Source: Candidatus Curtissbacteria bacterium RIFOXYA1_FULL_41_14 (GTDB lineage Bacteria > Patescibacteriota > Microgenomatia > Curtissbacterales > GWA2-41-24). Taken from it: a DNA stretch of 64,000 nucleotides. The position numbers and the translations under genes were made by a program. Below, one piece after another: positions 1 to 64,000 of the stretch. Under the pieces are notes generated by a model, which saw nothing but the letters and a program-made list of their open reading frames with translations, was not told the origin of the DNA and made no database searches. The stretch covers positions 55,975-119,974 of the forward strand of contig MFCA01000029.1 of NCBI GenBank assembly GCA_001775095.1. The letters run 5' to 3'. Numbering within the stretch: the first letter of the stretch is position 1; every line of letters begins with the position of its first letter.

Positions 1-64
1 TATTCACCATCTATAACCATTTTTCACCAAAACTTGCGCAAATGTCAAGTAGGCAAAACCAGTC

Positions 65-637
65 TTGTTATATAATCTTGATATGAACCTGACTGAAAGA
101 TGGGATCCAAGCCGAAATATTCCTCAAAACGATGTTGATCGTTTAGTTTTGCGGATTTTTGAAGGAAAACCAGTTGCCAGACTTGAATTGTTGCCTAGTT
201 TGAATCCGGCAATAAATAATCCATGGCAGTCTGTTGAAGATTGGGCAGCTAAGGTTCAGGAATTCTTAGGGGTAAGCAAAGAAAAGATTCAAGCAGTCAG
301 AAGAGTCGAGACTGAGAGAAGATACTGTGTAATGACCCACTATCCTAAATACTACATGATACTAATGCTTGGAGACGAACGTTTCTTGAACTGGATATGG
401 CTGGCCCATTGGGATGATGGACAGACAACCATTTCTTTTGATGGCCTAATTGCCGAAAGAGAAAAACCGAAGGGTTCGGAAGAAGAAGAGAGAGCTAAGA
501 CTGAACTTTTCAAAGAAGGCCTAGAAAAATTATCTGGTCAATATTCAGACTTTGATTGCCGCGCGAGATTAAACGCAGCTGTCGAAAGTGATAGGCAACG
601 CCAAAGATTATTTTTAGAGGGTAAGCTCGAAGATTAA
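65..637 (+). CDS. hypothetical protein (190 aa), no recognisable family
   Basis: Intact ORF in track. Possible extended -10 (TGTTATATAAT) immediately upstream, which overlaps the annotated ATG, so the true start may be the internal Met at 83. No motif recognised. Confidence 0.4.
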   Translation: MLYNLDMNLTERWDPSRNIPQNDVDRLVLRIFEGKPVARLELLPSLNPAINNPWQSVEDWAAKVQEFLGVSKEKIQAVRRVETERRYCVMTHYPKYYMILMLGDERFLNWIWLAHWDDGQTTISFDGLIAEREKPKGSEEEERAKTELFKEGLEKLSGQYSDFDCRARLNAAVESDRQRQRLFLEGKLED

Positions 638-704
638 AAGCGAGGCGATTACTAAAAAGGCAATTATAATTCCGATGGCTGTTAAAATCTGCTTTGACAT
701 TTCT

Positions 705-795
705 TCCTTTCTGTCATCCTGAACTTACCCGCCCTGAGCGAGGTCGAAGGGATTCAGGATCTATATAGATTCCGAAATGAATTCGGAATGACAAT
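705..795. repeat. GC-rich nested palindromic element (family B copy) between convergent genes
   Basis: Seen: tgtcatcctgaa...ttcaggat inverted repeat, ccctgagcgaggtcgaaggg core, then perfect palindrome attccgaa-atga-ttcggaat, bracketed by tgtcat/atgaca. The same cores recur at 13596-13650, 19859-19893, 22224-22304 and 35163-35249. Confidence 0.6.
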
Positions 796-883
796 TAGTC
801 GAAAAACCTTTGTATTCTTCGAACGAAGTGAGAAGTTTGATAGTTCTCGCTCCGCTCGAACAATAAGAGTTTTCAATAAGCCC

Positions 884-2500
884 TTAACTCTTTTTACTGG
901 CATAAGGGGTCCTTCTATATTCAGGATCATACTGGCTCATATCAAATGGATTATTATAGTCAAGACAACCGCTACAGTGAGAAGCGTGCATTTGATCAAC
1001 TGTCATTTCAAGTGAAGCAGCAAGCCCTTCCAGACTTAAATAATATAAGGAAGCAACTTTAAGATTTTTTTGAATTTCCTCTTGAGACATTATTCTATAT
1101 TGACCTTTTTTATTTTTGTCGACTGCCCCCAACTCATCACGAGAACCGATATTTACCCCTAAAAAGCACGGGTTGACAAAACGCGGAGCCAGGAATCGAC
1201 AATGGATTTCCCTGACACCGATTTCCAGTAAATGTTTAACCAAAATTTTGTAAGTATTAAGCCGGACACCGGTATCGTCAATTAAGTAAATTGATTTACC
1301 AATTATCGATGGAGATACGAAAAACTTCTTTTCGATTTGCCTTTCCCTAAGATAGGGGTCGTCCTCAATGAAAGTCCGCCTTGCCCAATCGTATCTTTCT
1401 TTGACAAGTCCACGAGTGTAGACCATTTTAAGATTGAATCTTGAAAGCTCCTGTTTAAGGGTCTCATAAAAAGTAAGGGCGCCTGGTCTAGCAGTATCCG
1501 GAACAGCCACAACATAGTCAATATTTTCAATATCATCCTTTTTGATGATCCCATCTGCAACTCTTACTGCTTCCTCTTTGGCAAGCTGTGCTCCTAAATT
1601 ATTTCTGTTTTCGCCAATTACGAAGCCATGCCACATGGAAGTTTCGTGGGAAAAATAAAGTTTTTCAAAAACACAAAAGGCGTGTTTTTTAACCGGGGTA
1701 TAGTTAGTTTGTGAAACTCCGTTTTTGTCAGCTATTAAAAGTTGCCCGGGCTCAATCCGCTGGCTATGGCGAATGTTAATTCTATCAAGGGCGCAAGTTT
1801 CAGAAGCAACAAAAACATGGCCGTTATCTTGTGTCCAAACCAGAGGCCTTACCCCCCAAGGATCACGAAGAGCCATTAACTTATCATCACCAGTTACCAT
1901 CACCAGCGAATAGGCACCTTTGACATCGGATAGAGCATTGGTAATTTTCTGCTTCCAAGTAGAACCGGGCGCGGTTACAATCAGCCATGTCAAAATTTCC
2001 GAATCTGAATCTGATTCTGTTTCGACTCCGAGTTTTTTGAGTTTATTAAAATGCCTTTTGATATCGACAACATTACCATTATGCCCAAGTGCCAATTCCC
2101 AACCTTTATATGAGGCATAAAAGGGCTGGGCGTCGCAATTTTGCCGGCTGGCGCCCTCTGTCGGGTAACGAAGATGGGCAATTGCAATTTCGCCACGGAG
2201 AGAGTGATCTTCGATTACATCAACTGAGGAAAATATTTCATTAAAAGCTCTGGCTTTTTTGTAGACTTTAAGTATTTTGCCTTGCGGTTTAACAGCCACT
2301 CCTCCCCCATTTTGACCTCTGTGCTGGAGTGCCTTACCCATCTCAATAACCGAATTGACGACATTTATGCCTCCTTGGGCATAACCGCCCGCAATTCCGC
2401 AATAATGATGGAGCTCTGTCGGAATATGTTTTGTCACAAAAAATAGCTTTTTAGGAGAATTCCTTGAATTCAGTATGAACTGCAGGCCGATTTTTTTCAA
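884..2500 (-). CDS. purF: amidophosphoribosyltransferase (glutamine PRPP amidotransferase), with N-terminal propeptide-like extension
   Basis: Ntn-amidotransferase motifs CGIAG...HRGQ...AHLRYPTEG, a PRTase region (IDYVVAVPDTARPGALTF; YLIDDTGVRLNT) and a C-terminal CFLGV/SLEGL/CSGCL block that resembles Bacillus-type PurF. About 35 residues precede the catalytic Cys. Confidence 0.8.
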   Translation of the reverse strand: MKKIGLQFILNSRNSPKKLFFVTKHIPTELHHYCGIAGGYAQGGINVVNSVIEMGKALQHRGQNGGGVAVKPQGKILKVYKKARAFNEIFSSVDVIEDHSLRGEIAIAHLRYPTEGASRQNCDAQPFYASYKGWELALGHNGNVVDIKRHFNKLKKLGVETESDSDSEILTWLIVTAPGSTWKQKITNALSDVKGAYSLVMVTGDDKLMALRDPWGVRPLVWTQDNGHVFVASETCALDRINIRHSQRIEPGQLLIADKNGVSQTNYTPVKKHAFCVFEKLYFSHETSMWHGFVIGENRNNLGAQLAKEEAVRVADGIIKKDDIENIDYVVAVPDTARPGALTFYETLKQELSRFNLKMVYTRGLVKERYDWARRTFIEDDPYLRERQIEKKFFVSPSIIGKSIYLIDDTGVRLNTYKILVKHLLEIGVREIHCRFLAPRFVNPCFLGVNIGSRDELGAVDKNKKGQYRIMSQEEIQKNLKVASLYYLSLEGLAASLEMTVDQMHASHCSGCLDYNNPFDMSQYDPEYRRTPYASKKS

Positions 2501-2520
2501 GTGGGAGTGATTTTAGGGGT

Positions 2521-3882
2521 TCAACCCGAATTTGCGGTCGGACCCCTATTTAGCCTGGAGTTGATTTGTGATGCCAAACTTGCAATTTTTACTCTTTCTT
2601 GTTTTGTCGTGTCACGATCACGGATAGTTACTGTATCATCCTCCAAAGTTTTAAAGTCGATGGTCACACAATACGGCGTGCCGATTTCGTCCTGAGAGTA
2701 ATAACGCTTTCCGATATTTCCCCGCTCATCCCAGGCAATGGGTAAAAGTTCACGGTTCACAGTTAACAGTTCACGGACCAAGCGGGCTTTTTTGACTAGT
2801 TCCGGTTTGTTGGCCAAAAGCGGGAAGACGGCAACCTTGACCGGTGCAAGTTTGGGATTAAGTTTTAGGACAACTCGGCCTTGTCCTGAGTTTGTCGAAG
2901 GATCTTTGTCTTCATTATATGCGTCAATTAAAAAGAAGAGTGCGGCGCGGTCTACACCTCCTGAGGTTTCAATAATCCATGGCAAATAATGCTTACCGGT
3001 TTCCTGATCGAAGTATTGCATATCTTGACCGGAAGATTTTTGATGTTGTGAAAGATCCCAGTCCCCCCGATTGTGAATTCCTTCGAACTCTTTCCAGCCA
3101 AAGGGTGAATCGTATTCAATATCCCAAGCATCCCGGGCATAATGGGCTCGTTCATTTTCTTCGTGCTGACGGAAACGGAGCTTGTTTTCAGTCATACCTA
3201 GCGTCCGGTACCAATTCATTCTTTCTTTTTTCCAATATTCATACCATTTTCTTGCCTGGCTTTCTTCTGGTTTGATATAAAACTGCAGTTCCATCTGTTC
3301 AAATTCTCTTGAGCGGAAAGTAAAGTTCCCCGGGTTAATTTCGTTGCGGAAAGCCTTACCTATTTGGGCAATCCCAAAAGGTATTTGCAGTCTTGTCGAG
3401 TCTAAAACATTTTTAAAGTTGACATGAACACCTTGAGTAATTTCGCCGCGAAGATAAACCTTTTGTTTAGCCTCCTCAACTACTCCTAATTTTGCCTCAA
3501 CCAAAAGATTGAATTTTCTGGACGGGGTCCATTGGGTCTTTTTGCCTTGGTGAGATTTTTCGTGACCTGCCAAATCTTCTTTTTGATCCGCCTTAAATCT
3601 TTGATGACAGATTTTACACTCCACCAAAGGATCGACAAAAGCCTTGACATGGCCGGACGCTTCCCAAACCTTTGGATTCATCAAGATTGCTGCATCAATC
3701 CCGACAACATCATTCCGTCCGTAAACAGTTGATTGCCAAAAAGCTTCCTTGATATTGTTTTTAAGTTCTACACCCAAAGGACCATAATCCCAAGTTCCCC
3801 CCAAGCCGCCATAAATTTCTGAGCCCGGAAAAATAAAGCCTCGGCGCTTACAAAGAGAAACGATCTTATCAAGAGTAGTCAT
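2521..3882 (-). CDS. glyQS: glycine--tRNA ligase, dimeric class II form
   Basis: N-terminus MTTLDKIVSLCKRRGFIFPGSEIYGGLGGTWDYGPLG is the classic GlyQS signature. Full-length, 453 aa. Confidence 0.9.
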   Translation of the reverse strand: MTTLDKIVSLCKRRGFIFPGSEIYGGLGGTWDYGPLGVELKNNIKEAFWQSTVYGRNDVVGIDAAILMNPKVWEASGHVKAFVDPLVECKICHQRFKADQKEDLAGHEKSHQGKKTQWTPSRKFNLLVEAKLGVVEEAKQKVYLRGEITQGVHVNFKNVLDSTRLQIPFGIAQIGKAFRNEINPGNFTFRSREFEQMELQFYIKPEESQARKWYEYWKKERMNWYRTLGMTENKLRFRQHEENERAHYARDAWDIEYDSPFGWKEFEGIHNRGDWDLSQHQKSSGQDMQYFDQETGKHYLPWIIETSGGVDRAALFFLIDAYNEDKDPSTNSGQGRVVLKLNPKLAPVKVAVFPLLANKPELVKKARLVRELLTVNRELLPIAWDERGNIGKRYYSQDEIGTPYCVTIDFKTLEDDTVTIRDRDTTKQERVKIASLASQINSRLNRGPTANSG

Positions 3883-4730
3883 TTTGAGGAAACAACGACA
3901 TATGTTGCGAAGGAGTCAGTCGTTGCAGAAATGGTCTTGGAAGCACTGTCGTAATTTGAATCAAGCTTTGCCCATTTGGAATCAGTATGATTGTAGCTAT
4001 AAAGTTGGGGGTTTTCGACATCTTGGGTAAGTTTGATGCTTAAAGGGGCACTTTTTGAAAAGACGGGCGCCACCGAAAAAGTACCATAAACAGGTAAAAC
4101 TACGCCTTTAATATCAAATTGGCCATTTGCCGGAACACCGACTGTGTCTGAAATAATCACAAAATAATTTTTGCCGAGAGTTGGAGAGGTCATTTGAAAA
4201 TTACCGGACTGATCTTTAAGCGTTGCTGAGCTTGCGACAATTTGCTCAAAACCCCAACCGGTTTCAGACTGATATTCTGTCTCTCCTTTGAACATATGTA
4301 TTGTCAGTTTGCCATCGGTTATCCCGGTATCCGGACTTCGAACACCTTTTGAAGCTGTACCCAGTAGAATCGATTTCTTATACTTTGGATCTTTGGTATT
4401 TACATCAATACCCGTTGCACCCCGCTGGATCTTTTCACCGGCGATATTAGGGTTGTCTGCCAAGTAAGTTAGCTCATACTCGATCTGGTCAAAATCAGTC
4501 ATATTCTCAATAGAGAGTAAAATTTCTGCGCCGTCAGAGGTTGGTGTCAAAGTCACATAGGGACGCTTTGCAACATCAATTTCATTTAGCTGTCTAACTT
4601 CCCCTGAAACCTCCTCGGGCTTAATTTGTCCAGGCCCTTTTTGAAAGATAAATAAGAAGTAAACAGCGACTAAAATACCTATAAAACCGATAGCAGCAAT
4701 GATGTAAGTGTTGCGTTTAGCCTGATCCAT
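3879..4730 (-). CDS. hypothetical membrane-anchored protein (one N-terminal TM, extracytoplasmic domain)
   Basis: N-terminal hydrophobic helix IIAAIGFIGILVAVYFLFIF followed by a 250-aa hydrophilic domain. 4-bp overlap with glyQS stop suggests co-transcription. Confidence 0.45.
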   Translation of the reverse strand: MDQAKRNTYIIAAIGFIGILVAVYFLFIFQKGPGQIKPEEVSGEVRQLNEIDVAKRPYVTLTPTSDGAEILLSIENMTDFDQIEYELTYLADNPNIAGEKIQRGATGIDVNTKDPKYKKSILLGTASKGVRSPDTGITDGKLTIHMFKGETEYQSETGWGFEQIVASSATLKDQSGNFQMTSPTLGKNYFVIISDTVGVPANGQFDIKGVVLPVYGTFSVAPVFSKSAPLSIKLTQDVENPQLYSYNHTDSKWAKLDSNYDSASKTISATTDSFATYVVVSSK

Positions 4731-4878
4731 CTCAATTTAAATTTCGAAATCCTAAATTCTAAATCCGAAACAAATCCAAATATTCAAAATTCTAAATTCA
4801 AAATACCTAATGTTCAAGAACTTGAATTTAGATATTGTTTAGAATTTCGTGCTTAGTATTTTGGACTTGCAAACAAAA
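4731..4878. repeat. AT-rich intergenic inverted-repeat element, family A copy 1
   Basis: cctaaattctaaatccgaaacaaatccaaat ... gaatttagatattgtttagaatttcg. The arms are mutually complementary. Related copies at 8069-8250, 14534-14701 and 17331-17422. Confidence 0.55.
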
Positions 4879-5502
4879 CTATAAAAACCGTGAGGTTTTG
4901 AGTTTTGTTTGAGTAAGGTTCTCAATTATGCTATCAAGAAATTGCAAAAGTTTCAAATATGACCTGTCTGTGAGTTTGATCTTTTCTTTAATCTTGCCAA
5001 AATCTGCATTTTCCAGGGTTTCAAAAAGATTTTTCGCATTTGAATTTTTGATGTTTTTCGCGGAAAAAAAACCAAGTGTTGATAAAAGTTTGATTTTAAA
5101 TGTAAGTGAGAGTAATCTAAAATCTTCGCCATCGGTAATTCTTTTAAGAAAGCCGACAAGTAGAATAAAAACAGAAAGATTTTTCTGTTTTTCCGCTGTT
5201 AAATTATCAACAAGCTCCAAAAGATGATAGATTTTATTGGCCTTTTGTTCGCTGAAATCGACTATTCCAAAAGAACGCTTTAGTTCAACTTCTGTCAATA
5301 AATCAAGATTCCTGCCCCGAGCAACAAAAATCCGACACCAATTGCCAAGTTCGAGATGACCAGCTTTTCTGGATCTTGGACGACGGACACCTTTGGCAAG
5401 TGCAACAATCTTACCATGATCGCGACTACAAATAGTTAAGATTCTATCCGCTTCTGCGAAATTACGACGCGCTAGAATCACGCCTTCGGTTTTAAAATAC
5501 AT
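4879..5502 (-). CDS. recO: DNA repair protein RecO
   Basis: N-terminal OB-fold signature MYFKTEGVILARRNFAEADRILTICSRDHGKIVALAKGVRR. Length 207 aa. Confidence 0.7.
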   Translation of the reverse strand: MYFKTEGVILARRNFAEADRILTICSRDHGKIVALAKGVRRPRSRKAGHLELGNWCRIFVARGRNLDLLTEVELKRSFGIVDFSEQKANKIYHLLELVDNLTAEKQKNLSVFILLVGFLKRITDGEDFRLLSLTFKIKLLSTLGFFSAKNIKNSNAKNLFETLENADFGKIKEKIKLTDRSYLKLLQFLDSIIENLTQTKLKTSRFL

Positions 5503-5568
5503 AACTTACTACCCCATCGATTCAGACTCGTTTGGGGAGGGTAGATAATACATGCAACAATTTGAATA

Positions 5569-7380
5569 TTAAAGCCTGAAAATGAGTTCCTTGTCGGTAT
5601 CGAGAGGGAAAGCTTTTTGTTTTTTACCAAAAGCCTCAATTTCGTAAGTATGGCCTTTTATACCACCTTGCTTTTGAATAAGAAGTTTATACTGATTGTC
5701 AACTTTTAGAGGGACTGTATATTCAATTTCGAATTTCAGCGAGCCCTCTGGCCTCAGCTCAAAAAACCCTTCAAAAACCGTTTTTGTAAGATCCTCGGTC
5801 TCGGTGAATTCCAATCCATCTGTTTTCGTAATCTTGGATCCCTTAGGAACATAAACTCTTATCCAATCTCTGTAAATCCCGGCCAGACACAAACCACCTT
5901 GACGTTCAAGTGAACAATTGTCCATTTTACGCGGGTACTTATATTCAATTGTTAGCTTTTTCTCTAAATTATTATCTTTACCTTTTTTAACAGTTTGTTT
6001 AACCTTTTCCTGAACGTAGAGATTCGATTTGGCACCGGCAAAATTGGTTTCGTTAATCAGGAAGTAATCACCATCATATTGATTGAGACGCCCGGCAAAA
6101 TTAATTTTCTCGGCGGCTTCTTGAAGATTTGCTCGTTTAAAATATAAAAGCAGATGTTTTTCACGAAGAGCTGTTATCGTCGTTCCCAAAAGATTCGGCC
6201 ACGAGGATTTGGGGGCATTAAATGCTTTATCCATCATTTGCTGCATTAAAACACCAATAATATCTTTGCGCGCGCCTTTCTCATAGGCCACTGGTTCGTC
6301 AGCAAATTTTTCCAGTTCATAAATAATCTGCGGACATGCACAAGCTTCAACTTCATCAGTTGTGAATTTGGCACCGTAGGCATCAATTGGTCCAAGTACT
6401 TTCATCATCGCCAAAACAAATTCGGTATCCAGTGCAACGATCCCGTCAATTTCTTTTTTAGCTTGGGTAGCATTGTATAGTTCCTCGAATTGTTGCATCG
6501 AGGCGTAATAGTCGGGAGAGAGGTTAGAATCCCGCAAATTTAAAGTACTAACATTCGGAAGATATTTAACAATTGGTTCGGGTGCAGGAATTTTCTTAAG
6601 AAGCGTATTATCCAACTCATAAATATCCTGTGAGCCCTCTGAGGCGATGAGGCCGTTGTTGACTCTAAAAATTGCATAGGCAGTAATAAATCCTCCGGTA
6701 GGCCGAAGTTCTTTGTCGTTCTGAAATAGGACCAGGTATTTTTTCTCGCTTGTAGCACCCATAATTTCGGGTAAAACTAAAAGCAAAGGTTTAGTATCGA
6801 CGATAAACGACTCCAGCTGATCAATAGTATTTCTGGCAGTTCTGATTTTAGTACCAGGTTTACCGGGTAAAATATCCGGATAACGCCAAGGTTGAATCTG
6901 ATCTATCCTGTTTCTGGCTTGACCTAGGCTTTTGCCTACTTCATCTATCTGAGGGGTAACTTTTGATAAAGTTTCAATAGCCTTAGCCAGTCTCTCCTGA
7001 GCAGTACCACCTAAAAATGTGCCTTCACCTTCCAAACCCAACACATCCGCATATGGTGTAATAGCCTCAGCCAGAGTACTTGCTCCTTCGAGTCCATAGA
7101 TTGCCCCATCAACACCTCTTTGGATATCGGCAACATACCAACCAAAAAGCGGGATAATCCTTAATGGGGAAAATACGAAGATAAATTTTTTTGTTGTTTT
7201 AAACTCTTTAGTAGCATCACGCAAATAGGCCTTTGTTGCATTCAAATCCTGTAATTTAAAAGCACCGACTGCTTTCTGAGTCGTCGCGATAGCCGTTCGA
7301 GCTGACAGAATTGTTAAAATCCCAAACAGACCAAAAACTGCAATAAAAACTATTAAAATAAGAATTATCCGCCTCTTCAT
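5569..7380 (-). CDS. DUF4012-like membrane-anchored protein of polysaccharide loci
   Basis: N-terminal TM, then LVLFQNDKELRPTGGFITAYA, which resembles the DUF4012 core motif. 603 aa. Assignment from memory of the family signature. Confidence 0.45.
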   Translation of the reverse strand: MKRRIILILIVFIAVFGLFGILTILSARTAIATTQKAVGAFKLQDLNATKAYLRDATKEFKTTKKFIFVFSPLRIIPLFGWYVADIQRGVDGAIYGLEGASTLAEAITPYADVLGLEGEGTFLGGTAQERLAKAIETLSKVTPQIDEVGKSLGQARNRIDQIQPWRYPDILPGKPGTKIRTARNTIDQLESFIVDTKPLLLVLPEIMGATSEKKYLVLFQNDKELRPTGGFITAYAIFRVNNGLIASEGSQDIYELDNTLLKKIPAPEPIVKYLPNVSTLNLRDSNLSPDYYASMQQFEELYNATQAKKEIDGIVALDTEFVLAMMKVLGPIDAYGAKFTTDEVEACACPQIIYELEKFADEPVAYEKGARKDIIGVLMQQMMDKAFNAPKSSWPNLLGTTITALREKHLLLYFKRANLQEAAEKINFAGRLNQYDGDYFLINETNFAGAKSNLYVQEKVKQTVKKGKDNNLEKKLTIEYKYPRKMDNCSLERQGGLCLAGIYRDWIRVYVPKGSKITKTDGLEFTETEDLTKTVFEGFFELRPEGSLKFEIEYTVPLKVDNQYKLLIQKQGGIKGHTYEIEAFGKKQKAFPLDTDKELIFRL

Positions 7381-7417
7381 AAATTTAAAATTGAAGATTT
7401 AAAATTGAAGATTTTCA

Positions 7418-8068
7418 TTATATTGCACCCTTTGTACTTATCATGGCAATTGGAGTCTTAATTACAATCCCAAGGTCATAGAGGATAGATTTTCTTTTAA
7501 TATAATCTGCATCCATCTCTACTCTCTTGTCGAAATTGATAGACGACCTACCTGAAACCTGCCAGGGCCCAGAAGCACCTGGTCTGGCTGTAAGAATTAT
7601 TTTAACGCATTTACGAGTTGTAGGGTAGACTTTTTGTTGATGAATAAGCTCATCTTGTTGATAAGCCCGGGGTCCAACAAGTGACATATCGCCAATTAAA
7701 ACATTTACTAACTGCGGTAATTCGTCAAGGGAAAATTTTCTCAAGATTTTACCAACTGATGTAATTCTGGGATCACGCTTCAATTTAAAACTGTTTTCTT
7801 GATACTGGCGCATTAGTTTTGGGTGGCTTTGCAGATATTTTTCTGCATGGACCCACGTCCCTTTGATTTTGTACATATGCATACTTCTAAACTTAAGCAT
7901 TTTAAATTGACTGCCGTCTTTACCAACGCGAAGCGGGTTATAAAATAGAGGACCAGGTGAGGTTGATTTAACCAGTAGTGCCACAAATATTATTATTGGA
8001 GAAAAAATAATAAGGCTTACAAGACTACCTATAATATCAATAGTACGTTTAGTGAAGTAGTAAAACAT
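7418..8068 (-). CDS. small monotopic phosphoglycosyl transferase (bacterial sugar transferase, PglC/WbaP C-terminal type), initiating enzyme
   Basis: Signature DELPQLVNVLIGDMSLVGPRA plus N-terminal re-entrant hydrophobic segment. 216 aa. Confidence 0.85.
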   Translation of the reverse strand: MFYYFTKRTIDIIGSLVSLIIFSPIIIFVALLVKSTSPGPLFYNPLRVGKDGSQFKMLKFRSMHMYKIKGTWVHAEKYLQSHPKLMRQYQENSFKLKRDPRITSVGKILRKFSLDELPQLVNVLIGDMSLVGPRAYQQDELIHQQKVYPTTRKCVKIILTARPGASGPWQVSGRSSINFDKRVEMDADYIKRKSILYDLGIVIKTPIAMISTKGAI

Positions 8069-8250
8069 ATCCTGAAAAATTCTAATTTCTAAATCCTAAA
8101 TCCTAAACAAATCTAAATGACCAAAATATAAAATTTAAAACAATTTAAAAAAAACAAATTTACTTTTTTGTTTTTTGAACATTTGAATTTTGATATTGTT
8201 TAGAGTTTAGAATTTAGCGTTTAGAATTTGATTAGCTATTAGGTCAATTT
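8069..8250. repeat. AT-rich intergenic inverted-repeat element, family A copy 2
   Basis: tctaaatcctaaatcctaaacaaatctaaatgaccaaaata...ttgaacatttgaattttgatattgtttagagtttagaatttag. Nearly identical to 14534-14701. Lies between a gene 3' end and the next gene start on the minus strand. Confidence 0.6.
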
Positions 8251-9351
8251 CTACAAATATTCTTCTTTCTCGGCGTCTTTGAGTTTTTCAATTATCTTCT
8301 TGACATCATGAGTTCTTCCCTTTGAGCAAACTAAGAGAGCATCCTCCGTATCGACAATGATTAGCCCTTCCAGTCCGATGGCTGCAATAACTTTCTGATT
8401 TTTGTTTGAGTAGACAAGACAGTCTTTAAGATCCAAATCAATTACCTCTCCCTGCAGTATATTGTCTTGAGGATGAGAAGCCATTTCGTCTTTTAGTTCA
8501 TTCCATGTTCCGACATCCCTCCAACCCAGATCTGCAGAGACGACTACTTGGTCTTGACCTGTCAGATGAGAATTGACCGCGAAGTCTATAGAAGTTTTAG
8601 GAATTTTTTCGTATTCTCTTTCCAAAACCGATTCCTGCTGGTCTCCCCCCCATGCTTTTTGAATTTTGGATAGAGGTACAAAGCCTTTTGGAAAGAACTT
8701 CTCAATTTGGGAAAGCATTTTTCCCGCTGGCCAAAGTGCATAGCCTACATGCCAGAGATATTCCCAGGATTCCACGAATTTTTTGGCTTGAGCAAAATCG
8801 GGTTTTTCAATTTGGGCAACAAATTCGAAAACTGCTATACCGTTAACTTTTTTTAGCATTTTGCCAACTTGTAAATAGCCCAAGGCGGTACTTGCAAAGG
8901 TCGGCCTTACACCGATTTCGACGAATTTACCAGTTTCTGCGACTGTTTGATTTGCCAGTAAAATTGCTTTGATAAATTCCGGACCGTTGCGTACTACATG
9001 ATCACACCAAATAGCCAAGACATTTGGATTATCAAACTTTTTATCCAAAACTGCGGCCGCTAAGCCGACAGCTGCACCAGTATCTCGCATTTGTGGTTCG
9101 ATAACGATGTTCTCAAGTGGAATCTGAGGAGCAAGTTTAACAATCCAACCAACACAATCACGGGTGGTTATGGGAAATATGTCACGGAAAGGGAACTCTT
9201 GTTTTAAAAGATTTACCATAATCTCAAAAGTGGACAAATTGTTGATAAGCGGCTGGAATTGTTTGGGAAGTGCCCTTCTGCTCATCGGCCACATACGAGT
9301 GCCGGATCCACCGCAAAAAAGAGCGATTTTTAAGTTTCTATGATTCTGCAT
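8251..9351 (-). CDS. mannose-1-phosphate guanylyltransferase-like sugar nucleotidyltransferase
   Basis: LFCGGSGTRMWPMSR nucleotidyltransferase P-loop. Length matches ManC without the isomerase domain. Confidence 0.7.
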   Translation of the reverse strand: MQNHRNLKIALFCGGSGTRMWPMSRRALPKQFQPLINNLSTFEIMVNLLKQEFPFRDIFPITTRDCVGWIVKLAPQIPLENIVIEPQMRDTGAAVGLAAAVLDKKFDNPNVLAIWCDHVVRNGPEFIKAILLANQTVAETGKFVEIGVRPTFASTALGYLQVGKMLKKVNGIAVFEFVAQIEKPDFAQAKKFVESWEYLWHVGYALWPAGKMLSQIEKFFPKGFVPLSKIQKAWGGDQQESVLEREYEKIPKTSIDFAVNSHLTGQDQVVVSADLGWRDVGTWNELKDEMASHPQDNILQGEVIDLDLKDCLVYSNKNQKVIAAIGLEGLIIVDTEDALLVCSKGRTHDVKKIIEKLKDAEKEEYL

Positions 9352-9430
9352 GTTATTAAAGTATCAAAGGTATCAAAGGTTATAGAACATTATGCGTATG
9401 ATACTTGTGGTACTTCTGATACTTGTGGTA
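9352..9430. repeat. tandem direct repeats (gtatcaaag x2; 18-mer gatacttgtggtacttct x2.5)
   Basis: Seen directly. The 18-mer array encodes the SQVSEVPQVSEVPQVS tail of the GT4 at 9390-10535 on the minus strand. Confidence 0.65.
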
Positions 9431-10535
9431 CTTCTGATACTTGTGATACATATCTCTCGAGTTCTTCTATAAAGTGCTTTTTCGAGAATCTCGTCGCGTT
9501 CTTCCTGCAAACTTGTATCTTCCATTTTACCCTACTTAATCTTCCAATTGCATCTTGGAGTGCTTGCGCCGATTGATTATCAAATAAAATTCCAGTTCTG
9601 CCATCTTCGACAGTCTCACTGACACCGCTTTGCCTATAAGCAATTACCGGAATACCACAGGCTTGTGCCTCTACTGCAGCAATACCAAAATCTTCTTCCT
9701 GGGTCACTATCAGGGCCTGGCAATTTTGATAAAGTTCGCGAAGCTGCTCTCTTGTTACTCTGCCAAGAAACTCAATATCTCCTGTCCTGTCATCTCGAAC
9801 CAATCTTTTAAGTCTCGATCTATCCGGTCCCTCCCCGACTATTTTTAGACTTTTTCCCATATTAGATATTGCCTTAATTGCTATATCAATCTTTTTCCAT
9901 TTCACGAGTCTGGTGACCACTAGGAAATAATTTTGACTTTTAAGTTCCCAGTTGTGAACTTTGGCAACCTGGAAAAAATTTAGGTCAACGAACGGATAAA
10001 TTACTTCGGACTCTCTTTCGTAAAATTTTTTAATTTTTTTGCTAATATTTGCCGAATTCGCGACAAACAAATCAGGTCGACAGGAGGATACTTTATCCCA
10101 TCTTTTGAGCCATATTAAGATTGGCTTAAAAATGAGTCTTAACATAATTGGTAAATAATCAGCCTGAGCTTTGCGCCCGTATAAAAATCTTGGAATACTG
10201 TTCATATAGCAAATATGCATCGTTCTGGGTTGAGTAATAATTGATTTGGCGAAGCGGGTAGTTGAGGAGATTACAAGATCGAATTCATTGAAATTAAAAC
10301 TCTCAAATGCCAATGGGTAAAGTGGTAAAAGAGCTTTATACAATTTGGCAGCAAAAGGAATTTTCTGCATCCAGGAGGGCCGGATTCTATCCCGGTTTAT
10401 TGTGGAAGGTAATTTCTTCCAATCAACGAAGGAGGTATAGATTGGAGCTTTGGGCCAAATGGAAGCGATGGTAGCAAACAGACTCTCCGCTCCTCCGGCT
10501 TGAACGAAGTCATCGTGTACAAGGGCTACTTTCAT
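9390..10535 (-). CDS. glycosyltransferase family 4 with repetitive C-terminal tail
   Basis: GT4 architecture with EDFGIAAVEAQACGIPVIA donor-binding motif. C-terminus ends in a repeat-encoded VSEVPQ tract. Confidence 0.8.
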   Translation of the reverse strand: MKVALVHDDFVQAGGAESLFATIASIWPKAPIYTSFVDWKKLPSTINRDRIRPSWMQKIPFAAKLYKALLPLYPLAFESFNFNEFDLVISSTTRFAKSIITQPRTMHICYMNSIPRFLYGRKAQADYLPIMLRLIFKPILIWLKRWDKVSSCRPDLFVANSANISKKIKKFYERESEVIYPFVDLNFFQVAKVHNWELKSQNYFLVVTRLVKWKKIDIAIKAISNMGKSLKIVGEGPDRSRLKRLVRDDRTGDIEFLGRVTREQLRELYQNCQALIVTQEEDFGIAAVEAQACGIPVIAYRQSGVSETVEDGRTGILFDNQSAQALQDAIGRLSRVKWKIQVCRKNATRFSKKHFIEELERYVSQVSEVPQVSEVPQVSYA

Positions 10536-10575
10536 GGGGTAATTATATCAACTGTTTTAGTGATACACTAAATAT

Positions 10576-10770
10576 ATGGTCCGGGGGGTTGTAAGTTTGT
10601 TATTGCTTTTGATTACAATTATCATATTAGCTTTAATTTTTATTTTGGCAAATCCTTTCTCCGCAAGTAAAAACGAGGCAACTAGCCCACAAAAAATTCA
10701 AGAAACTCAAGATGTAATTGATAATTATCAGCAAAAATCTCTAGAAAGACAAACGATAGAAGTCGAGTAG
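10576..10770 (+). CDS. possible small membrane protein (64 aa)
   Basis: Only plus-strand ORF in a 248-bp gap. Hydrophobic helix LLLLLITIIILALIFILA then a polar tail. Preceded by perfect hairpin tttagtg-atac-cactaaa. No homology evidence. Confidence 0.25.
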   Translation: MVRGVVSLLLLLITIIILALIFILANPFSASKNEATSPQKIQETQDVIDNYQQKSLERQTIEVE

Positions 10771-10783
10771 AAGACAAAGATTT

Positions 10784-11569
10784 TCATCGAATTCCAAAGA
10801 ACTTTTCTTTTAGTTCAGCAAGAGACAAGTTTCCAATAACTCTTTGTTCTCCAAATAATTCTATAGCCTTCAGTAATAATTCCCATTGCTCGTGAGGTTC
10901 CAGTTGTACTGCAAGGGTTCTTTGTTGCAAAATGGCGGTTTTTAAATCTCCATTATAACCAGTTATCGCACTTCCACAGGTATATCTATGTCCATCTGAG
11001 CTCGCAATTGCTGCGCCTATTGATCTATTTTGCCGATAATGTGAATAAAAAAATTGTGCTGCAATATTTGTGTCCTGAATCCTATCGTTCCTAAGAGATT
11101 GGTATTGAACTCCTGCATTACATACCTCGAAACCGTCGAAATAAACCCCTTCAGCCCTGCTCTTCATAATGTCTATAATTCTTTCATCTGTCAACGAACT
11201 GACTCTAAAGAATGGGTGGGGAGCAATAGTCAATCCTCCTTGTTCGTGGATAGCACAAAGGGTTTGTTCGAGTGTTATATTTCTTTCGATCGGCCCTTTA
11301 AGAAACAACCCGACTACATGTCCGTCTTTTGTTCTTACTTCTGTTCCGACGATAACTTGAATTTCTAATCCTTCTCTTTGTACATGTTCATGTGCTGCTA
11401 GCGCAGGTTTAGTAGTATGATGATCAGCTATTGCAATAGCTGAAAGTCCTATGCTTTGTGCAAATTCAACAGCTTGTTCAGGAGTCATCTTCCCGTCAGA
11501 ACCTGTTGTGTGGACATGAAGATCTGCAAAATGAGTTGTATCAATCGGTCTTCCGAGAACTTCTTTCAT
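10784..11569 (-). CDS. PHP-domain metal-dependent phosphoesterase
   Basis: DLHVHTTGSDG...IADHH...PHPF His-rich motifs of the PHP family. Confidence 0.7.
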   Translation of the reverse strand: MKEVLGRPIDTTHFADLHVHTTGSDGKMTPEQAVEFAQSIGLSAIAIADHHTTKPALAAHEHVQREGLEIQVIVGTEVRTKDGHVVGLFLKGPIERNITLEQTLCAIHEQGGLTIAPHPFFRVSSLTDERIIDIMKSRAEGVYFDGFEVCNAGVQYQSLRNDRIQDTNIAAQFFYSHYRQNRSIGAAIASSDGHRYTCGSAITGYNGDLKTAILQQRTLAVQLEPHEQWELLLKAIELFGEQRVIGNLSLAELKEKFFGIR

Positions 11570-11572
11570 GCG

Positions 11573-12361
11573 TTAAGAATGTGCCGCAACAAAAGCGATG
11601 GCAAGTGAATCATTTGGAACAACTAAAATTGACCAATCAGTCAGAGAAAGAGCTTTTGCTCTTTCCAATGCCTTTCCAACAAGATTAACGGAAAAACTAT
11701 TTCCTGATTCTGGTCTAATTTCAACATCTTTTCGACCTACTCCCTGCTTGAATCCAGTTTCAAGAACTTTTACAACTGCTTCTTTACTGGCCCATCTGAT
11801 CGCTAATTCTTGAGGATCCTCCTGGCTATCATCAACTTCTCTCTCAGAAAAAACAATAGCATAGAGTCGGTTTCTACTTTTTTCCATTAATTCTCTAAAT
11901 CGGTCATTTGATGTAACATCCACACCGATTTGCAGCGATCCTTGGAAATTTTCAGGTATCGCGGCTGCAAATCCAATTGCTATTCCCTCATCATGGCTGA
12001 TACTTAGTCTATACTGCGAAAACCCTTTATTCCGAATTATATCTTTAGATTCTTCTCCTATTTGCACAACAGGTTGTCCTGTTTCTGACGGATGGATGTT
12101 AATGTCGGTCCAGTTTAATCCAGTACCCACTGCCCTCATTAAAGCAACTTTAGCGGCAAACCTACCGGCGAGACGATTGAGTCTGTTTTTACAATATAAA
12201 AGCTCTTCCTCAGTAAGATACCGTGCAAGAGAATGATCGGGAAGATTAAGATACCCCACGCCATAAACCCACAAATTTACTCCCTCCCCCAATCTGAATT
12301 CATGGGATAAGCGTGTGTTTAAATACGCAGAAATTGGAGAGAATCTTGGTACTTCTCGCAT
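11573..12361 (-). CDS. 4'-phosphopantetheinyl transferase-like protein, tandem AcpS-like halves (first half degenerate)
   Basis: Half 1: RFAAKVALMRAVGTGL and LSISHDEGIAIGFAAA, resembling AcpS RFAVKEAAAKAFGTGI / VTLADERHYACATVI but lacking GxDxxE and the KEA Glu. Half 2: IGVDV...WASKEAVVKVLETG intact. Confidence 0.5.
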   Translation of the reverse strand: MREVPRFSPISAYLNTRLSHEFRLGEGVNLWVYGVGYLNLPDHSLARYLTEEELLYCKNRLNRLAGRFAAKVALMRAVGTGLNWTDINIHPSETGQPVVQIGEESKDIIRNKGFSQYRLSISHDEGIAIGFAAAIPENFQGSLQIGVDVTSNDRFRELMEKSRNRLYAIVFSEREVDDSQEDPQELAIRWASKEAVVKVLETGFKQGVGRKDVEIRPESGNSFSVNLVGKALERAKALSLTDWSILVVPNDSLAIAFVAAHS

Positions 12362-12394
12362 TGACGTATTTTACTATCTCTTTCAAGGAAGAGC

Positions 12395-13594
12395 CTAGAG
12401 GCTGTATTGTACATAAACCTTAAGTGTCTCTCTGGCCATCTTAAGCCAAGAGTATTTTTGCACTTGTTCCAAGCCCTTTACTACGAGGTCGGACCTCGTA
12501 GTTGTATCTGTGAGGACTTTTTGGATTTTTCTGGATATATCTTTTGGATCCTCTGGATCGAAATACAATGCGGCATCCCCGTAGATTTCTTTAAGTGTCG
12601 GAATGTTTGAACAAACTGCCGGAAGGCCCGCGGCCATGGAATTAAGACCGGGAATTCCAAACCCCTCCGAAAGTGATGGGAATACATAAGCTTGGGCAGA
12701 TCTTAAGACTTCTGATAATTCTTTTGGCGGAATATAGCCAGTCAGGACAACTCCCTCCTCTAATCCTAGATTCTTTATCCTTTCTTTTAGGCGTTGCCAG
12801 AAAATATCCCGAGGACAGACAAGGATTAAGTGCAGCTTGCGCTCACCCCAGGGGTGTTTTTCTATTCTGTGAACCGTTGACTGTGAACCGTGAACTAAAA
12901 TCTTGAAAGCTTGCAGTAACCGTTCAAGATTTTTGTGTGGATAAGCATTCCCTATATAAATGATAAAAGGCTGATTAATATTGTATTTCTCCAAAAACTT
13001 TGAACTTTGAACTTTGAACTTTGAACTTGTTCGGAAGTATTCCTCTTCTGCCGCTTCGTATGTTACGACGATTTTCGCAGGATCAATTCGAAAAGTCCTA
13101 ACAATCTCGTCCTTAACAAAATTCGAGGGGGTGAGGATTTTTTGAGAATCTTTGACAGCATGATTAATAACATGTCGATAAGCAAACCTTTTAATTTTAA
13201 AAATGTAAAGATTCCGAGTCGTTGCGGATTCTTGTCTAAATCGATGATGGATCAGGTCATGAATTGTTACTATGAATTTACCTCTGTAAAAAACAGGCAC
13301 GTTAAAATGAGTAAAGTGTAAAAGATCTAAATTCTGGTTTGAAAAAATTTTTGGTAATTTAATTTGCTCTTTGAGAGAATACCAGGGGATATCTGCTAAA
13401 ACCTTTTTGAAATTTTTGGATTTTAACCTTAGCCAATCCCAGTTAGACCGGCGCAGAAAAATAACATACTGATTATTGTCATCTAAAATTGCGAGATTTT
13501 CGATAAGTTTTTCAGTATATTTACCAAGACCTGTACCTTCCGGACCGACAAACCTCGCATCAATACCAATTCTCATATATCCCCCTCTTGTCAT
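12395..13594 (-). CDS. glycosyltransferase family 4 (probable true start MRIGIDAR at 13576), carries heptamer tract and gtgaac-repeat insert
   Basis: MRIGIDARF N-terminus and PSLSEGFGIPGLNSMAAG motif. Extra loop GSQSTVHRIEKHPWGERKLH relative to paralog 23002-24141. Confidence 0.8.
   Translation of the reverse strand: MTRGGYMRIGIDARFVGPEGTGLGKYTEKLIENLAILDDNNQYVIFLRRSNWDWLRLKSKNFKKVLADIPWYSLKEQIKLPKIFSNQNLDLLHFTHFNVPVFYRGKFIVTIHDLIHHRFRQESATTRNLYIFKIKRFAYRHVINHAVKDSQKILTPSNFVKDEIVRTFRIDPAKIVVTYEAAEEEYFRTSSKFKVQSSKFLEKYNINQPFIIYIGNAYPHKNLERLLQAFKILVHGSQSTVHRIEKHPWGERKLHLILVCPRDIFWQRLKERIKNLGLEEGVVLTGYIPPKELSEVLRSAQAYVFPSLSEGFGIPGLNSMAAGLPAVCSNIPTLKEIYGDAALYFDPEDPKDISRKIQKVLTDTTTRSDLVVKGLEQVQKYSWLKMARETLKVYVQYSL
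12998..13029. repeat. heptanucleotide tract (CTTTGAA)x4 plus partial unit inside GT4 coding sequence
   Basis: Seen: ctttgaactttgaactttgaactttgaacttg, encoding SSKFKVQSSKF on the minus strand. Unit length is not a multiple of 3. Confidence 0.75.
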
Positions 13595-13595
13595 C

Positions 13596-13650
13596 CTGAG
13601 GAAGCAAAGCGACCAAAGGATTTGATTTTATGGACGCAATAGCGGTCATG
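13596..13650. repeat. family B element copy (ttgtcatcctgagg ... aaggatttg) in intergenic spacer
   Basis: Shares GTCATCCTGAG core with 705-795 and 19859-19893. Confidence 0.45.
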
Positions 13651-14533
13651 CTGACATAATTCTGATTCTCAATAAAATCTTCAAAGAAATTAATACCAGC
13701 CAATTAATAAAAAATGGGTATTTTAAAAGATAATGTTTTTTATAAAAAATCTCCATTGCTCTGACTGATTCTGTAAGGGCCCGCTTTTTTGAATCTATAG
13801 ATGCTTTTGTCAGGTGCTGAGATGTTTGTTTCATTCCGGAGGCGGCCCCTTTGTAGTGGATAATTTTGGTTCTTGGAGTGTACATAATCTTGTATCCGGC
13901 GTCTTTAAATCGCCAACACCAATCAAGATCTTCGCCATAAAAGAAAAAATCCTCATCAAATAGGCCGACTTTTTTAACTATAGATTGTCGAACCATCATA
14001 AAAGCACCAACGCAGGAATCTATCTCGTGTTCAGTTGCAGGTGATAAATACCCAAAATAGTATTGATTGAATAACTTAGAATGGGGAAATAATTTCGCCA
14101 GTTTTGAAAAATGACAAAAAGCTCGCCATGGAGTCGGAAAATGCCGGCGACAATCGCGATCTATCTGGCCGTTAGGTAGTTCAACTCTACAGGTAGAGAC
14201 CGCAATTTTCGGGTCTTTTTCCATAAACTTAATCATTTCTGAAATAGTGTCAGGGGCCAGTTTTGTGTCCGGATTTAATATCAGCACATATTTTCCCTTT
14301 GCAAGCTTTAATGCCTGGTTATTGGCTTTGGAAAAACCTAGATTTTTTTTATTTGCTATTAGCTTAATCTGAGGATAATCTTTCTTGATCATCGCGGCCG
14401 TATTATCAGAAGAATTATTGTCGACGACGAATATCTCTGTCTGAAATTCTTTGGAAGAACCGATAACTGAATTTAGGCAAGATTTGAGAAGTTCTTTTGT
14501 ATTGAAAGAGACGATGATGATAGATAAATCCAT
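13646..14533 (-). CDS. glycosyltransferase family 2
   Basis: MDLSIIIVSFNT...VVDNNSSDNT...WCWRFKDAGYKIMYTP typical of GT2 (rhamnosyl/galactosyl-transferase type). Confidence 0.8.
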   Translation of the reverse strand: MDLSIIIVSFNTKELLKSCLNSVIGSSKEFQTEIFVVDNNSSDNTAAMIKKDYPQIKLIANKKNLGFSKANNQALKLAKGKYVLILNPDTKLAPDTISEMIKFMEKDPKIAVSTCRVELPNGQIDRDCRRHFPTPWRAFCHFSKLAKLFPHSKLFNQYYFGYLSPATEHEIDSCVGAFMMVRQSIVKKVGLFDEDFFFYGEDLDWCWRFKDAGYKIMYTPRTKIIHYKGAASGMKQTSQHLTKASIDSKKRALTESVRAMEIFYKKHYLLKYPFFINWLVLISLKILLRIRIMSA

Positions 14534-14701
14534 AATAAATTTCTAATTTCTAAATCCTAAATCCTAAATCCTAAACAAATTCAAATGACCAAAATACATA
14601 ATTCAAAACAAATCTTAATTTTTTGGTTTATTTGAACATTTGAATTTTGATATTGTTTAGAGTTTAGATATTAGAGTTTAGGATTTTTATTAGTTATTAG
14701 G
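14534..14701. repeat. AT-rich intergenic inverted-repeat element, family A copy 3
   Basis: Near-identical to 8069-8250 apart from the central ~25 bp, including the attaggtcaattt end that overlaps the upstream gene stop. Confidence 0.6.
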
Positions 14702-15892
14702 TCAATTTTTTCCTCCTACTTCCTGATATACTCGGTCGAGCTCTGATGATATCTTCTTCCAGTCATACTGACTTTTTACCAATTGATAGGCTCTGCTTGC
14801 TAATTCCTGCCCAAGTTTAGGGTTTTTTAAAACTTCTAAGGTCTTTGCTGCTAAGTCACTGGCAGTTTCGGCAACAAAAGCTTCTTTACCGTTTCTTATA
14901 TGGATTCCCTCAACCGCTAGCTTGGAACCTATAATTGGGGTATTAGTAGCCATTGCTTCTAGAATTTTATATTTCGTGCCACGCCCGTTGCGTATGGGCG
15001 CCAAAAGAACGTCAGCTTTTGCATAGGCAAGTCTGACATCTTCAACTTCCCCATCCACCTGGACGTCGGGGCCTGTAAATTTAAGAATATCTAAAGGGGG
15101 ATTCCTACCTACTATCCAAAGTTTGGCGGTCTTAATCTGACTTTTTATCTTTGGCCAAATCTCCTCTACCAAAAATTTGGTAGCATCACGATTTGGCAAC
15201 CATTTGAACTGTCCAACAAAAAGGACAGTTGGACTTTTCGGTTTTAGTTTCTCGGTTTTTGCAAAATAATCTATATCAACCCCGTTGGCAATTACATCTA
15301 CCTTCAGGGGACTGTGATTTTGGATAAAAAGACGGTCATCATCAGACATTGCGGCTAGTCTTTTGGCCTTCCTCCAATAATATCTTTCCCACCATTTAAT
15401 CTTGAAAACATCAGCGAGAAGAAAAGGTTTAATAAAAAACATCCATAACGGTAAGCCCTTTACAAAACTTTGGTATACGAGATATTCAATGACTTGTTCA
15501 ACTAAAAAAATGGGGATTTTGGTTTGGGGAATATTAGGCATTACGTAGAAAGTCTCAGCATGGATAAGATCGTAGTTTTCACTTTCTAATTCACGTTTGA
15601 TTTTACTTCTGACAGAAATATCAAAATAGATGCTTACTAAAAAAGGGAATGGAGTTATTCCGGCTAGTATTATATTTACGGGAGACCAAGCTTTTCTTCT
15701 TTTAAAAATAATTATCTTGCGACAAAAAGGCATGAGTTCATTCAAATATTTTCTCTCGGCATCTTCGCGAATGAATGAGGCTAAAGTGATTTGATGCTTT
15801 GGGGCCAGATTTTTAAGTAAATTATATGTACGAATTTGTCCGCCGGAAACTAAGGGATAAGGGAGATATGGTGTGATCATTAAAATTTTCAT
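14702..15892 (-). CDS. glycosyltransferase family 4
   Basis: MKILMITPYLPYPLVSGGQ N-terminus and C-terminal GT4 donor-binding region (KYKILEAMATNTPIIGS). Confidence 0.8.
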   Translation of the reverse strand: MKILMITPYLPYPLVSGGQIRTYNLLKNLAPKHQITLASFIREDAERKYLNELMPFCRKIIIFKRRKAWSPVNIILAGITPFPFLVSIYFDISVRSKIKRELESENYDLIHAETFYVMPNIPQTKIPIFLVEQVIEYLVYQSFVKGLPLWMFFIKPFLLADVFKIKWWERYYWRKAKRLAAMSDDDRLFIQNHSPLKVDVIANGVDIDYFAKTEKLKPKSPTVLFVGQFKWLPNRDATKFLVEEIWPKIKSQIKTAKLWIVGRNPPLDILKFTGPDVQVDGEVEDVRLAYAKADVLLAPIRNGRGTKYKILEAMATNTPIIGSKLAVEGIHIRNGKEAFVAETASDLAAKTLEVLKNPKLGQELASRAYQLVKSQYDWKKISSELDRVYQEVGGKN

Positions 15893-15893
15893 A

Positions 15894-17330
15894 CTACCTC
15901 CCTATACATTCTTTAAACATCTCGACAATGACATAATCTTGCGTTTGGTCAATAACCTTACAATGCTTGATAAGATTCTGAATACCGGCATCTGCAACAT
16001 CGACTGATACCAGATATTTAGTACCCTCATCTATAAATTTTTCAAGTGGCCTGTCGACGATGGGGTAGCCATGTCGATTTGTCTGATAAAGAAAAGCGGC
16101 ATCGCCGTTATAAGGTGCGATAACCGTGGCATCTTTTGGAAGAAGTTGATCAACAGCCTTGCCTGCTTTGACTATTTGCGGCTTGTTTATCCAATAAAAA
16201 CCGCGTACTTCAAAAGTGCCAAAAGCAAAGGTCAGAACAATTAAAATAATTGCGATGGGATAACTAATGATTCTGTTAAAAGACTGAGCCGGGAGGGCTA
16301 AAAGGTTTTTAGTGCCAACCGCCATAAAAATCGCAGCGATTGGAATAAACGGCACTTGATAGTAGTCGTGGCGAATATTACCGGATGCAAAAACCACGAA
16401 GTATATAGCTACAGAAGCCAGCCATGTAAGGTAAAATGATTTTTCCTGCAGCTGGGGTTTTTTTAAAATCCCTAAAACAAAGAGAGAGAAGCCAGGTACA
16501 GTCAAGATTAATTTTCCCATCCGCTCGGCGATCAACCAGCGAAAAAATGCGCCTTTAAAACGAATATTTCCCTCATTTAGAAGAAATCGCCAATTGGGAA
16601 TACCTTGGGGAAACTGAGTCATCCAAATACGCCATAAAACAAAAGGTAAAAGGGATAAAAGTGCAAATAGCCACAATTTGTAATTTCTGAAAAGCGAGAT
16701 TCCAAATTTATCATAGGCCAAATACAAGGCAGGCAAGAAGAAAAAAATGGCAATTGGCCAAGTGAGAATTGCTAAATTAGCAAAGACTATAGATAAAATG
16801 AACCAAATTAACTTTTGATTCTCGAGCCATTTTAAAAAAGTTAAATAAAGACCTAAAATCCCTAAAACCATCAGTGGTCCCGGCAAAACTGCTGAAGAAT
16901 AAAAAATGTTATATGGCAAGAAAGCGAAGAAAAATGCCGACAAGAGTGCAGTCTGAGTACCGGAAAAGTGTTTGACTAAAAAATATAGAAGAAGTGTCGA
17001 GATGAGAGAAATCACGACAGTAGTTAATCGTGCATAAGTCTCATTTACGCCAGTTATTGACCAAACGCCGGCCACAAGCGTGTTATAAGTAGGAAATTCA
17101 ACGAAACGATATCTTTGGGGATTATCAAGGCCGTTGGCTTGAGACGACATATCGTCATATCGAGGAATAAATGGATTAAAACCCTCCTTAATAAAATTTC
17201 GGGCAACCGCAGCAGTGTCTGCTTGTCTCCATGAATGCCAGTCTGCTATTGGCCGGTTAATTTTATAGAGGCGAATTACAAAGGCAAGAATCAGGATTAT
17301 TGAGAGGACAATAATTTCGACTTTTCTCAT
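15894..17330 (-). CDS. polytopic membrane glycosyltransferase, GT-C fold (ArnT/PMT_2-like)
   Basis: About 12 predicted TM helices. First-loop motif WHSWRQADTAAVARNF aligns with the DE-x-x-(Y/H)A loop of the paralogs at 24871, 34081 and 38077. Confidence 0.45.
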   Translation of the reverse strand: MRKVEIIVLSIILILAFVIRLYKINRPIADWHSWRQADTAAVARNFIKEGFNPFIPRYDDMSSQANGLDNPQRYRFVEFPTYNTLVAGVWSITGVNETYARLTTVVISLISTLLLYFLVKHFSGTQTALLSAFFFAFLPYNIFYSSAVLPGPLMVLGILGLYLTFLKWLENQKLIWFILSIVFANLAILTWPIAIFFFLPALYLAYDKFGISLFRNYKLWLFALLSLLPFVLWRIWMTQFPQGIPNWRFLLNEGNIRFKGAFFRWLIAERMGKLILTVPGFSLFVLGILKKPQLQEKSFYLTWLASVAIYFVVFASGNIRHDYYQVPFIPIAAIFMAVGTKNLLALPAQSFNRIISYPIAIILIVLTFAFGTFEVRGFYWINKPQIVKAGKAVDQLLPKDATVIAPYNGDAAFLYQTNRHGYPIVDRPLEKFIDEGTKYLVSVDVADAGIQNLIKHCKVIDQTQDYVIVEMFKECIGR

Positions 17331-17422
17331 TTGTTAAACTCCAAACTCTAAACCCTAAATTCCAAATAATATCAAAATTTCAAATTTGAAGGTTTAGAGT
17401 TTTTGAATTTAGGCATCTGAAT
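17331..17422. repeat. family A copy 4 (short form)
   Basis: aaactctaaaccctaaattccaaa ... ttgaaggtttagagtttttgaatttagg inverted repeat. Lacks the central segment of copies 2 and 3. Confidence 0.45.
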
Positions 17423-19087
17423 TTATTTGGAATTTGTGATTTGTGATTTGAGATTTACTTTTGTTGTGGTTGCTAATTTAACTGTAGCCAAAAGTATGGC
17501 CACCATGATCCAAAAAGTGTAAGCTACCTTGGAGGCTTCAAAAACATCGATATAAAGAGAGTTAACAAGAAGACCTAAGGTGGCAGCGATCAAAGCGGCG
17601 ACGAGAGTCGAGGCAAAAGGATCGTTAATTTTTTTAAAGTTAACAAGAGAATACCAGATAATAAAGGCGATTATTCCAAAAAAGGCCAAAAATCCTGAAA
17701 GACCGGTCTCCCCAAGGGCTCTTAAAAAATCATTGTCCGTTGACTCAGCCTCTGTAAAATCTTCGATATTTCTTTTGGTTAAAGTTGAATAACCGGAGCC
17801 AAAAATCGGATTGCGGGTAAATCCTTTAATTGCTTGGGGCCAAGTGTAATCGAGACGGATTCCGGTTGACAGGTCGTATTGAACCGCAGCTTGTGAGTAA
17901 ACTCGGGGTTTTGCAGCCAGTGTGGCCGGCAAACTTTCCCCTTCTCCATATTCAGGGACGTCCTCATAAACGTCGGCAGGTACTGCACCAGTAACCGGCG
18001 ATCCAGTGGTTGGTTTTTGAGTAGTGGGAGGTGTATCCGATTTTGAGCCGACATCTTTTCCGATATCAAGATAAGCCGCTTGGGCTCCACCTGGAGGTTC
18101 CTTTTTAAGAGGTTTCAGAGCAAATGAGGTTTTGAACGCGTCTAATTTCAGGACATGGGCAAAACGGTCTGAAAGATCGCCAAAAGAAATCATGACAACA
18201 AGAGAAAAAACAATCACAATTGACCAGCGAGAAACACTCCAAAGCCAACCTCTCTTAAGGATCAATAAGCTAAAAACAATTGTTATCGAAACTAGATAGG
18301 CCAAAAAAGATGTTCGTGAAACGGTTAGAATCAAAAGCCAAAAGCCGGCCAGGCTAACAATCAAAAAAAGTAGCTTATGAGTGATTTTCTTAAGAATGGT
18401 AATTAGGGGAATGAAAATCGTCAGAACAATCATTAAATAGGCTGCTAAATCATAGTGGCCACCGAAAGTTGACAGTACCCTAGCATGCTCAGTCAGATAG
18501 AGTTTTACACCTTTGGAAAACTCTCGATTCATCGTCGAAAATGCCGGCCAATAAAGGTACTTTTGGCCGAATCCGTAGATCGAAACTCCCAAAAGGACAA
18601 CGGCAGCAAGAAAGATATATTTTTTTATCTGAGCTAACGATTTTATGGATGAGAAAAATATAAAAAAGACCGAAAAATATTCCACTCTTCTTATGAAATG
18701 CAAATAGAGTTTTTCCATATGAAGTGCCTGAACAGGAACAGTTTTAGTCCAAAAAAGGGCGGAAAGTGTAGAGAGAAAACCAACAATAACATAGACACCA
18801 ATGGGAATAAACAAGGGGTTACCTCTAAGAGTTACTTTTTTTCGGATAAGCCAGATTACCCAAATACCGAATGCTAGTGCTACTAAAAGATCATCCGGCC
18901 TAAGTCTTACTAAATAGCCGGGGATAAGGTCCGCAATCGGAATTTTGGGGTAAAGTGGAATAAAAATAAGAAGAGCAAGAGATAAATATTCAAGGATGTG
19001 ATCATCGAGCCATGTTAAACCAGGCTTAAACCGCCTTAAAAGCTTCGACATACGATTTTGCAAGCTCCTTTCTTCCCAAGAGACCAA
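17423..19087 (-). CDS. O-antigen ligase / polymerase-like (Wzy_C domain) membrane protein with Pro/Thr-rich extracytoplasmic linker
   Basis: Multi-TM protein with GHYDLAAYLMIV...TVSRTSFLAYLVSITIVFSLLIL resembling the Wzy_C/WaaL core. PTTQKPTTGSPVTGAVP low-complexity loop. Confidence 0.5.
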   Translation of the reverse strand: MVSWEERSLQNRMSKLLRRFKPGLTWLDDHILEYLSLALLIFIPLYPKIPIADLIPGYLVRLRPDDLLVALAFGIWVIWLIRKKVTLRGNPLFIPIGVYVIVGFLSTLSALFWTKTVPVQALHMEKLYLHFIRRVEYFSVFFIFFSSIKSLAQIKKYIFLAAVVLLGVSIYGFGQKYLYWPAFSTMNREFSKGVKLYLTEHARVLSTFGGHYDLAAYLMIVLTIFIPLITILKKITHKLLFLIVSLAGFWLLILTVSRTSFLAYLVSITIVFSLLILKRGWLWSVSRWSIVIVFSLVVMISFGDLSDRFAHVLKLDAFKTSFALKPLKKEPPGGAQAAYLDIGKDVGSKSDTPPTTQKPTTGSPVTGAVPADVYEDVPEYGEGESLPATLAAKPRVYSQAAVQYDLSTGIRLDYTWPQAIKGFTRNPIFGSGYSTLTKRNIEDFTEAESTDNDFLRALGETGLSGFLAFFGIIAFIIWYSLVNFKKINDPFASTLVAALIAATLGLLVNSLYIDVFEASKVAYTFWIMVAILLATVKLATTTKVNLKSQITNSK

Positions 19088-19967
19088 AAACTATTATTCG
19101 TGCTAGTGCTCCTATTTTAAGTAAGAGACGGACAATTTGCAAAGAAAATTTGCCTTTGTATTTTTGGTAAAAATACAGGACAGCTTTGTATTCGCCAATA
19201 AATGCTGAGGTTGGAATTTTCCGACTTGACCCTCTGCCAATGTGAATGATTTTTGTTGTGGGTGTAAAGTAGATTTTATGTCCTGCATTTTTGATGCGCC
19301 AGCACCATTCAACTTCTTCCCCGTACATAAAAATCTTTTCATCTAAAGAATCTACTTTGGTAATAACATCTCTAGGGACTAAGATTGCCGCGCCTGTTAC
19401 CCAATCGACTTTCTGATCTTTTCTATAAAAACTGTCATGGTCGACATGATACGGTTTTAATAAAGTTCCGCCGGGAAGATCATCAATAAAACTCATCCAC
19501 CAGAAGACTTGGGGCAGATGAGGGAAGAATCCTACGGACTGTTGGATAGATCTGTCTTCATTTAATAATAACGGACCAATTGCTCCCAAGTCCCCTCTTA
19601 TGCTTCGAGCTTTGTCGAGAAGTTTCTCTAATGAGTTTTCAATTAAATAAGTATCTGAATTTAGAAGTAGAATATATTCCCCTTTCGCAATTTTAATTCC
19701 TTGATTATTGGCTTTAGTAAATCCCAAATTTGCTTTGTTGAGTATCAACTTCGCTTTCGGAAATTTCTCTTTCACCATTGTCTGACTGCCGTCTGTTGAT
19801 CCATTATCGGCAACAATAACCTCGAAACTGATGTTCTTTCCTCGCTTTTCGTCATCCCGAGCGTCAGCGAGGGATCTGTCATTATTCGTGTACCGATAGA
19901 TTGACTCAAGACAATCCTCGAGGAGCCTTTTTGTGTTCCAATTGACGATAATGACACTCAAGTCCAT
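19026..19967 (-). CDS. glycosyltransferase family 2 carrying an in-frame repeat-derived insert
   Basis: MDLSVIIVNWNT...FEVIVADNGSTDGS...WCWRIKNAGHKIYFTP. About 17 extra residues (NNDRSLADARDDEKRGK) relative to paralog 13646-14533 coincide with the repeat at 19859-19893. Confidence 0.8.
   Translation of the reverse strand: MDLSVIIVNWNTKRLLEDCLESIYRYTNNDRSLADARDDEKRGKNISFEVIVADNGSTDGSQTMVKEKFPKAKLILNKANLGFTKANNQGIKIAKGEYILLLNSDTYLIENSLEKLLDKARSIRGDLGAIGPLLLNEDRSIQQSVGFFPHLPQVFWWMSFIDDLPGGTLLKPYHVDHDSFYRKDQKVDWVTGAAILVPRDVITKVDSLDEKIFMYGEEVEWCWRIKNAGHKIYFTPTTKIIHIGRGSSRKIPTSAFIGEYKAVLYFYQKYKGKFSLQIVRLLLKIGALARIIVFGLLGRKELAKSYVEAFKAV
19859..19893. repeat. family B element inserted in-frame in a GT2 gene
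   Basis: cgtcatcccgagcgtcagcgagggatctgtcatt. Shares gtcatcc(c/t)gag and ggatct cores with 705-795. Confidence 0.55.
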
Positions 19968-20857
19968 ATTTTTCCTTTTGCTACCATAATATATCGATAA
20001 GAAGTTGCTAAAAAGACTCCCGTAATTATTAACAGTGCACCTAAAATCAGATTTAATTTAAGTTTTTCACCAAATAAAATAACCCCAAATATACTCGACA
20101 AAATCGTTTGCATATAGATATTAAGAGATGAAATAAAAGCCGATGTGTTCTTAATCAGAAATTGGTAACCTACAATAAATAGCAAAGCTATGATCGCTAA
20201 GCTCACTGCCATCAAATTTATTTTAAGATTAAAACTGTAGTTTAACTTCCCATTAGCTATTAAGGGTCCGAGGGCAAGAATGGAGATCATACATGCCACC
20301 ATAAAATTAGTGAGAGTAATTTCCCATGGATTAAATTTTCGAGTATTTTTTTTCGAGATGACAATATAAAGTGACCACGTAAGTACTGCAATACCTATTA
20401 AAAGATTGCCGAGTGGTCTGCCAAAAGATAAAATATCAGCCGTTTTGAATGAATTCCAAATTAATATGCTTACTCCAACCAAAGATAGGAGAAGACCAAC
20501 TATCTGGTTACCGGTTAATTTTTCTTTTAAGAAAAAATATCCGAGAATTGCCACTATTAAAGGGGTAAGCACATATAGGAGCATCCCCACTATTAAACTG
20601 GTGTATTGAATACCAATCGCATATAAAATTACATTGACTGAGAAAAGAATACCGGTACTGATCAAGAATTTATCAGAAATTAATTTCTTTATTAATTGTC
20701 TTTTAAATACAAACGGAGCAATTATCAAAAGACCGAGAAAGAAGCGAATTGCGACAATGGTTAATGGATCAAGATGAAATACTAATAACTTTACCAGAGT
20801 ACCAACGGTAGCTCCTATAAGGCTCGTTAAGAAAAATATGCCAAGATTTGAAAACAT
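19958..20857 (-). CDS. EamA/DMT-superfamily transporter
   Basis: Ten TM helices in two repeated halves, 299 aa. Typical drug/metabolite transporter architecture. Confidence 0.55.
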   Translation of the reverse strand: MFSNLGIFFLTSLIGATVGTLVKLLVFHLDPLTIVAIRFFLGLLIIAPFVFKRQLIKKLISDKFLISTGILFSVNVILYAIGIQYTSLIVGMLLYVLTPLIVAILGYFFLKEKLTGNQIVGLLLSLVGVSILIWNSFKTADILSFGRPLGNLLIGIAVLTWSLYIVISKKNTRKFNPWEITLTNFMVACMISILALGPLIANGKLNYSFNLKINLMAVSLAIIALLFIVGYQFLIKNTSAFISSLNIYMQTILSSIFGVILFGEKLKLNLILGALLIITGVFLATSYRYIMVAKGKIWT

Positions 20858-21453
20858 TATTGGAATAGCCTGGCGCGGCCGAGTTTGTAATGGGGGTCTT
20901 TGTTTTTTCGTTCTCCGATTACTTTGGCAGGAACGCCGCCGACAATTTCAAAAGGTTTAACCTCTGAGGTAACTACTGCACCGGCTGCTATCACTGAACC
21001 TTTGCCGATTTTTACCCCCGGCAAGATAGTCGCACGAGGACCAATAAAAACATAATCTTCTATTTCTACTTCCCCGTAGGTCGGATCAAAACCCTCAGAA
21101 TTGATATCGTGTTCCGAATTATAAATTAAAACTTGGGATGCTATATCTACATGGTTGCCAATTCGAAGCGGCGCTCGGCCATCTAAAAAACAGTGATCGC
21201 CTACAATTGTACCTTGGCCGATACGTACTCCATGAGGGTAAAAAAACCTAACACCCATATGTATAAATGAATGTTTCCCGATTTTGACGCCGGCTAGTCT
21301 TAGGAAAAAATTTCTAATTGAATGTAAGGGGATAAGCGCGCAAATCACTGCAAGAACCATTAGCTCGATATCCAAAAGAATATGGAAGACTCTTATAAGA
21401 ATTTTGGCAAGAACTTCCATTGCATTTAACTCCGTACCCATTCGGTCTTTCAT
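20857..21453 (-). CDS. hexapeptide-repeat (LbH) O-acetyltransferase, WcaF/WbbJ-like
   Basis: Left-handed beta-helix hexapeptide repeats (IGQGTIVGDHCFL..IGNHVDIAS..FIGPRATILPGVKIGKGSVIAAGAVV). Confidence 0.75.
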   Translation of the reverse strand: MKDRMGTELNAMEVLAKILIRVFHILLDIELMVLAVICALIPLHSIRNFFLRLAGVKIGKHSFIHMGVRFFYPHGVRIGQGTIVGDHCFLDGRAPLRIGNHVDIASQVLIYNSEHDINSEGFDPTYGEVEIEDYVFIGPRATILPGVKIGKGSVIAAGAVVTSEVKPFEIVGGVPAKVIGERKNKDPHYKLGRARLFQ

Positions 21454-21514
21454 ACCTACTAGACTATAATATCAGAATTTACTTTGCATATACTATATTC
21501 GAGCGGATCGCCTG

Positions 21515-21676
21515 ATAAACTTCCGAGGGCTAAAAGCCCTCGGTCCTGCCTGCCAGCAGGCAGGTATTGCCCTAAAAAGTTTACATGAGCGAGCAGAACA
21601 CTCGGAAGTATGTATTCGCTCCGCATTCATCCGTGGACTAAGAGTTCATGGTATTGAAGCGAGCGAATATAAAATC
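21515..21676 (-). promoter_or_regulatory. conserved hairpin-containing leader element upstream of acetyltransferase gene (copy 1)
   Basis: aaacttccgagggctaaaagccctcgg...attgccctaaaaagtttacatgagcgagcaga...gtatgtattc...gcgagcgaatata. A second copy at 38008-38110 upstream of the paralogous acetyltransferase has a compensatory change in the hairpin stem. Confidence 0.5.
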
Positions 21677-21690
21677 TGTCTTGATCCAAA

Positions 21691-22950
21691 TTATGAAGTT
21701 TTTTCCGAAGCAACTTTTTCGAGGACCTGTAGGGTAATTTTGGCGCATTTTTGCCAGGAAAAGTGCTTGATGTTGGAAAAACCATTTTTGACCAGGTCGG
21801 ATCTGATTTTTGGGTCAAGAGTCTTTTTAATACCGTCGGCTATTGACTGGATACTTTCAGGATTGATAAGTATGGCGCTACACCTAAGATCCACCCCTGG
21901 GGTGTTCTCAGGGTGACGTCCTGACTTCACCTCAGGGGTGAGCGAGTTGGCTCCTACTATTTCCGGCAGACTTGAGGTGTTGGAAACAACAACCGGCACT
22001 CCACAAGCTTGAGCCTCGATAACCGGAATACCAAAGCCTTCCCAAAGCGAAGGCAAGACGTAGGCTCGAGCTCCACTGATCAAAACTGGTAAGTCGGAAT
22101 CGGAAACGTAATCAGTAAAAATAACTTTGTTTTGTAGTCCCAAGGTCTTGACTTTTTTGAAAATTGAATCATAAAGCCAACCTTTCTTGCCGACAATCAC
22201 CAATAATAAGTTGTCGGTTATCGGTTTACGGTTCACGGTTTTTTTATTCCTGTGAACTGTGAACTGCCTGCCCTGAGCGAAGTCGAAGGGTGAACTGTGA
22301 ACTAGAATCTTGAAAGCTTCTAAAAGTCTTTCAAGATTCTTGCGCGGCTGGAGTGTACCGACAAAAATAATGTAATCGCTAGAAATTTTATATTTCTTTT
22401 TCATTCTATCAATAGAATATTTAGATTGCGGCTTGAAGCGATCTTTGTCATACCCCTCATAGGTGACAGTAATCTTCGAAGGAGCGACATTGTAATTTTT
22501 AACAATATCGTCTTTTGTAGTTTGCGAAACAGCAATGATATGGGTTGCTTTTTTGATGGAAGCTTTAGTACCAAAAGTCAGCTGAATAAGATCGCTTTTT
22601 TTAAAAAGTTCTGAATAATGTAGAAATGAAAGATCATGGATAGTTACTACTTGCGGCACTGGACAGATCCTTGGAAGGTAATGAGCAGTTGAGAAGTAAA
22701 CACTTGTTCTTTTGTTGACGATTAGGTGCAATGGTAAGGCGAGTTGAGTCCAGAACTTCCTAGGTCCGAGAACTTTGTACTGAAAGCTGGCAATAGGTTT
22801 TGGTAAATCAGGAAGTGGTTTGTCCTTAAGGTAAACAATAAACTGATGTCTTTTGTCTTTAACAAATTGCCAAAGTAGTTCAAAAGCGTATTGACCGGTA
22901 CCAACTCTGGTTCGTACATTTGCTTCATTTCCGTCTATTCCTATAAGCAT
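21691..22950 (-). CDS. glycosyltransferase family 4 carrying an in-frame repeat-derived insert
   Basis: MLIGIDGNEANV N-terminus and PSLWEGFGIPVIEAQACGVPVV motif. Extra loop SSPFDFAQGRQFTVHRNKKTVNRKPITDN is encoded by repeat 22224-22304. Confidence 0.8.
   Translation of the reverse strand: MLIGIDGNEANVRTRVGTGQYAFELLWQFVKDKRHQFIVYLKDKPLPDLPKPIASFQYKVLGPRKFWTQLALPLHLIVNKRTSVYFSTAHYLPRICPVPQVVTIHDLSFLHYSELFKKSDLIQLTFGTKASIKKATHIIAVSQTTKDDIVKNYNVAPSKITVTYEGYDKDRFKPQSKYSIDRMKKKYKISSDYIIFVGTLQPRKNLERLLEAFKILVHSSPFDFAQGRQFTVHRNKKTVNRKPITDNLLLVIVGKKGWLYDSIFKKVKTLGLQNKVIFTDYVSDSDLPVLISGARAYVLPSLWEGFGIPVIEAQACGVPVVVSNTSSLPEIVGANSLTPEVKSGRHPENTPGVDLRCSAILINPESIQSIADGIKKTLDPKIRSDLVKNGFSNIKHFSWQKCAKITLQVLEKVASEKTS
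22224..22304. repeat. composite element (gtgaact direct repeats flanking ccctgagcgaagtcgaaggg core) inserted in-frame in a GT4 gene
   Basis: ggttcacgg...ctgtgaactgtgaactg-cctgccctgagcgaagtcgaaggg-tgaactgtgaactag. Core is 20/21 identical to 731-750. A coreless version (gtgaaccgttgactgtgaaccgtgaact) sits at the homologous site of GT4 12395-13594. Confidence 0.55.
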
Positions 22951-22951
22951 A

Positions 22952-22986
22952 GTGATTAGTGATTAGTGATTAGTGATTAGTGATTA
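22952..22986. repeat. heptanucleotide tract (GTGATTA)x5 abutting the start codon of GT4 21691-22950
   Basis: Seen: gtgattagtgattagtgattagtgattagtgatta, one base after the minus-strand ATG (22948-22950). The whole 51-bp intergenic spacer is mostly this repeat. Confidence 0.8.
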
Positions 22987-23001
22987 GTCACTACACACTA
23001 T

Positions 23002-24141
23002 TCACTTTTCACTGCTTTTAACCACCTCCTCATAGACTTTTAAAGTTTCCTTAGCGGTCTTAATCCAGGTATATTGCCTTGCTCGATTTAGGCTAGCATT
23101 AACCATCTTCTGATAACTATCCAAGTTTAAATTTAAAACCATCTCGATTGCTCGCTTTATCTGGCTTTCGCTTCTTGGATCAACAAGAATTGCAGCATCC
23201 TTGGCAATTTCGGTCATGGAAGAATTATTGGAGGTAATTACCGGTGTACCACAAGCCATTGCTTCGAGAATTGGCAGACCAAATCCTTCATAAAGCGATG
23301 GATAAACAAAAACCCGGCACCCACTATAGAGTGCCGTAAGATCATCTCTCGGAATGAAACCTGTTGAAACAATTCGATCATTGTCCTTGAAACTAGGGTC
23401 TTGCCCCCATCCATGCTTCCCGGTTAAAACTAAACTTAAATTAGGATTTTCTTTCTGAATTTTTTCAAAGACATCGACTAATTTTTGAATATTTTTTCTC
23501 GGTTCCCAAGTTGCAACTGATAAAATGTAAGGCTTTTTAATTTTGTATTTTTCTAAAACTTCTTTTACTTTGTCATCATCCTGGGGTTTGAAAATCACAG
23601 AAGAAGCAAGATAGACGACGGTTACTTTTTCTTGGGGAATTTCTAAAAATTTCACAAGATCCTCTTTGGTCGTTTCGGAATCTGTAATAATCGCATCAAC
23701 TTCGGCTTTAACAATTTTAAGTCTTCGTTTCTGATTAGAAACTATTTTTGGGTGAGAAGAAGATGGAAAAAGATATGCAATCATGTCATGGACAGTGGTT
23801 ACTTTTTTTGTACGTTGCGACCTTACAGGGGGTTGCGTCCAATCGGATGAATGAAATACGTCAACTTCACCAAGAAATTTTTCTATGGGAAAGATATGCA
23901 ACTTATTCCAAAGAAATGCTAAAAGAAAGGGCGGATAATGGGTAATTTTGAACTCGACATTTTTGTATTGGGAAAGTTGTTTTTTGAAACCGGTCAATTT
24001 TTTATTGAGCCTCAGGGAAGATCCAAAAAGGATGTATTGATTTTTTCGATCAATTTTTAAGAGTGCTTCTACCAACTGCTTAGTATAATTTGAAACCCCG
24101 GTCCCGTAAACGATTTGAGAAATATCAATACCGATTTTCAT
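23002..24141 (-). CDS. glycosyltransferase family 4
   Basis: MKIGIDISQIVYGTG and PSLYEGFGLPILEAMACGTPVI motifs. No repeat insert. Confidence 0.85.
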   Translation of the reverse strand: MKIGIDISQIVYGTGVSNYTKQLVEALLKIDRKNQYILFGSSLRLNKKLTGFKKQLSQYKNVEFKITHYPPFLLAFLWNKLHIFPIEKFLGEVDVFHSSDWTQPPVRSQRTKKVTTVHDMIAYLFPSSSHPKIVSNQKRRLKIVKAEVDAIITDSETTKEDLVKFLEIPQEKVTVVYLASSVIFKPQDDDKVKEVLEKYKIKKPYILSVATWEPRKNIQKLVDVFEKIQKENPNLSLVLTGKHGWGQDPSFKDNDRIVSTGFIPRDDLTALYSGCRVFVYPSLYEGFGLPILEAMACGTPVITSNNSSMTEIAKDAAILVDPRSESQIKRAIEMVLNLNLDSYQKMVNASLNRARQYTWIKTAKETLKVYEEVVKSSEK

Positions 24142-24905
24142 GCATCGAATTCTATCACAAAAACCCTCCGATAGCAGTTTCCGAAATTAGCAAATTTGAG
24201 TATCGGAATAAGCAGAAGGTAACCTTTGAGATATAAATAGTAGAGAAGCTTGCTTCTGGTTATCCAGGTTCTCATTAAAATATTACGAATAGCCAGATTT
24301 AAGTTGCCAGTTGAAGTAATTTTTGCATTTTTGCCCAATTTCCTCAGTGATTTATCTAAGTAGACTAAAATCTCGTCAGAGGTTGGAAGTCCGTTTCTAA
24401 TATGCTCTTCTAGAAAATGATTTTCTCTGTCAAAAACTTTACGCCAATACTTTTGGAGTTGTTTATCCTGATTTTGGGCTAATTCGCCGGTTGGTACTGC
24501 AATAACAGCTATTTTTTTAGCAACTCTTAATATTTCATATATTGCTTTCTCGCGTATATCTCTTTCTAAGTGCTCGATCACATCAACCGAAATGACAACG
24601 TCATAAGAGTTCTTTCGAAAGGGCAAATCATCAGCTTGACCTTTGATCTCATTTAATAAGTTTGTCCGAGGTCCGGAAAAGTCGATGTCTACAGCATCGA
24701 TTTCTCTTTTAAGATACGGGGTAATTCCAAGTGAACCAGACCCAACTTCAAGAATCTGAGAATTTAGTAAATTCCACTTTTTAATGGCCGAGACCACTGG
24801 TAAGTAACGAAGAGCCGCCTCAGGATGTTGTCTATAGAAATATCTATTAAAAAATTTCCTGGCAAGATTTTTAGCGCTTAAATTCATAAAGAAAGCCAAC
24901 TCCAT
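24138..24905 (-). CDS. class I SAM-dependent methyltransferase
   Basis: Motif I ILEVGSGSLG and post-I acidic residue. DVVISVDVIEHL motif. Confidence 0.7.
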   Translation of the reverse strand: MELAFFMNLSAKNLARKFFNRYFYRQHPEAALRYLPVVSAIKKWNLLNSQILEVGSGSLGITPYLKREIDAVDIDFSGPRTNLLNEIKGQADDLPFRKNSYDVVISVDVIEHLERDIREKAIYEILRVAKKIAVIAVPTGELAQNQDKQLQKYWRKVFDRENHFLEEHIRNGLPTSDEILVYLDKSLRKLGKNAKITSTGNLNLAIRNILMRTWITRSKLLYYLYLKGYLLLIPILKFANFGNCYRRVFVIEFDA

Positions 24906-26304
24906 TAAAATTATCAGTCTTTATGTTATTAAATCCGAGTTTTGTTAGCTCTTCAAAAACCAGACCCCGCGGGTCAGTAATTTGCGATAGATATTGGAAC
25001 AGAAAAATTCTATTTTTATTGCGTGTGAGGTCATCTAGTTTGTTTCTAACTTCAGATTGGCTGGGATTGAAATTTTCAAGCGCTCCGACTGCCTGGGTTT
25101 TTCCGCGATTATAATAATCAAATGGCCCGAAAGTATATGGTGACTCAAAAAGAATTAAGGAATTTTCATCAGAAGTCTTTTCAACATAAGAGGTAGCCTC
25201 TCGCCAATTTTCTCTCTGAAACCTTGGCATTGACAAATAAAATGCACTGGAAGTTAAGTTAATAATTAAGGCGAAGGACAGTAGAATCCTTATTAAGGGT
25301 TTCCAGTTGATGGTATTTATTGCCATCGACCAAATTAAATAGTAGGCACCTAAAATAAATATAAATCTAAAATATGAAAATACTGGAATAAAATAGGCCA
25401 AAATAAAACCGATTAGGATTGGTCCAAAAAACCAAAACCACAAAAAGAATCGCAGGTAGGACATTCGCAGCAAGGATAACAGGAAGAGGAATATTACGAA
25501 CAATGCAGCAGGAGCAAATAATAAAGCATAGATTAAATTATTATCATATGAGATTCTGCCGATTGTAAATTTGACAAATGTAACTGCCAGATTTTGTAAA
25601 TTGGGGGAGCCGACTATCTGTGCCCATGCTGGAGAGGCGGTTTTTGCTGATAAGCCTACCTGTAGCTGTTTGGGTAAGATAATTAACCAAGGCACGATTA
25701 ATATTAATATTAGGATGAACGCCGGAATAAAAGATTTTAAAGTACTTGAGGCAACTTTTTTTCTTCCGATTAATAAATAAAAGAGATATACGGGTATTAA
25801 TAAATAAGGAAGATAGTCTGTGTAAAGCATTAATGTGGTTGATATAACAAAACCAAACCACACCCAGAGGCTATCCTTTTTAAGGATTGAAATAAAAAAA
25901 TAGACAGAAAGACTTACTAAAGCCGCAGCAAGCATATACATTCGTGCCTCTTGAGAATAGTAAATATGTAGAGGAGAGGTCGCCAATAAAGTTGCACCAA
26001 TTAAGGCTGTCTTATTTTCAAATAATTTTTTGCCAATAAGATAAGTTATGAAAACAGTTGCGACACCTAAAATTACTGATGGCAACCTTACAGAAATTTC
26101 GGATGATCCAAACAGCAGAATCCACTCTCTAAGGATAAGATGATAAAGCGGTGGGTGAAAATCACTTAAAGAGTAATCAAAAAAAAGTGATTTAAAATTC
26201 AGCGCTCTGGCAACGTTTACATTAATTCCTTCATCCAACCAGAGACTTTGATTAAGACTAATAAATCTAATTACCAAAGCAATTAAAAGAACAATAAAGA
26301 TCAT
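24871..26304 (-). CDS. GT-C membrane glycosyltransferase, ArnT/PMT_2-like (polyprenyl-phosphate-sugar dependent)
   Basis: First extracytoplasmic loop LWLDEGINVNVARAL (DE motif) and DFHPPLYHL. About 12 TM helices, 477 aa. Confidence 0.6.
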   Translation of the reverse strand: MIFIVLLIALVIRFISLNQSLWLDEGINVNVARALNFKSLFFDYSLSDFHPPLYHLILREWILLFGSSEISVRLPSVILGVATVFITYLIGKKLFENKTALIGATLLATSPLHIYYSQEARMYMLAAALVSLSVYFFISILKKDSLWVWFGFVISTTLMLYTDYLPYLLIPVYLFYLLIGRKKVASSTLKSFIPAFILILILIVPWLIILPKQLQVGLSAKTASPAWAQIVGSPNLQNLAVTFVKFTIGRISYDNNLIYALLFAPAALFVIFLFLLSLLRMSYLRFFLWFWFFGPILIGFILAYFIPVFSYFRFIFILGAYYLIWSMAINTINWKPLIRILLSFALIINLTSSAFYLSMPRFQRENWREATSYVEKTSDENSLILFESPYTFGPFDYYNRGKTQAVGALENFNPSQSEVRNKLDDLTRNKNRIFLFQYLSQITDPRGLVFEELTKLGFNNIKTDNFNGVGFLYEFKR

Positions 26305-26313
26305 TTTTATGCC

Positions 26314-27198
26314 TTATTTAAATTTTGGTTCTTGAAAAAAAGATCTAATTACGGAAACAAACACACCTAGATCGTAAATTATTTTGAAAACAACAAATGA
26401 CAATTGGCCCGTGACAGTTGACTTAAAAATTCCAATTAATATGGATACCAGTAAGTTATACAAAAATAGTGACCGAATTTTACGAAGTAGCGAACCACTA
26501 ATAAACTCATTTTTCCCAATCCAACGAGCTTGCTTGAAAACTTCCTTAAGAGATGTTGGGTTTGAGTGGAAATATACTGCACCAGGAGCCAAAGTCGATT
26601 TAATATTCAGTTTTCGAGAAAGACTCCAATCATCGGTATATTCACCAGTCGCATCGAAGCCTCCTACCTTATTAAATTCTTTTTTTAAAATTGCCCTGAA
26701 GACTGGTGCCTGATTCGGGTAATCTGGAGGTAACATTCGATCCTTGGGAACATTTCTGTTAATGTTCCAGCAAATTGACCAAATGTTATTATAATTAGCG
26801 ACCATTTCATTTTTTGAAAAAGTGCCGATCGTTCTGCTGTCTAGAATTGGATTAACTAAGTCTTTGATAAAATCCCTATCAAAGGTCATATCAGCATCCA
26901 CAAAAACGAGGATTTCGCCGTGGGCTTTCGATGCGCCAAGATTTCTAGCTGAGCCCGGACCTTTATGATTTTGCTCAAGCAATTGGAAATTGGAAATTGG
27001 AAATTCCCGACCTCGTCTCGACTTGGTCGAGGACGGGTTGAAATTTGAAATTATTCTGAGTGTCCTATCACTCGAGCCATCATCGACAAGAATAATTTCC
27101 ATTGGTTTATAACTCTGGCTTAAAAGTGATTGAAGACATCTTTTTATAACTTTCTCTTCGTTATAAACTGGGGTAACTATAGATATGAGATTATTCAT
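26314..27198 (-). CDS. glycosyltransferase family 2 carrying an in-frame repeat-derived insert
   Basis: ISIVTPVYNE...ILVDDGSSDRT...GPGSARNLG...FVDADM. Extra segment NFNPSSTKSRRGREFPISNFQ is encoded by repeat 26981-27054. Confidence 0.75.
   Translation of the reverse strand: MNNLISIVTPVYNEEKVIKRCLQSLLSQSYKPMEIILVDDGSSDRTLRIISNFNPSSTKSRRGREFPISNFQLLEQNHKGPGSARNLGASKAHGEILVFVDADMTFDRDFIKDLVNPILDSRTIGTFSKNEMVANYNNIWSICWNINRNVPKDRMLPPDYPNQAPVFRAILKKEFNKVGGFDATGEYTDDWSLSRKLNIKSTLAPGAVYFHSNPTSLKEVFKQARWIGKNEFISGSLLRKIRSLFLYNLLVSILIGIFKSTVTGQLSFVVFKIIYDLGVFVSVIRSFFQEPKFK
26981..27054. repeat. (AATTGGA)x3 heptamer tract plus GC-rich palindrome inside GT2 coding sequence
   Basis: aattggaaattggaaattggaaatt-cccgacctcgtctcgacttggtcgaggacggg-ttgaaatttgaaatt. 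The palindrome cccgacctcg/cgaggacggg has one mismatch. Confidence 0.6.
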
Positions 27199-27203
27199 AA
27201 GTA

Positions 27204-28271
27204 TTATGAAATTGATAACTTATTAATAAGAGCTTGGTATTTTTGAGCCACTTTATTCCAGCTAAATTTTAGAGCTTGGGTGTAAGGAATATTTTTATAA
27301 TTTGTTTTTGCAGCAAGTTCTAGATCCTTGGCATACTGCTCAACGTTACCGGGATCAGTAAGAATTCCAGCGGGACCGATTATTTCAGCCCTGGAATCAT
27401 CTGCAGTGGTCACTACAGGGAGATTGCAGGCCATAGCCTCAACATAAGAAATTCCAAATGCTTCTGTTTTTGAAGCGAGAGTAAAAACATTTCCCGACCT
27501 GTAATAAGCAGGAATTTGCTCATAGGGCACCACTAATCTTAAATATCTTTTGCCTAAGAGCCTTTTGCCAAGAGTATCAATCATCCCATGCAACTGACCA
27601 TCTCCTAATATTAAAAGGCTTAAGTTTTTTGTCTTAGCAATAGCTTTAATGGTTAAATCCACTCTTTTATAGGGAACAAGGGCCGAAGCACAAACTGCTA
27701 TTGGCTTCGCTAGAGGCAAAGTCTTCGATTTAACCTTTGGATTGAAACGTGCCAGGTCAACTCCATTAGGAATTGTAACTATCTCGACCTCCGGAGCTAA
27801 CCGTTTTGCCCAGTCAGCCTCTGCCTTAGTTAAAGCTACAAAGACGTCAGGTCTAAAAAAAAGATTGGCGGCATCATCCGAGCCTATGCCCGCATGGCCA
27901 GAGGTTAAAATTTTTGCTCCTGTGATTTTCGTAACTATCCTAAAAACTAGTGTCTGCCATCCGCCGTTTAGGGGAATAATTAAATCGTATTTCCCTCTAT
28001 AGATCTTGAGTAAGGCTCTTAAGCTAAAAATCAATATTTTGACGGAACTCCAATCTAAATAAAATTTACTAAGTACGCCGCAAGTTGACTTTGGGGTACT
28101 GACGAACGATTTAATTTCTTCAACCCTATATTTTTGTGGTTTTGTATGGCCGGCCGCAAAAACCGTCACCTTATGTTTAACAGATAGACGTTTGCTAATT
28201 TCAAAAGCAAACGTTTCCACTCCCCTGTCGACTATCCCGGAATAGAAACTTAAAATAGCAATTTTATACAT
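27204..28271 (-). CDS. glycosyltransferase family 4 (start re-assigned to MYKIAILSF; track ORF extends to 28367 through the duplicated region)
   Basis: Canonical GT4 N-terminus MYKIAILSFYSG and SKTEAFGISYVEAMACNLPVV. The 31-aa upstream extension in the track is translation of repeat DNA. Confidence 0.8.
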   Translation of the reverse strand: MYKIAILSFYSGIVDRGVETFAFEISKRLSVKHKVTVFAAGHTKPQKYRVEEIKSFVSTPKSTCGVLSKFYLDWSSVKILIFSLRALLKIYRGKYDLIIPLNGGWQTLVFRIVTKITGAKILTSGHAGIGSDDAANLFFRPDVFVALTKAEADWAKRLAPEVEIVTIPNGVDLARFNPKVKSKTLPLAKPIAVCASALVPYKRVDLTIKAIAKTKNLSLLILGDGQLHGMIDTLGKRLLGKRYLRLVVPYEQIPAYYRSGNVFTLASKTEAFGISYVEAMACNLPVVTTADDSRAEIIGPAGILTDPGNVEQYAKDLELAAKTNYKNIPYTQALKFSWNKVAQKYQALINKLSIS

Positions 28272-28535
28272 ATTGGTAAAGTTTCTGCGGTCCTCGTTCC
28301 TCGATATCAGCCTTCGCCTTCGGCGAATCTGATATATCAGAGGAGTAATATTGAAACAAAGTTTCAAATTGATCTGCTGATATAAACTCGGAACTGCGGG
28401 CCTAAGAAACTTAAAATAGCAATTTTATACATATTGGTAAAGTTTCTGCGGTCCTCGTTCCTCGATATCAGAGGAGCAATATTGAAACAAAGTTTCAAAT
28501 TGATCTGCTGATATAAACTCGGAACTGCGGGCCTA
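28245..28535. repeat. tandem duplication (units ~160 bp and ~131 bp) covering promoter region and first 9 codons of GT4 27204-28271
   Basis: gaaacttaaaatagcaattttatacatattggtaaagtttctgcggtcctcgttcctcgatatcag[30-bp extra in copy 1]aggag(t/c)aatattgaaacaaagtttcaaattgatctgctgatataaactcggaactgcgggcctaa occurs twice head-to-tail. Copy 2 carries a 22-codon pseudo-ORF starting MYKIAILSF. Confidence 0.85.
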
Positions 28536-28566
28536 AGAAACTAAGAATTGCGATCTTGGTTATTTT

Positions 28567-30534
28567 CTAAGAACGATTTTTTACTTTTGATGATCTACGT
28601 TTGTGAATATACCATAAAAAAAGCATAAATATGATGGTAAGGCTGATGGTTTTACCTGTGTTAAAAGTCTCAGGTTGATACTTTAACTCTAAGGTCTTTG
28701 TATTTGGCAGAACATTCACTCTCCTAAAAACAGGTTCTTTCCTTTCCGCAGGGAATTTTTGATGATCCTGAAAGGCAAACCAGCCGGGATAAAAGTTTTC
28801 AGCAAAAATCAGGATTCGAGATTCTGGCCGTTCACTGAACTGGACCTGAATTGAATTTGGTGAATATTTCTCAATAATTACCTCATCGGCTAAATTATTA
28901 AAATAGGCCCGCGGCTTATATTTTTGATTCTGATAAAGATAAATTTTTTCGAATTGGTTGATAAATATCAGGTCGCTATCTGTTATCGGATAGGTTGAGG
29001 CCACATATTTAACATTAGCAAGACTTAAGAGATTAATATTTGGTTGAGGCAAATCATCCTTCTGCCAAACCTGGTATGGAGGAAAAATCACGGCAAATTT
29101 AGAATATTCATAGCCGCCTGCTGCCTGTAAGAAATCAATAAAATTAGCATCCTGAATAGGTGTTTCTCCATGTAAAACTTGAATTTTGTATTTAGATATT
29201 AATTGCGGATTAAAACAATAAGTTGTGCAGTAAACCCGATAAAAACCTTTATCTTCGGCAAGGAACTGGTATAGGGGCTCATTTGTAAAAATTAAATTCG
29301 GAATAGAGTTGATTTTCCTGTATCCGATAAAAAAAGATTCTGCTAAGAAAATAAGCAGTATCAGGTAAATTATTGATTTTCTCTTAAATTTCTCAAGAGC
29401 AAATGCGCTTAAAAGAGCAACAATTAAAGCTACAATAAACCATAATCTTGTTGTGACTCGTGAGTATTTCAAAAAGGGCACAAAATTATAGAAAAATTCA
29501 AAAAGAGGTGTTGAAAGCCCGGCAATAAAAAGTAATGCAGCAAAGCCTCCAAACAACAAAACAATTTTTTTAAGTCTAGACAGCTTAAAAAAGCCAATAA
29601 TTGAGAAAAGGCTTGGAATAAGGCCTAGATAGAGAAATGACTCATGATCAAGACTATTAAAATTCAAGTAAGGAAATATTAGGCTAGTTACTAATCTTTT
29701 AAGATTCCAAGCTGGTATTGCCACATCTTCAATGGTTAAACGTGATCTTGTCGAGAACGGTGCAAACTCTGCTTGTGGCAAAATAAATATGGCTGAAAAA
29801 CCCAAAAAAATAACAATTGTAAAAAAAATATTAATAACCTGTTTTTTGATAGCAACAATCTCCAGGCTTTTTGTTATCCATGCGGACACTAAAACTCGGT
29901 AGGCCCAATAAGTAGCTAAAAAAATAAGTGCATAATAAAAAATTGTCGGATAGGTCATCAGCATAAAAGTCAGAGATACTGCCCCGATTATTATCCAAGT
30001 TAGGGGTGCAACCCCTAATAGGGGCCTGACTCTTTTTGGCACAAAAATTGTTCTGATTGATAAAAGGGTCAACGGAAAGTAAGAAAAGGCAGCAATCATA
30101 GTAATATGGCCGGCTGAAAGGTGAAAAATCATTTTCGTCGAGAAAGCGTAAAAAAGAGCGGCAGCAAAAGACGAAAGCGGTAATAATTTAAAAGAGCGAG
30201 AAAGTAAATATATAAAAACTCCAGCTAGTAGAAAATGGATAAAAAGATAAATTATAGAGGCAAATTTAATCGGAAAAATCAAAAAAAGGAGGTTTGCGGG
30301 ATAGAACAATGATGAAAGTGGATTGCCGATAAAAGTCTCCCCCATCATCTGATCCGGACGCCATAAAGGAATTTGTTTGTAATAAAAAATTGAATCTCTT
30401 AAAAAGCTAAAAAGGGGAATATAAGTTCTTCCGAGATCATTATCCTTTAAAGCTAATAAATCAGGCTTTATTAAAAACGGAAGAAAGAAGACCAAACAGA
30501 TCACAAAAAATAAAATGAGGTAATTATTTTTCAT
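28567..30534 (-). CDS. YfhO-family-like polytopic membrane glycosyltransferase (GT-C)
   Basis: N-terminal loop IPLWRPDQMMGETFIGNPLSSLFYPANLLF, many TM helices, C-terminal extracytoplasmic domain with FYPGWFAFQD motif. 655 aa. Confidence 0.45.
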   Translation of the reverse strand: MKNNYLILFFVICLVFFLPFLIKPDLLALKDNDLGRTYIPLFSFLRDSIFYYKQIPLWRPDQMMGETFIGNPLSSLFYPANLLFLIFPIKFASIIYLFIHFLLAGVFIYLLSRSFKLLPLSSFAAALFYAFSTKMIFHLSAGHITMIAAFSYFPLTLLSIRTIFVPKRVRPLLGVAPLTWIIIGAVSLTFMLMTYPTIFYYALIFLATYWAYRVLVSAWITKSLEIVAIKKQVINIFFTIVIFLGFSAIFILPQAEFAPFSTRSRLTIEDVAIPAWNLKRLVTSLIFPYLNFNSLDHESFLYLGLIPSLFSIIGFFKLSRLKKIVLLFGGFAALLFIAGLSTPLFEFFYNFVPFLKYSRVTTRLWFIVALIVALLSAFALEKFKRKSIIYLILLIFLAESFFIGYRKINSIPNLIFTNEPLYQFLAEDKGFYRVYCTTYCFNPQLISKYKIQVLHGETPIQDANFIDFLQAAGGYEYSKFAVIFPPYQVWQKDDLPQPNINLLSLANVKYVASTYPITDSDLIFINQFEKIYLYQNQKYKPRAYFNNLADEVIIEKYSPNSIQVQFSERPESRILIFAENFYPGWFAFQDHQKFPAERKEPVFRRVNVLPNTKTLELKYQPETFNTGKTISLTIIFMLFLWYIHKRRSSKVKNRS

Positions 30535-31910
30535 TTTCTAACCTTAAACCATAAAGTATCAGAAATTTGGACTAGATTTTTATAATTCGCATCAAGGTAG
30601 TCGGCAATTTCCCTGGGTCTATATACTCCAAGTTCATATCTCGGTCCTACATCATAAGGCTTAAAAATTATAAATTTTGAATTTTGCTTTTCAATTCCAT
30701 CAATGACTTTCTTCTGAAGATCAGGGATTTCTAAATACCAAGGGAATTCATCTGCCCAAGGCTTGGGTGGTAATCTACCTGACAGTGCCAATATTTGGTC
30801 TGGGCCGTTTTGAATATAGATGGAATCACCAGGATTTGTATTTTTACTTAAAGTTAGGGCTGCTCCTGCAATATCTTTCTCAAAAAATCTTACTTCTTGT
30901 GTCCAATTATTTTTAAGATAGCGGATAGTAAATACAATTAGAAAAATTAAGCTGAGTGTAAAAATTGACCGGATAGCCAGCTTTGTTTTTTTTAGACTCT
31001 TCAGGTTGTCTGGAAAAGTTAAAGACAAAACAGTAAGTGAAGGAATTAAATGAAAATAGTCAAATCTTGGATATGCAAAAAGGACTAAAACAAAACCCGT
31101 TAGAACAATTAAAGTTGTCTTAAACCTGTTATTAAAAAGTATAGGAGTAAATAAAAAAAATAAAGCTAAAATTGTCAAAATCTGATGAACTGTCGGAAGA
31201 AGTAAGTACCACGGCATTCTTGATGCTTTAAAAAATGGAAAGATAAATATCCAGTAGAGAAAATCGTCTGTGAGTCCTTGTTGCCTAAAGAATATAATTA
31301 GGGTTAGAAACATACAAATAAATGGGGCAAAAATATAAGGATTTTTTATAAAAATATCTTTGGTCTTTTTACCGAATTTATAAATCAAAATTGCTAAAAA
31401 CCATAAAGATAACCAAATTACTTGTTGTTTCGTAAAAATGGCAATCGTTAAAGAAAAGACTGAAAAAAATAGTGATTTTCTGGACTTGGGATTATTCATA
31501 AATTTATAAAAAAAATAAACAGATAAAAGAACGAGGGGTGTCTGCACAAGATCAAACCAAAGCCCATTGACCCCAAAAGGGATGGATAAAATAATAAAAA
31601 ATATAAGTGAAAAATAAGCTGTAGATTTAGTAAAAATCTTTTGTGCAAGTAAGAAAGTTAAAAGATCGGTAATGATTATTAAAAACCAAGTTAAAATTTG
31701 GTAAGGAAGTGGTTGATAACCAAAGATTTTAGCAAAAATTGCCAGAGAGTAACTCAAAAAGGGCGGGTAGGGATTAATTATATCCCTATATAGCATAAAT
31801 CCATTGTTGACTAGATATGGATAAACAACCATTTCCGGCCAAAGAGTAAAGCGGGTGTTTATAAGAAGTACAAAATGTATCAAAAGTAACAAAGGTACAA
31901 GAAGCAACAT
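30531..31910 (-). CDS. polytopic membrane protein, possible GT-C (GT87/DUF2029-like NPYPP motif)
   Basis: About 12 TM helices. Loop LYRDIINPYPPFLSY resembles the PimE-like motif. Weak assignment. Confidence 0.3.
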   Translation of the reverse strand: MLLLVPLLLLIHFVLLINTRFTLWPEMVVYPYLVNNGFMLYRDIINPYPPFLSYSLAIFAKIFGYQPLPYQILTWFLIIITDLLTFLLAQKIFTKSTAYFSLIFFIILSIPFGVNGLWFDLVQTPLVLLSVYFFYKFMNNPKSRKSLFFSVFSLTIAIFTKQQVIWLSLWFLAILIYKFGKKTKDIFIKNPYIFAPFICMFLTLIIFFRQQGLTDDFLYWIFIFPFFKASRMPWYLLLPTVHQILTILALFFLFTPILFNNRFKTTLIVLTGFVLVLFAYPRFDYFHLIPSLTVLSLTFPDNLKSLKKTKLAIRSIFTLSLIFLIVFTIRYLKNNWTQEVRFFEKDIAGAALTLSKNTNPGDSIYIQNGPDQILALSGRLPPKPWADEFPWYLEIPDLQKKVIDGIEKQNSKFIIFKPYDVGPRYELGVYRPREIADYLDANYKNLVQISDTLWFKVRK

Positions 31911-32031
31911 AAATTTACAATTTGAAATTTTTACTTTTTTATTGAAATCTAAAATTTAAATTTTGATAAGAAAATATTTTAATAAAATATTTTGAAACAT
32001 TCAAAATTGAATGAAAATTTAAAATTGAAAA

Positions 32032-32778
32032 TTAAAAATTATCTCGCTTGTATTTTCCTTTCAAATCATTCCATCTAATTTTAATTAGGCCAAAAAAAGA
32101 TCTTGCTACATCTTTTCCAAGAGAAACCTTAGTGCCTCTAACATCACTCCAAGTTACCGGAGCTTGAGCAACTCTGATATTTAGTTTTTTGCATATGAAC
32201 AGAATTTCCGCATCAAAAGCCCAATCGTAAATCGTAATTTTGTTAAATATTTTTTGAGCGACATTTTTTTCAAAAGTCTTAAAGCCGCAAGTTGCGTCTT
32301 TAATTTTCCAGTCAATCAATAATCTAACAAGCAGTGTAAAACCTCTCCCGAGAATCTCACGCAAAAAATGTTGATGGATAAGAATTTTAGCTCCCTCAAT
32401 TCGCCTTGAACCGATAGCAACTTGGTACCCTCTTTCAAAATGTTTAAAGAAACCCTCAATAGTATTTATGGGAACCGAATGATCCAAATCAGTAAATAAA
32501 ATGTATTTGCCTTTGGCGTTTATTATTCCTTGAACTATCGCATAGCCTTTCCCGTGATTTTTATTGTAACTAATGACTTGAATGCTTGATTTGTCTTTTG
32601 CACATGCTCGTATCAGCTTCAAGGTGTTATCTTTTGACCCATCATTAACAAAAATAAGTTCCCATGGATATTTTTGTTTTGAAAGATAAGAAAAATAGTG
32701 ATCAAATCCTTTCTGAAAACGTTTTTCCTCGTTATAACAAGGAACTACTACAGATAATTTAATTGACGTTTTTGGCAT
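32032..32778 (-). CDS. GT2 polyprenyl-phosphate sugar synthase (DPM1/GtrB/ArnC-like)
   Basis: LSVVVPCYNEE...FVNDGSKDNT...TDLDHS. Short C-terminus with amphipathic tail, 248 aa. Confidence 0.7.
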   Translation of the reverse strand: MPKTSIKLSVVVPCYNEEKRFQKGFDHYFSYLSKQKYPWELIFVNDGSKDNTLKLIRACAKDKSSIQVISYNKNHGKGYAIVQGIINAKGKYILFTDLDHSVPINTIEGFFKHFERGYQVAIGSRRIEGAKILIHQHFLREILGRGFTLLVRLLIDWKIKDATCGFKTFEKNVAQKIFNKITIYDWAFDAEILFICKKLNIRVAQAPVTWSDVRGTKVSLGKDVARSFFGLIKIRWNDLKGKYKRDNF

Positions 32779-34048
32779 TTAACTTGAAAAGAACATAAAA
32801 AAGCATTAGAGAAAAAGCCAAGAATTCACTTATTGTGAAAGCATAGGCAGCACCAATTGCTTCAAAACTCGGCACTGCAAGAAAGAGCAGAATTACAAAG
32901 AACCAATAGCGCGAAAACGTGATTGCAAATGATATTTGTGATTTTCCGAAATAGTAAAGGATTATTGAGGAAGGAATGGTTGATAAGAAAAAGAAAATAA
33001 AGCCAATTGCTAAAATTTTGAGAACTTGAATGGAGCCGCTAAACTCTTTGCCGAAAATCAAAATAACTAAGGGATCGGCAATAAGAATTAAAAATAGGAG
33101 TCCCAAACTAAATAGTAATACTAGACCGCTTGTTTTCTTGGCAAAATTAATTACTTTTTCTTTATTATCAAAAGAAGCAAAACGTGATGCTAAGACGCTT
33201 GTAAAGTTGCCTCCAAATTCATAAACAACCGTTAATATCTTTAAGGGAGCAGCATAAAGGCCAGTTTGAATAGGTCCGGCTAGCTTCAGAAGAAAGTAAT
33301 TATCAAATGGGATTGAGGCTAGTGTTAATGAAAAAGCAACCCAAATATTGAATTTAAAGAAATCACTGGCAAGGCTTTTGTCGATTTTTTCAATATTAAA
33401 TGGTAAAAAGTATTTGCCAATTATGGTGGAGATAATGGTTACGGCAAAGTAAATAACTGTCAAAAAATACAATCCAATTGTAAAAAAATATGAACCGATT
33501 AAAAGGAGAACAATTCTTGCAACATTATTGGCGATAGAAGGAATTGACGCTTTAAGAAATTCCTGCCTCGCCTGAAGCCCGGCAACAAATAAATTAGTCA
33601 GATGAAAAAAAACTGTTGCTCCAAAGGCAATTCTTAAAAAGAGAGTAATTTCTGGGTGTCCTAAAATAGCAGAAAGGATTGGCGCTATGAAAAAGCCGAT
33701 TACCGCTATTATCAGACCGAAAAATAAATACGACTTGAGGGCAATTGAAAGAATTGCATTTTGCTGGTTTGAACTCCTGTGGGCAAATTTTAGTATTCCG
33801 GTTTCGACACCTAGGCTTGACAACCGAACCGCTACTACTCCTGTCGCAACAACTGTTGAAAATATACCAAAATCTGAAGGCCCAAGAATTCGCGGTGCAA
33901 GAATAAAAAATAATCCACCGACAATTACGTTGACAAGAGTTCCGGCAAAAACTATTGAAGTATCTTTACCTGTATCGGTTAAAAGAAGATCTTTAAAAGA
34001 TTGAATCATTCGGTCAAAGTATAAGCAAAGCTTGCGGTCCTCGTCCAC
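32759..34048 (-). CDS. Wzx-type polysaccharide flippase (MOP superfamily); ATG start probably at 34009
   Basis: 12-TM Polysacc_synt-like architecture. Track uses a GTG start inside repeat element 34033-34071; internal ATG (MIQSFKDLLL) is more plausible. Confidence 0.55.
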   Translation of the reverse strand: MDEDRKLCLYFDRMIQSFKDLLLTDTGKDTSIVFAGTLVNVIVGGLFFILAPRILGPSDFGIFSTVVATGVVAVRLSSLGVETGILKFAHRSSNQQNAILSIALKSYLFFGLIIAVIGFFIAPILSAILGHPEITLFLRIAFGATVFFHLTNLFVAGLQARQEFLKASIPSIANNVARIVLLLIGSYFFTIGLYFLTVIYFAVTIISTIIGKYFLPFNIEKIDKSLASDFFKFNIWVAFSLTLASIPFDNYFLLKLAGPIQTGLYAAPLKILTVVYEFGGNFTSVLASRFASFDNKEKVINFAKKTSGLVLLFSLGLLFLILIADPLVILIFGKEFSGSIQVLKILAIGFIFFFLSTIPSSIILYYFGKSQISFAITFSRYWFFVILLFLAVPSFEAIGAAYAFTISEFLAFSLMLFYVLFKLNAKNVN

Positions 34049-34071
34049 TTCACAGTGGACTGCGGGCCTAA
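34033..34071. repeat. family C element (tgcggtcctcg ... ctgcgggcctaa) minimal copy
   Basis: Same terminal motifs as the boundaries of each unit in the 28245-28535 duplication. Inner part is a short palindrome ccacttcacagtgg. Confidence 0.45.
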
Positions 34072-34080
34072 CAATTTTTC

Positions 34081-35727
34081 TTACTGATCAAACCAACCTG
34101 TACTGTTATTCATTACAACAACTTCAATATTGCCAAAAGGTGCATTTTTCACCTCATGATATTTTAAAACAGCATATCGTTTGTAAAAATCTTCAGTCTC
34201 CGGCGTAAAGTCATGAATGACGAAGGAAACTACAGTTGGAGGATGTTTTTGGGCAACAGGAGTTGTTCCATAAAGGTAAGCGAAATTTGGGTCGACATAG
34301 CTCTTAACCGGTTCTTGGCCAAAAACGGCAAACAAATACCGATATCCTGAGTACCTCCAACAAGTTGAAAGTGAATCCAGAGAAAATGGTTTATCCCCTA
34401 CTTGCTGCATAGTAAATTCGATCGCCTGCCTTTTATAAGTCAGGCCCATGCTGTTTTTAGCATTTAAGAGTTTATTGAGATTAAAGACTATAAAAAGACC
34501 AAGTACTAAAAGCCACAATTTTTTGGGGAGTAAACTTACGATGTTGGCAAAAATCAGAAGAAAAAGTGCGAATAAACCTGCTATGTAATGCTCAAAAATA
34601 TCAGCTCTAAAAATAGTTCCATACAGCTGGATACCAACAAGATATAGAATCACAAGTATAGCAATAAGCCGCCAACCTACATTTTCTTGATTTTTCCCGA
34701 GAGCCCAGACGACAAAACCAATGATAGAAATCGATGAGAGAAATACTAGAATAGGAGGAATTACTTGATATTTTTCTTTGACAAACGCCTGGCAATATGA
34801 ATATTGCTTAGCTATTTGATTGTCATCGAATGTATAAATAAGACGAGTAAAGGCTCGAGGGAAAAGTGAAGAATTATTAATGAATTTTTGCATTTCAAAT
34901 CCGGGGTCGTTCCTCCCCTGCTTCCAGAACCCGACAACTGGTTTTGTATTGGCAAAGTTGTGCCTAAGGTCAAATAGGATAAGAGGCAGAAATGAGAAAG
35001 TAATTAGTCCAAGCGCAAAAAAAGTACTCTTTTTAATCGGCAGCTTGTAGATTATCCAAGCCAAAATTGCAAGCACAAGAAAAACTAAGTTAGATGGATC
35101 AGCATGAATACTAAGAGCAATGGTTAGACCTAAGAAGTAAATGTATTTATCATTTAGATTTTTCGTCCTGAGATTGCTTCGCGGAGTATATCCCGAGATT
35201 CTTCGAGAGGCTCGCAATGACATCGAAGGGCTCAGAATGACAGCGTGAGAGTGGATAATTTTGTAAAGACAAAAGACAACTATCAGCGAAACTAGCGGAC
35301 CCCAATAAAGCGCCCACAGATGTCGATCATAAACATTGGCAAGATATGAAAATGCCCAGAAAATAGCAGCTGTCAGAGCAATCTTTTTGGAACTAAATAC
35401 TTTGCCAACTACAAATATCATAAAAGTAGTGGCCATAGCTATGATAGCTGAAGCGTAACCCCAGGCAATTGGATTAAGTTTTCCCAAAAATAAAATGGCC
35501 GAATAAAACCAATAAAAATATGGCCCAAGGTGAAAATTAAAAGGCGTTACCCCGCCTATCAGCGGAATATGTTTCCAGAGAATTAATCGCCTTCCAACAA
35601 ATGCAGGAATTGATTCGTCATAAGTGAAATAAAAAAGTTCTTCAAGCTTTATTACCCTAAGAATAAATGTAATAACAATAAGTAGAATAACCGGCCAAAA
35701 TTTGGCGATTTTGCTCATTTTTTGCAA
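34081..35727 (-). CDS. GT-C membrane glycosyltransferase, ArnT/PMT_2-like, carrying an in-frame repeat-derived insert
   Basis: Loop FYFTYDESIPAFVGRRL (DE motif), about 13 TM helices. Segment HSHAVILSPSMSLRASRRISGYTPRSNLRT is encoded by repeat 35163-35249. Confidence 0.55.
   Translation of the reverse strand: MQKMSKIAKFWPVILLIVITFILRVIKLEELFYFTYDESIPAFVGRRLILWKHIPLIGGVTPFNFHLGPYFYWFYSAILFLGKLNPIAWGYASAIIAMATTFMIFVVGKVFSSKKIALTAAIFWAFSYLANVYDRHLWALYWGPLVSLIVVFCLYKIIHSHAVILSPSMSLRASRRISGYTPRSNLRTKNLNDKYIYFLGLTIALSIHADPSNLVFLVLAILAWIIYKLPIKKSTFFALGLITFSFLPLILFDLRHNFANTKPVVGFWKQGRNDPGFEMQKFINNSSLFPRAFTRLIYTFDDNQIAKQYSYCQAFVKEKYQVIPPILVFLSSISIIGFVVWALGKNQENVGWRLIAILVILYLVGIQLYGTIFRADIFEHYIAGLFALFLLIFANIVSLLPKKLWLLVLGLFIVFNLNKLLNAKNSMGLTYKRQAIEFTMQQVGDKPFSLDSLSTCWRYSGYRYLFAVFGQEPVKSYVDPNFAYLYGTTPVAQKHPPTVVSFVIHDFTPETEDFYKRYAVLKYHEVKNAPFGNIEVVVMNNSTGWFDQ
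35163..35249. repeat. family B element inserted in-frame in GT-C gene
   Basis: Minus-sense ctgtcattctgagcccttcgatgtcattgcgagcctctcgaagaatctcgggat...ctcaggacga. Contains GTCATTCTGAG and CCTTCGA cores shared with other family B copies. Confidence 0.55.
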
Positions 35728-35740
35728 ATATTCGCTTTGC

Positions 35741-36304
35741 TCATTTTTTGCAAATAAACAAAGTTGTTGAACCTGGGAAAAATCGGCAAGGTCGAATAAT
35801 TTTCACCTTGAATCTTAACAATGACAGTAAATTTCTTAATTTCTTAGCGTTCCAATAACAAATTCTGTCATTTGGATAAAGAACGAAATCCCAAAATCTT
35901 GAAAGTTTACTTCTAACAAATTCACCCGTATCTATTTCTTTTATCGTCAATGTCCCACCCTTTTTAAGATTTTTGGCGATATTTTTCAGAATTTTTTTCT
36001 GATCTGGGAAATTAATGTGGTGCAGAACATCGGAAAGAATAACCGCGTCGAAATTTTTGACAGAATAAGTTCTGATATCACTTTTGACGAATTGCAAATT
36101 CTTTTGCAAGGGTTTGGGAAGCCTTTTTTTATCAAGATCAACTCCAATTACAGTCCTTCCTTTGGTTTTGGATAGATAGGCGGCTACAACTCCTTCGCCG
36201 CACCCAAGATCCACAACCCTTGCGCCTTTAGGCACATTTTCATCAATTTCATCAAGCGGGAGAATTATTGATCTGAAAAAATTGTAAAAAAAAGGTGTTT
36301 TCAT
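35741..36304 (-). CDS. class I SAM-dependent methyltransferase
   Basis: VVDLGCGEGVVAAYL motif I, DAVILSDVLHHI, KKGGTLTIKE. Confidence 0.8.
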   Translation of the reverse strand: MKTPFFYNFFRSIILPLDEIDENVPKGARVVDLGCGEGVVAAYLSKTKGRTVIGVDLDKKRLPKPLQKNLQFVKSDIRTYSVKNFDAVILSDVLHHINFPDQKKILKNIAKNLKKGGTLTIKEIDTGEFVRSKLSRFWDFVLYPNDRICYWNAKKLRNLLSLLRFKVKIIRPCRFFPGSTTLFICKK

Positions 36305-37452
36305 TGTTCTGTCACCTTGCCGACTTTAAAAAAATCGTGAATGAAACCTGAGGCAAAATAAACAACAGTAATGACAACGGGGAAAAAGAAACGATAGCTT
36401 AAAACCGGGTAAATGAAAATCGCAAGATATGAAGCGACTGCCGAACATATCATTAAGATATCCAAAATGGAGGGTTTAAGACGGATTAATAACTTTACTA
36501 CTTTGAAAAGCGCAAAAAGGCATAAGACAAACCACCAATGACGAGAGACTAGTTCTCTGACAAAAACTAAATGAGAATCTATCACCGCTTGGGCAATATA
36601 ATTTATTACCTGCAGATTCGAATATGAATTACTATACAGACCGTAAGAGTTCATTGTGTAAATAAGAGTATCCAGGACGTTTTTTTGATTCGTTGCGTAT
36701 GAGACTAAGATGTACAAGATCGTTAAAAGGAAAGAAACAACAGTTGCCCGGAAAAATTTTTTTTTGAAATTTCCTATCTTAAAAACTCTGACAAATAAGG
36801 ATGCCAATACCAGCAGAGGCAGCATTAAGATGCTCTGTTCCCTGTTCAAAAAGGAAATTACCAAAAAGAAGGAAAAGAGATATAGCCATTTTGGATTCAT
36901 ATCCTTGGCGAATTTATAGATAAAAAAAAGCTGCAAAAGCCAAAATGCGGCTCCCATAGTATCTGTTAAAAAGTATGTAGACCAGTCCAAAAACGGGTAG
37001 AAGGAAATAAAAAGGCTCGCTGTAAAAGCCGCAAAGAATCTATTTAAACCTTGACTGAAAAAATAAAATGCCAGAAGCACAACCCCAAGATAACTTATAA
37101 AAACTGGAAGTAGAAAAGCCTGGTATTCATTATGCAAAATTTTGTTAAAAAGGTAAGCCAAAAACGGATAAAGAGGCCTTTTTTTGAAAAAGTCGTAGAC
37201 TTGGGAGTAGACGGCTTTGTTTTGAAAAATATTTCTCGAGATTTGTCCACTGTTGGCAAAGTCAACTTGATTTAGGACTAACTCCCTTGATTCTTGGAAC
37301 GAATTTCCCTGGAATTGGTAAAAGATATGTTTATAAAAGTAACTGTCTGAAAGATACGGAGATTTATGTCTCAAAATCAAAATAAACTGTATTGTTGAGA
37401 ATAGTAAAAGGAAAACTAATATTAGAAAATCCTTTTTATTTGGAATATGCAT
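36301..37452 (-). CDS. polytopic membrane protein, possible GT-C
   Basis: At least 10 TM helices. Loop with RPLYPFLAYL. No firm family. Confidence 0.3.
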   Translation of the reverse strand: MHIPNKKDFLILVFLLLFSTIQFILILRHKSPYLSDSYFYKHIFYQFQGNSFQESRELVLNQVDFANSGQISRNIFQNKAVYSQVYDFFKKRPLYPFLAYLFNKILHNEYQAFLLPVFISYLGVVLLAFYFFSQGLNRFFAAFTASLFISFYPFLDWSTYFLTDTMGAAFWLLQLFFIYKFAKDMNPKWLYLFSFFLVISFLNREQSILMLPLLVLASLFVRVFKIGNFKKKFFRATVVSFLLTILYILVSYATNQKNVLDTLIYTMNSYGLYSNSYSNLQVINYIAQAVIDSHLVFVRELVSRHWWFVLCLFALFKVVKLLIRLKPSILDILMICSAVASYLAIFIYPVLSYRFFFPVVITVVYFASGFIHDFFKVGKVTEQ

Positions 37453-37455
37453 CTA

Positions 37456-37992
37456 TTAAAGTTTGCGGATTACTTTGGCAGGTACTCCCGCAACAAGCGT
37501 TTTTGAGGGAACATTTTTTGTTACCACGCTGCCAGCTGCAACAAAAGACATTTCTCCGATTATGACTCCCGGCAAAATGGTACTTGCGGCGCCGACAGCG
37601 CTACCGCTTTTGACGATTACAGCACGTGAACTTTTTGGAAACTTTGTCTGCAATGGGTGGTTTTTATAACCTACATTGAGATGAGTCAGGATCGTAACAT
37701 TTTGGGCTATAGTCACTTGATCTTCCAGGATTACTTGGTCATAAAGATCGATCAAAGTTTTATCCCCGATAAAACATTCTTCGCCAACTTCTAATCCCCC
37801 AGGCCCCCTGTGATGCCAATTAAAAAAATTAACATTCATTAAGATTGAGTGGTTACCAATTTTTGCACCTAAAAGAACTAAGAATATTTTTCTTAAAGGC
37901 GGCAGGAGACAAAGGCAATAAATTGTTTGCAAAAAACTAAAAAATATAAACTTTAAAGTTTTTTTAAAACCAATTTCGTCAACTATTCTCAT
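37456..37992 (-). CDS. hexapeptide-repeat O-acetyltransferase, paralog of 20857-21453
   Basis: LbH repeats (ILTHLNVG...VIVKSGSAVGAASTILPGVIIGEMSFVAAGSVVTKNV). C-terminus aligns with the paralog (GGVPAKVIGERK / AGVPAKVIRKL). Confidence 0.7.
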   Translation of the reverse strand: MRIVDEIGFKKTLKFIFFSFLQTIYCLCLLPPLRKIFLVLLGAKIGNHSILMNVNFFNWHHRGPGGLEVGEECFIGDKTLIDLYDQVILEDQVTIAQNVTILTHLNVGYKNHPLQTKFPKSSRAVIVKSGSAVGAASTILPGVIIGEMSFVAAGSVVTKNVPSKTLVAGVPAKVIRKL

Positions 37993-38007
37993 TTATCGTT
38001 TCTAATT

Positions 38008-38110
38008 ATAAACTTCCGAGGACTGAAAGTCCTCGGTATTGCTCTTTAAGTTTACATGAGCGAGCAGAGTATGTATTCACTTTTGCAATCTTGCTCTGCG
38101 AGCGAATATA
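38008..38110 (-). promoter_or_regulatory. conserved hairpin-containing leader element upstream of acetyltransferase gene (copy 2)
   Basis: ataaacttccgaggactgaaagtcctcggtattgctctttaagtttacatgagcgagcagagtatgtattc...gcgagcgaatata. Stem ggact/agtcc versus gggct/agccc in copy 1. 3' part overlaps the last codons of gene 38077-39666. Confidence 0.5.
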
Positions 38111-39666
38111 TGTTTTGCAAAAGAAAAAAGGAAAATTACTTGTAAGAAAATGGCAACAAATAAAGGGAACAGAATCAAATAACCTTTCAAGATCTGAGGC
38201 TTGTATTGACTTATCTGTTTAACAAAAGTAGAAACGTTGGTTGTTTCATAATAAGAAGCGGAAACATAACTAAGCGATACGTTATTAAATATGACCATCA
38301 AAAACACGATAAAAAAAAGTAGATATTTGGCAAATTTCTTAAATATCAACTGTGATACCTGCCAAAATCCGATTGTTAAAATTGTAAAATGGGGAATAAT
38401 CATCGGGAAGAAATAACGTCCCTGAATTCCAAAAGAATACCCATGCTCCAAATCAAAGAAATAATCCCATATAAGGAAAATTAGAAAATAGACTATTGAT
38501 GCATAAAGCATAAAAAATAGACCCAGGTCCAGTTCTTCAACTTTTCTTCTCTTAATAATTTGAAGTAGTTTAATGATAATCCCGGCAAATGCGATAAGAA
38601 TTAATCTGTTAATAATTTGGTAGTTGATATGAGGTACCGTTAGCGAAAGCCATTTGTATACGCCGAAGTACCACGGTAAAACTTCATCGTAAGTATGACG
38701 AGCAGTCCAGAGGGCAAATTGTAAAAAACGATTATCCAATAATTTGCTTAGTTCAACCTTGCCAATTTCAAAAAACGAAAAATTTCTTATAGGTTCTAAA
38801 TATTTTATGAAAAAACTTGCGATAAAGGTAATCACGATAAAGATTAGCAGGAGGGTCAAACTTTTTTTAAGAAATTTTAGATTTTTAAATATTTGGTAAA
38901 GAATCGGAAAGAGTACTATTGGTATGGAAATTAAAAATTGTTGCCTGGTTAAAAAACCTAAGATTATTACAATTGTTAAAAAAAATATCACAAAAAAATT
39001 TAGCCCTTTTGTTAAAATCTTTATACTTAAAAAAATAACCAGTGAGAAAAGCAAATTAGTCAGCGGGTCCGGTAAAACGCCGGTTGAAGCAAAAACAAAC
39101 ATCGGCGTAAATGCAACCAGACTCGCAAGCACTAATGGCAATGTTTTATTTTTGACAAAAATTATCTGGCCGATTTTATAACTTACAATTATCATAGTTA
39201 TGAAGAAAATTAATGACATCAGTCTTACTGCGTAGACCCTACTAAAAAGACTAGCGTTTTCAAATACTCTGTAAAATACAGAACCTAAAAAGGGGTAAAG
39301 CGGCGGGTTAAGAGTTGCTTCGTTTTTGACCAACTGGGTTCTGGCGGATCTTGGAAGATTATTGATTAAATTCTCTTGATAACCATAATAATTATCGGTG
39401 TAATCAAGCTTAAATTCTGGATGATAGGTAAATTTGTTATTACCTAACCCATCTCTTTCCGTACCCAAAATTTTTTCCGATAATGTAATTTCTAAGGACG
39501 TGTTGAGTTTATCAACTGGCCTTTGCCCTAGTTCTGCAACGTCTTGAATTTGTGCAAAATGGGCTTGTTCATCAGGATATTGCCAGAGAGGTGTCAAGAC
39601 TATCCATAAAACTGCATTCAAAAATGCAGAAACAAGAAGTATCCTGATTAATTGACTGGTATTCAT
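38077..39666 (-). CDS. GT-C membrane glycosyltransferase, ArnT-like (PDExxHF loop)
   Basis: First loop WQYPDEQAHFAQIQDVAELGQRPV parallels the ArnT DExRYA motif. About 13 TM helices, 529 aa. Confidence 0.5.
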   Translation of the reverse strand: MNTSQLIRILLVSAFLNAVLWIVLTPLWQYPDEQAHFAQIQDVAELGQRPVDKLNTSLEITLSEKILGTERDGLGNNKFTYHPEFKLDYTDNYYGYQENLINNLPRSARTQLVKNEATLNPPLYPFLGSVFYRVFENASLFSRVYAVRLMSLIFFITMIIVSYKIGQIIFVKNKTLPLVLASLVAFTPMFVFASTGVLPDPLTNLLFSLVIFLSIKILTKGLNFFVIFFLTIVIILGFLTRQQFLISIPIVLFPILYQIFKNLKFLKKSLTLLLIFIVITFIASFFIKYLEPIRNFSFFEIGKVELSKLLDNRFLQFALWTARHTYDEVLPWYFGVYKWLSLTVPHINYQIINRLILIAFAGIIIKLLQIIKRRKVEELDLGLFFMLYASIVYFLIFLIWDYFFDLEHGYSFGIQGRYFFPMIIPHFTILTIGFWQVSQLIFKKFAKYLLFFIVFLMVIFNNVSLSYVSASYYETTNVSTFVKQISQYKPQILKGYLILFPLFVAIFLQVIFLFSFAKHIFARRARLQK

Positions 39667-39675
39667 CCAGGGTTT

Positions 39676-40362
39676 TTAGTCTGTGAATTTATATTTAAGC
39701 AGAAAGTAAATAGCAACAAAACCGTCCCACCATTTGATTTTCTTTTCGGAAATTGGCCTAGGATTGTAGCTTATGGGAACCTCAATTATTTTCACTTTAC
39801 GTTTTGCTATTTTGGCAGTTACTTCCGGGCAGAATTCAAAGCCTCTCGATTCAAGTTTTATCGCTTTGATTAATTTTGCCCTGAAAAGTTTATAACCCGT
39901 CGGCTCATCGGTAATGTGCGTTTTGTACAAAAGGTTGGTAATTTTGGTAACCAATCGTCCGCCCAGATTAAACGTCCAATGAGAAACTGGGTTTTTGACA
40001 AGTTCCCTTGAGCCATATACTACTTGAACATCTTTGTTTCTGAAAGGTGAAAGCAGGTTGTTGTAGTCTTTGGGATCATATTCAAAATCAGCATCCTGAA
40101 TAATCACAATATCGCCAGTCACGTGTTTCAAGGCCTTTCTTATGGACGCACCTTTGCCTAAATTTCTGGGGTTCGTGATAATTTTGTGGTTTTTAAGTTT
40201 TCTAAGATAGCTTGCTGTCTGATCAGTTGACCCGTCGTTTACAATAATGATCTCTTTTTGGTAGGGAATTTTAACTTTGCCGATTCGGCCCAATAATCCG
40301 TCTAATGAGTAAAATTCATTAAAGCTTGGAATAATTATTGAAACTTTTACTTTTTTTGGCAT
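39676..40362 (-). CDS. GT2 polyprenyl-phosphate sugar synthase (DPM1/GtrB-like)
   Basis: VSIIIPSFNE...IVNDGSTDQT...IQDADFEYDP. 228 aa. Confidence 0.75.
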   Translation of the reverse strand: MPKKVKVSIIIPSFNEFYSLDGLLGRIGKVKIPYQKEIIIVNDGSTDQTASYLRKLKNHKIITNPRNLGKGASIRKALKHVTGDIVIIQDADFEYDPKDYNNLLSPFRNKDVQVVYGSRELVKNPVSHWTFNLGGRLVTKITNLLYKTHITDEPTGYKLFRAKLIKAIKLESRGFEFCPEVTAKIAKRKVKIIEVPISYNPRPISEKKIKWWDGFVAIYFLLKYKFTD

Positions 40363-41036
40363 ACTGCAAAGATAGATAGTCCAACTGGAGGCTCTATTCT
40401 TTTTTCCAGGATAGTAATAAGGCCCATTATTTTATCGAAGATTCCAATTTGTCCAGCAGAGACCATTTTTCTTTTAAAGATTTTTCCGGCCACAAACCAG
40501 CCTAACAATCCGAACATATTCAGGTATTTAATTGATATTATTGTAAAGTGATTATTCTCAAGCAGATTCTTAAGTGAGTCTTTTGAGTATCTTCGGAAGT
40601 GATTGATTTCTTTATCCATCTCTCCATATGCCCACTGATGGGCCGGCACTAGAATTATCAGTTTCCCTCTGTGGCTTAACAAATTGTACAAATTCAAAAG
40701 AGCTTTGTCATCATTTTTTATATGTTCCAAAACGTTAAAACACATTATTGTTTTAAATTTTTTCTTATTAAAAAAATATATGGCTTGTTCAATATCTCCG
40801 TACCCGGCTTTTTCTTTTGGAAGGATTTTTTGAAGGTTTGTGGCTAATTCCAGGTCTTGGTCAATTGCGTAAACCAAATAGTCTTTAAGAAGCAACTCCA
40901 CAAATGCACCATTGCCGGCTCCCGCGTCAAGAATCGGGCTTTTGAGGTGATTTTTAACTTGAGTGACAAGCCATTGATTATATCTCTTGGCGGTCGTTTT
41001 CATAATATCAAGGGATTTTTTGCCTCTATATTCCAT
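40347..41036 (-). CDS. class I SAM-dependent methyltransferase
   Basis: ILDAGAGNGAF motif I, FKTIMCFNVLEHI, HRGKLIILVP. Confidence 0.75.
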   Translation of the reverse strand: MEYRGKKSLDIMKTTAKRYNQWLVTQVKNHLKSPILDAGAGNGAFVELLLKDYLVYAIDQDLELATNLQKILPKEKAGYGDIEQAIYFFNKKKFKTIMCFNVLEHIKNDDKALLNLYNLLSHRGKLIILVPAHQWAYGEMDKEINHFRRYSKDSLKNLLENNHFTIISIKYLNMFGLLGWFVAGKIFKRKMVSAGQIGIFDKIMGLITILEKRIEPPVGLSIFAVCQKK

Positions 41037-42600
41037 TTAATTTCCTGACTGTGATTGCGCCGTTAATATCTATCTCTTTAGTTAATTTATAGCTGTCGAA
41101 GTTTTTGAGCCAGGAATCTTTGGTGTAAAATTCATTTTGCTCGCTGTTTTCGAGAATTAAGTAAATTGTCGAGGCGATTTTGCCGTTTGAATATAATTCT
41201 TTATTCCTGACATATCGAGGTTGATTAGGTAAATAAGCAAAATCCACAGGTAAGCCTTTTTTAAATCTTACTCCCTGCCACCAAAATAAATATTGATAGG
41301 AAAAATCGTAAATAGGCGGTGTATAAACATAGACAGAAAACGGTTTTCCTTGACTATCGTCGTAAATATACTCTATCGCCGCTAACTGATTGGAAAGTTG
41401 CGCCGGGTCGTTCTTCGCATTGGCAGTTCTTTCATCTTTAGCATAAGGAAAAATATTTAAACCCAGGAATAAAACCACGAAAACAACAGCCGCAGCTTTA
41501 TTTCTGATCCCGACAAGTGCATATACGATTAAAAAGGCCACAAAAATAAAAGTTCCGTACAAATACCAAGTTTTTATTTCTACGGTAATAAAGACCGAGA
41601 AAACTATAAAAATAATCAGCAGAGAAACAACATTTATTTTTAGTAAAATATGCAAATTTTTATCCCTATCAGTCTTGATAAAATGATAAAGTCCAAATCC
41701 GATTAACAAAAGTATCAGCAATGCAATAATATTGGATTGAGGAGAAACACTTTCCTTGAAAAGTTCAAAAAAGATACCGGCTCTATCTAAGATCCTTGGA
41801 AGGAACGGCAATTGCCCGGACAAAGATGGATTGTTCCCCGCAAAATATGCAAGCAAAGACCGCGTTTGAATAAAGTTATTGCGAAGTTCAAACAGAATTT
41901 GAGGGGTAAAGGGCAAGACATAAGCAAAAAAAGATATTGCGGCAATCTTAAATAATTTCCTTGTGCGGTAGAGTTTAAAGTAAAAAAAGATAAAGATGGG
42001 AATAAAAGTAAAAACAACAGCGGACGGAGGTTCTGTATGGTAAATCAGGCTCACTGACAAAAAAGATGCTGAAATAAACAAAGGATTTTTTGTGACAGCC
42101 AGGAATAAAAAATATATCATACAAAGAGTCAAAATAGGGGTAATATTAGCCGGGAAGGCAAAAAGAGAAAGATTGATCATTTGAGAACTAAAAAGAATAA
42201 TAATTGAGAAGATAAGGGCGTAAAACCGCGACAAATATTTATGAAACCAACAGTATGCTAAAAAACCTGTCAGTGAGAGTGAGAGTGAAACGGTAATAAC
42301 TGCAGACAGCGGATGGCCATTCGATAAGAAAAGGGGTATTGATAAAAAATAGTACCATAAAGGCCCAAAGTAGACACCCCAAATACTTGCAGCGGGACCA
42401 ATTAAAGTGGGTTCTTTATAGAAGACTATGTCTTTGGCCCAAAGCAAATCACGGCCCATGTCGTAGGCGAATGGTACCGAATCTCTAATGACTATAAGCA
42501 ATCTAAGTAAAAATGCAAGACCAGCAAGTAAGATGATCAATTCGCTCAATTCTAACAAATTCTTCCGCAAAACTGGTATATTTGGAAAGTTATGAAGCAA
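41026..42600 (-). CDS. polytopic membrane protein, GT-C-like (TTG start in track, start uncertain)
   Basis: About 13 TM helices. Loop FAYDMGRDLLWAKDIV. Genomic position next to GT2 and methyltransferase is like other GT-C sets here. Confidence 0.35.
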   Translation of the reverse strand: MLHNFPNIPVLRKNLLELSELIILLAGLAFLLRLLIVIRDSVPFAYDMGRDLLWAKDIVFYKEPTLIGPAASIWGVYFGPLWYYFLSIPLFLSNGHPLSAVITVSLSLSLTGFLAYCWFHKYLSRFYALIFSIIILFSSQMINLSLFAFPANITPILTLCMIYFLFLAVTKNPLFISASFLSVSLIYHTEPPSAVVFTFIPIFIFFYFKLYRTRKLFKIAAISFFAYVLPFTPQILFELRNNFIQTRSLLAYFAGNNPSLSGQLPFLPRILDRAGIFFELFKESVSPQSNIIALLILLLIGFGLYHFIKTDRDKNLHILLKINVVSLLIIFIVFSVFITVEIKTWYLYGTFIFVAFLIVYALVGIRNKAAAVVFVVLFLGLNIFPYAKDERTANAKNDPAQLSNQLAAIEYIYDDSQGKPFSVYVYTPPIYDFSYQYLFWWQGVRFKKGLPVDFAYLPNQPRYVRNKELYSNGKIASTIYLILENSEQNEFYTKDSWLKNFDSYKLTKEIDINGAITVRKLNGI

Positions 42601-43905
42601 AGATCCTGGAGGTTTGATATCTTTTTATTTTTCCTGTTGTTTTTCGCAAGCTTAATAATATTTAGAGATTCTTTATCTACTTTTTTTGTTCAGGACGATT
42701 TTATTTTAATCAACCAGTTCTCTCAAAATAGTCTTTTGCAGGATATCAAAAATGTTTTCGGCCTCCCGCAAGTTACCCATTGGCGTCCAATTCACAATTT
42801 ATTTTTTTTAATAGCCGGTAATATTTTTGACAAAAATTATGTCGGATATCATCTTCTGACTTTTCTTTTTCAAATCGGATCAGGCTTTTTAATCTATAAA
42901 GTTGTCCGAATGTTAACTAGAGATCATAAAAGCGGATTGATCGCTGGACTTATCTATACAATCCACCCTGCTCATTTTATCTCTCTTTTTTGGATTTCCG
43001 GTTCAGCAACGGTTATTGGATTTTTCTTTTTAGTTACTTCGTTCTATTGTTATTTTGTTGATAGAAAAATCGCATCTTTAATATTATATGTAATCTCTTT
43101 ACTTGCTTCTGAAGCAATGGTAGTCGGTCTGGCAATATTTACATCTTATGAATTTTTATTCAAAAAAGAAAAAACTGATAAGTTTTTATTAACAATAACT
43201 GGAATTATGTCGGTAATTTTTCTGATAATAAGGTTTGTCTTTTTTACCCCGAAAGTGACTATTGATGTTTATCAACTTGAGTTATCCGCTAAAGTTCTTA
43301 ACGCTATAAAATATTATCTTTTAAGGACAGCCGGATTTGCAGAAGCATCTGGAGATAAAATCGTCTCTCTCATACTTTTTGGCTGGCTGACTTTGATTAT
43401 TTTATTGCTATTCAAAAGTTTGAACAAAAAACAAAATATTAACCTGTTGATATTTTCAATCGTCACGATTATTGCGGGATTTTCCCCATTTATTCTAATT
43501 CCTTCCCATCTTTCTCCACACTACATGAATGTTTCGATATTTGGTTTTGCAATAATAATCGGGCTAGCACTAAAGCAGTTAAGGCCGGTGACGTCTTTTG
43601 TATTTTTGTTAATATTTTTAGGGATTTCTATCTACAATATCAATTTGACGAAAAGTAATAACTGGGTTTTCAAAAGGGCTGACTTAGCAAAGGCTTACGT
43701 CGAACAAATTGAGAAAGAAAATTCCCTTCCGGAAAGTAAACTCGTTTTTGCAGACAATAAAATGTCAACTTCACAAGAGGCTTATATCGCACTGGGAACT
43801 GGCGAGGCAATAAAATTTTGGTTTAAAGATAAAAATTACAGGATGTGTTTTACGTTTTTTGAAAACTGTGATTTTAGCCAAAATAAAATTTTTATTTTAG
43901 ACTAG
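42592..43905 (+). CDS. polytopic membrane protein, GT-C-like (QDD motif)
   Basis: Loop FFVQDDFILINQ...HWRPIHNLFF, then about 10 TM helices. One of only two plus-strand genes inside the minus-strand block. Confidence 0.35.
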   Translation: MKQRSWRFDIFLFFLLFFASLIIFRDSLSTFFVQDDFILINQFSQNSLLQDIKNVFGLPQVTHWRPIHNLFFLIAGNIFDKNYVGYHLLTFLFQIGSGFLIYKVVRMLTRDHKSGLIAGLIYTIHPAHFISLFWISGSATVIGFFFLVTSFYCYFVDRKIASLILYVISLLASEAMVVGLAIFTSYEFLFKKEKTDKFLLTITGIMSVIFLIIRFVFFTPKVTIDVYQLELSAKVLNAIKYYLLRTAGFAEASGDKIVSLILFGWLTLIILLLFKSLNKKQNINLLIFSIVTIIAGFSPFILIPSHLSPHYMNVSIFGFAIIIGLALKQLRPVTSFVFLLIFLGISIYNINLTKSNNWVFKRADLAKAYVEQIEKENSLPESKLVFADNKMSTSQEAYIALGTGEAIKFWFKDKNYRMCFTFFENCDFSQNKIFILD

Positions 43906-45296
43906 TTTTTCTTTCTTCGCTTCACGAGATTCACTCTCATTCCCTGCATGAATAACCACCATAAATAAAGAATCGATAATGTTAAAATCGAAATAATCGC
44001 TCCTTTTTGAAACTCTCTTTTAAAGATTAATTCTGGTGAGCCGTCAGTCTTTGACATATTTAATTTAAGAGGTGTGGTGAGTTGTTTTTCGGAAAGGTTC
44101 TCTAAACCCTCAAGGACTATCTGGGAATTTTCCCAAATGAAATATTTATTAAACACTAAGATTTGCTGAATGATAACAGAGGTGATTATTGCTGTGAATA
44201 AAATAACTTTAAAATAGTTATTGAGTCTTTTTGTTATTAACTCATATCCGAAAGCGGCAAGAGATGCTGCAGCAAAAGTACTTACAAGTGCAAATCTGGC
44301 GGGTGCGCGAAAGGGAAAGTCTGGAATATGAGCAACTATCCAATAGGGCTTAAAGTATCCTCCAAAACTTATCAGCAAAAAAATGGCCCAAATTATATAT
44401 AAAGCTCCGACAGTTTTTATATTTCTGTTTTTGAAAATAATTACAATTGGCAATAGGGCTAATAAAAATGGAGCTGTCCAGATTGTAATATTTAGTTCCC
44501 AAAAGCCTCCACCAATTTGAGTAAAACCTAAATCGTCACCTGGTCGAGAAACACCAAAGACACCCGGCAGTAGATAAGTAATAAGATGAGACTCCGGAAG
44601 TGAATAAGAGAAATGAATCGCAATACCCCAGTCTTGACGCTGAGAAATTGTAAAGAGTCGTGCGGTAGGTAAAAGCTGAATAGCGCTTAGGCCAAGTCCT
44701 AAAATTGTAAAAAAAATGACCATTAAAATTTTTTTGGTTACTTGAAAAAAGTTTTGTTTTTTAAGAATTGACAAAATGAAGACGTATGATAAATAGCCGG
44801 CAATACTTGTTAGGGCAATTTGAACGTGACCAGCTGTAATTTGAAGATATATTAAAAATGGTAACAGAAAAAGTGAATTGGTATTTTTAGACGATTTCTG
44901 GATGATCAAGAACCCCCAAGGCATGAGTGATGCCGTAAAAATGATTGAGGGCTGAAAATATCTGCTCACTATAAAACCTGAAAGAATAAAAATAAGCCCT
45001 CCCAACAGACTTCCTAGTTTGCTGCAGTTGTTCTCTTGCAGGAAAAAGTAAGTGCCGGCGATGGCGATAATCGCGTAGGACAAATAAAGTAAATTCACAG
45101 AGACTGAAAAAGGAAAGATAAATAAAATCAACGAGTTTATAGGAGAAAGAATACCCGTTTCCCCTTCAGCAAGAAGTGGGTATCCATTTTGGTAAAGCAA
45201 GGGAACCCAATGAGGAATTTGCAGATTTTTTAAGTAACCGGAAATGAGATAATACCAGGGTAAGTATTGAGTTATAAGGTCGGAAGTGTAAAACAT
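43902..45296 (-). CDS. polytopic membrane protein, YfhO-like
   Basis: N-terminal loop PHWVPLLYQNGYPLLAEGETGILSPINSL resembles 28567-30534. About 12 TM helices. Confidence 0.35.
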   Translation of the reverse strand: MFYTSDLITQYLPWYYLISGYLKNLQIPHWVPLLYQNGYPLLAEGETGILSPINSLILFIFPFSVSVNLLYLSYAIIAIAGTYFFLQENNCSKLGSLLGGLIFILSGFIVSRYFQPSIIFTASLMPWGFLIIQKSSKNTNSLFLLPFLIYLQITAGHVQIALTSIAGYLSYVFILSILKKQNFFQVTKKILMVIFFTILGLGLSAIQLLPTARLFTISQRQDWGIAIHFSYSLPESHLITYLLPGVFGVSRPGDDLGFTQIGGGFWELNITIWTAPFLLALLPIVIIFKNRNIKTVGALYIIWAIFLLISFGGYFKPYWIVAHIPDFPFRAPARFALVSTFAAASLAAFGYELITKRLNNYFKVILFTAIITSVIIQQILVFNKYFIWENSQIVLEGLENLSEKQLTTPLKLNMSKTDGSPELIFKREFQKGAIISILTLSILYLWWLFMQGMRVNLVKRRKKN

Positions 45297-45306
45297 TCGT
45301 TTATAG

Positions 45307-46869
45307 TTATTGAAAAATTCTCTTCCTAAAAGCTACCAATATTAGCGAGACAAGAGTGGAAGTTAAAGTGGAAAAATTTGCGATTTTTCTAACTGGTGAT
45401 TCTTCAAAGAAAACATCTACAGATCTTTTGCCGGGTGCAAGGTTGAAACTGATTAATCCGTCTTCCTGATAAAAACTGTGTTTTTTACCATCGACCTTTA
45501 CGTTCCATCCCGGGAAATATAATTTCCTTACGATTAAATTGTCGTCTTGATTTAATTTCGCATCGAAGGAAATTCGATAAGGATTACTTTTTACATTCAT
45601 AATCTCTACTTGATTTGAATGATCAATTAGAGGTCTTTGGCTGTATGTTTTATTATTAGTCCAAATAGTGTCAAATTCGTTTTGAGTAGTGAGGGTTGGT
45701 GTTGGAATGCTGTGGACTACTTGATTTGGCTTGATGAAGTAATGGCGAGAGGTGTAAATTGCCAAGGCGATTATAAAAATAGCAAGTAATTTTTTATGTT
45801 TCACTTTATTTATTAGGTGAACGCTTAAGAATGCTGATGAGATGAGCGCAATTGAAAGAAATCTCCACGGGTAAAGCACGTAGTCAAGAGGTTTAATGTT
45901 TTCCCAAAGCAGTCTTGATGACGGATGGATTAAAAAGATCGAGACTAAAAAAACAGAAATAAGCAGAGTTGTGTCAGTATTTCTCTTTTTAATCCATAAT
46001 GCCAAGCTAAATACAAAAATTATTGAGGACGTTATCCCAATTTGAAAGGGTGTACCAATATTCACTCCTTCCCCGGGTATTCTTAAGATCTGGAATATGT
46101 TCAAGAAATGACCTTTATAAAGTTCCAGCAAGTTCTGGTCAAATTTTAAGAAATTTTTTTCAAATACTGCCGGCATCCACTGAAAAGAAGACATTAAGAT
46201 TCCCAAGAGCACTGAGAGGATTATTATTTTAATTGTTTTTATTCCTGGCTTCATAATAAATACAAAGTATAGAAAGTAAAATGGTATAAAGATAAAAAAG
46301 ATTACCGGGTGAGAAGTTACAAGTCCGAACGTCGCAATTGCCAATAAAAAAAATCCAATACCTTTATTCTTAATAATTAGGTGAAGGGAAAATAAGAACA
46401 TAACAGAAAATAATACGGCTGTTGATTCTCCAAGTGATGCTCTGGAATAAAGATTAGCGAATCTATAAGGAAGATAGCTGAAAACTAAGGCTCCTGTTAA
46501 ACTTGCAATGTTTGATGAGATATTTTTGAACAGGAAAAAAGCGAAAATACCGCTTAACAAAAAAGTAACCGATAAAACTGATTTAAAAGCTAAAGTCGAA
46601 TTATTACTTATTTGCATAAAAATTTCTGCAAGATAATACGGTAGCTGATAATTGACAACAAACAAGGGGTAGCCAATACCGTTTAAAATCGTTGGGGCGA
46701 GTCTGGGAGGAACTTGGCCAAGATCAATACTTTGATGAAACTGGTCAATTCTCGCTATATGATATAGTCCATCATGGCTTGGAAAGATTGGGCTAGCAAG
46801 TAAAAGATATTGCGATGGGAGAAGGAGAATTAAAAATATTATTAAATATTTGAATGTTTTTAGGTCCAT
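45307..46869 (-). CDS. polytopic membrane glycosyltransferase-like protein with YfhO-like C-terminal domain
   Basis: Loop SHDGLYHIARIDQF...GIGYPLFVVNYQLPYYL. C-terminal extracytoplasmic region with YFPGWNVKVDGK motif. Confidence 0.4.
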   Translation of the reverse strand: MDLKTFKYLIIFLILLLPSQYLLLASPIFPSHDGLYHIARIDQFHQSIDLGQVPPRLAPTILNGIGYPLFVVNYQLPYYLAEIFMQISNNSTLAFKSVLSVTFLLSGIFAFFLFKNISSNIASLTGALVFSYLPYRFANLYSRASLGESTAVLFSVMFLFSLHLIIKNKGIGFFLLAIATFGLVTSHPVIFFIFIPFYFLYFVFIMKPGIKTIKIIILSVLLGILMSSFQWMPAVFEKNFLKFDQNLLELYKGHFLNIFQILRIPGEGVNIGTPFQIGITSSIIFVFSLALWIKKRNTDTTLLISVFLVSIFLIHPSSRLLWENIKPLDYVLYPWRFLSIALISSAFLSVHLINKVKHKKLLAIFIIALAIYTSRHYFIKPNQVVHSIPTPTLTTQNEFDTIWTNNKTYSQRPLIDHSNQVEIMNVKSNPYRISFDAKLNQDDNLIVRKLYFPGWNVKVDGKKHSFYQEDGLISFNLAPGKRSVDVFFEESPVRKIANFSTLTSTLVSLILVAFRKRIFQ

Positions 46870-48314
46870 TGTTATTTGCTAGAATGATAAAAGATAAAAT
46901 GACGACTTACAAGAACAAAACAGATTCCCATGTTCTTGAGGCCGTGATTCTTTCTCCATTGCTTAAGATTTACCACGTAAAACCTGGAATAAATTATTTA
47001 TTAACAGCGATTTTTTTACTTATGGGTATTTTAAACCCCGTAAATAACAACTCAGTTGATCTGTCTATAGGCTTTTTTACCTTTGGATTCGCATCCTTTC
47101 TTATTCTAGATTTTAAATTCAAACCTTGGTCTGTAATTCTATTTTCGGTAAGTGGATCAATGATTTTTTGGCTAATAAAAGATTTCAATTATTTAACTTT
47201 TTTGTCCTCAACTTGCGGAATTCTAGCCGCTTTTTTAATTAATAGATTTAGATTGGTCAATTTTGCAATCTGGGTTTTGATTATTTCCTTTTTATTGGCC
47301 TCTTGGTTTACCAGTAAAAACTTAAGAACTATTCTGGACAGCGATTTATCTGGATATGCTTACAACAATGATCCAGGAACTTTTTTAAAAACTTATTTTT
47401 TGATTGAGCGGAATGTAAATTATTATGATGCCTACCAACAAGCTTTTCTTGGAAGATTTGGCTCAAGTATCATACCTTCAGATATTTGGGGATGGCGATT
47501 GCCAACGAGTTTCATGTTGTGGAAGTTTTTACCAGGCTCCTCAGCTCTCTCGATTTATTATCTTTATTTAATGCTGGCTGCGAGTGTTCTTTACGTCTCT
47601 TTCAAAATCGGGAGTCACTACTTGGGATCCATCTCTGGTTTACTTTCTAGTTATCTTATATTTCCTTATTTGCATTATGGAGCAAGAGACATAATGTTTT
47701 TAATCACCGAGTGGTGGTCTATCTCATTCTTTATCTTAGGAATATATTTTTTGATTTATAGAAAACTTTTTCTTGCCATACTTTTATTTTCATTAACCTT
47801 AATGACAAGAGAAATTTATATATTACCACTAGGTCTGATGTTTATTTACGCATTCTTACTTAAAAGAAGAATTGTTCCAGTATTTGCAATACCAATAGCT
47901 GCCTTTTCATTGTTATTTTTCTATCACATTTCGCGAGTAAATCTATATATTGATGCTTGGCAAACATTATTTACACCAAGAACCGTAACTGATGGATTAT
48001 TTTTTATACAGCAAACTTTGGCTTTTGCATCGGGGGAATATTTGTTTTACTATTTCAGACCATTCTCTATTTTTCTTTTATTTGCGATTGTTAGCTCTTT
48101 AATTCTGACTAGGATGAGGGGTTTTAGAGAAAACGGAGTAATCTGGATTCTTGCGTATTTACCCTTCCCTGTCTCTTATTTAAGATTTGGTACATTACCC
48201 TTCAACGATTATTGGGGAATTATGTATGTTCCGCTCGTAATCATCTTGACACCCGTTTCTTTGATGTTTTTTGAGAATCGGCGATTAGGAAAAGATTCTA
48301 CCCAGGGTGATTAA
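46854..48314 (+). CDS. polytopic membrane protein, unknown family
   Basis: About 12 TM helices, plus strand. Start uncertain. Confidence 0.3.
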   Translation: MFLGPLLFARMIKDKMTTYKNKTDSHVLEAVILSPLLKIYHVKPGINYLLTAIFLLMGILNPVNNNSVDLSIGFFTFGFASFLILDFKFKPWSVILFSVSGSMIFWLIKDFNYLTFLSSTCGILAAFLINRFRLVNFAIWVLIISFLLASWFTSKNLRTILDSDLSGYAYNNDPGTFLKTYFLIERNVNYYDAYQQAFLGRFGSSIIPSDIWGWRLPTSFMLWKFLPGSSALSIYYLYLMLAASVLYVSFKIGSHYLGSISGLLSSYLIFPYLHYGARDIMFLITEWWSISFFILGIYFLIYRKLFLAILLFSLTLMTREIYILPLGLMFIYAFLLKRRIVPVFAIPIAAFSLLFFYHISRVNLYIDAWQTLFTPRTVTDGLFFIQQTLAFASGEYLFYYFRPFSIFLLFAIVSSLILTRMRGFRENGVIWILAYLPFPVSYLRFGTLPFNDYWGIMYVPLVIILTPVSLMFFENRRLGKDSTQGD

Positions 48315-48986
48315 CTCAATTCCATTGACATATTTCGAATTTTTACTAAGTCGAAAAGGAAAATGGTTAGAGATTTTGTTCGCATAATCATCATTTGACA
48401 GCGCATATTTAAGCTCGGCTATAACAATGTTCCTGGAAGGTTCGCTCTTTTGGAAAAATGGGCTCAAGTGGGATAATAAACAATAATACTCAACTTCGGA
48501 ATCCTGAGTGATTCTGAAATTTGAATCTGCAGATACAAAATAACGACGCTTGTATCTATTGATAAGAACTGGAGACAAGACCGACAGCCCGGCTTTGACT
48601 TCTATGGGTATATTGGATCTTGCGAAAAGATCTTGCAGGTTTTCCTTTTTGAAGATTCTTTCGATATTAAACGATTTAAGTGGAAATGATAATTTTTTAT
48701 TGGCAAAACTTTTTTTAATTTTAATTTCCAGCATCGGTTTTTTTATAAGTCCTGTTAATTCCCCGTACCAACGTATTCTTATTTTGATTCGGTTATTATT
48801 GCCAAGTACAGCATCGTTATAATTATTTAGGTTTAAGGTGTCCAGATATAAACTGTTTACGTGGCGAGAAACAAAAGATTCTGAAAACATAGCAGGATGA
48901 AGTGTTATTATTGTCTCAACCTGCTTTTGAGTAAGATTATTTGCAAGAAATTTTCTTTCGTATCTATACTTAGAATCAAAATTCAT
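48285..48986 (-). CDS. VTC-domain (CYTH-like, polyphosphate-polymerase-domain) protein
   Basis: N-terminus YRYERKFL and size (~233 aa) typical of bacterial VTC-domain proteins. Lies in a cassette with DUF4956 and CotH genes. Confidence 0.5.
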   Translation of the reverse strand: MNFDSKYRYERKFLANNLTQKQVETIITLHPAMFSESFVSRHVNSLYLDTLNLNNYNDAVLGNNNRIKIRIRWYGELTGLIKKPMLEIKIKKSFANKKLSFPLKSFNIERIFKKENLQDLFARSNIPIEVKAGLSVLSPVLINRYKRRYFVSADSNFRITQDSEVEYYCLLSHLSPFFQKSEPSRNIVIAELKYALSNDDYANKISNHFPFRLSKNSKYVNGIELITLGRIFS

Positions 48987-49007
48987 TTCACATATCTGGC
49001 TTGTTAG

Positions 49008-50114
49008 TTATTTTCTTCTTGCTACAAAAGCAAAAACAAACACTGCCAAAAATAAGCCTGTCAAAAATCCGTACCAGTAACTATTATCTTTAAGTGCGGA
49101 ACTAATTACTGTTTTTGCTTGTAAAATATAGTTTCTATTATTTAACTCTTCAATATTTTTAAGATTATAAAACTCCAGATCTCTTAAATTATTTTTTTCA
49201 TTTAATGGGATTAGTTTGAAAGATACGTTGCCATTTTCTACATTTACCAGAATATAATTTTCGTCTTTAATTTCGCCCATTCCGGAGGAAATAAGGTTTA
49301 TGTTATCCAATTTTTCATAAAATGCTGGAATAGAATCAGGACGACCTCCCGTATCACCGGCTATGACATAAATATTCTTTGAATGATATTGTTGAAGTAG
49401 GGGAAAAATCTCTTCCCAGAAATTAGAATTTTCAAGTTCAGACCAGCCATACCTTGACCTGTTATTGGCAAATACTTGCCTATACTTTGGATTTTTGTTC
49501 CATAGAAGCTCATGAAAAAGGATGAATATGTTTTTTGGATTTTCACCGCTTTCTAGATTTTGCTTCAAAAAGTCCAGCTGATCTTGGTCAATCTTTAACT
49601 TATCTTTTTGGCTGTCGAGAATTATAAACCTCTCTGAACCGATATCGAATTTATAAAAAGTGGCGCCGAATTTTTGGTGCAAAAAATTGCTGCCGTAGTC
49701 TGAATTGTCGTGGTTGCCCAATGCAAAGTAAGCTAAAAGACCCAGCTTGTCGGTTTCTTCCTGCGCTTTTTGCCAGGCTTTTTCACTTGCAGGGGCTCTG
49801 AGAGCATCTCCTGTAAAAATCACAAATGCGATTTCCTTTTTTCCCAAAACATTAGATAGGTTATTCAAAAATTTTGGATATATGCCTAGGTTATTTCCGC
49901 TGTGAGATCCGTAAGCGTGGCCGGCAACGATAAAGGAGTATTTTTGGGGATCTACGGAAGGATTTGGAGACATTTGGGCAAGCGTTTGTCCTTGACATGT
50001 TACAAGGACAGTAAGAAGAGCGACGGAAAATATAAGAAGTAGCCTACTCAGTTTCATCGGGATATAATTTGATAAACACATTTTTCCCCTCCGCAGGTAT
50101 TTCTTTATAGTCAA
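49008..50114 (-). CDS. calcineurin-like metallophosphoesterase, secreted/membrane-anchored (true start probably MKLSRLL near 50054)
   Basis: FIVAGHAYGSH, FTGDA, ALGNHD phosphoesterase motifs. Signal peptide and C-terminal TM helix. Confidence 0.7.
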   Translation of the reverse strand: MTIKKYLRRGKMCLSNYIPMKLSRLLLIFSVALLTVLVTCQGQTLAQMSPNPSVDPQKYSFIVAGHAYGSHSGNNLGIYPKFLNNLSNVLGKKEIAFVIFTGDALRAPASEKAWQKAQEETDKLGLLAYFALGNHDNSDYGSNFLHQKFGATFYKFDIGSERFIILDSQKDKLKIDQDQLDFLKQNLESGENPKNIFILFHELLWNKNPKYRQVFANNRSRYGWSELENSNFWEEIFPLLQQYHSKNIYVIAGDTGGRPDSIPAFYEKLDNINLISSGMGEIKDENYILVNVENGNVSFKLIPLNEKNNLRDLEFYNLKNIEELNNRNYILQAKTVISSALKDNSYWYGFLTGLFLAVFVFAFVARRK

Positions 50115-52626
50115 CGTTTAGCGTAGAACCCTCCTCGACCAGATAAGGTGTAGAGGCGAAATTGTCCTTGAGGCCGGTCACGACCATGTGGGCCGTGCCG
50201 AACTGGAGTTTCTTCTGATAAACCGTAAGTCCCCAATCGGCACTTTTGATATTAATTCCCTTTACGTTAACGGTCGAGTTGTCCTTGGCGGCTATTCCTA
50301 TATAGGCTTTATTAATTTCGATTTCTTCACCTTGTACTCGGCTATTTTCCCCAACGCTAATGCCTTTGTCGCCGGCGTTTCTGATCTTTACCGCATTCAC
50401 GTTAACGTTACCTTCGGAAAAATCCATCGCATCGCCCGCGGTATTGGTGAATATGCTTTGGGAAATGGTGCCGCTTGCAAAATCCGTGTCGATTGCATCC
50501 GATGACGTATCGGTAAAGGCGGACCCGACAATTTCAAAATCGGACCTTATGATATTTAACGTGTCCTCGGAATTGTTACTTTTAAACAAACATTGATTTA
50601 TATAGACGGGAGACTGATAAAAAGTAACTGCACCCGTCAGTTCCCATCCGTTTTCCTTCGGATTTGTGAGATTTTCGAATACGACGTTTTCAAGATGCGA
50701 TTCGTTTTGCGCGTTTATCACTACTATCCCCTGCCCACTTTGATTCCCTGAACGGATAAAAATAGGTGACTGCTCCGACCCCTTAAACTGAAGGGGCGAG
50801 TAAGAGATGATTTTTGCTCCATTTGTTAAATTGACTGTTGTTTCTTCCGATAGTTCAAAAGTGTAGCCGCTGGGGATAATCAGGTTGCGGTCCAAATTCC
50901 AGGTTCCCCTTCTTGCGATAATTGTTTTTGAAGGATTATCGACAAATAAATTATCAAACTCTGCTACATTCGGGCCTTGAGACATCACGCGGTTTTGAAA
51001 AACCTCAGGAAAGAATGAGTAGGACGCCACGTCTGCTTCCTTTGGCGATTGAATACCTAAAATTTTGTAGTAAATCTTAGGGATAGTAATTTCTTCCTGT
51101 CTGGTACCCGTATTACCTCTTATAAAATCAAAAGTCTGATACTGGACTGTATTGTCGGGATTTCTCTCAGATAAGATAATTTTTTGTGTACCTTTGTAAG
51201 TACCGCCTTTGTATGAGACTTCCTCGACTTCTATCGGAAAAGGATAGAGACTACCGATGTCAATTTTCAGACCGTTTGTGTTTTCTTCCCTGAAATAGGC
51301 GTGAAGTGCTTTGGGCGGATTGAGAGAATCCTGGATATATTTCTGGTTTGTAAACAAACTGGCCTCCCTGAACTCGGATGCGGGAAACTCGCTATAGATG
51401 ATGTTTAAATTTTTCCCAAGATCGCTTTTCAAATCACCCAGCATTTTGTCGAAATAGTCGTCGCTCGCGTAAGAATTCAGATATTGAACATATCTTCTTA
51501 AAAATTCCGGGTCTTTAAAAAATAGCGATGTAAACCTTTTTTCGCGGTCGAAACCTTCGTTTACCCACCAGTTGCCTACGCGGGCGCTTTCATCCGAGAA
51601 CCTGTTAATCTCGGCAGAATATACTTCAAGTTTGTCTGTTATCGGATTGTAGTAGAATTTGACGTCGTTTGGATCAAATTCCAAAGAGGCAAACAAGGCC
51701 CTCAGTGCGAAAAATTTGCTAATGCTGTCAATGTCAAATGCCTGACTGACGCTTACCTTGCCGGCACGGAAGTCTTCCAAAAGTTTAATGGCCAAAACCG
51801 AGATCGGTTCGACGGCCTCAAAATTACTTGGTATAACCTCACTTTGCATTTCCTTGAATCCCCCGGTCATTCCCGTTGAGAAAATTTCTTGTCTCGTGTT
51901 TCCTCTTGCCCACTCTTCCAAAACCAGACTCTTGTCAAAACCGATTAAAGCCCCTTCCCTTCTTTTGTTATTTTCTACAAGAGCTTTGCTAAAATCTTCC
52001 TCTAAAACATAAATACCGTGATTCCTTCCGTTGATGGCCACTTTGACGAATTCAACTCTCGGGAATAGGAAGCCCTCCTTTTCCAATGCTTTGGCATAAA
52101 GCCATTCGTAAATATAATTTCTGGTTTTGGGGTGCATTATGGAAAAATCAGTCATACCCAAAATACTTTTTTGATTGGAGATTCTCATTTTTAAAGACCA
52201 TTTTTTATCGTCGTCCCAATGGTCAAATCCAGCTCCTTTGAGTCTTAATTTAATGTCATAGCTTTGTCCGTTGTAAGTAAGTTTTGCCGGCAAAAATTCG
52301 GTGTTTTGCTCAAGCAAGACACCGGCATTTACCGCTCTTTGTCTCTGGTCGGAAATCTTCTGATAATTGGTCCAATTAATGTCGATAGACAGTTCTTTTG
52401 GTTTTGCAAAAATGATGCCAGCAAGGTGCCTTTGTTGTTCAAGGGTAAATGTTTTAAGTTCGCTTAAATAGGGTCTTATTGGATCTGGCTTGATCAGAAT
52501 AACTAAAAAAAGAGACATCAGGGCAAGTATTAACGTAAAACCAATAATTTTAGCTTTTTTTTTCTTAAATAAACCAGTTTGTAAGAGGAAGAAATTCTCT
52601 TTCTTTGTTTCGGTTTTTATAAGCAT
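50044..52626 (-). CDS. CotH-family atypical kinase-like protein fused to C-terminal parallel beta-helix domain, N-terminal membrane anchor
   Basis: KKKKAKIIGFTLILALMSLFLVILI anchor. CotH-like region YDIKLRLKGAGFDHWDDDKKWSLKMR. C-terminal NxxGD/beta-helix-like repeats. 860 aa. Confidence 0.65.
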   Translation of the reverse strand: MLIKTETKKENFFLLQTGLFKKKKAKIIGFTLILALMSLFLVILIKPDPIRPYLSELKTFTLEQQRHLAGIIFAKPKELSIDINWTNYQKISDQRQRAVNAGVLLEQNTEFLPAKLTYNGQSYDIKLRLKGAGFDHWDDDKKWSLKMRISNQKSILGMTDFSIMHPKTRNYIYEWLYAKALEKEGFLFPRVEFVKVAINGRNHGIYVLEEDFSKALVENNKRREGALIGFDKSLVLEEWARGNTRQEIFSTGMTGGFKEMQSEVIPSNFEAVEPISVLAIKLLEDFRAGKVSVSQAFDIDSISKFFALRALFASLEFDPNDVKFYYNPITDKLEVYSAEINRFSDESARVGNWWVNEGFDREKRFTSLFFKDPEFLRRYVQYLNSYASDDYFDKMLGDLKSDLGKNLNIIYSEFPASEFREASLFTNQKYIQDSLNPPKALHAYFREENTNGLKIDIGSLYPFPIEVEEVSYKGGTYKGTQKIILSERNPDNTVQYQTFDFIRGNTGTRQEEITIPKIYYKILGIQSPKEADVASYSFFPEVFQNRVMSQGPNVAEFDNLFVDNPSKTIIARRGTWNLDRNLIIPSGYTFELSEETTVNLTNGAKIISYSPLQFKGSEQSPIFIRSGNQSGQGIVVINAQNESHLENVVFENLTNPKENGWELTGAVTFYQSPVYINQCLFKSNNSEDTLNIIRSDFEIVGSAFTDTSSDAIDTDFASGTISQSIFTNTAGDAMDFSEGNVNVNAVKIRNAGDKGISVGENSRVQGEEIEINKAYIGIAAKDNSTVNVKGINIKSADWGLTVYQKKLQFGTAHMVVTGLKDNFASTPYLVEEGSTLNVDYKEIPAEGKNVFIKLYPDETE

Positions 52627-53310
52627 TTAGAAAATACCTTTATTGTCCAGGAAGGAAATGCTGATATTTTTATCTAATTGACGCAGAGAAGATTTTGCTT
52701 TTTCAAGCTGGCCCAAGTTTTCTATCTCCAGGTTAAAAACAGCTTTCAATCCATCCGTACTTTCATCAAACCTTCTTAGATCAACTTTTGAGCTGGACTG
52801 TTTCAAAACAGCGATAATTTTTGACAGGTCGATTTTTTCCGATTTATTAGTCGATATCACCAGGTTAAGATTTTGGTTCTCAGAAGACTCGCGCTTAAAA
52901 TTTAGAATTAGTATCACCACGGTGATAAGCACAAACGCAACTAGTGTAATTTTTAACTGGTCTGCCCCCAAACCTAGGCCTATGCCAATTGTAAGGAATA
53001 AATAGGCTAATTCCTCCGGTTCTTTAATAGCAGCCCTGAACCTGACTATTGAAAGAGCACCTACCAAGCCTAGCGAGAGGGCAAGTGATGATTTTACCAC
53101 CGTAATAATTAGCGTTGTAGTCACCGCTAAAAGAACAAAATTTCTGGCAAATGTTTGTCTATTGGAAAGCGATTTCCCGTATTTTGTGTAAATAAGGCTC
53201 AAAATATAACCGAGAATTGCCGCTAGAATTAAATTAACTAAAAAGTTCAAAATTGGAATTTGAATATTCTGATTTGACAGGAAGTTTTGGATTAAAGTTT
53301 GCTGGTCCAT
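52627..53310 (-). CDS. DUF4956-family membrane protein
   Basis: Four TM helices with LGLVGALSIVRFRAAIKEPEELAYLFLTIGIGLGLGA signature of DUF4956. 227 aa. Confidence 0.6.
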   Translation of the reverse strand: MDQQTLIQNFLSNQNIQIPILNFLVNLILAAILGYILSLIYTKYGKSLSNRQTFARNFVLLAVTTTLIITVVKSSLALSLGLVGALSIVRFRAAIKEPEELAYLFLTIGIGLGLGADQLKITLVAFVLITVVILILNFKRESSENQNLNLVISTNKSEKIDLSKIIAVLKQSSSKVDLRRFDESTDGLKAVFNLEIENLGQLEKAKSSLRQLDKNISISFLDNKGIF

Positions 53311-53413
53311 ACAATTGATTTACAATTTAGATTTATACAGAAAATCCGGCAGCTTGTCAAAAAGAACATCTTCCTGGTTTTTAATTTATGTAAAAGATTG
53401 AGAAATTACTGGC

Positions 53414-54166
53414 TTGTATCATAAAATAGACCTGATGAATAAGCCAGATATTTCGATAATTCTTCCCTGCTACAATGAGGGGTATTCCCTTGAGGAAAAT
53501 GCTGAAAAAATCGTTAGGGAGCTTAAAAAATTAAAAAGATCTTGGGAGTTAATTTTTGTTGAAGATAAAAGTACCGACCAAACTAAGGCGAACGTGGAAA
53601 AATTAGTCAAGAAGACAAGAAATTCTTCCGCAATCTTCCATAGCAAGAATCGGGGACGCGGAAAGTCGGCCGCAGATGGAATTTTGAAGGCAAAGGGCAA
53701 GATTTGTGGTTTTTTGGATGTTGATCTGGAAGTTGCTCCGCATTATATTCCTCTTTTTATCCACGAAATTGAAAATGGTGCTGATATGGTTATTGGTAGA
53801 AGATTTTATGAGGGAGGATTTAGGTCACTTGCTAGATATTTAGCATCAAAAACTTACGCACTAGTAGTCAAAATTTTTCTCAAAATTCCCATTGAAGACA
53901 CTGAAGCTGGATATAAATTTTTTACCAGATCTAAAATATTGCCGATTTTATCAAAAGTCCAAGACAAACATTGGTTCTGGGATACGGAAATCTGTGCTAG
54001 GGCTTTCTGGGTAGGACTGGAAATCAGCGAAATTCCGGTTCTATTTATAAGAAAACATGAGAAAAGATCGACAGTTAAATTAATTCCAGATACTTGGGAC
54101 TATTTAATAAAGGTACTCAAATTTCGATCGCAAGTACCTAAACTACACTCGCAACAATTAGACTAA
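53414..54166 (+). CDS. GT2 polyprenyl-phosphate sugar synthase-like (probable start MNKPDISIIL at 53438)
   Basis: ISIILPCYNE...FVEDKSTDQT...FLDVDLE. Confidence 0.7.
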   Translation: MYHKIDLMNKPDISIILPCYNEGYSLEENAEKIVRELKKLKRSWELIFVEDKSTDQTKANVEKLVKKTRNSSAIFHSKNRGRGKSAADGILKAKGKICGFLDVDLEVAPHYIPLFIHEIENGADMVIGRRFYEGGFRSLARYLASKTYALVVKIFLKIPIEDTEAGYKFFTRSKILPILSKVQDKHWFWDTEICARAFWVGLEISEIPVLFIRKHEKRSTVKLIPDTWDYLIKVLKFRSQVPKLHSQQLD

Positions 54167-54169
54167 TAC

Positions 54170-55297
54170 ATGATGAATCAATTTACGATTCCACTTCATA
54201 AACCATTTTGGGGTAAAGAAGAAGAAAAAGCCGCAATCCTGGCGATGAGGAGTGGGATCGGGATTGGTGGTTTATCATACAGCGACCTGCTGACAGAAGC
54301 TTTGTCCGACAAACTTTCTGTCAGGTATGTTCTTCCAACCGCATCAGGAACAGCGGCCTTGGAACTTGCTTGCGCTTGTTTGCTGAGACGTGGCCACGAA
54401 GTAATTTTACCCAGTTTTACTTTTTCATCTTGTGCAAATGCAATAATGCTTTCGGGGGCAAAACCGATATTTTGTGATATTGATATCAATACCTACAACA
54501 TTGACCCTACTGAAACTGAAAAACATATAACTTCAAAAACAAGGGCCATTATGGTTATTCATTATGCTGGTCTTGCCTGTGATATGGAGAAAATGACTGC
54601 AATGGCTAAAAAACATAACCTCTTAATAATTGAGGACGCTGCTCACGCACTTGGTTCAAAATTTAAAGGACAATTTTTAGGTACCATTGGCGATATTGGC
54701 TGTTTTTCTTTTCATGGAACAAAAAATGCGGCAAGTGGAGAAGGTGGTGTTTTTGTGACTAACAATAAAGAGGTGTATAAACTTGCTGAAATTATTCGCG
54801 AAAAGGGCACGGACAGATCCTCTTTTATGCGCGGGGAAAGAAAAAAATATTCCTGGGTTAAGGTCGGCAGAAGTTTAGTCCTTTCGGATATTCTGTCAGC
54901 TATTGCTCTTGAGCAAGTTAAAAAACTTGAAAAAATCACTCACCTTAGAAAACGCAACGCCAAATATCTTCTAAAAAAACTTGAGAGATTGTCTTCCAAA
55001 ATTATTTTACCTAAGGAAATCGAATATTGTGATACCTGTTGGCATATATTTGCAATTAGAGTCCCGAAGCTTTCCCGTGATAAAGTAATTGAAGGGCTGA
55101 GATCTTATGGCATTGAAGCCTCATTTCACTATTTACCATTACACACGAGTGTGATGGGTAAAAAATTGGGATATAAAGCCCGAGATTTACCTGTGACTGA
55201 AGAAGTTGCAACCACTTTGATTCGTTTACCGATGTACCCACAGCTTAAAAAATCTGAACTGGACTACATGGTTGCATCTCTTGAAAAAATTCTATAA
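54170..55297 (+). CDS. DegT/DnrJ/EryC1/StrS-family PLP-dependent sugar aminotransferase
   Basis: TASGTAALELA...EDAAHALGS...FSFHGTKN (Schiff-base Lys region). Confidence 0.85.
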   Translation: MMNQFTIPLHKPFWGKEEEKAAILAMRSGIGIGGLSYSDLLTEALSDKLSVRYVLPTASGTAALELACACLLRRGHEVILPSFTFSSCANAIMLSGAKPIFCDIDINTYNIDPTETEKHITSKTRAIMVIHYAGLACDMEKMTAMAKKHNLLIIEDAAHALGSKFKGQFLGTIGDIGCFSFHGTKNAASGEGGVFVTNNKEVYKLAEIIREKGTDRSSFMRGERKKYSWVKVGRSLVLSDILSAIALEQVKKLEKITHLRKRNAKYLLKKLERLSSKIILPKEIEYCDTCWHIFAIRVPKLSRDKVIEGLRSYGIEASFHYLPLHTSVMGKKLGYKARDLPVTEEVATTLIRLPMYPQLKKSELDYMVASLEKIL

Positions 55298-55423
55298 GCG
55301 ATACTAATATGCGAATTTATACTAATTATACGAACGGAATCAATTCCAATGTACAAATTGTACGAATAGCACGAATTATTTTTATTAGTATGATTAGTAT
55401 TCATTAGTATATTTGCATCGTAT
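55298..55423 (+). promoter_or_regulatory. intergenic region with repeated ATTAGTAT and TACGAA words (candidate operator/promoter)
   Basis: tattagtatgattagtattcattagtatatttg (3 copies of attagtat at 9-10 bp spacing) and tacgaa x3 upstream. Confidence 0.35.
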
Positions 55424-56383
55424 ATGAAAATCATTCTTGTAACAGGCGGAGCAGGTTTCATCGGGTCTCACCTTTGCGAGCGATTAGTCGCGCGTGGTGA
55501 CACTGTCATCTGCCTTGATAATCTTTTGACCGGCTCACAGAAAAATATCGCTCATCTTATGAGTAAGAGAAACTTCTTTTTCTTTAACCATGATGTTACA
55601 AAACCATTTGTAAGCCGCAAATTTGCCAAGATTGATGAAATTTATCACCTAGCCTCCCCCGCTGATCCAAATGTAAATTCACCATTTTCATATATGGCTC
55701 ATCCTTTCGAAACAATGAAAGTTAATACCATCGGCACTTGGAATATGTGTGAGATAGCGTATAAATTTAAGGCAAAATTATCTTTTGCTTCAACCTCAGA
55801 AATCTATGGAGATCCTGAAGTTTCTCCTCAAAGCGAGAATTATCGAGGCAATGTTTCAACCATTGGGCCGAGATCTGTTTATGATGAGTCCAAGAGATTT
55901 GGTGAAACGATTGTTGCCGCATTTGTCAGCAAAAAGGATTTGGAGGGGCGGATTACCAGAATTTTTAATACCTATGGACCGAGAATGAATGTTAATGAGG
56001 GGAGGGCTGTTGTTAATTTTATAAAACAAGCTTTAACACAAAAACCAATCACTATCTTTGGTGACGGCAAACAGACAAGATCTTTCTGTTATATTGATGA
56101 CCAAGTCGAGGGGCAAATTTTAGCGATGGAAAAAGGTAAGCCTGGAGAAGTTTTTAATATCGGAAACGACGATGAGAGAACGATTCTGGAATTTGCCAAA
56201 ATCATCAAACAAATGACAAGAAGTCAGAGTAAAATAACTTTTTCTCAACGACTTCCCGAAGATGATCCCCATCAACGCAGGCCAGACATCAACAAGGCCA
56301 AAAAGGTATTGCAGTGGAAACCAAAAACTTCACTTGAGGAAGGGCTCTTCAAAACAATTAATTATTTTAAGGAAATTTTGTGA
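55424..56383 (+). CDS. UDP-glucuronate decarboxylase (UDP-xylose synthase-like)
   Basis: MKIILVTGGAGFIGSHL...IYHLASPA...TMKVNTIGTWNM closely parallels UXS1/ArnA-C family. Confidence 0.75.
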   Translation: MKIILVTGGAGFIGSHLCERLVARGDTVICLDNLLTGSQKNIAHLMSKRNFFFFNHDVTKPFVSRKFAKIDEIYHLASPADPNVNSPFSYMAHPFETMKVNTIGTWNMCEIAYKFKAKLSFASTSEIYGDPEVSPQSENYRGNVSTIGPRSVYDESKRFGETIVAAFVSKKDLEGRITRIFNTYGPRMNVNEGRAVVNFIKQALTQKPITIFGDGKQTRSFCYIDDQVEGQILAMEKGKPGEVFNIGNDDERTILEFAKIIKQMTRSQSKITFSQRLPEDDPHQRRPDINKAKKVLQWKPKTSLEEGLFKTINYFKEIL

Positions 56384-56387
56384 AACT

Positions 56388-57035
56388 ATGGTTTCCTCGA
56401 AAAGATTCCATGAAATTCTAAATCAGGTCCCTGCCGATTATTATGACCAGGGTGTAAAGACTAATCTTTTTCAAAAATATTGGCACCAGAAAAAATGGCG
56501 AACTCTTAAAAAATTCTTGAAGGAATCAGCAAAAGGATCTTTTCTGGACATTGGCTGTGCTGACGGCACAACTACTTTTCAAATCTATAAAAACTTTCCC
56601 AATCTTAAGATCACAGGACTTGATTATTATCGAAAAGCAATAGAATTTGCTCGCAGGACCAAACCCCAAATAAAATTTGTTATTGCCGATGTTCACAAAT
56701 TACCTTTTCCAAATAGAAGTTTTGATATTGTCAGCGCAATCGAAACACTCGAACATGTTCAAAATCCCCATGAAGCACTTGCCGAAATTAAAAGAGTTTT
56801 AAAACCTGGTGGTTTCTTAATAATAGTCCAGGATACCAACAGTCTTCTATTTCGGTCTATCTGGTGGTTATGGACTCGTTGGAAGGGCTCCGTATGGAAG
56901 AATAGTCATATAAACTGTATGGAATCAAAGAAGTTATTCAGAGTTCTCAGAAAGTCTGGATTCAAAATTGAACATTTCGAATACACTAATTTAAAAATGG
57001 AAGTATTTATAAAAGCTCAAAAACATAAATATTGA
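56388..57035 (+). CDS. class I SAM-dependent methyltransferase (start re-assigned; track ORF 56262 has spurious N-extension)
   Basis: FLDIGCADGTTT motif I, FDIVSAIETLEHV, KPGGFLII. Confidence 0.75.
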   Translation: MVSSKRFHEILNQVPADYYDQGVKTNLFQKYWHQKKWRTLKKFLKESAKGSFLDIGCADGTTTFQIYKNFPNLKITGLDYYRKAIEFARRTKPQIKFVIADVHKLPFPNRSFDIVSAIETLEHVQNPHEALAEIKRVLKPGGFLIIVQDTNSLLFRSIWWLWTRWKGSVWKNSHINCMESKKLFRVLRKSGFKIEHFEYTNLKMEVFIKAQKHKY

Positions 57036-57038
57036 GAA

Positions 57039-57983
57039 ATGAAAAAAATACTTGTTACCGGTTGTGCTGGGTTCATAGGTTCCCACCTAGTAGACAGATT
57101 GTTGGCTAATAACCATAAGGTGATTGGTGTTGATAATTTTAATGATTATTATGACCCAAAGATTAAAAAAAAGAATTTAGAATCAGCACTAAGATTAAAG
57201 TCTTTCAAATTATATCGAGGGGATATTTTAGATTTTTCCCTCTTAACCAAAATTTTTAAATCTGAACGACTAGAAAAAGTCATTCACTTGGCAGCAAGAG
57301 CTGGAGTAAGACCGTCAATCGAAAGTCCCCTACTTTACGGAAAAGTAAATGTTGGCGGGACAGTTAATCTTTTGAAAATGTCAGTAGATTTTAAAGTTAA
57401 TCAATTTATTTTCTGCTCCTCATCGTCAGTCTACGGAGAGTCAAAACGATTGCCATTTACCGAAGATGATCCATGCGAAAATATTATTTCACCATACGGT
57501 TCTTCTAAAAGAGCGGCTGAATTTTGGGTGGAAAGTTTTTTTCATTCATACGGCTTGAAATCTGTTATTTTAAGGTTTTTTACAGTTTACGGACCAAGAG
57601 GTCGCCCGGACATGGCACCGGCCCTCTTTGCTAAGGCAATCCTCTCTGGCAAAACAATTAACCAATTCGGGGATGGATTCAGCAGCCGGGACTATACATA
57701 TATTGATGACATTATTGACGGGATTGTTAGAGCTTGTTATAAAAACTTTGATTTTGAAATTATAAATCTTGGGAATAACCATCCCGTCAAGCTCTCTGTT
57801 TTTGTTAAAACTCTTGAGAAAATAATCGGTAAAAAGGCGAAGATTAACAAATTACCAACACAACACGGAGATGTTGAAAAAACCTGGGCAAATATTGTAA
57901 AAGCTAAAAAGCTTTTGGATTGGGCTCCAAAAACAAAAATTGACGAAGGCCTAGAACATTATCTTGAATGGCTAAAAAAATGA
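57039..57983 (+). CDS. UDP-glucuronate 4-epimerase (Cap1J/LpsL family)
   Basis: RFFTVYGPRGRPDMA and CSSSSVYG motifs match UDP-GlcA 4-epimerases. Confidence 0.8.
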   Translation: MKKILVTGCAGFIGSHLVDRLLANNHKVIGVDNFNDYYDPKIKKKNLESALRLKSFKLYRGDILDFSLLTKIFKSERLEKVIHLAARAGVRPSIESPLLYGKVNVGGTVNLLKMSVDFKVNQFIFCSSSSVYGESKRLPFTEDDPCENIISPYGSSKRAAEFWVESFFHSYGLKSVILRFFTVYGPRGRPDMAPALFAKAILSGKTINQFGDGFSSRDYTYIDDIIDGIVRACYKNFDFEIINLGNNHPVKLSVFVKTLEKIIGKKAKINKLPTQHGDVEKTWANIVKAKKLLDWAPKTKIDEGLEHYLEWLKK

Positions 57984-58801
57984 AGACAAAAAAGAAAGTT
58001 TCTGTCTCTGCCTTTTTCCCATGTTACAACGACGCTGGCACAATTGCTTCAATGGTTGAATTAGCAACTTTAACTCTTAAGAAAGTCGCAAATGATTTTG
58101 AAGTAATCGTTATCGATGACGGATCAAGTGACAATTCACGGGAAATTTTAAAGGAACTTTCGCAATCAAATCCTTATTTAAAACTAGTCTTCCACGAAAA
58201 GAATAAAGGTTATGGCGGAGCACTTCGCAGCGGCTTTAAAACAGCATCTAAAGATCTTATTTTTTACACGGATGGCGATGCCCAATATGATATTAGTGAA
58301 CTTCTCAATCTTTTGACTAAATTATCAGATAATGTTGATATAGTCCAAGGCTATAAGATAAAAAGGAGCGACCCGTGGTATCGAATAATCATTGGCGATC
58401 TTTACAATTTTGGAGTAAAATTGGCCTTTGCTATTAAAATAAGAGATGTTGATTGTGATTTTCGGCTGATTAGAAGAAGCGTTTTTGATAAGGTAAGGCT
58501 TGAACATAACAGCGGGGTAATAACTGTGGAGATGGTTAAGAAATTTCAGGATGCAGGATTTAAATTTGCTCAAGTACCGGTTAGTCATTATTTTAGAAGT
58601 TACGGAAAGTCGCAATTTTTTAATTTTAAACGGGTTGCCCATGTTGCAATCGAACTCTTGATTCTTTGGAGAGAATTAGTTTTGGCTAAATGGTTAAGAA
58701 TAAATACTTCAAAAATGACATCCTCTCCCACCACGAAGGAGTGGGGTTTTATCGGCCGAGTTCGGATGACGTTTTTTCATCTGTTTCATCCCCGAGAATG
58801 A
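57968..58801 (+). CDS. GT2 polyprenyl-phosphate sugar synthase-like (possible start at 57980, ATGA overlap)
   Basis: VSVSAFFPCYND...IVIDDGSSDNS...YTDGDAQYD. Confidence 0.75.
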   Translation: MAKKMKTKKKVSVSAFFPCYNDAGTIASMVELATLTLKKVANDFEVIVIDDGSSDNSREILKELSQSNPYLKLVFHEKNKGYGGALRSGFKTASKDLIFYTDGDAQYDISELLNLLTKLSDNVDIVQGYKIKRSDPWYRIIIGDLYNFGVKLAFAIKIRDVDCDFRLIRRSVFDKVRLEHNSGVITVEMVKKFQDAGFKFAQVPVSHYFRSYGKSQFFNFKRVAHVAIELLILWRELVLAKWLRINTSKMTSSPTTKEWGFIGRVRMTFFHLFHPRE

Positions 58802-59793
58802 AGGCTCAAAGTTTTCACAGATTCAAAAATAAAAACGTCTTAATCACCGGCGGACTTGGTTTCATCGGTTCAAATTTAACAATTAGACTTGTAGAACTTG
58901 GTGCCAATGTTACAATTCTTGATACTCTAATCCCCGAATTTGGCGGGAATAAATTTAATATTCTCCCTGTAAAACATAAAGTAAAGGTGAAGATTGGCGA
59001 TATGAGAAATCCTGCGACTATCAAACGGGTAGTAATAGATAAAGACATTATTTTTAACCTTGCCGGAACTCTTTCTCATATCGATAGCATGAAAGATCCT
59101 TTTGTCGATCTTGATATTAATTGCCGCGCGCAACTTTGTCTTTTGGAAGCTTGTCGAAAATATAATAATAAAGTAAAGATAGTTTTTGCCGGCACCCGCA
59201 ATCAATATGGCAAGGCCATTTATTTGCCGGTTGATGAAAAACATATTCAAGAACCAACTGATATTAATGGCATCAATTCAATCGCAGCGGAAAAATATCA
59301 TCTTTTATATAACCGTATTTATGGAATCAAGGCAGTTTCAGTAAGAATGACCAACACCTACGGCCCAAGACATCAAATGGAACATTCAAAACAAGGTGTA
59401 TTAAATTGGTTTATTAGACTTTTGATGGATGGTAAAACAGTCCAACTTTACGGGGACGGCTCACAAATAAGGGATATCAATTATGTAGACGACGTAGTTA
59501 ATGCTCTTTTACTTTGCGCTAAATCCCAAAAAGCAAATGGTGAGATTTATAACCTGGGAGGCAAACCAATAACTTTAAAAGAATTCGTCGAAAAGACCAT
59601 TGAAATTTTAGGTATGGGAGAATACAAAATCATAAAATTTCCAGAGGAGAGAAAGTCGATCGAAATTGGAAATTACGTAGCTGATATCAAAAAAATCAAA
59701 GAAGAGTTAGGATGGCAGCCAAGAATAACACTTGAAGAAGGAATTAGAAAGACTATTGATTATTATAAGAAATACAAAAAATATTACTGGTAA
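58798..59793 (+). CDS. NAD-dependent epimerase/dehydratase (extended SDR); start re-assigned to MKAQSF (ATGA overlap with upstream stop)
   Basis: VLITGGLGFIGSNL Rossmann motif. YxxxK region NTYGPRH. Confidence 0.7.
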   Translation: MKAQSFHRFKNKNVLITGGLGFIGSNLTIRLVELGANVTILDTLIPEFGGNKFNILPVKHKVKVKIGDMRNPATIKRVVIDKDIIFNLAGTLSHIDSMKDPFVDLDINCRAQLCLLEACRKYNNKVKIVFAGTRNQYGKAIYLPVDEKHIQEPTDINGINSIAAEKYHLLYNRIYGIKAVSVRMTNTYGPRHQMEHSKQGVLNWFIRLLMDGKTVQLYGDGSQIRDINYVDDVVNALLLCAKSQKANGEIYNLGGKPITLKEFVEKTIEILGMGEYKIIKFPEERKSIEIGNYVADIKKIKEELGWQPRITLEEGIRKTIDYYKKYKKYYW

Positions 59794-60887
59794 TGATTCC
59801 GCTTGTAGATCTAACGATTGATAAAAAATTACGCGACAAAATTACTAAAGAAATAACGCAAGTTGTCGATTCAAAAAAATATATTCTTGGCGCGAAACTT
59901 GAATCATTCGAAAAAAAGTTTGCCAAGTTTATTGGAGTAAAATATGCAATCGGAGTTGGAAACGGAACTGATGCACTCCGACTTTCACTCAGGGCACTTG
60001 GTATCGGTCGAGGCGATAAGGTACTAACCGTTTCTTTAACTTCTCCTTTTACAGCCATTGCGGTTGTTGAAGAAGGGGCTATTCCGGTTTTTTGCGATAT
60101 TGATGAGGCAACCTGGACGATTGATGTTGCGGATGCCAGAAAAAGGATTGATAGAAAAACAAGGGCCATTATTCCGGTACATTTATTCGGTAATCCATGC
60201 GATATGTCCCCGATTCTCAAATTCGCCAAAGAAAATCATTTAAAAGTAATTGAGGATGCTTGTCAGGCTCATGGGGCAAAATATCAGGGAAAAATGGTTG
60301 GATCTCTCGGTGCCGCTGCCGCCTTTAGTTTTTATCCGACTAAAAATCTTGGGGCTTTCGGAGACGCTGGAATAGTAACGACAAATAATTCCAAGCTTGC
60401 TAAAATGATTAAATGCTTGAGACACGGGGGTCAAACCAAACGATTTTGGCACTCATATATTGGTATAAATAGTCGGCTTGACGAAATACAAGCGGCAATT
60501 TTAGGGCAAAAACTCAAAGTTCTTGAAGTCGAAAATAAAAAAAGGGTAAAAATAGCTAAAAAATACAAAAGTAATCTTAGCCGTTTACCAATTGTTTTCC
60601 AAAAAAAATATGGGAGGGCTGAGCCCGTGTTTCATCTACTTGCAGCTAGAATCAGACTAAGGAATAAACTTATCAAGTTTCTTAAAAAAAACAATATTGC
60701 AGCAGACATCTATTACCCTCATGCCATAACTGAACAACCGGCATTTAGAAAATTTGTGTCTGACGAACTACCAGTTACCGAAATGCTTACAAAAGAGCTG
60801 ACAGCTCTACCTATTTATCCTAGATTAAGTTATCAAAATCTGGATTTTATAATTCGAAAGATTAAAGACTTTTTTAACGTTAAATGA
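59793..60887 (+). CDS. DegT/DnrJ/EryC1/StrS-family PLP-dependent sugar aminotransferase (second copy)
   Basis: GVGNGTDALRLSL...EDACQAHGA...FSFYPTKN. Confidence 0.85.
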   Translation: MIPLVDLTIDKKLRDKITKEITQVVDSKKYILGAKLESFEKKFAKFIGVKYAIGVGNGTDALRLSLRALGIGRGDKVLTVSLTSPFTAIAVVEEGAIPVFCDIDEATWTIDVADARKRIDRKTRAIIPVHLFGNPCDMSPILKFAKENHLKVIEDACQAHGAKYQGKMVGSLGAAAAFSFYPTKNLGAFGDAGIVTTNNSKLAKMIKCLRHGGQTKRFWHSYIGINSRLDEIQAAILGQKLKVLEVENKKRVKIAKKYKSNLSRLPIVFQKKYGRAEPVFHLLAARIRLRNKLIKFLKKNNIAADIYYPHAITEQPAFRKFVSDELPVTEMLTKELTALPIYPRLSYQNLDFIIRKIKDFFNVK

Positions 60888-61666
60888 TCAATTGCTTTAA
60901 AGAACTCTATAAATTTAGGGAACTTTTAATTGCTTTAACAAAAAGAGAAATAAAGGTACGTTACAAACAAACGACTTTAGGTGCGGCTTGGGCAATCTTA
61001 CAGCCTTTCTCTCTGATGCTAATTTTTTCGTTGGTGTTTGGAGTATTTTTAGGGCTGGAATCGCAAGAACTCCCCTATCCGATTTTTTACTATTCTGCGC
61101 TATTAACCTGGTTATTTTTCTCCACAAGCATTTCTTTTGGCTCGCAGGCTGTAATTAACAATAGCAACTTGGTTAGTAAAATTTACTTCCCAAGAGAAGT
61201 TCTGCCTTTCGCTTCCGTGGGCGCAGCGATTTTGGATTTTGCTGTAGCAGGCCTTATTTTCATATTGATGATGCTTTTTTATAAATTACCTTTCTCACCT
61301 AACTTAATTTTTATACTGCCTATTTGCGCGATCTTAATATTTTTTACTTTAAGTGTAGTTCTTTTTACTTCAGCGCTTGTTGTTATTTGGAGGGATTTAA
61401 AATTCGTTGTGCCCTTAATAATTCAAATATGGATGTTTGCCTCCCCTATCATTTATCCCGTCAGCAAAGTTCCCCAAAACTTAAGATTCCTTTACATGTT
61501 AAACCCAATGGCGGTCATAATCGAAAACTTCAGAAGAGTAACGCTTTTTGCAAAACCTCCAGTTTTATCGGAGATTTTAATTGCTTTTTTCGTATCAATT
61601 ATACTTTTTTTTATAAGTTACAAGTTCTTTAAGATTAAGGAGAGGTCATTTGCGGATATTATTTAA
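60884..61666 (+). CDS. wzm: ABC-2 type polysaccharide export permease
   Basis: LIALTKREIKVRYKQTTLGAAWAILQPF signature of Wzm/TagG/KpsM permeases. 6 TM helices. Confidence 0.85.
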   Translation: MINCFKELYKFRELLIALTKREIKVRYKQTTLGAAWAILQPFSLMLIFSLVFGVFLGLESQELPYPIFYYSALLTWLFFSTSISFGSQAVINNSNLVSKIYFPREVLPFASVGAAILDFAVAGLIFILMMLFYKLPFSPNLIFILPICAILIFFTLSVVLFTSALVVIWRDLKFVVPLIIQIWMFASPIIYPVSKVPQNLRFLYMLNPMAVIIENFRRVTLFAKPPVLSEILIAFFVSIILFFISYKFFKIKERSFADII

Positions 61667-61672
61667 AACACA

Positions 61673-62431
61673 ATGGATAGCTCACTGATCGAATTTAATA
61701 ACGTCTACAAATCCTACTCGATAAGCAGACTCAAATACAAAAGGTTTGCGGAAGATATAGGGCAAATTTTTCAAAGGGTGCTGACCAGAAAAAAAAGGAC
61801 TATTCAAAAAGAAAAATTTGTAGCGTTAAAGAACGTCAATTTTAAAGTCAAACAAGGCGAAAGTCTTGGCATAATCGGCAAAAATGGGGCAGGTAAAACG
61901 ACTATTTTGAAACTGATTTCCAGAGTTACCTATCCGGACTCCGGTGAAATAAAAGCGGACGGTAAAATCGGCGCATTCATCGAGCTTGGAGCCGGCCTTC
62001 ACCCGGAACTCTCGGGTCGGGAAAATATATATCTCTACGGTTCAATTTTAGGAATGAGAAAAAAAGAAATAGATGAGAAATTCGATGATATCGTCAAATT
62101 CTCCGAGCTCAGAAAGTTTTTAGATACTCCTATTAAACGTTACTCTTCCGGGATGTATGCCAGGCTTGGATTTTCAGTCGTGGCCTTTATGGATCCCGAT
62201 ATTCTCGTGATAGATGAAGTCCTGGCAGTGGGTGATAAAAGTTTTCAGGAAAGATGCCTTAGCAAGATGAATAAATTTGTGAAGGGAAACAAAACGATAA
62301 TCTTTGTCTCACATAATCTGGAAGCAGTAAAGAGTATTTGTGATCGGGGAATTCTTTTGGATCACGGAAAAATTATTAAAGATGGTAGAGTTTCTGAAGT
62401 TATAAATACCTACCTTGCTAATTATTCTTAA
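61673..62431 (+). CDS. wzt: ABC transporter ATP-binding protein for polysaccharide export (short form without C-terminal carbohydrate-binding domain)
   Basis: Walker A GKNGAGKTT, signature YSSGMYARLGF, Walker B ILVIDE. Confidence 0.85.
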   Translation: MDSSLIEFNNVYKSYSISRLKYKRFAEDIGQIFQRVLTRKKRTIQKEKFVALKNVNFKVKQGESLGIIGKNGAGKTTILKLISRVTYPDSGEIKADGKIGAFIELGAGLHPELSGRENIYLYGSILGMRKKEIDEKFDDIVKFSELRKFLDTPIKRYSSGMYARLGFSVVAFMDPDILVIDEVLAVGDKSFQERCLSKMNKFVKGNKTIIFVSHNLEAVKSICDRGILLDHGKIIKDGRVSEVINTYLANYS

Positions 62432-62463
62432 AAAAGAATAGAATAAAAATCGTTTTTGACCAA

Positions 62464-63459
62464 ATGAATTTAAAAGATCGAATATTATTGTTAACAGGCG
62501 GGACAGGATCGTTCGGACAAGCTTTTATTAAAAATCTTCTTAGCCAAAAAGATTTCAATGGCGTTATTAGGGTTTTTTCTAGAGATGAATTTAAGCAACA
62601 TGAAATCGAGGAAAGATATCAGAATGACAGAAGATTACGGTTTTTTATAGGCGATGTTAGAGATATCAATCGTCTAAAAAGAGCAATGGATGGTGTTGAT
62701 TATGTTATTCATGCAGCCGCTTTAAAACAAATACCAATTCTTGAGTACAATCCATTTGAAGCGGTTAAAACAAATATCCTAGGAACACAAAATGTCATTG
62801 ATTGTGCGATTGATTTTGGGATTAAAAAGTCACTTTTAATTTCCTCCGACAAAGCATGCGTACCTGTCAACTTATACGGTGCAACAAAAATGGTAGCTGA
62901 AAAAATATTTGTTCAGGGTAATTCTTATGTCGGAGGCCGTAAGGTCAAGCTATCAGTAGTTCGTTACGGAAATGTGGTGGCCTCGCGGGGAAGTATTGTG
63001 CCAAAATTTTTAGAGCAGGCAAAAAATAACGAGTTAACAATCACTGATGATAGAATGACTAGATTCTGGATCACACTGGACCAGGGAGTAAAATTTGTTC
63101 TTAAAGCTTTAGAAAAAATGGAGGGAGGAGAAATTTTTGTTCCTAAATTACCAAGTATTAAAATTATAGATTTAGCTAAAACAATTGCCCCAAATGCGAA
63201 AATCAAAATTGTTGGGATTAGGCCTGGTGAAAAATTTCATGAGGTGTTAATTGGTGAAGATGAAGCCAGGCATACTCGAGATGTCGGATCTTACTTTGTG
63301 GTTGAGCCGGAATTTAATTGGTGGGGAGCACAAGTTAAGAACAGGAGAGGCACGAGATTGAAAGCCGGGTTTTCTTACAAGAGTAATAACAATAGTCAAT
63401 GGTTGACAAGCTCTTATATTAACAAGCTCCTTAGACAATTAACTGAAAATAATGTCTAA
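62464..63459 (+). CDS. pseB: UDP-N-acetylglucosamine 4,6-dehydratase (inverting), PseB/FlaA1 family
   Basis: LLTGGTGSFG...VFSRDEFKQ...RFFIGDVRD...HAAALKQIPILEYNP...SSDKA closely parallel Helicobacter/Campylobacter PseB. Confidence 0.8.
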   Translation: MNLKDRILLLTGGTGSFGQAFIKNLLSQKDFNGVIRVFSRDEFKQHEIEERYQNDRRLRFFIGDVRDINRLKRAMDGVDYVIHAAALKQIPILEYNPFEAVKTNILGTQNVIDCAIDFGIKKSLLISSDKACVPVNLYGATKMVAEKIFVQGNSYVGGRKVKLSVVRYGNVVASRGSIVPKFLEQAKNNELTITDDRMTRFWITLDQGVKFVLKALEKMEGGEIFVPKLPSIKIIDLAKTIAPNAKIKIVGIRPGEKFHEVLIGEDEARHTRDVGSYFVVEPEFNWWGAQVKNRRGTRLKAGFSYKSNNNSQWLTSSYINKLLRQLTENNV

Positions 63460-64000
63460 AATTATTCCCTACGGTCATCAATCAATTGACGAAAGTGATA
63501 TCCAAGTCGTTATTAAAGTTTTAAAAGCAGATAGAATTACTCAGGGACCGGAAATTGATAAATTCGAAAATGCTTTAGCGAAATTTGTTGGCGCAAAATA
63601 TGCAGTTGCCACCTCAAGCGGAACTGCGGCACTCCATGCCGCTTGTATTGCCTGTGGAATTACACAGGGTGATGAGGTAATTGTGCCGACGTTATCGTTC
63701 ATCGCATCTGCAAATTGCGTTTTATACTGTGGAGGCAAACCGGTTCTAGTTGACATCTACCCTGATACTTTGACAATTAATGTTGAAGAAGTTGAACGAA
63801 AAATTACTAAAAAAACAAAAGCTATTATTGCTGTTGATTTTGCCGGTCATCCGGCTCACTGGGATAAATTAAAAAAACTGGCAAGTAAATACAGATTGAC
63901 ATTAATTGACGATGCGTCTCATGCTATAGGGAGTAAGTACAAAAATAAGCCTATCGGGTCAATAGCCGACTTGACCACATTTTCCTTCCATCCTGTTAAA
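63452..64000 (+). CDS. pseC: PseC-like UDP-4-keto-6-deoxy-sugar aminotransferase (partial, runs off window; not in ORF track)
   Basis: Own translation: MSKIIPYGHQSIDESDIQVVIKVLKADRITQGPEIDKFENALAKFVGAKYAVATSSGTAALHAA... DegT-type fold. ATG overlaps pseB stop by 8 bp. Confidence 0.7.
   Translation, partial: MSKIIPYGHQSIDESDIQVVIKVLKADRITQGPEIDKFENALAKFVGAKYAVATSSGTAALHAACIACGITQGDEVIVPTLSFIASANCVLYCGGKPVLVDIYPDTLTINVEEVERKITKKTKAIIAVDFAGHPAHWDKLKKLASKYRLTLIDDASHAIGSKYKNKPIGSIADLTTFSFHPVK

Follow-up and report, generated by a model that had tools for sequence, protein, structure and literature searches.

How do short GC-rich repeats come to lie in frame inside the genes of a compact bacterial genome, and do they constitute a single family? 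A first-pass annotation of a 64,000-nt stretch of Candidatus Curtissbacteria DNA (the window) had placed copies of one palindromic family at seven loci, five of them within coding sequences. The host (CPR/Microgenomates) is a groundwater bacterium with a tiny genome; identical proteins at NCBI carry the name Candidatus Curtissbacteria. The present analysis partly confirmed the earlier observation and partly supported its interpretation.

Repeat DNA at the named loci

We found repeat DNA beyond chance at all seven loci. The motif GTCATYCYGAR had five matches (713, 13590 and 19851 on the plus strand and 782 and 35231 on the minus strand) against 0.18 expected, CCTGAGCGAAGTCGAAGG with up to three mismatches had two (733 and 22272; 0.00 expected), and GTGAACYGTGAAC with at most one mismatch had seven (0.10 expected). 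The four cores said to unite the copies are not present everywhere: none of them lies at 26981-27054, where a GGAAATT heptamer array is instead split by a different, 32-nt palindrome, and 12850-12900 has the GTGAAC heptamers but otherwise only a 13-nt palindrome, CACCCCAGGGGTG. The intergenic copy near GT4a, given as 13596-13650, is present and in fact starts at 13590.

The description of the copies as palindromic likewise held in part. Folding was stronger than that of shuffled sequences at 705-800 (z = -4.3; DNA fold, -18.6 kcal/mol), 26975-27060 (z = -2.6) and 21885-21945 (z = -3.8), but 19845-95, 35160-255 and 13585-655 folded no better than shuffled sequence, and nearest-neighbour energies make several units poor hairpins. 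Nor do the copies align as one family; a 32-nt and a 49-nt element each occur at one locus in 843 kb of Curtissbacteria DNA. Copy numbers are low, with 779 kb of related genomes adding one occurrence of the core and six GTCAT heads. We also found copies that had been missed, at 2747-2776 and 2878-2901 (glycyl-tRNA synthetase [GlyRS]), 12996-13028 (GT4a) and 21892-21940 (a second insert in GT4b), and in a leader:

21550-21569, unstranded: perfect, GC-rich palindrome of 20 nt, CCTGCCTGCCAGCAGGCAGG, in a hexapeptide-transferase gene leader

A paralogous leader at about 38000 lacks this palindrome.

Heptamer arrays, REP-type hairpins and a 24-nt unit

The repeats form three nested layers: heptamer arrays, REP hairpins and a 24-nt unit. 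Seven is the commonest tandem period: the window has 21 such arrays and the related loci (779 kb) have 128; a stricter count gave 9 arrays against 0.3 expected. Some arrays are inverted pairs able to fold into hairpins. The tandem repeats are as follows.

2747-2776, minus strand: array of four heptamers, GTGAACN on the coding strand, in the anticodon-binding domain of GlyRS
4730-4870, unstranded: intergenic inverted heptamer arrays, TCTAAAT type
8077-8229, 14537-14687, 17336-17457 and 22950-23014: intergenic inverted heptamer arrays like those at 4730-4870
9361-9449, unstranded: 9/18-nt tandem arrays in an intergenic spacer and the C-terminal codons of the GT4 gene at 9390-10535
12996-13028, unstranded: perfect heptamer array AACTTTG x4.7 inside GT4a, encoding SSKFKVQSSKF
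22215-22303, unstranded: two GTGAAC-type heptamer arrays in inverted orientation in GT4b, forming a hairpin with an A/T-rich loop
26980-27051, unstranded: GT2b heptamer array AATTTCM (coding strand), interrupted at 27006-27037 by the 32-nt palindrome CCCGACCTCGTCTCGACTTGGTCGAGGACGGG

Heptamer arrays occupy fixed loop-coding sites, and their repeat unit varies between lineages. Most orthologs have an array at the GT4b site (22215-22303), with different units; at two sites, that of GT2b and GT4b site 3, the array is missing from some orthologs, is present in others (with at least seven different units) and in others again is accompanied by a GC-rich insert. The GlyRS array matches 12866-12896 in reverse complement at 90%, and its place is taken by GTAGTCN x5 in a sister strain. 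Strains also differ in the 18-nt repeat at 9361-9449 (2.8 versus 1.8 copies), with the frame kept. Tandem heptamer arrays are the platform for insertion and the key structural feature that the first-pass annotation overlooked.

The REP-type hairpins, of about 25 nt, combine a (C/T)GTC-AT head with a constant GAG...CGA centre that would pair as tandem G.A.

712-793, unstranded: intergenic dimer of two TGTC-tagged REP hairpins, both with the tail CTA
712-761, plus strand: REP unit A, 8-bp stem ATCCTGAA/TTCAGGAT
768-793, minus strand: REP unit B, stem ATTCCGAA/TTCGGAAT, 5-nt loop
13590-13621, plus strand: TGTC-tagged unit GTCATCCTGAGGAAGCAAAGCGACCAAAGGAT, a weak hairpin between a GT2 paralog and the probable GT4a start
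19850-19876, plus strand: CGTC-tagged REP unit CGTCATCCCGAGCGTCAGCGAGGGATC, encoding RSLADARDD in the GT2a frame
35164-35241, unstranded: compound of three or more CGTC/GTCAT-type units that abut or are nested, with heads CGTC at 35164 (plus) and GTCAT at 35241 and 35221 (minus)

The GT4a start is placed downstream of the first 6 codons of the open reading frame, which are probably untranslated because most members of the cluster have 393 rather than 399 residues. The stems covary around the constant centre: 78 of 2,502 N5-GAG-loop-CGA-N5' candidates had perfectly complementary outer stems (2.4 expected), comprising 27 distinct stems, as did 15 of 735 in Curtissbacteria loci (0.7 expected). 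Compared with its L141 ortholog, the GT2a unit has a compensatory T:A to C:G change.

Such covariation would be expected if the hairpins were selected as terminators or attenuators, as mRNA-stabilising or RNase-processing sites, or as translation-pause sites, with the copies in coding loops acting as regulators. The inverted heptamer arrays between co-directional genes lie where terminators are expected, and published REPs, for which a role as RNA is presumed, are found mostly just downstream of open reading frames (Di Nocera, De Gregorio and Rocco 2013, BMC Genomics 14:522; PMC3733652). We nevertheless consider this explanation unlikely, as the same positions are free of elements in most orthologs, the heptamer sequence is free to differ between lineages, several coding copies fold like shuffled sequence, and no part of the window attains an Rfam gathering score.

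The third layer, the 24-nt unit GCCTGCCCTGAGCGAAGTCGAAGG (GCCTG-CCCTGAG-CGAAGT-CGAAGG), is a headless relative of the REP hairpins.

727-750, plus strand: 24-nt unit ACCCGCCCTGAGCGAGGTCGAAGG, within the loop of REP unit A
2878-2901, plus strand: variant of the 24-nt unit, GCCTTGTCCTGAGTTTGTCGAAGG, read in frame in GlyRS as PSTNSGQG
22266-22289, plus strand: 24-nt unit GCCTGCCCTGAGCGAAGTCGAAGG, in GT4b exactly between two GTGAACT units and encoding SPFDFAQG

Its copy in REP unit A is a nested insertion; its removal would leave a 5-nt loop, CTTGA. Between the window's GT4b and locus L128, the unit is an exact 24-nt indel, with the flanking GTGAACT units intact, no target duplication and no other local change, and its junctions in other heptamer arrays (L010 and L124) are of the same type. 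Its copies are read in all three frames. When one genome per species was scanned, the matches listed for a 20-nt core of the unit came from many phyla. The core lies at a hairpin apex in 15 of 122 cases, an enrichment over the 0.7% of the control, and forms REPIN-like inverted pairs in Sphingomonadaceae loci. It is also found in frame in long open reading frames of other CPR genomes; one such frame (L078, Saccharibacteria) appears, as judged by eye from the flanking peptide, to resemble the N terminus of leucyl-tRNA synthetase.

Could the GC-rich palindromes instead have a local origin in unstable heptamer arrays, through error-prone repair or hairpin-induced template switching, so that nothing moved from locus to locus and mutational bias accounts for the likeness of the cores? 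The 32-nt and 49-nt palindromes are confined to single loci, the heptamer arrays clearly evolve in place, and strains differ in array copy number. A purely local origin is still quite improbable in our judgement, since the identical 24-nt sequence stands in three arrays with unrelated units (window GT4b, L010 and L124) and a close variant in a REP loop, the exact 20-nt core is shared by many phyla among the matches listed and by 45 viral contigs, and the GT4b indel is clean.

Host proteins and the strain difference

The five coding copies named at the outset all lie in uninterrupted minus-strand reading frames and add in-frame inserts of 16 to 31 residues that paralogs in the window lack. Most or all orthologs lack them as well, and the copies are lineage-specific inserts; the kept reading frame suggests that they are translated.

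12842-12895, minus strand: GT4a in-frame insert encoding VHGSQSTVHRIEKHPWGE, composed of the 13-nt palindrome (12844-12856) and GTGAACC-type heptamers (12869-12896)
21892-21940, unstranded: 49-nt GC-rich palindrome, forming the second in-frame insert of GT4b, ANSLTPEVKSGRHPENTPGVDLRC (nt 21880-21951)

The GT4a insert occupies the same alignment position as that of GT4b. In GT2a, the 16-aa insert (nt 19839-19886) is missing from 14 of 16 distinct site sequences in related loci and from the orthologs of roughly 296 aa that make up the bulk of protein matches, and the closest clade has one to three REP units. GT4b site 4 (21880-21951) is insert-free in 15 of 18 distinct orthologs and has unrelated GC-rich inserts in two. 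In the putative GT-C-like membrane protein, a 31-aa insert (nt 35158-35250) formed by the 35164-35241 compound falls between transmembrane segments; none of 12 aligned homologs has it, and representative matches are interrupted at residues 160 to 192.

That short repeats are tolerated in loops, as had been proposed, is borne out by the AlphaFold model of GT4b, where pLDDT falls below 50 in two segments only, residues 222 to 241 and 337 to 355, and these coincide exactly with the two inserts; in this model, the inserts are low-confidence loops. The GT2b insert is predicted, with weaker support, to lie in a loop. Its 32-nt element reads PSSTKSRRGRE in the window and PVLDRVETRSG in a 74%-identical ortholog, in different frames because of one heptamer more or less on each side. 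Since the orthologs read the same palindrome in different frames, the DNA is conserved and the peptide is not, a pattern that speaks against selection on the peptide.

If the elements were kept to diversify the surface loops of glycosyltransferases, and with them the cell-surface glycan machinery, one might expect the observed host range, as five of the six proteins with GC-rich inserts are glycosyltransferases or GT-like, and the great variation among orthologs at the same loop positions. However, glycosyltransferase genes account for about half of the region's genes anyway (annotation of 46.9 kb), GlyRS carries two elements and long reading frames of other CPR genomes carry them too, the peptide is not conserved, the GT4b inserts are modelled as disordered, and intergenic and leader copies exist. 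The proposed tie to glycosylation was not upheld, and adaptive diversification is the least probable explanation considered here.

Presence or absence of an element between strains was observed at GlyRS, where the strain on contig k141_3448444 lacks the 24-nt unit. The window and locus L002 are 99.24% identical over 13.9 kb and, outside GlyRS 2719-2950 and an 18-nt tandem unit, differ at just 4 positions. Within 2719-2950, a recombination patch of 232 bp with about 36% divergence, they differ in the presence of the 24-nt unit and in the heptamer unit. This sole strain-level case shows allelic exchange and not transposition caught in the act.

Proposed origin and comparison with known systems

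We favour, with a probability of roughly 0.7, the explanation that REP/SDR-like mini-elements, selfish or neutral, are nested with heptamer arrays and retained only in frame in tolerant loops. The data show that the elements are inserted and nested, that their junctions are clean, that they are read independently of frame and lie in loops, and that strains are polymorphic for them; that they are selfish or neutral is our inference. Heptamer arrays would arise and turn over in place, probably through replication slippage, in spacers and at a few loop-coding positions. The REP hairpins and the 24-nt unit behave like mobile or recombinogenic elements that are non-autonomous: they occupy nonhomologous sites (for the unit, GT4b, GlyRS and the intergenic REP loop) whose orthologous positions in relatives are empty. 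The 32-nt and 49-nt palindromes are each known from a single locus, and their mobility is therefore putative. The hairpins and the unit insert between heptamers or into the loops of hairpins, those of their own kind among them, and leave no target duplication. As the genome is about 90% coding, many insertions would land in genes, and the survivors would be the frame-keeping, stop-free ones in tolerant surface loops, now disordered loops of 16 to 31 aa. Homologous recombination between strains, through allele exchange, is a further source of gain and loss.

No transposase, RAYT or reverse transcriptase was found among the genes of the 46.9 kb annotated, an approximate IS200 TnpA query had no tblastn match in 843 kb of Curtissbacteria DNA, and neither the surroundings of any copy nor those 843 kb yielded a RAYT gene. 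As the mobilising enzyme, our best guess is an activity that works in trans on single-strand DNA (HUH/Y1, RAYT-like), at hairpins of the replication fork; alternatively, an RNA-intermediate pathway such as that proposed for Nostoc SDR elements may be involved.

The GC clusters of yeast mitochondria, including the "byp" elements, are short GC-rich palindromes that spread through an AT-rich compact genome and into its protein-coding genes, as here. They belong to another domain of life, and byp elements break the frame and are skipped by the ribosome, whereas every copy here preserves it. The behaviour of the 24-nt unit is closest to that of the small dispersed repeats (SDR elements) of Nostoc and Anabaena. 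Elhai et al. are reported to have described these in 2008 as elements of 21 to 27 nt, embedded in STRR heptamer repeats and hairpins, mutually nested, without target duplication and differing in presence between relatives. They were reportedly restricted to one cyanobacterial subgroup, whereas our host is a CPR bacterium, the core occurs in many phyla among the matches listed, and many copies lie inside coding sequence.

Like REPs and REPINs mobilised with RAYT (PMC3116915), the elements are short hairpins with a conserved head and inverted doublets, but the RAYT gene was not found near the copies or in the 843 kb. RPEs of the RPE-1 type (Ogata et al. 2000, as summarised in PMC10969869) are palindromic, lie in frame in unrelated genes of a small AT-rich genome and seem compatible with the protein fold. 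The window shares this in-frame placement of palindromic repeats in unrelated genes of a small AT-rich genome; RPE-1-type elements are about 150 bp with a conserved peptide per family, while ours are 24 to 78 nt, with one DNA sequence read in different frames.

The initial comparison with Rickettsia fits as sequence architecture. RPE-4 and RPE-6 of Rickettsia conorii belong to the CGTC-tagged REP superfamily, which is defined by a (C/T)GTC tag, a stem beginning with AT and dimer organisation, is distributed over five phyla (chiefly alpha-Proteobacteria) and was found to have no transposase association (PMC3733652). The GTCAT-headed units share the tag, the AT-first stem and the dimers, both units at 712-793 have 8-bp stems and 5-nt loops, and one GT4b ortholog encodes the classic CGTC-1 peptide VIPAKAGIH. 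They differ in that most combine 6-nt loops with the GAG...CGA centre, in which two positions are non-Watson-Crick, and in that they end in CTA or CTG instead of CCA, are low in copy number and are nested with the 24-nt unit and heptamer arrays. In-frame insertion is not otherwise rare, as had been assumed: intragenic GTAG/CGTC REPs are catalogued in many species, with tRNA synthetases among the hosts (PMC3733652), and our copies are likewise intragenic, in frame, read in several frames and present in tRNA synthetases. The literature searched gave no CPR case, and since in-frame REPs were already described in 2013, the CPR lineage is new here and the kind of phenomenon is not. With in-frame repeats known from Rickettsia and other bacteria, what is unusual in this genome is the nesting of its mini-repeats.

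Repeat elements in an envelope-glycan cluster

The region has a G+C content of about 37% and is a large envelope-glycan cluster of GT2, GT4, PMT_2, Wzy_C, flippase, sugar transferase, methyltransferase and hexapeptide transferase genes, with RecO, DUF4012 and glycyl-tRNA synthetase (GlyRS) at its left end; up to 42.6 kb, nearly all genes lie on the minus strand. Proteins identical to those encoded here are present on many independent assemblies (NCBI name, Candidatus Curtissbacteria [CPR/Microgenomates]). The ORFs annotated up to 46.9 kb of the window include no transposase, integrase or reverse transcriptase, and an Rfam search of the window at gathering thresholds gave no match. Four ORFs of 190 to 524 aa (41026-43905, 3879-4730 and 65-637) lacked a Pfam match even at an E value of 1. 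Both hexapeptide transferase genes are preceded by a conserved leader of about 100 nt on the minus strand (21454-21690 and 37993-38130), whose hairpin shows a compensatory change (GAGGGCTTTTAGCCCTC versus GAGGACTTTCAGTCCTC) and AAACTT/AAGTTT pairing on its flanks; the leader, which has no Rfam match, is a candidate cis-regulatory RNA.

The first-pass annotation had proposed a family of GC-rich palindromic repeats inserted in frame into at least five glycosyltransferase genes. The repeats themselves are real: GTCATYCYGAR occurs 5 times in the window (0.18 expected), the 18-nt core with up to three mismatches twice (0.00 expected) and GTGAACYGTGAAC with up to one mismatch 7 times (0.10 expected). 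The five coding copies lie inside uninterrupted minus-strand ORFs, and alignment with window paralogs confirmed extra segments of 16 to 31 residues. Several additions and corrections apply. Elements that had been missed are two in GlyRS, a second insert in one GT4 gene (GT4b) and a perfect AACTTTG array in another (GT4a); the copy at 26981-27054, said to share the named cores, contains none of them; that at 12850-12900 holds heptamers and a 13-nt palindrome but nothing else of the repeat type; and the intergenic copy of the second locus is present but starts at 13590. The elements discussed below are as follows, any strand given being that of the host ORF.

712-793, intergenic: paired hairpins, with a 24-nt unit at 727-750
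2878-2901, GlyRS: variant copy of the 24-nt unit
12842-12895, minus strand: insert in GT4a
19839-19886, minus strand: insert in a GT2 glycosyltransferase (GT2a)
21880-21951, minus strand: insert in GT4b, with a 49-nt palindrome at 21892-21940
22215-22303, minus strand: insert in GT4b, with the 24-nt unit at 22266-22289
26980-27051, minus strand: insert in a second GT2 glycosyltransferase (GT2b), with a 32-nt palindrome at 27006-27037
35158-35250, minus strand: insert in a GT-C-like membrane protein

The six host proteins are four glycosyltransferases with Pfam support, GlyRS and the membrane protein, whose "GT-C" label is a UniRef name only and which has no Pfam match. Example peptides encoded across inserts are ILVHSSPFDFAQGR and DPSTNSGQGR. 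Specificity for glycosyltransferases was rejected, as GlyRS and long ORFs of other CPR genomes also carry elements, and we found no evidence of the diversifying role in the glycosylation machinery that had been suggested. An assembly artefact was likewise rejected, because the five host proteins checked recur, inserts included, in many independent assemblies; host proteins with inserts were found on up to 72 contigs (NCBI, JGI, ENA and Logan), the 548-aa GT-C-like form on only two.

When the regions were folded as DNA, the palindromy originally ascribed to all of them held for 705-800 (z = -4.3) and 26975-27060 (z = -2.6), while the other regions first noted resembled shuffled sequence; the newly recognized 21885-21945 gave a z of -3.8. 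The z-scores for four of nine regions rule out that every copy is a strong hairpin.

Heptamer arrays and the stepwise growth of protein loops

Overlooked as a feature at first, heptamer arrays are abundant in this DNA. Tandem Repeats Finder located about 20 period-7 arrays in the 64-kb window; a stricter count gave 9 against 0.3 expected, with a comparable excess at no other period, and period 7 was the commonest tandem class in 779 kb of related loci (128 arrays). Inverted pairs are frequent among the intergenic arrays, and several arrays lie within coding sequence. The Wzy_C-like gene (17423-19087) and the GT4 gene at 23002-24141 each end in codons that form one arm of an intergenic heptamer hairpin (17423-17457 and 22988-23014, respectively), so array turnover would change the C termini of both proteins. 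We also observed that a perfect 13-nt inverted repeat (AGAATCTTGAAAG...CTTTCAAGATTCT in GT4b) encodes the conserved GT4 motif KNLERLL(Q/E)AFKIL and adjoins the heptamer insert in both paralogs (12899-12936 and 22304-22340). A further GT4 gene (27204-28367) has a near-perfect tandem duplication over its 5' end and upstream region (28244-28557; 67 nt at 100% and 93 nt at 94%), the motif CTGCGGTCCTCG...ACTGCGGGCCTAA of which is seen again between genes at 34045-34068.

Orthologs of the host proteins differ stepwise at fixed sites, which hold no array, a heptamer array, or an array plus a GC-rich insert. In GT2b the variable site is flanked by the DDGS and GPG motifs. An array is missing from some orthologs (278 aa); the majority (about 283 aa) carry a pure heptamer array whose unit depends on the lineage (AATTGGA, CAATTGT, AATTTCA, AGTTTCC, ATCTCAA and others); and in a minority the array is broken by a GC-rich insert. 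The window site reads ATTTCAAATTTCAA[CCCGTCCTCGACCAAGTCGAGACGAGGTCGGG]AATTTCCAATTTCCAATTTCCAATTG. The 32-nt element is also found, with one mismatch, in a 74%-identical ortholog that has one heptamer more upstream and one fewer downstream, a shift on each side that puts the element in another reading frame, where it encodes PVLDRVETRSG instead of the PSSTKSRRGRE of the window. The element is thus conserved at the DNA level, not the peptide level. In another GT2b ortholog (L124), an AATTACA array is broken by CCTTCGACTTCGCTCAGGGCGAGC, which is the 24-nt unit.

Orthologs of GT4b have variable inserts at four positions. At the third, most carry heptamer arrays with differing units. One locus (L128), whose protein is 61% identical, shares the inverted GTGAAC-type arrays of the window; when the two are aligned as DNA, there is one clean gap of 24 nt, and it falls precisely where two heptamer units meet. 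The fourth position is empty in 15 of 18 distinct orthologs, and the other 3 have unrelated GC-rich inserts of 23 to 24 aa. For GT2a, 14 of 16 distinct site sequences in related loci lack the insert, most protein matches are about 296 aa long, and orthologs of the closest clade contain between one and three RSLADARDD-type units. The 31-aa insert of the GT-C-like protein was found in none of 12 aligned homologs, including those that are 64 to 71% identical, and representative matches of this protein break at residues 160 to 192.

The proposed placement of the inserts in loops was supported by modeling for GT4b and, more weakly, for GT2b. In the AlphaFold model of GT4b (mean pLDDT, 85), the inserts are the only two segments with a pLDDT below 50 (residues 222 to 241 and 337 to 355), each modeled within the C-terminal Rossmann domain and flanked there by a helix and a strand. 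The GT2b insert is also modeled between a helix and a strand, with reduced confidence (66 to 73).

Comparison with a sister strain from another sample (contig k141_3448444, L002) bears on presence/absence polymorphism. Window positions 1 to 13900 are 99.24% identical to this contig, and apart from four single-base differences all changes are in two places. One is an 18-nt tandem unit (9399-9416), present in one copy more in the window with the frame kept. The other is a 232-bp patch in GlyRS (2719-2950) where 84 positions (about 36%) differ, most of them synonymously, and in which the window allele has GTGAACN four times plus the 24-nt unit (DPSTNSGQG) and the L002 allele has GTAGTCN five times and no 24-nt unit. 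Both GlyRS repeat elements fall inside this patch. The strains do differ in the presence of the unit, but through a divergent-allele recombination patch and not a caught insertion event; so divergent a patch in 13.9 kb of near-identical DNA points to short-tract homologous recombination between distinct Curtissbacteria lineages.

REP-type hairpins and the distribution of the 24-nt unit

The GTAG- and CGTC-tagged superfamilies of REPs were defined by Di Nocera et al. (2013; PMC3733652), the CGTC units having a tag that may also be TGTC or CCTC, a stem of 8 to 9 bp starting from AT, a loop of 4 to 5 nt and a 3-nt tail near CCA. In the window, unit ends carry CGTC (19850 and 35164) or TGTC (712, 793 on the minus strand, and 13589), in agreement with the superfamily tags. 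In the intergenic element at 712-793, two TGTC-tagged hairpins form a dimer; their loops are 5 nt long, one of them (in unit A) split by the 24-nt unit and the other (in unit B) intact. Perfect 8-bp stems with AT as first bases (ATCCTGAA/TTCAGGAT and ATTCCGAA/TTCGGAAT) also agree with the superfamily, whereas the tails are CTA, CTA and CTG versus CCA. The GT2a unit (CGTC-ATCCCGAG-CGTCAG-CGAGGGAT-C), with a 6-nt loop, and its ortholog in a related locus, L141 (CGTC-ATCCTGAG-CGTTAG-CGAAGGAT-C), have stems of 8 positions, two being G.A/A.G, and differ by a compensatory T:A-to-C:G change around a constant GAG...CGA centre.

Perfectly complementary outer stems in the pattern N5-GAG-loop-CGA-N5' were found in 78 of 2,502 candidates from all loci (2.4 expected; 27 different stems), a set biased by having been gathered by matching the core, with 38 of the 78 having other stems; in the Curtissbacteria loci the count was 15 of 735 (0.7 expected). 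The 24-nt unit belongs to this hairpin type but lacks the CGTC-AT head (GCCTG, then CCCTGAG-CGAAGT-CGAAGGG), and three or more such units make up the compound GT-C-like insert. Units measure 24 to 49 nt and the largest compound measures 78 nt. The d(GCGAAGC) mini-hairpin is very stable; as a hallmark of these elements it was dropped because GCGAAGC is not enriched (45 found versus 59 expected).

The 24-nt unit sits between heptamer units in the window, in L124 and in another Curtissbacteria locus (L010), and in the REP loop at 727-750. Its junctions within the window genes are 22265/22290 and 2877/2902, and no target duplication was seen at three clean junctions. An exact search for its 20-nt core (CCCTGAGCGARGTCGAAGGG) in one genome per species returned at least 120 stretches against about 10 by a rough chance estimate. 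The matches listed include Acidobacteriota, Sphingomonadaceae, Bacteroidota, Chloroflexota, Patescibacteria, Spirochaetes, Verrucomicrobiota and others, as well as the cyanobacterium Coleofasciculus; among them, flanks are unrelated between genomes and the five upstream bases prefer GCYYG. The idea that the core is always at a hairpin apex is only partly true: in a strict test, 15 of 122 listed cases had a perfect flank stem that was 7 bp or longer (0.7% in controls). In Sphingomonadaceae the core occurs in REPIN-like inverted pairs.

Where low-GC loci have the core inside a long ORF, they come chiefly from CPR genomes (Curtissbacteria L010 and Saccharibacteria L004 and L078), with a few such ORFs in other lineages too. 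The L078 ORF looks like the N terminus of a leucyl-tRNA synthetase, with the flanking peptide judged by eye. In the six cases read (GT4b and GlyRS of the window, L124, L010, L004 and L078), the coding strand is the CCTTCGAC strand, and all three frames are used. The exact core is also present on 45 predicted viral contigs (L207 to L251, IMG/VR), which could reflect prophage or host borders or a vehicle of spread between lineages.

Interpretation and relation to known systems

Copies are few outside this species, and the 32-nt and 49-nt palindromes have so far been seen at one locus each. The elements fit small selfish or neutral DNA, with the in-frame copies being survivors of selection. In this reading, heptamer arrays serve as permissive, perhaps preferred, targets, and recombination between strains moves alleles with and without elements. 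We put at roughly one in four the probability of a broader reading: the 24-nt unit (GCCTG-CCCTGAG-CGAAGT-CGAAGG) would be among the smallest mobile elements, with cross-phylum reach; it would be copied by some conserved activity acting in trans, both into the apexes of hairpins and between the units of tandem repeats; and in CPR bacteria the in-gene heptamer arrays would be landing pads, slippage and insertion together routinely building new protein surface loops in reduced genomes.

CPR genomes are about 1 Mb in size, almost without spare intergenic space, and repeat DNA persists in this compact genome by living in frame within genes. The three-state ortholog series offers a visible route of protein loop growth. 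Among the proteins predicted from CPR genomes, many odd hydrophilic loops of low complexity are repeat derived and are not functional motifs; such loops harm alignments and phylogenies and are usable as strain markers. Its junctions are clean and its core recurs across many phyla, which makes the 24-nt unit a usable handle on the movement of elements of REP or SDR size.

A literature search turned up no earlier account of such elements from CPR bacteria, Patescibacteria go unmentioned in the RepRanger REP survey, and the core in either orientation had no match in literature searched by sequence. Compared with MITEs (terminal inverted repeats, target-site duplication, 70 to 300 bp), the elements are too small and show no duplication. 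REPIN/RAYT systems have an associated RAYT (Y1 HUH transposase) gene; the window genes annotated up to 46.9 kb include none, and tblastn of the Curtissbacteria loci with an approximate IS200 TnpA query gave no match. RPE-1-type elements resemble those described here in being inserted in frame into unrelated ORFs (here, six host proteins), but they are about 100 to 150 bp long and have one conserved peptide per family, in contrast to the present units and 78-nt compound and to the same DNA read in different frames.

The CGTC REPs are mostly dimers not associated with transposase genes, include RPE-4 and RPE-6 of Rickettsia conorii and occur in frame in many proteins, including tRNA synthetases, encoding peptides such as VIPAKAGI (PMC3733652); here, one GT4b ortholog encodes VIPAKAGIH. 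The description of the repeats as RPE-like was therefore right, yet the accompanying statement that in-frame palindromic repeats are rare outside Rickettsia does not stand, as the phenomenon was already known beyond that genus. CGTC families are dispersed in tens to thousands of copies per genome (PMC3733652); we counted 5 GTCAT heads in the 64-kb window and 6 more in 779 kb of related genomes.

The behavior of the 24-nt unit is best matched by the SDR elements of Nostoc, which are reported to be 21 to 27 nt long, located in heptamer repeats and hairpins, nested and without target duplication, all as in the 24-nt unit. These elements, SDR1 to SDR8, reportedly described by Elhai in 2008 in a paper that PMC3116915 cites, are said to be restricted to a cyanobacterial subgroup, whereas the present unit has a CPR host and a core found in many phyla.

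Follow-up and report, generated by a model that had tools for sequence, protein, structure and literature searches.

Why does a single glycan operon contain the same A+T-rich inverted repeat at four of its gene junctions, and where does this element come from? The window analysed here, a stretch of 64,000 nt (contig MFCA01000029.1, positions 55,975-119,974, forward strand, assembly GCA_001775095.1), belongs to Candidatus Curtissbacteria bacterium RIFOXYA1_FULL_41_14, a member of the CPR (Patescibacteriota, Microgenomatia, Curtissbacterales, GWA2-41-24). All four elements, hereafter family A, lie in one minus-strand glycan operon, each at a stop/start junction (Table 1), and gene order and spacing are identical across four assemblies of the locus (L001-L004). 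An earlier note on this DNA had placed four copies between minus-strand ORFs, which ORF and Pfam mapping of the neighbouring genes bears out, and had considered that the arms might be chance AT-rich matches, which the statistics refute: an arm 17-mer searched with up to three mismatches was found nine times against 0.57 expected, and the core 22-mer, TTGAATTTWGATATTGTTTAGA, has three matches in the window against 0.01 expected. A profile built solely from 59 elements of other genomes recovers exactly the four copies, with no further match across the 64 kb.

Table 1. Family-A elements of the window and the genes that flank them (positions in the window).
Feature	Position	Strand	Evidence and context
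Unannotated 283-aa ORF	3879-4730	-	no Pfam annotation; flanks copy 1
Copy 1, gene-less hairpin element	4731-4878	+ (antisense to host genes)	profile match 4742-4866 (+), E=9e-23
RecO	4879-5502	-	Pfam; flanks copy 1
Bac_transf	7418-8068	-	Pfam; flanks copy 2
Copy 2	8069-8250	+	profile match 8079-8227 (+), E=6e-23
ManC-like	8251-9351	-	Pfam; flanks copy 2
GT2	13646-14533	-	Pfam; flanks copy 3
Copy 3	14534-14708	+	profile match 14547-14684 (+), E=7e-26
GT4	14702-15892	-	Pfam; flanks copy 3
PMT_2	15894-17330	-	Pfam; flanks copy 4
Copy 4, diverged and shorter	17333-17460	- (same sense as host genes)	profile match 17451-17338 (-), E=6.5e-12
Wzy_C	17423-19087	-	Pfam; flanks copy 4

The window elements measure 128-182 nt, have 20-26% G+C and possess arms made of arrays of 7-nt units around a central segment of ~90, 79, 65, and 45 nt in copies 2, 3, 1, and 4, respectively; this segment is shortened in copy 1, as the earlier note had it, and in copy 4 it is likewise shortened, not absent as had been thought. 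Copy 1 exactly fills the space from the RecO stop codon (TAG) to the ATG of the next gene and has its right core 22-mer at 4822-4843. In copy 2, the heptamer arms occupy positions 8077-8108 (left) and 8198-8229 (right), the right core 22-mer positions 8183-8204, and the left core contains a vestigial start and four-codon remnant (ATG ACC AAA ATA TAA, 8117-8131). Copy 3 shows a vestigial ATG at 14585-14587 (MTKIHNSKQ...) and its right core 22-mer at 14640-14661. These two copies had been called nearly identical, and they do share 93% identity over 162 aligned nt, their differences consisting of one heptamer unit and a 14-nt indel, as well as a common tail, AAATTGACCTAATARCTAAT (gene-sense strand). 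The tail of copy 3 supplies the TGA stop of GT4 (14702-14704); that of copy 2 (8230-8250) starts directly after the ManC stop (8251-8253), which it abuts. Copy 4 is inverted relative to copies 1-3 (its profile match on the + strand is weaker, E=4e-7) and retains both cores; previously delimited as 17331-17422, it actually spans ~17333-17460 and enters the Wzy reading frame by 33 nt, its 5' heptamer arm (17423-17460) providing this Wzy-like gene with its final 11 codons and its TAA stop. A bare heptamer hairpin devoid of any core is also present in the window (22950-23013).

The four copies are insertions: in relatives, the orthologous junctions lack them. The closest relative (L118, 72-82% amino acid identity) is collinear with positions 3671-19952 of the window, with an alignment interrupted at each of the four copies, in addition to other variable spots, and the search for empty sites succeeded at all four junctions, where the L118 genes abut or overlap. 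The empty site of copy 1 consists of TAG immediately followed by ATG and that of copy 2 merely of TAG+CCTTCCAT+ATG, and at the junction of copy 4 the Wzy and PMT_2 genes overlap. The GT4-GT2 spacing is 0-17 nt in most of ~60 relatives; a profile search detected no family-A element at this junction among the related loci, nor any other family-A copy in them except a weak one in L181. Arms and core are missing together at the empty sites, and the comparison with L118 revealed no target-site duplication, direct repeat, or conserved target at the four junctions.

The distribution of family A extends far beyond this operon. We found the 22-nt core in >113 loci whose architecture never varies. They belong to Patescibacteria, Nitrospirae, Chloroflexi, Planctomycetes, Omnitrophota, Proteobacteria, and other groups, and among them are a WOR-3 chromosome as well as Chloroflexia and Binatia contigs of megabase size; the same family-A sequence is carried by unrelated operons in many phyla. 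Because these 113 loci were ascertained through one exact 22-mer, the conservation of the core is overstated, and the cassettes found via their protein (see below) vary in it. Within-genome pairs of elements reach 91-97% identity, with a mean of 0.79 within versus 0.65 between genomes; family A thus multiplies within genomes. Gene-less elements are evenly oriented relative to host genes (31:31), whereas 15/18 full cassettes point the same way as their neighbours.

These full cassettes, of ~0.5 kb, point to the origin of the element. In L109 and L010, a 119/120-aa ORF located between family-A arms matches TIGR02436 (E=7e-17), PF05635 (E=3e-10), and the PDB structure 2RLD (E=2e-12). Three further homologues of this ORF (66-76% identical), retrieved by blind look-up, all lie between family-A arms, and a fourth is directly followed by a gene-less copy. 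Full-length cassettes with the S23p/PF05635 gene occur in L109, L010, L198, L201, and L202, and the four-helix-bundle gene is the sole cargo of the longer versions in 6/6 contexts. The gene-less form retains the start codon and first eight codons of this gene as well as its 3' flank: 59 gene-less elements give the consensus ATG ACC AAA ATT CAA AAT TCA AAA, or MTKIQNSK, the N-terminus of P0015 and P0028. Partly deleted intermediates also exist, with an N-terminal fragment in L058 and C-terminal fragments in L008 and L079. These sequence remnants indicate that the gene-less form most probably derives from the full cassette by deletion. Of the lost ORF, the window copies retain no more than the start codon and up to nine codons, and the four-helix-bundle gene was not found elsewhere in the 64-kb window. 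We therefore consider it likely that family A represents a non-autonomous, gene-less version of a small mobile cassette that bears a four-helix-bundle gene and is akin to rRNA intervening sequences.

Intervening sequences with an S23p ORF are found in the 23S rRNA genes of Coxiella burnetii, Leptospira, Brucella, and Xanthomonas; the one in the Coxiella 23S rRNA combines this ORF with terminal inverted repeats that form a 28-bp stem and with tandem heptamers, variable in number, upstream of the ORF, its excision by RNase III, with no religation, has been demonstrated in vitro, and its S23p protein is probably never made (PMC4990558). Family A shares with these sequences a PF05635/TIGR02436 protein in the loop (in its full-length relatives), terminal inverted repeats predicted to pair as a long stem, variable-number tandem heptamers beside the ORF start, a sporadic distribution suggesting horizontal transfer, a decay-prone ORF, and a probable expression via host read-through. 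They differ in their location, family A lying between protein-coding genes (no universal rRNA motif was present in any family-A locus examined) and the intervening sequences inside a 23S (or 16S) rRNA gene, typically in helix 25 or 45, as well as in arm sequence and in the loss of the ORF from the window copies; moreover, RNase III excision is proven for the intervening sequences but inferred for family A. To our knowledge, no role has been assigned to the intervening-sequence protein since the 1990s. Avd is a small, basic, accessory four-helix-bundle pentamer that handles nucleic acid in a mobile genetic system; we know of no heptamer arrays around Avd genes. PF05635 is related to Avd, and this protein of diversity-generating retroelements is homologous to the cassette protein in fold and family (PMC10053308), but, unlike in Avd systems, neither a reverse transcriptase nor a template/variable repeat pair was found beside the family-A cassettes in the loci examined.

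The earlier note had called the elements MITE-like and spread through the locus, a description that suits their lineage-specific insertion, multiple copies, recent within-genome copying, and gene-less derivation from a longer cassette. Like bacterial MITEs (Correia/NEMIS, ERIC, RUP, Nezha, and the Coxiella QMITEs), family A is short, non-coding, multi-copy, and intergenic, has inverted ends, is presumably co-transcribed, is polymorphic for presence or absence, represents an internal-deletion derivative of a longer coding element, and can supply genes with stop codons or C-terminal tails. A classical MITE, that is, a deletion product of an insertion sequence that the parental transposase mobilises in trans, recognising the arms as terminal inverted repeats, would also account for the filled and empty sites, for the occurrence in both orientations, and for arms that match a shared consensus in preference to each other, as protein-binding ends would. 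We nevertheless regard this possibility as unlikely: the parent encodes the four-helix-bundle protein alone in all six contexts, the first eight codons of its gene are kept in the gene-less form, none of the 10 scanned proteins adjoining the copies contains a transposase domain, and the four junctions show no target-site duplication. In further contrast with MITEs, heptamer-array arms replace a fixed terminal repeat, and nearly identical sequences recur across phyla. REP/REPIN elements, also intergenic hairpin-forming doublets that multiply in genomes, are built on short G+C-rich palindromes that are vertically inherited, species-specific, and associated with a genome-specific Y1-transposase (RAYT) gene (PMC3116915), whereas family A is A+T-rich, linked to a four-helix-bundle gene, armed with heptamer arrays, and shared across phyla. 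We rejected an identity with them on the basis of the low G+C content (20-26%) and of the same scan of 10 neighbouring proteins for transposase domains. Family-A cassettes resemble those of integrons in associating one ORF, devoid of a promoter, with an imperfect palindrome, in their co-directional insertion, and in their presumed read-through expression, but the family-A palindrome flanks the ORF at both ends and the insertions are scattered, without forming an array. An attC identity was likewise discarded, as the arm ends YCTAAAC / GTTTAGA violate RYYYAAC (R'') and GTTRRRY (R'); no integrase was found among the genes neighbouring the copies.

It is very unlikely, in our opinion, that the heptamer-repeat palindrome came first, arising or spreading alone, and that the four-helix-bundle gene joined it later as a guest targeting such hairpins. 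Core-less heptamer hairpins do exist, as at 22950-23013, and small GC-rich hairpins of other kinds are nested in the family-A arms of L006, L018, and L010, which implies that hairpins can be insertion targets. By contrast, a palindrome of independent origin fits poorly with the gene-derived start codon, eight codons, and 3' flank kept by gene-less elements, with the truncated-gene intermediates, with empty sites lacking both arms and core, and with heptamer units that differ from one protein subfamily to the next.

The earlier note had also suggested a small structured RNA or a terminator/promoter module. Each copy does fold as a long hairpin on the transcribed strand (copy 1, -34.5 kcal/mol, z=-4.2; copy 2, -36.2 kcal/mol, z=-3.5; copy 3, -33.5 kcal/mol, z=-3.8; copy 4, -28.7 kcal/mol, z=-3.9), with stems of ~45-55 pairs that are almost pure A/T and lack a G+C-rich base, and in copies 1 and 4 this strand folds better than its complement. 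However, 46 elements of the family showed no extra stability of the transcribed strand (mean +1.0 kcal/mol, 20/46, p=0.38), and neither arm covariation, wobble-pair strand bias, nor orientation bias was detected across the family; a scan of the whole window against Rfam at gathering score gave 0 matches. Pairing between the two arms of one element is no better than their pairing with arms taken from other elements (20.0 vs 22.6), so that stem formation is not visibly under element-specific selection. Promoter consensus sites are not enriched (46 vs 37±6), and the region 4000-18000 contains 10 terminator-like sites versus a shuffle expectation of 11.9, none of them inside a copy. We thus found no support for a promoter, terminator, or host-selected structured RNA role. 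The analysis yielded evidence neither for nor against the note's further suggestion that the elements coordinate expression or mediate recombination between segments of the locus. The least probable explanation is that the host has selected them as a cis-regulatory module of RNA or DNA (terminator, promoter, attenuator, or mRNA-stabilising hairpin) that coordinates expression of the glycan operon, for, despite their position at gene junctions of a single operon and their stable transcribed-strand hairpins, the elements are missing at the same junctions in all relatives, where genes abut or overlap, show the 31:31 orientation and the family-wide and site-enrichment results just described, and recur with the same sequence in unrelated operons of many phyla. 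A few weak promoter-like matches lie inside copies or at their edges, as is usual in AT-rich DNA; a snoRNA match around copy 2 (E=1.8) was attributed to chance, and intrinsic terminators, with a G+C-rich stem and a U tract, were not recognised in any copy.

For the mobile cassette that we favour, we propose that, having no promoter of its own, it would be transcribed by read-through from the host operon, as the contrasting orientations of full and gene-less forms suggest. In the transcript, the two arms would pair into a ~50-bp stem that RNase III may cut, by analogy with rRNA intervening sequences, and this cleavage would make insertion between genes tolerable. The likeliest effect of the copies would be to add a long hairpin, and a potential RNase III substrate, to the operon transcript, and those in this locus are probably essentially selfish passengers. 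They appear to part formerly abutting genes by 92-182 nt, copies 3 and 4 donating stop codons and the Wzy-like protein gaining an 11-residue tail from copy 4. As a guess, the four-helix-bundle protein of full copies might act in trans on the heptamer arms; we know of no demonstrated mobility role for this protein family.

More distant four-helix-bundle genes, on plasmids of cyanobacteria, Chloroflexota, Bacteroidota, and Bacillota, are also bracketed by short-repeat arrays, mostly inverted heptamers, present on both flanks in 12/12 of them, with a unit specific to each protein subfamily. A period-7 score of at least 16 on both flanks characterises 9/17 such genes versus 0/694 control ORFs, and 3/12 plasmid cassettes are anti-oriented to their neighbours. 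The arms consist of AATCCCC (= GGGGATT) in the Planktothrix cassette, of TGGTCAC-type units in that of Euhalothece, and of CAATTCG in that of the Nostoc punctiforme plasmid pNPUN02. Heptamer repeats of cyanobacteria and Xanthomonas (STRR; GGGGATT / GGGAATC), intergenic 7-nt tandem arrays like the family-A arms, have been described as simple-sequence or G-quadruplex repeats, often arranged in Xanthomonas as convergent inverted pairs, in a study that nowhere mentions 23S or S23 and makes no link to a gene cassette (PMC4692102). It is conceivable, although we advance it only tentatively, that four-helix-bundle genes lying between inverted heptamer arrays constitute one large, hitherto unrecognised class of promoter-less, operon-invading mobile cassettes across phyla, comprising the S23p-ORF rRNA intervening sequences, these cyanobacterial and Xanthomonas repeats (STRR, GGGGATT, GGGAATC), the interruptions of CRISPR, restriction-modification, DISARM, and BREX operons by four-helix-bundle genes, and gene-less hairpins such as family A, with an Avd-like pentamer recognising the arms and driving or maintaining the element. 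The locus studied here ties the intervening-sequence protein family to heptamer repeats, since the same family occurs inside inverted heptamer arrays in many phyla, in a cassette whose insertions fall neatly between the genes of operons and whose decay leaves a hairpin without the gene, which still multiplies. It suggests a testable model in which a general cassette invades operons and the intervening sequences represent one of its landing sites. Such elements also explain several annotation artefacts in MAGs, including unexpected intergenic gaps, altered stop codons, C-terminal tails, and "four helix bundle protein" genes in defence operons.

All four intergenic stretches singled out in the earlier note lie between consecutive minus-strand ORFs of this Candidatus Curtissbacteria genome (Microgenomates, CPR; Rifle aquifer), and a repeat search joined them into one family, called here family A, in which the two halves of each copy are inverted repeats. 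The arms are arrays of 7-nt units (Tandem Repeats Finder), built from AAATCCT in one arm and from GTTTAGA in the opposite one. Chance similarity of the four copies is excluded, since a 17-mer of the arm occurs 9 times in the window with up to three mismatches versus 0.57 expected, and the 22-nt core TTGAATTTWGATATTGTTTAGA occurs 3 times versus 0.01 expected; the arms are thus not the mere AT-rich low-complexity matches that had been envisaged as a possible artefact. A profile built from 59 elements of other genomes gave exactly four matches in the window and nothing elsewhere in it. It extended copy 4 to about 17460 and matched this copy better on the minus strand (E=6.5e-12 versus 4e-7), so that copy 4 is inverted relative to copies 1-3; apart from these corrected bounds and orientation, the elements are where they had been placed. 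Copies 2 and 3, described from the outset as near-identical, share 93% identity over 162 nt, a single heptamer unit and a 14-nt indel setting them apart. The tail AAATTGACCTAAT (also AAAATTAACCTAAT) was rejected as a general end of the element, being confined to copies 2 and 3 and to two related glycan loci, L179 and L181.

Scanning metagenomes with the GT4 protein yielded 80 related glycan loci. The closest of them, L118 (72-82% protein identity), is collinear with the window over positions 3671-19952, the alignment being interrupted at all four copies (see table) and, additionally, at other variable spots. The empty sites that the earlier note had proposed to look for in related genomes do exist, as L118 lacks the element at all four junctions. 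Copy 1 lies precisely between the RecO stop codon and the following ATG, a point at which L118 reads TAGATG, whereas copies 2 and 3 stand in place of L118 spacers of 8 and 5 nt, respectively. Copy 3 provides the TGA stop of GT4, a gene separated from GT2 by only 0-17 nt in most of about 60 relatives, and copy 4 sits between two genes that overlap in relatives, with the Wzy-like ORF extending 33 nt into its arm and ending ...KVNLKSQITNSK-stop; stop codons and a C-terminal tail have therefore been donated by copies in this locus. A profile search found no family-A copy in the related loci, except for a weak one at the ManC/Bac_transf junction of L181, and no target-site duplication is visible at the four junctions. 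These comparisons show the four copies to be insertions at operon junctions. Related but diverged heptamer elements occur at the junction of copy 2 in L124, L179, and L181, three loci with a divergent ManC allele (52-54%) and neighbouring genes as similar as in other relatives. These elements could mark a site prone to insertion or descend from one old insertion that the lineages have in common. A recombination junction at ManC/Bac_transf was also considered and dropped, since L180 has the same ManC type but no element there, and the genes alongside have stayed in place.

Family-A copies and other repeats or inserted genes in the window. Genes at the junctions of copies 1-4 are Pfam assignments; the last column gives the lengths in the window and in L118, with the window segment at which the alignment breaks.
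Feature	Position	Genes or context	Window versus L118
Copy 1	4731-4878	RecO / unannotated 283-aa ORF	214 versus 61 nt (4882-4668)
Copy 2	8069-8250	ManC-like nucleotidyltransferase / Bac_transf	207 versus 33 nt (8277-8070)
Copy 3	14534-14708	GT4 / GT2	179 versus 13 nt (14712-14533)
Copy 4	17333-17460	Wzy_C / PMT_2	146 versus 26 nt (17478-17332)
In-frame heptamer array	2747-2777	in ORF 2521-3882	
In-frame heptamer arrays	12866-12896 and 12996-13028	in ORF 12395-13594	
In-frame heptamer array	22239-22310	in ORF 21691-22950	
Bare heptamer hairpin	22950-23013	between two minus-strand genes; enters 3' end of ORF 23002-24141	
Inverted 9-nt arrays	9361-9449	across the junction of GT1 (9390-10535) and ManC (8251-9351)	
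G+C-rich small palindromes	700-751, 22239-22290, about 19850-19890	between genes and inside ORFs	
Shared intergenic sequence	21515-21549 and 38008-38042	intergenic 21454-21690 and 37993-38076	
Tandem duplication	28244-28557	fills intergenic 28368-28566; overlaps start of ORF 27204-28367	
ACPS and PHP-domain genes	10784-12361		

The element is far from restricted to this genome. The search for further copies that had been suggested as a check, carried out here as a scan for the 22-mer core using one genome per species, returned more than 113 loci outside the window. Three Bacillaceae matches lie in an unrelated context, and the remaining matches listed share a common anatomy in which a heptamer arm ending in CTAAAC is followed by AAATTCAAATGACCAAAAT, a variable loop, TTTTGAACATTTGAATTTWGATATT, and finally GTTTAGA with the inverted heptamer arm. 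Among the matches listed, the hosts include many Patescibacteria together with Nitrospirae, Schekmanbacteria, Omnitrophota (a single-cell genome), Pirellulales, Dehalococcoidia, Chloroflexia, Deltaproteobacteria, Gammaproteobacteria, Binatia, WOR-3, KSB1, and Armatimonadetes. Mis-binning cannot explain such a spread because several matches are found on megabase contigs or closed chromosomes. Copy pairs within other genomes reach identities of 91-97%, and the mean pairwise identity of copies is 0.79 within genomes versus 0.65 between genomes, a pattern indicative of recent multiplication in several phyla, as for copies 2 and 3 in the window. Phage vectors were rejected: the exact 22-mer was not found in 2.9 million viral contigs, and only 4 of the 99 loci matched there by a looser 17-mer were real.

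Some family-A loci contain a long loop. In L109 (Daviesbacteria), this loop is an ORF of 119 aa that takes its ATG from the conserved left core and is followed, after its stop codon, by the conserved right core; its product matches TIGR02436 ("four helix bundle protein", E=7e-17), PF05635 ("23S rRNA-intervening sequence protein", E=3e-10), and PDB 2RLD (E=2e-12). A second full cassette is present in L010 (Parcubacteria), which has a gene-less copy 1.5 kb downstream, across one and the same gene. Only an N-terminal gene fragment is left in L058 and only C-terminal ones in L008 and L079. The gene-less consensus itself reads ATG ACC AAA ATT CAA AAT TCA AAA, that is, MTKIQNSK, the N-terminus of the homologues P0015 and P0028, and its remnant can be recognized in the window as MTKIHNSKQ in copy 3 and MTKI-stop in copy 2. 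A protein search retrieved 6565 four-helix-bundle homologues; four were examined regardless of their flanks, three of them lying between family-A arms and the fourth directly followed by a gene-less family-A element. Within 1.77 Mb of loci, an iterative HMM search detected four-helix-bundle genes only in L109 and L010. Taken together, the full cassettes, the gene fragments, the MTKIQNSK remnant, and the four blindly chosen homologues indicate that the gene-less hairpin arose by internal deletion from a cassette carrying a four-helix-bundle gene. The "MITE-like" reading first put forward was right in spirit, the element most likely being a gene-less derivative of this cassette that was inserted and multiplied.

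The earlier note had also contemplated a structured RNA or a promoter or terminator module coordinating expression. Folding of the transcribed strand, one of its proposed checks, does yield long hairpins in all four window copies (z = -3.5 to -4.2), which is the part of the structured-RNA reading that stands; however, further signs of an RNA function are lacking. Arm complementarity is about 80% (1393/1743 aligned positions), and a wobble test gave 61 G.U versus 88 A.C pairs, without the expected dependence on host orientation. Covariation of the outer arms is absent, their score being 20.0 with their own partner versus 22.6 with arms of other elements, and 4999 of 5000 permutations scored at least as high; arm units come from a shared vocabulary (AAATCCT, AAATTCT, AAGCACT, AATATCT, and AAATCCG). 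The transcribed strand is not more stable than the other one (46 foreign elements, p=0.38), and Rfam gave no match either for the whole window at the gathering score or around copy 2 at an E-value threshold. The regulatory readings are not supported. Where the flanking genes are co-directional, the orientation of gene-less elements relative to them splits 31:31 (8 lie between convergent and 7 between divergent genes), and a consensus scan detected no enrichment in promoter-like or terminator-like sites. These results lead us to conclude that the hairpin belongs to the element itself and is not a regulator selected by the host.

Cassettes of this kind also occur on plasmids, where a tblastn search with the L109 protein returned 24 records (29-39% identity), mostly from Nostoc and other cyanobacteria, the others from Chlorohelix, Bernardetia, Chondrinema, and Monoglobus. 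In all 12 inspected cases, arrays of short repeats flank the gene on either side; most are inverted heptamers, and the unit varies from case to case: AATTCAA/TTTTGAA in Nostoc flagelliforme and Aulosira, CAATTCG/TTGCGAA in Nostoc punctiforme, AATTCGT/TTACGAA in Dolichospermum, AATCCCC and AATCGTA/CGATTTA and GGGATTT in Planktothrix, TGGTCAC in Euhalothece, ATGAAGG/CATAATT in Chlorohelix, and AATTAGG/CCTAATT in Monoglobus. When both flanks were scored for a period of 7, 9 of 17 four-helix-bundle genes reached at least 16 of 21 on each side versus 0 of 694 control ORFs. Plasmid cassettes separate cas2 from cas1, DrmD from PglX, hsdS from hsdR, a helicase gene from a methylase gene (Chlorohelix), and the two subunit genes of an RND pump, or lie upstream of cas1. 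Those inserted in defence operons (L306, L307, L308, L310, L314, and L316, on plasmids of Anabaena, Pseudanabaena, Chlorohelix, Planktothrix, Monoglobus, and Dolichospermum) may explain the presence of this protein family in catalogues of cas- and defence-associated genes. In contrast with the even 31:31 split of gene-less elements, full cassettes share the orientation of the adjacent genes in 15 of 18 cases (one-sided binomial p about 0.004), which fits a promoter-less gene relying on read-through.

The closest described system is the intervening sequence (IVS) of 23S rRNA genes. The Coxiella IVS is 428 nt long, lies in helix 45, and has an ORF for the four-helix-bundle protein S23p, terminal inverted repeats forming a 28-bp stem, and tandem heptamers (GACAGAT) in variable number ahead of the ORF start; it is excised in vitro by RNase III, and its ORF is decaying and probably untranslated (PMC4990558). 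CPR rRNA genes contain insertions with an S23p ORF and many short ORF-less ones at classical IVS sites (PMC11270868), and PF05635 is homologous to Avd, the accessory protein of diversity-generating retroelements (PMC10053308). Heptamer repeats are over-represented in Xanthomonas and Nostoc, often as convergent pairs in Xanthomonas, according to a paper (PMC4692102) in which a term search found no mention of 23S or S23. Our literature search, with subscription journals mostly outside its scope and a prior mention therefore possible, retrieved no description of the family-A element, of its cross-phylum spread, or of inverted heptamer arrays as a general feature on either side of four-helix-bundle genes; the Coxiella IVS paper was the only one, among publications on four-helix-bundle or S23p genes and heptamers, STRR, or MITEs, with heptamers beside S23p. 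The element is a cassette of the IVS type located outside rRNA, along with the miniature form derived from it, and suggests a wider connection of four-helix-bundle genes with heptamer repeats that has apparently not been described. Insertion occurs in both orientations, without a transposase and without visible target duplication. The cassette would be expressed by read-through from the host operon and, by analogy with the IVS, its arms would pair in the transcript and be cleaved by RNase III, making insertions between genes tolerable; the four window copies are probably near-neutral and selfish. More speculatively, the four-helix-bundle protein might act in trans on these heptamer arms, perhaps together with a reverse transcriptase in the manner of Avd.

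Several other repeats are found in the window. Some coding genes contain in-frame heptamer arrays (GTTCACR, CAAAGTT), in one instance on either side of a G+C-rich hairpin, CCCTTCGACTTCGCTCAGGGCAGGC, which is translated as ...SPFDFAQGRQ...; in both GT4 genes the insert comes after one motif, ...AFKIL. Their appearance suggests a second family of insertions with heptamer arms, one that is tolerated within proteins. The bare hairpin consists of (TAGTGAT) x5.6 and the directly following inverted (TCACTAT) x3.7, without a core. The inverted 9-nt arrays, GTATCAAAG x2 and TGATACTTG x5.7, are probably a hairpin insertion of another family, since the window is about 85 nt longer than L118 there. Palindromes of the ...GTCATCCTGAGCGAAGTCGAAGGG... 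type resemble mini-hairpins nested in family-A arms elsewhere (L006, L018, and L010:3108-3126). Two intergenic regions have in common ATAAACTTCCGAGGRCTRAAAGYCCTCGG and ...TTTACATGAGCGAGCAGA..., which may represent a hairpin present in repeated form or a gene for a small RNA; Rfam gave no match here. The tandem duplication has spacings of 131 and 161 nt and 94-100% identity. Finally, the ACPS (phosphopantetheinyl transferase) and PHP-domain genes, without counterpart in any related glycan locus, are an insertion specific to this lineage, within the variable stretch that separates GT4b from GT1.

What the first reader, a model, noticed from the sequence alone, without database searches (positions are those of the whole stretch)
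12998..13029. Heptanucleotide tract (CTTTGAA)x4 inside a GT4 coding sequence: candidate phase-variation switch
Seen: four perfect heptamer units plus a partial unit inside gene 12395-13594 (minus strand). They encode SSKFKVQSSKF in frame. Gain or loss of one unit (7 nt) would shift the frame and truncate the glycosyltransferase.

Established: slipped-strand mispairing at short tandem repeats whose unit is not a multiple of three is a classic ON/OFF mechanism for surface-glycan genes.

Four units is a modest tract length, so instability is plausible but not certain.
Basis: partly seen in the sequence, partly recalled or inferred. Interest (0 to 1): 0.65.

Follow-up and report, generated by a model that had tools for sequence, protein, structure and literature searches.

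The report
Heptamer repeat in glycosyltransferase linker
A real 33-base run of a 7-base repeat sits in the flexible linker of a sugar-transferring enzyme of an uncultured groundwater bacterium (Candidatus Curtissbacteria); it is one of many such 7-base arrays in this lineage, and none of the dozens of assemblies available shows it acting as an on/off switch.

Summary
The tract is real: window 12996-13028 is a perfect period-7 run (AA + 4x CTTTGAA + CTT, 33 nt) inside a 399-aa GT4 gene, and it encodes TSSKFKVQSSKF. Gain or loss of one unit would truncate the protein at about 210 aa.

It is not an isolated device. Period-7 arrays are the dominant tandem repeat of the window. In 22 orthologues from other Curtissbacteria, period-7 arrays with different units occupy the same two loops of this enzyme and nowhere else in the gene (12 in the interdomain linker, 10 in a disordered loop). 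All are in frame.

A 73%-identical orthologue carries the same unit five times. One-unit slippage does occur in this species: an intergenic array at 22950 has 4 or 5 full units in near-identical strains.

The GT4 tract itself has 4 units wherever it was read directly (11 loci). All 24 and 23 contigs reached through neighbouring genes carry an intact GT4. No product predicted for 1, 2, 3, 5, 6 or 7 units exists among 15 billion proteins.

Best reading: a slippage-built coding microsatellite in an insertion-tolerant linker, kept in frame by selection. A working phase switch is not supported but not excluded, because only consensus assemblies were available, not reads.

The parts
12996..13028 (-). 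Perfect period-7 tract. On the coding (minus) strand it reads AAG + 4x TTCAAAG + TT and encodes residues 189-200 (TSSKFKVQSSKF).
12395..13594 (-). GT4 (GT-B fold, retaining-type) glycosyltransferase gene, 399 aa (or 393 aa from the ATG at 13576). NCBI names it 'mannosyltransferase B-like' in Candidatus Curtissbacteria GW2011_GWA1_40_47.
12869..12895 (-). Second, degenerate period-7 array in the same gene. On the coding strand it reads GTTCACG GTTCACA GTCAACG GTTCAC (residues 234-242, VHGSQSTVH). It lies in a disordered loop of the C-terminal domain (pLDDT below 50 at residues 239-245).
12844..12856 (.). 13-nt palindrome CACCCCAGGGGTG, just downstream of the second array in the direction of transcription and inside the same variable loop.
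   Evidence: Read from the sequence. Comparable GC-rich palindromes interrupt the arrays of L060.
22950..22988 (-). Sister array used as a positive control for slippage. (TAGTGAT)5.6 on the plus strand equals (ATCACTA)n on the coding strand, running straight into the ATG of the GT4 paralogue 21691..22950. It has 5 full units in most strains and 4 in contig ERZ27254728 k141_935870.

Best explanation
The tract is a coding heptanucleotide microsatellite. It is one member of a population of period-7 arrays that this Curtissbacteria lineage builds and remodels by slipped-strand mispairing of 7-nt units.

It sits in the interdomain linker of a conserved GT-B glycosyltransferase. That linker and one disordered loop of the C-terminal domain are the only two places in the enzyme that tolerate insertions. 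Arrays at these two sites appear to be inherited from an ancestor of the group and turn over by gain and loss of units, so the unit sequence and copy number differ between species while the period stays 7.

Selection on the enzyme removes out-of-frame lengths, so only in-frame states are seen. In the sampled population the tract is fixed at 4 units and the gene is ON. A one-unit slip would be a null mutation rather than a used switch state.

Shown: the tract, its position, the lineage-wide pattern, the live slippage at a sister array, and the invariance in assemblies. Inferred: ancestral origin, slippage as the generator at this site, and purifying selection as the reason for invariance.
For: 1. 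Period 7 is the dominant tandem period in the window. Perfect runs of 12 or more matches number 6 at period 7 and 0 at periods 4-6 and 8-13. TRF gives 21 of 57 rows at period 7.

2. The tract lies between the two Pfam domains, and between the last N-domain strand (E175-177) and the first C-domain strand (E210-214), with a local pLDDT of 67.

3. In a 50-protein alignment nearly all length variation falls in the linker (13-42 aa) and the second loop (7-45 aa). One other segment, residues 100-139, also varies; that traces to a 16-aa insertion seen in L002.

4. In 22 orthologous genes, 28-nt windows with at least 75% period-7 identity occur in the linker of 12 genes and the second loop of 10, and nowhere else. 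Periods 4-6 and 8-12 give essentially nothing. The units differ between species: TTCAAAG, AGAAACT, AGGCCAG, AACCGTG, AAATGGC, TCAGCCG, CAACCAT and others.

5. Arrays are about 25 times denser inside this gene than in its flanks in Curtissbacteria, and absent from the orthologue in other CPR groups.

6. L055 (73% aa identity) has the same unit five times, perfect.

7. Orthologue pairs with 92-96% identical cores can have entirely different loop sequences, so the loops turn over much faster than the enzyme.

8. A one-unit polymorphism exists at the 22950 array between strains that otherwise differ by 2 SNPs in 10 kb.

9. The tract is invariant.

10. Literature: heptameric repeats are reported as over-represented among long SSRs in many bacterial genomes, with polymerase slippage on a roughly 7-nt contact proposed as the cause (Mrazek et al. 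2007, as summarised in PMC4679880 and PMC4692102).
Against: - All strain comparisons are consensus assemblies of one nearly clonal aquifer population (99.88-99.99% identity). Minority OFF cells would be invisible.
- Insertion tolerance alone does not explain why this one gene carries so many more arrays than its neighbours, which include GT4 paralogues.
- The window and L055 share an identical perfect unit despite 27% protein divergence. This is odd under free neutral turnover.
- Keeping arrays homogeneous at constant length implies passage through out-of-frame intermediates or three-unit jumps. The first of these would amount to rare phase switching.
- Four contigs start or diverge exactly at the arrays, which could reflect real heterogeneity.
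Confidence: 0.65

Rival explanations
1. A genuine contingency locus. The tract, and the arrays at the same sites in other Curtissbacteria, are maintained because reversible one-unit slippage switches this envelope glycosyltransferase OFF and ON in a minority of cells. Consensus assemblies show only the ON majority.
For: - The unit is not a multiple of 3, the tract is perfect, and a one-unit change truncates the protein.
- The gene lies in a very large glycan-biosynthesis locus with Wzy_C, PMT_2, flippase, Bac_transf and many GTs.
- One-unit slippage is live at a sister array.
- Arrays persist at the same two sites across a whole candidate phylum, about 25 times denser than in the flanks.
- Concerted change of units at constant length is easiest to explain by gain of one unit followed by loss of another.
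- Contigs break at the tract.
- Surveys of H. influenzae accept 3 or more heptanucleotide units as candidates (PMC2651432).
Against: - No length variant appears in any assembly or among 15 billion proteins.
- 0 of 22 orthologues examined is out of frame. In neuO, 65.6% of genomes are OFF (PMC13001214).
- Only 4.7 units, and many orthologous arrays are degenerate, which suppresses slippage.
- The tract is mid-gene, not at the 5' end.
- The gene is conserved across CPR (48 loci; 5862 homologues at E <= 1e-60), unlike typical accessory phase-variable genes.
Confidence: 0.15
2. The arrays are joints for recombination or rearrangement, or footprints of a small mobile repeat. Shared heptamer arrays in the linkers of different GT4 genes would let N- and C-terminal Rossmann domains be swapped, or attract insertions.
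For: - L058 follows the window's N-terminal half (99.25% identical over the BLAST match) through the 4-unit tract, then continues into a different GT4-like C-domain start (VGENYIIYIGTIQPRKNL).
- L054 departs 6 nt after the tract into a Wzy_C fragment. L059 begins 9 nt before the tract. L056 departs inside the second array.
- The same unit families (GTTCAC/GTGAAC, AACTATG) recur in loops of different genes and species.
- GC-rich palindromes sit inside some arrays.
- L044 and L045 show that the enzyme can exist as two ORFs split at this linker.
Against: - The L058 junction is out of frame by my reading of the sequence, and its contig ends 36 nt later. The divergent tails of L054 (1087 nt) and L056 (248 nt) are likewise short pieces at contig ends.
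- Multi-k de Bruijn assemblers can create such joins through a shared 28-33-nt repeat (my own knowledge, not tested).
- None of the long contigs shows a rearrangement.
- Most arrays differ in unit, so they offer no homology between genes.
Confidence: 0.07
3. The repeat is selected at the protein level: the linker needs the peptide SSKFKVQ-SSKF, for example as a short amphipathic helix, and the DNA repetition is incidental.
For: - The model places a helix at residues 194-203, overlapping the end of the tract.
- L055 encodes the same peptide, and P0022 a similar one, VDSSKFKIQDSK.
Against: - Orthologues at 60-78% identity have unrelated peptides and lengths at this site.
- Selection on a peptide would not keep every synonymous position identical in all units. 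The DNA is perfectly periodic with period 7, not 21.
- Local model confidence is low.
Confidence: 0.03

Closest known systems
neuO of E. coli K1 prophage CUS-3: (AAGACTC)n heptanucleotide repeat inside the coding sequence of a capsule O-acetyltransferase
   Same: A 7-nt unit tandemly repeated and translated inside the ORF of a surface-glycan-modifying enzyme. Only copy numbers that keep the frame (steps of three units) give full-length protein. Slipped-strand mispairing is the mechanism (PMC13001214).
   Different: neuO has 3-53 units, most commonly 20. 65.6% of complete genomes are OFF, and single cultures contain 20/21/22-unit mixtures (PMC13001214). Here there are 4.7 units, mid-gene rather than at the 5' end, no length variant in any assembly and no OFF allele.
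Heptanucleotide SSRs of Haemophilus influenzae: hmw1A/hmw2A promoter repeats, and (AATTTTG)14 inside hmw1a of strain PittAA
   Same: 7-nt SSRs linked to surface structures. One lies in an ORF and is associated with a frameshift. A threshold of 3 or more units was used to nominate candidates (PMC2651432).
   Different: Those arrays have 13-38 copies and differ between strains. Most act in promoters (PMC2651432). The tract here is short and invariant.
Heptanucleotide class of long simple sequence repeats in prokaryotic genomes (Mrazek et al. 2007), including cyanobacterial heptamer repeats (Calothrix, Nostoc) and Xanthomonas GGGAATC
   Same: Over-representation of period 7 relative to neighbouring periods. 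Arrays of a few units, mostly intergenic and some in ORFs. Copy number and sequence vary between related genomes. Polymerase slippage on a roughly 7-nt contact has been proposed as the cause (PMC4679880, PMC4692102). The window shows the same signature and a real one-unit polymorphism.
   Different: [quoted passage not shown] Here there are many unrelated units, and the strongest concentration is in two loops of one conserved enzyme across a candidate phylum. I found no paper linking heptamer repeats to CPR bacteria.
TAACTGA direct repeats of marine Beggiatoaceae
   Same: Short arrays (2-6 copies) of a heptamer placed immediately upstream of start codons (PMC4679880). This matches the (ATCACTA)n array that abuts the ATG at 22950 and the (TTTAGGA)n arrays just upstream of the ATGs at 14533 and 8068.
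   Different: A single conserved unit genome-wide in Beggiatoaceae, against many units here. It is relevant to the sister arrays, not to the coding tract itself.

Membership tests
SSR-mediated contingency (phase-variable) locus | Tandem repeat whose unit is not a multiple of 3, placed so that a one-unit change alters the reading frame or expression | tested here: met
   7-nt unit inside the ORF. +1 unit gives a 208-aa product and -1 unit gives 211 aa; +/-3 units stay in frame.
SSR-mediated contingency (phase-variable) locus | Tract long and perfect enough to be hypermutable | tested here: inconclusive
   Perfect, but only 4.7 units. It passes the screening threshold of 3 or more units used for H. 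influenzae, but proven heptanucleotide switches carry 13-38 or about 20 units (PMC2651432, PMC13001214). A 5.6-unit array in the same genome does slip.
SSR-mediated contingency (phase-variable) locus | Copy-number polymorphism among closely related strains or within a population | tested here: not met
   4 units in every locus where the tract was read. All 24 and 23 contigs found through neighbouring genes carry an intact 393/399-aa GT4. Predicted products of 1, 2, 3, 5, 6 and 7 units are absent from about 15 billion proteins. These are consensus assemblies only; reads were not available.
SSR-mediated contingency (phase-variable) locus | Out-of-frame (OFF) alleles present among genomes | tested here: not met
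   0 of 22 orthologues examined is out of frame. The only two-frame orthologues (L044, L045) have no array and look like a fixed split gene.
SSR-mediated contingency (phase-variable) locus | Measured reversible switching with a phenotype | not testable with these tools
   The organism is uncultured, and neither reads nor experiments were available.
Heptanucleotide long SSR class of prokaryotic genomes (Mrazek et al. 2007) | Perfect or near-perfect tandem array of a 5-11-nt unit, longer than composition predicts | tested here: met
   33-nt perfect run. Shuffles give a mean of 0.2 runs of 9 or more matches.
Heptanucleotide long SSR class of prokaryotic genomes (Mrazek et al. 2007) | Excess of period 7 over neighbouring periods in the same genome | tested here: met
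   Runs of 12 or more matches: 6 at period 7 against 0 at periods 4-6 and 8-13. TRF score >= 40: 11 rows of period 7 against 0-2 for every other period except 14, which has 5. Only 64 kb of the genome was available.
Heptanucleotide long SSR class of prokaryotic genomes (Mrazek et al. 2007) | Unit gain or loss between related genomes (slippage) | tested here: met
   4 against 5 full units at 22950 between near-identical strains. 4 against 5 units of the same TTCAAAG tract between the window and L055.
GT4 family glycosyltransferase (GT-B fold) | N-terminal Glyco_transf_4 and C-terminal Glycos_transf_1 domains above Pfam thresholds | tested here: met
   PF13439 40.3 bits (cut-off 28.5) and PF00534 107.8 bits (cut-off 26.4).
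GT4 family glycosyltransferase (GT-B fold) | Two Rossmann-like domains matching solved GT4 enzymes | tested here: met
   Model pLDDT 86.5. Foldseek top hits are MshA, GlgM, BshA, PimA, WaaG and PglA, E 1e-22 to 1e-14, TM about 0.7-0.77.
GT4 family glycosyltransferase (GT-B fold) | Donor and acceptor specificity (the source calls it 'mannosyltransferase B-like') | not testable with these tools
   This is a name given by a source only.
neuO-type translated heptanucleotide VNTR | Array at the 5' end of the ORF, forming an N-terminal heptad extension | tested here: not met
   The array encodes residues 189-200 of 399, in the interdomain linker, and spans only about 1.6 heptads.

The most novel reading that the evidence does not exclude
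The two heptamer-array sites of this conserved envelope glycosyltransferase are maintained contingency sites throughout Candidatus Curtissbacteria. Rare reversible one-unit slips switch the enzyme off in a minority of cells, and perhaps let domains be exchanged between GT4 genes. This would give these ultra-small, probably host-attached bacteria a heritable way to vary their surface glycan. It would be the first simple-sequence phase variation described in the Candidate Phyla Radiation. It would also explain why arrays persist at the same sites, with changing units, about 25 times more densely than in flanking DNA.
Probability: 0.1. Interest if true: 0.7.

Novelty: new member of a known kind. 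Interest (0 to 1): 0.35.

Why it matters
Taken alone the tract is an ordinary coding microsatellite, and the proposed switch is unsupported.

What is worth keeping is the context. An uncultured CPR lineage shows a strong, live bias towards 7-nt tandem arrays, with one-unit polymorphism between near-identical strains. The arrays build protein loops, 5' leaders that abut start codons, and the arms of a dispersed intergenic hairpin element. Across a whole candidate phylum they occupy the same two loops of one conserved glycosyltransferase while their unit sequence turns over.

That pattern is a clean natural system for asking why period 7 is favoured in bacteria, a question left open since the 2007 survey. 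It also flags the array at 22950 as a better candidate for expression modulation in a CPR surface-glycan locus. Practically, it warns annotators that contigs and gene calls break at these arrays.

Tried and rejected
- Flank-anchored, variable-gap scan of the metagenome collection for other tract lengths. Only one 1250-nt contig was returned, with 4 units. The collection evidently holds few of the relevant contigs, so the test had little power.
- Search for relatives between 73% and 100% identity that could show recent copy-number change. None exists. P0002 (90%) is a read-assembled variant with an unrelated 36-aa deletion and an unchanged tract.
- Short cluster members P0123, P0124, P0126 and P0043 looked like possible frameshift products. 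Their DNA shows 4 units and contigs that start or diverge at or near the arrays, not one-unit changes. The divergent tails match nothing else held, except that L058's tail resembles the C-domain start of a GT4 paralogue in L060. Whether these are chimeras or rearrangements is unresolved.
- Hairpin or other structure in the tract: none (DNA fold z = -0.08).
- Known RNA families in the window: none at gathering threshold.
- tRNA genes in the window: none.
- Programmed -1 frameshift 'slippery heptamer' (X XXY YYZ): considered from the sequence and rejected, because G TTT TTG does not fit the pattern.
- Protein-level repeat: rejected, see rivals.
- The idea that arrays track glycan genes in general: rejected. 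The array-free half of the window (35-64 kb) is also glycan biosynthesis, with similar GC.
- P0030/P0035 and P0007/P0009 were checked as possible intermediate-divergence pairs. They are 99% identical, so uninformative.
Full report
OBSERVATION.
The sequence at 12996-13028 reads AA (CTTTGAA)x4 CTT, a perfect 33-nt run of period 7 (TRF 4.7 copies, 100% matches). Otherwise the description is exact.

The tract lies in ORF 12395..13594 on the minus strand and is translated as TSSKFKVQSSKF, residues 189-200. The gene is a GT4/GT-B glycosyltransferase. Pfam places Glyco_transf_4 at residues 68-179 and Glycos_transf_1 at 205-371. An AlphaFold model with mean pLDDT 86.5 is closest to MshA, BshA, PimA, WaaG and PglA, TM 0.7-0.77. 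Adding or removing one unit truncates the product at 208 or 211 aa. Three units keep the frame.

A run of this length is not a chance event. Shuffled windows give on average 0.2 period-7 runs of 9 or more matches, against 8 observed, and this run has 26 matches.

ORGANISM AND LOCUS.
The exact protein is annotated in NCBI as coming from Candidatus Curtissbacteria bacterium GW2011_GWA1_40_47, an uncultured CPR/Patescibacteria organism. It recurs on many groundwater metagenome contigs.

The whole 64-kb window is a glycan-biosynthesis region. It holds many GT2 and GT4 genes, PMT_2, Wzy_C, a flippase, Bac_transf, sugar-nucleotide enzymes and an ABC-2 exporter.

THE TRACT IS NOT ALONE.
Period 7 dominates the tandem repeats of the window.
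- 21 of 57 TRF rows are period 7.
- There are 4 perfect arrays of 3 or more copies at period 7, and none at periods 4-6 or 8-15.
- There are 6 runs of 12 or more matches at period 7, and none at periods 4-6 or 8-13.

About half of the arrays lie in the few percent of DNA that is intergenic. The rest sit in loops of coding genes. The same GT4 gene holds a second, degenerate array (GTTCACN x4, 12869-12895) in a loop that the model leaves disordered (pLDDT below 50 at residues 239-245).

COMPARATIVE RESULT.
A scan of one genome per species returned 48 loci with the orthologue. Three closer relatives came from the protein search: L055, L060 and L061, at 71-73% identity.

In a 50-protein alignment nearly all length variation falls in two segments. 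These are the interdomain linker that holds the tract (13-42 aa) and the second loop (7-45 aa). One other segment, residues 100-139, also varies; that traces to a 16-aa insertion seen in L002.

At the DNA level, 28-nt windows with at least 75% period-7 identity occur in the linker of 12 of 22 orthologous genes and in the second loop of 10. They occur nowhere else in any gene, and other periods give essentially nothing.

The units differ from species to species. Linker units include TTCAAAG, AGAAACT, AGGCCAG, AACCGTG, AAATGGC, TCAGCCG, CAACCAT, CAAACGT, AAGTATC and GAAACNA. Second-loop units include GTTCACN, AACCATA, GACTACG, ACCACCA, AACTATG and AATTGGA. Most arrays have 3-6 units, many are degenerate, and some show 14- or 21-nt super-periods. 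All are in frame.

At TRF score 40 or higher, Curtissbacteria loci carry 19 period-7 rows inside this gene (about 24 kb in total) against 6 in about 193 kb of flanks. The more distant CPR loci (35-47% identity) carry none in the gene.

L055 has the same unit as the window, five perfect copies instead of four, in a linker 3 nt shorter. P0022 has a decayed version of the same peptide. Orthologue pairs whose cores are 92-96% identical can have completely different loop sequences. The loops therefore turn over far faster than the enzyme, and unit variants change in concert.

IS IT SWITCHING? ASSEMBLY-LEVEL TESTS.
Five near-identical strain loci (99.88-99.99% over 14-21 kb) show no copy-number change at any heptamer array in the region. 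They were retrieved by exact protein identity, so they are biased with respect to the tract itself.

I therefore retrieved contigs through the two neighbouring genes. 24 and 23 contigs were read, and all carry an intact 393/399-aa GT4. The five loci fetched (from four distinct contigs) all have 4 units.

The 90% cluster of the protein contains no frameshift product. Exact look-ups of the products predicted for 2, 3, 5 and 6 units (both start codons) and for 1 and 7 units find nothing among about 15 billion proteins. The one metagenome-collection hit also has 4 units.

IS SLIPPAGE LIVE IN THIS ORGANISM?
Yes. The intergenic array at 22950-22988 reads (ATCACTA)n on the coding strand and runs straight into the ATG of the GT4 paralogue 21691..22950. 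It has 5 full units in most strains but 4 in contig ERZ27254728 k141_935870. That contig otherwise differs by two SNPs over 10 kb. The same contig has the usual 4 units at the GT4 tract (L066).

Larger repeats also vary between strains: an 18-nt in-frame unit at 9399 and a repeat of about 131 nt at 28244-28542.

INTERPRETATION.
The tract is best read as a coding heptanucleotide microsatellite in an insertion-tolerant linker. It belongs to a lineage-wide set of period-7 arrays that slippage builds and remodels, held in frame by selection on a conserved enzyme.

This agrees with the literature. Heptameric repeats are reported as over-represented among long SSRs in many bacteria, possibly because about 7 nt is the polymerase contact length (Mrazek et al. 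2007, as summarised in PMC4679880 and PMC4692102).

Proven heptanucleotide switches look very different. neuO carries 3-53 units, most commonly 20, with 65.6% of genomes OFF and mixed lengths within cultures (PMC13001214). The H. influenzae hmw arrays have 13-38 copies (PMC2651432).

The switch reading is not excluded. Only consensus sequences of one almost clonal population were available. Homogeneous arrays of constant length imply occasional passage through out-of-frame states. The concentration of arrays in this one gene is not explained by tolerance alone. I put it at about 0.15.

UNRESOLVED.
Four contigs start or diverge exactly at the arrays.
- L054 is identical to the window up to 6 nt past the tract, then continues into a Wzy_C fragment.
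- L058 follows the N-terminal half (99.25% identical over the BLAST match) through 4 units, then enters a different GT4-like C-domain start, out of frame by my reading.
- L059 begins 9 nt before the tract.
- L056 departs inside the second array.

These may be assembly chimeras through shared repeats or real rearrangements; reads are needed. Two distant orthologues (L044, L045) are split into two overlapping ORFs exactly at the linker, with no array. This shows that polypeptide continuity at this point is dispensable in some lineages.

All 21 period-7 rows of the window lie in its first 35 kb. The array-free remainder is also glycan biosynthesis, with similar GC.

NOVELTY.
The tract itself is a new member of a known kind. 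I found no paper connecting heptamer repeats with CPR bacteria. The position-conserved, unit-variable arrays in one enzyme across a candidate phylum may therefore be undescribed. That is a comparative curiosity rather than a new mechanism.

Noticed in passing
window 22950-22988 (and 22988-23013): Perfect (TAGTGAT)5.6 array. On the coding strand it reads (ATCACTA)n and runs directly into the ATG of GT4 paralogue 21691..22950, filling most of the 51-nt spacer after the upstream gene. It has 5 full units in most strains and 4 in contig ERZ27254728 k141_935870. This is a real one-unit polymorphism and a better candidate for expression modulation than the tract in the finding.
   Followed up: yes
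window 9399-9449: 18-nt (2 x 9) in-frame tandem repeat at the 3' end of GT4 gene 9390..10535, giving the tail SEVPQVSEVPQVS. One unit fewer in strains L050 and L069 (375 against 381 aa).
   Followed up: partly
window 28244-28542: Tandem repeat of about 131 nt spanning the start of GT4 27204..28367 and the spacer upstream. Its copy number differs among near-identical strains: L062 is shorter and L064 longer than the window.
   Followed up: partly
window 4740-4868, 8077-8243, 14534-14701, 17335-17449 (inverted): Four copies of a 150-170-nt intergenic element whose two arms are heptamer arrays, (TCTAAAC)n and (GTTTAGG/A)n. It folds into one long hairpin (RNA z = -3.8; 0 of 200 shuffles as stable). 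The AGGA-containing array ends about 10 nt before the downstream start codon. No Rfam match.
   Followed up: partly
window 2747-2774, 12869-12895, 22222-22266; L001, L003, L014, L060 second loop: Arrays built on GTTCAC / GTGAAC recur in loops of unrelated genes (a class II aminoacyl-tRNA synthetase, this GT4, a GT4 paralogue) and in several species. They are sometimes paired as inverted arrays (VH..SQ..VH ... TVNREP peptides).
   Followed up: no
L044 3780-3960; L045 5440-5620: In two low-GC Patescibacteria genomes the orthologous GT4 is encoded as two overlapping ORFs split exactly at the interdomain linker (...YESN* / MSQINIKKPYLLYVGN...). This looks like a fixed split GT-B enzyme rather than a repeat-induced frameshift.
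   Followed up: partly
L054 3605-4692; L056 1003-1250; L058 780-834; L059 1-9: Four short or terminal metagenome contigs diverge from, or begin at, the window sequence exactly at one of the two arrays of this gene. Whether these are chimeric assembly through shared repeats or real rearrangement is unresolved.
   Followed up: partly
window 3599-3659 (L051): One strain carries a 61-nt deletion inside the aminoacyl-tRNA synthetase gene 2521..3882. This shortens the called product from 453 to 361 aa.
   Followed up: no
L060 linker and second loop; L004 and L011 linker; window 13590-13630: Small GC-rich palindromes interrupt some arrays, as in L060. L004 and L011 carry GTCATCCTGAGCGGAGCGAAGGATC-like sequences, encoding RHPERSEGS-type peptides, in the linker. 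A similar sequence lies just upstream of the window's GT4 gene. The two loops seem to collect more than one kind of short insertion.
   Followed up: no
window 1-64000: All 21 period-7 TRF rows lie between 2.7 and 35.3 kb, and none between 35.3 and 64 kb. That half is also glycan biosynthesis, with similar GC content.
   Followed up: partly
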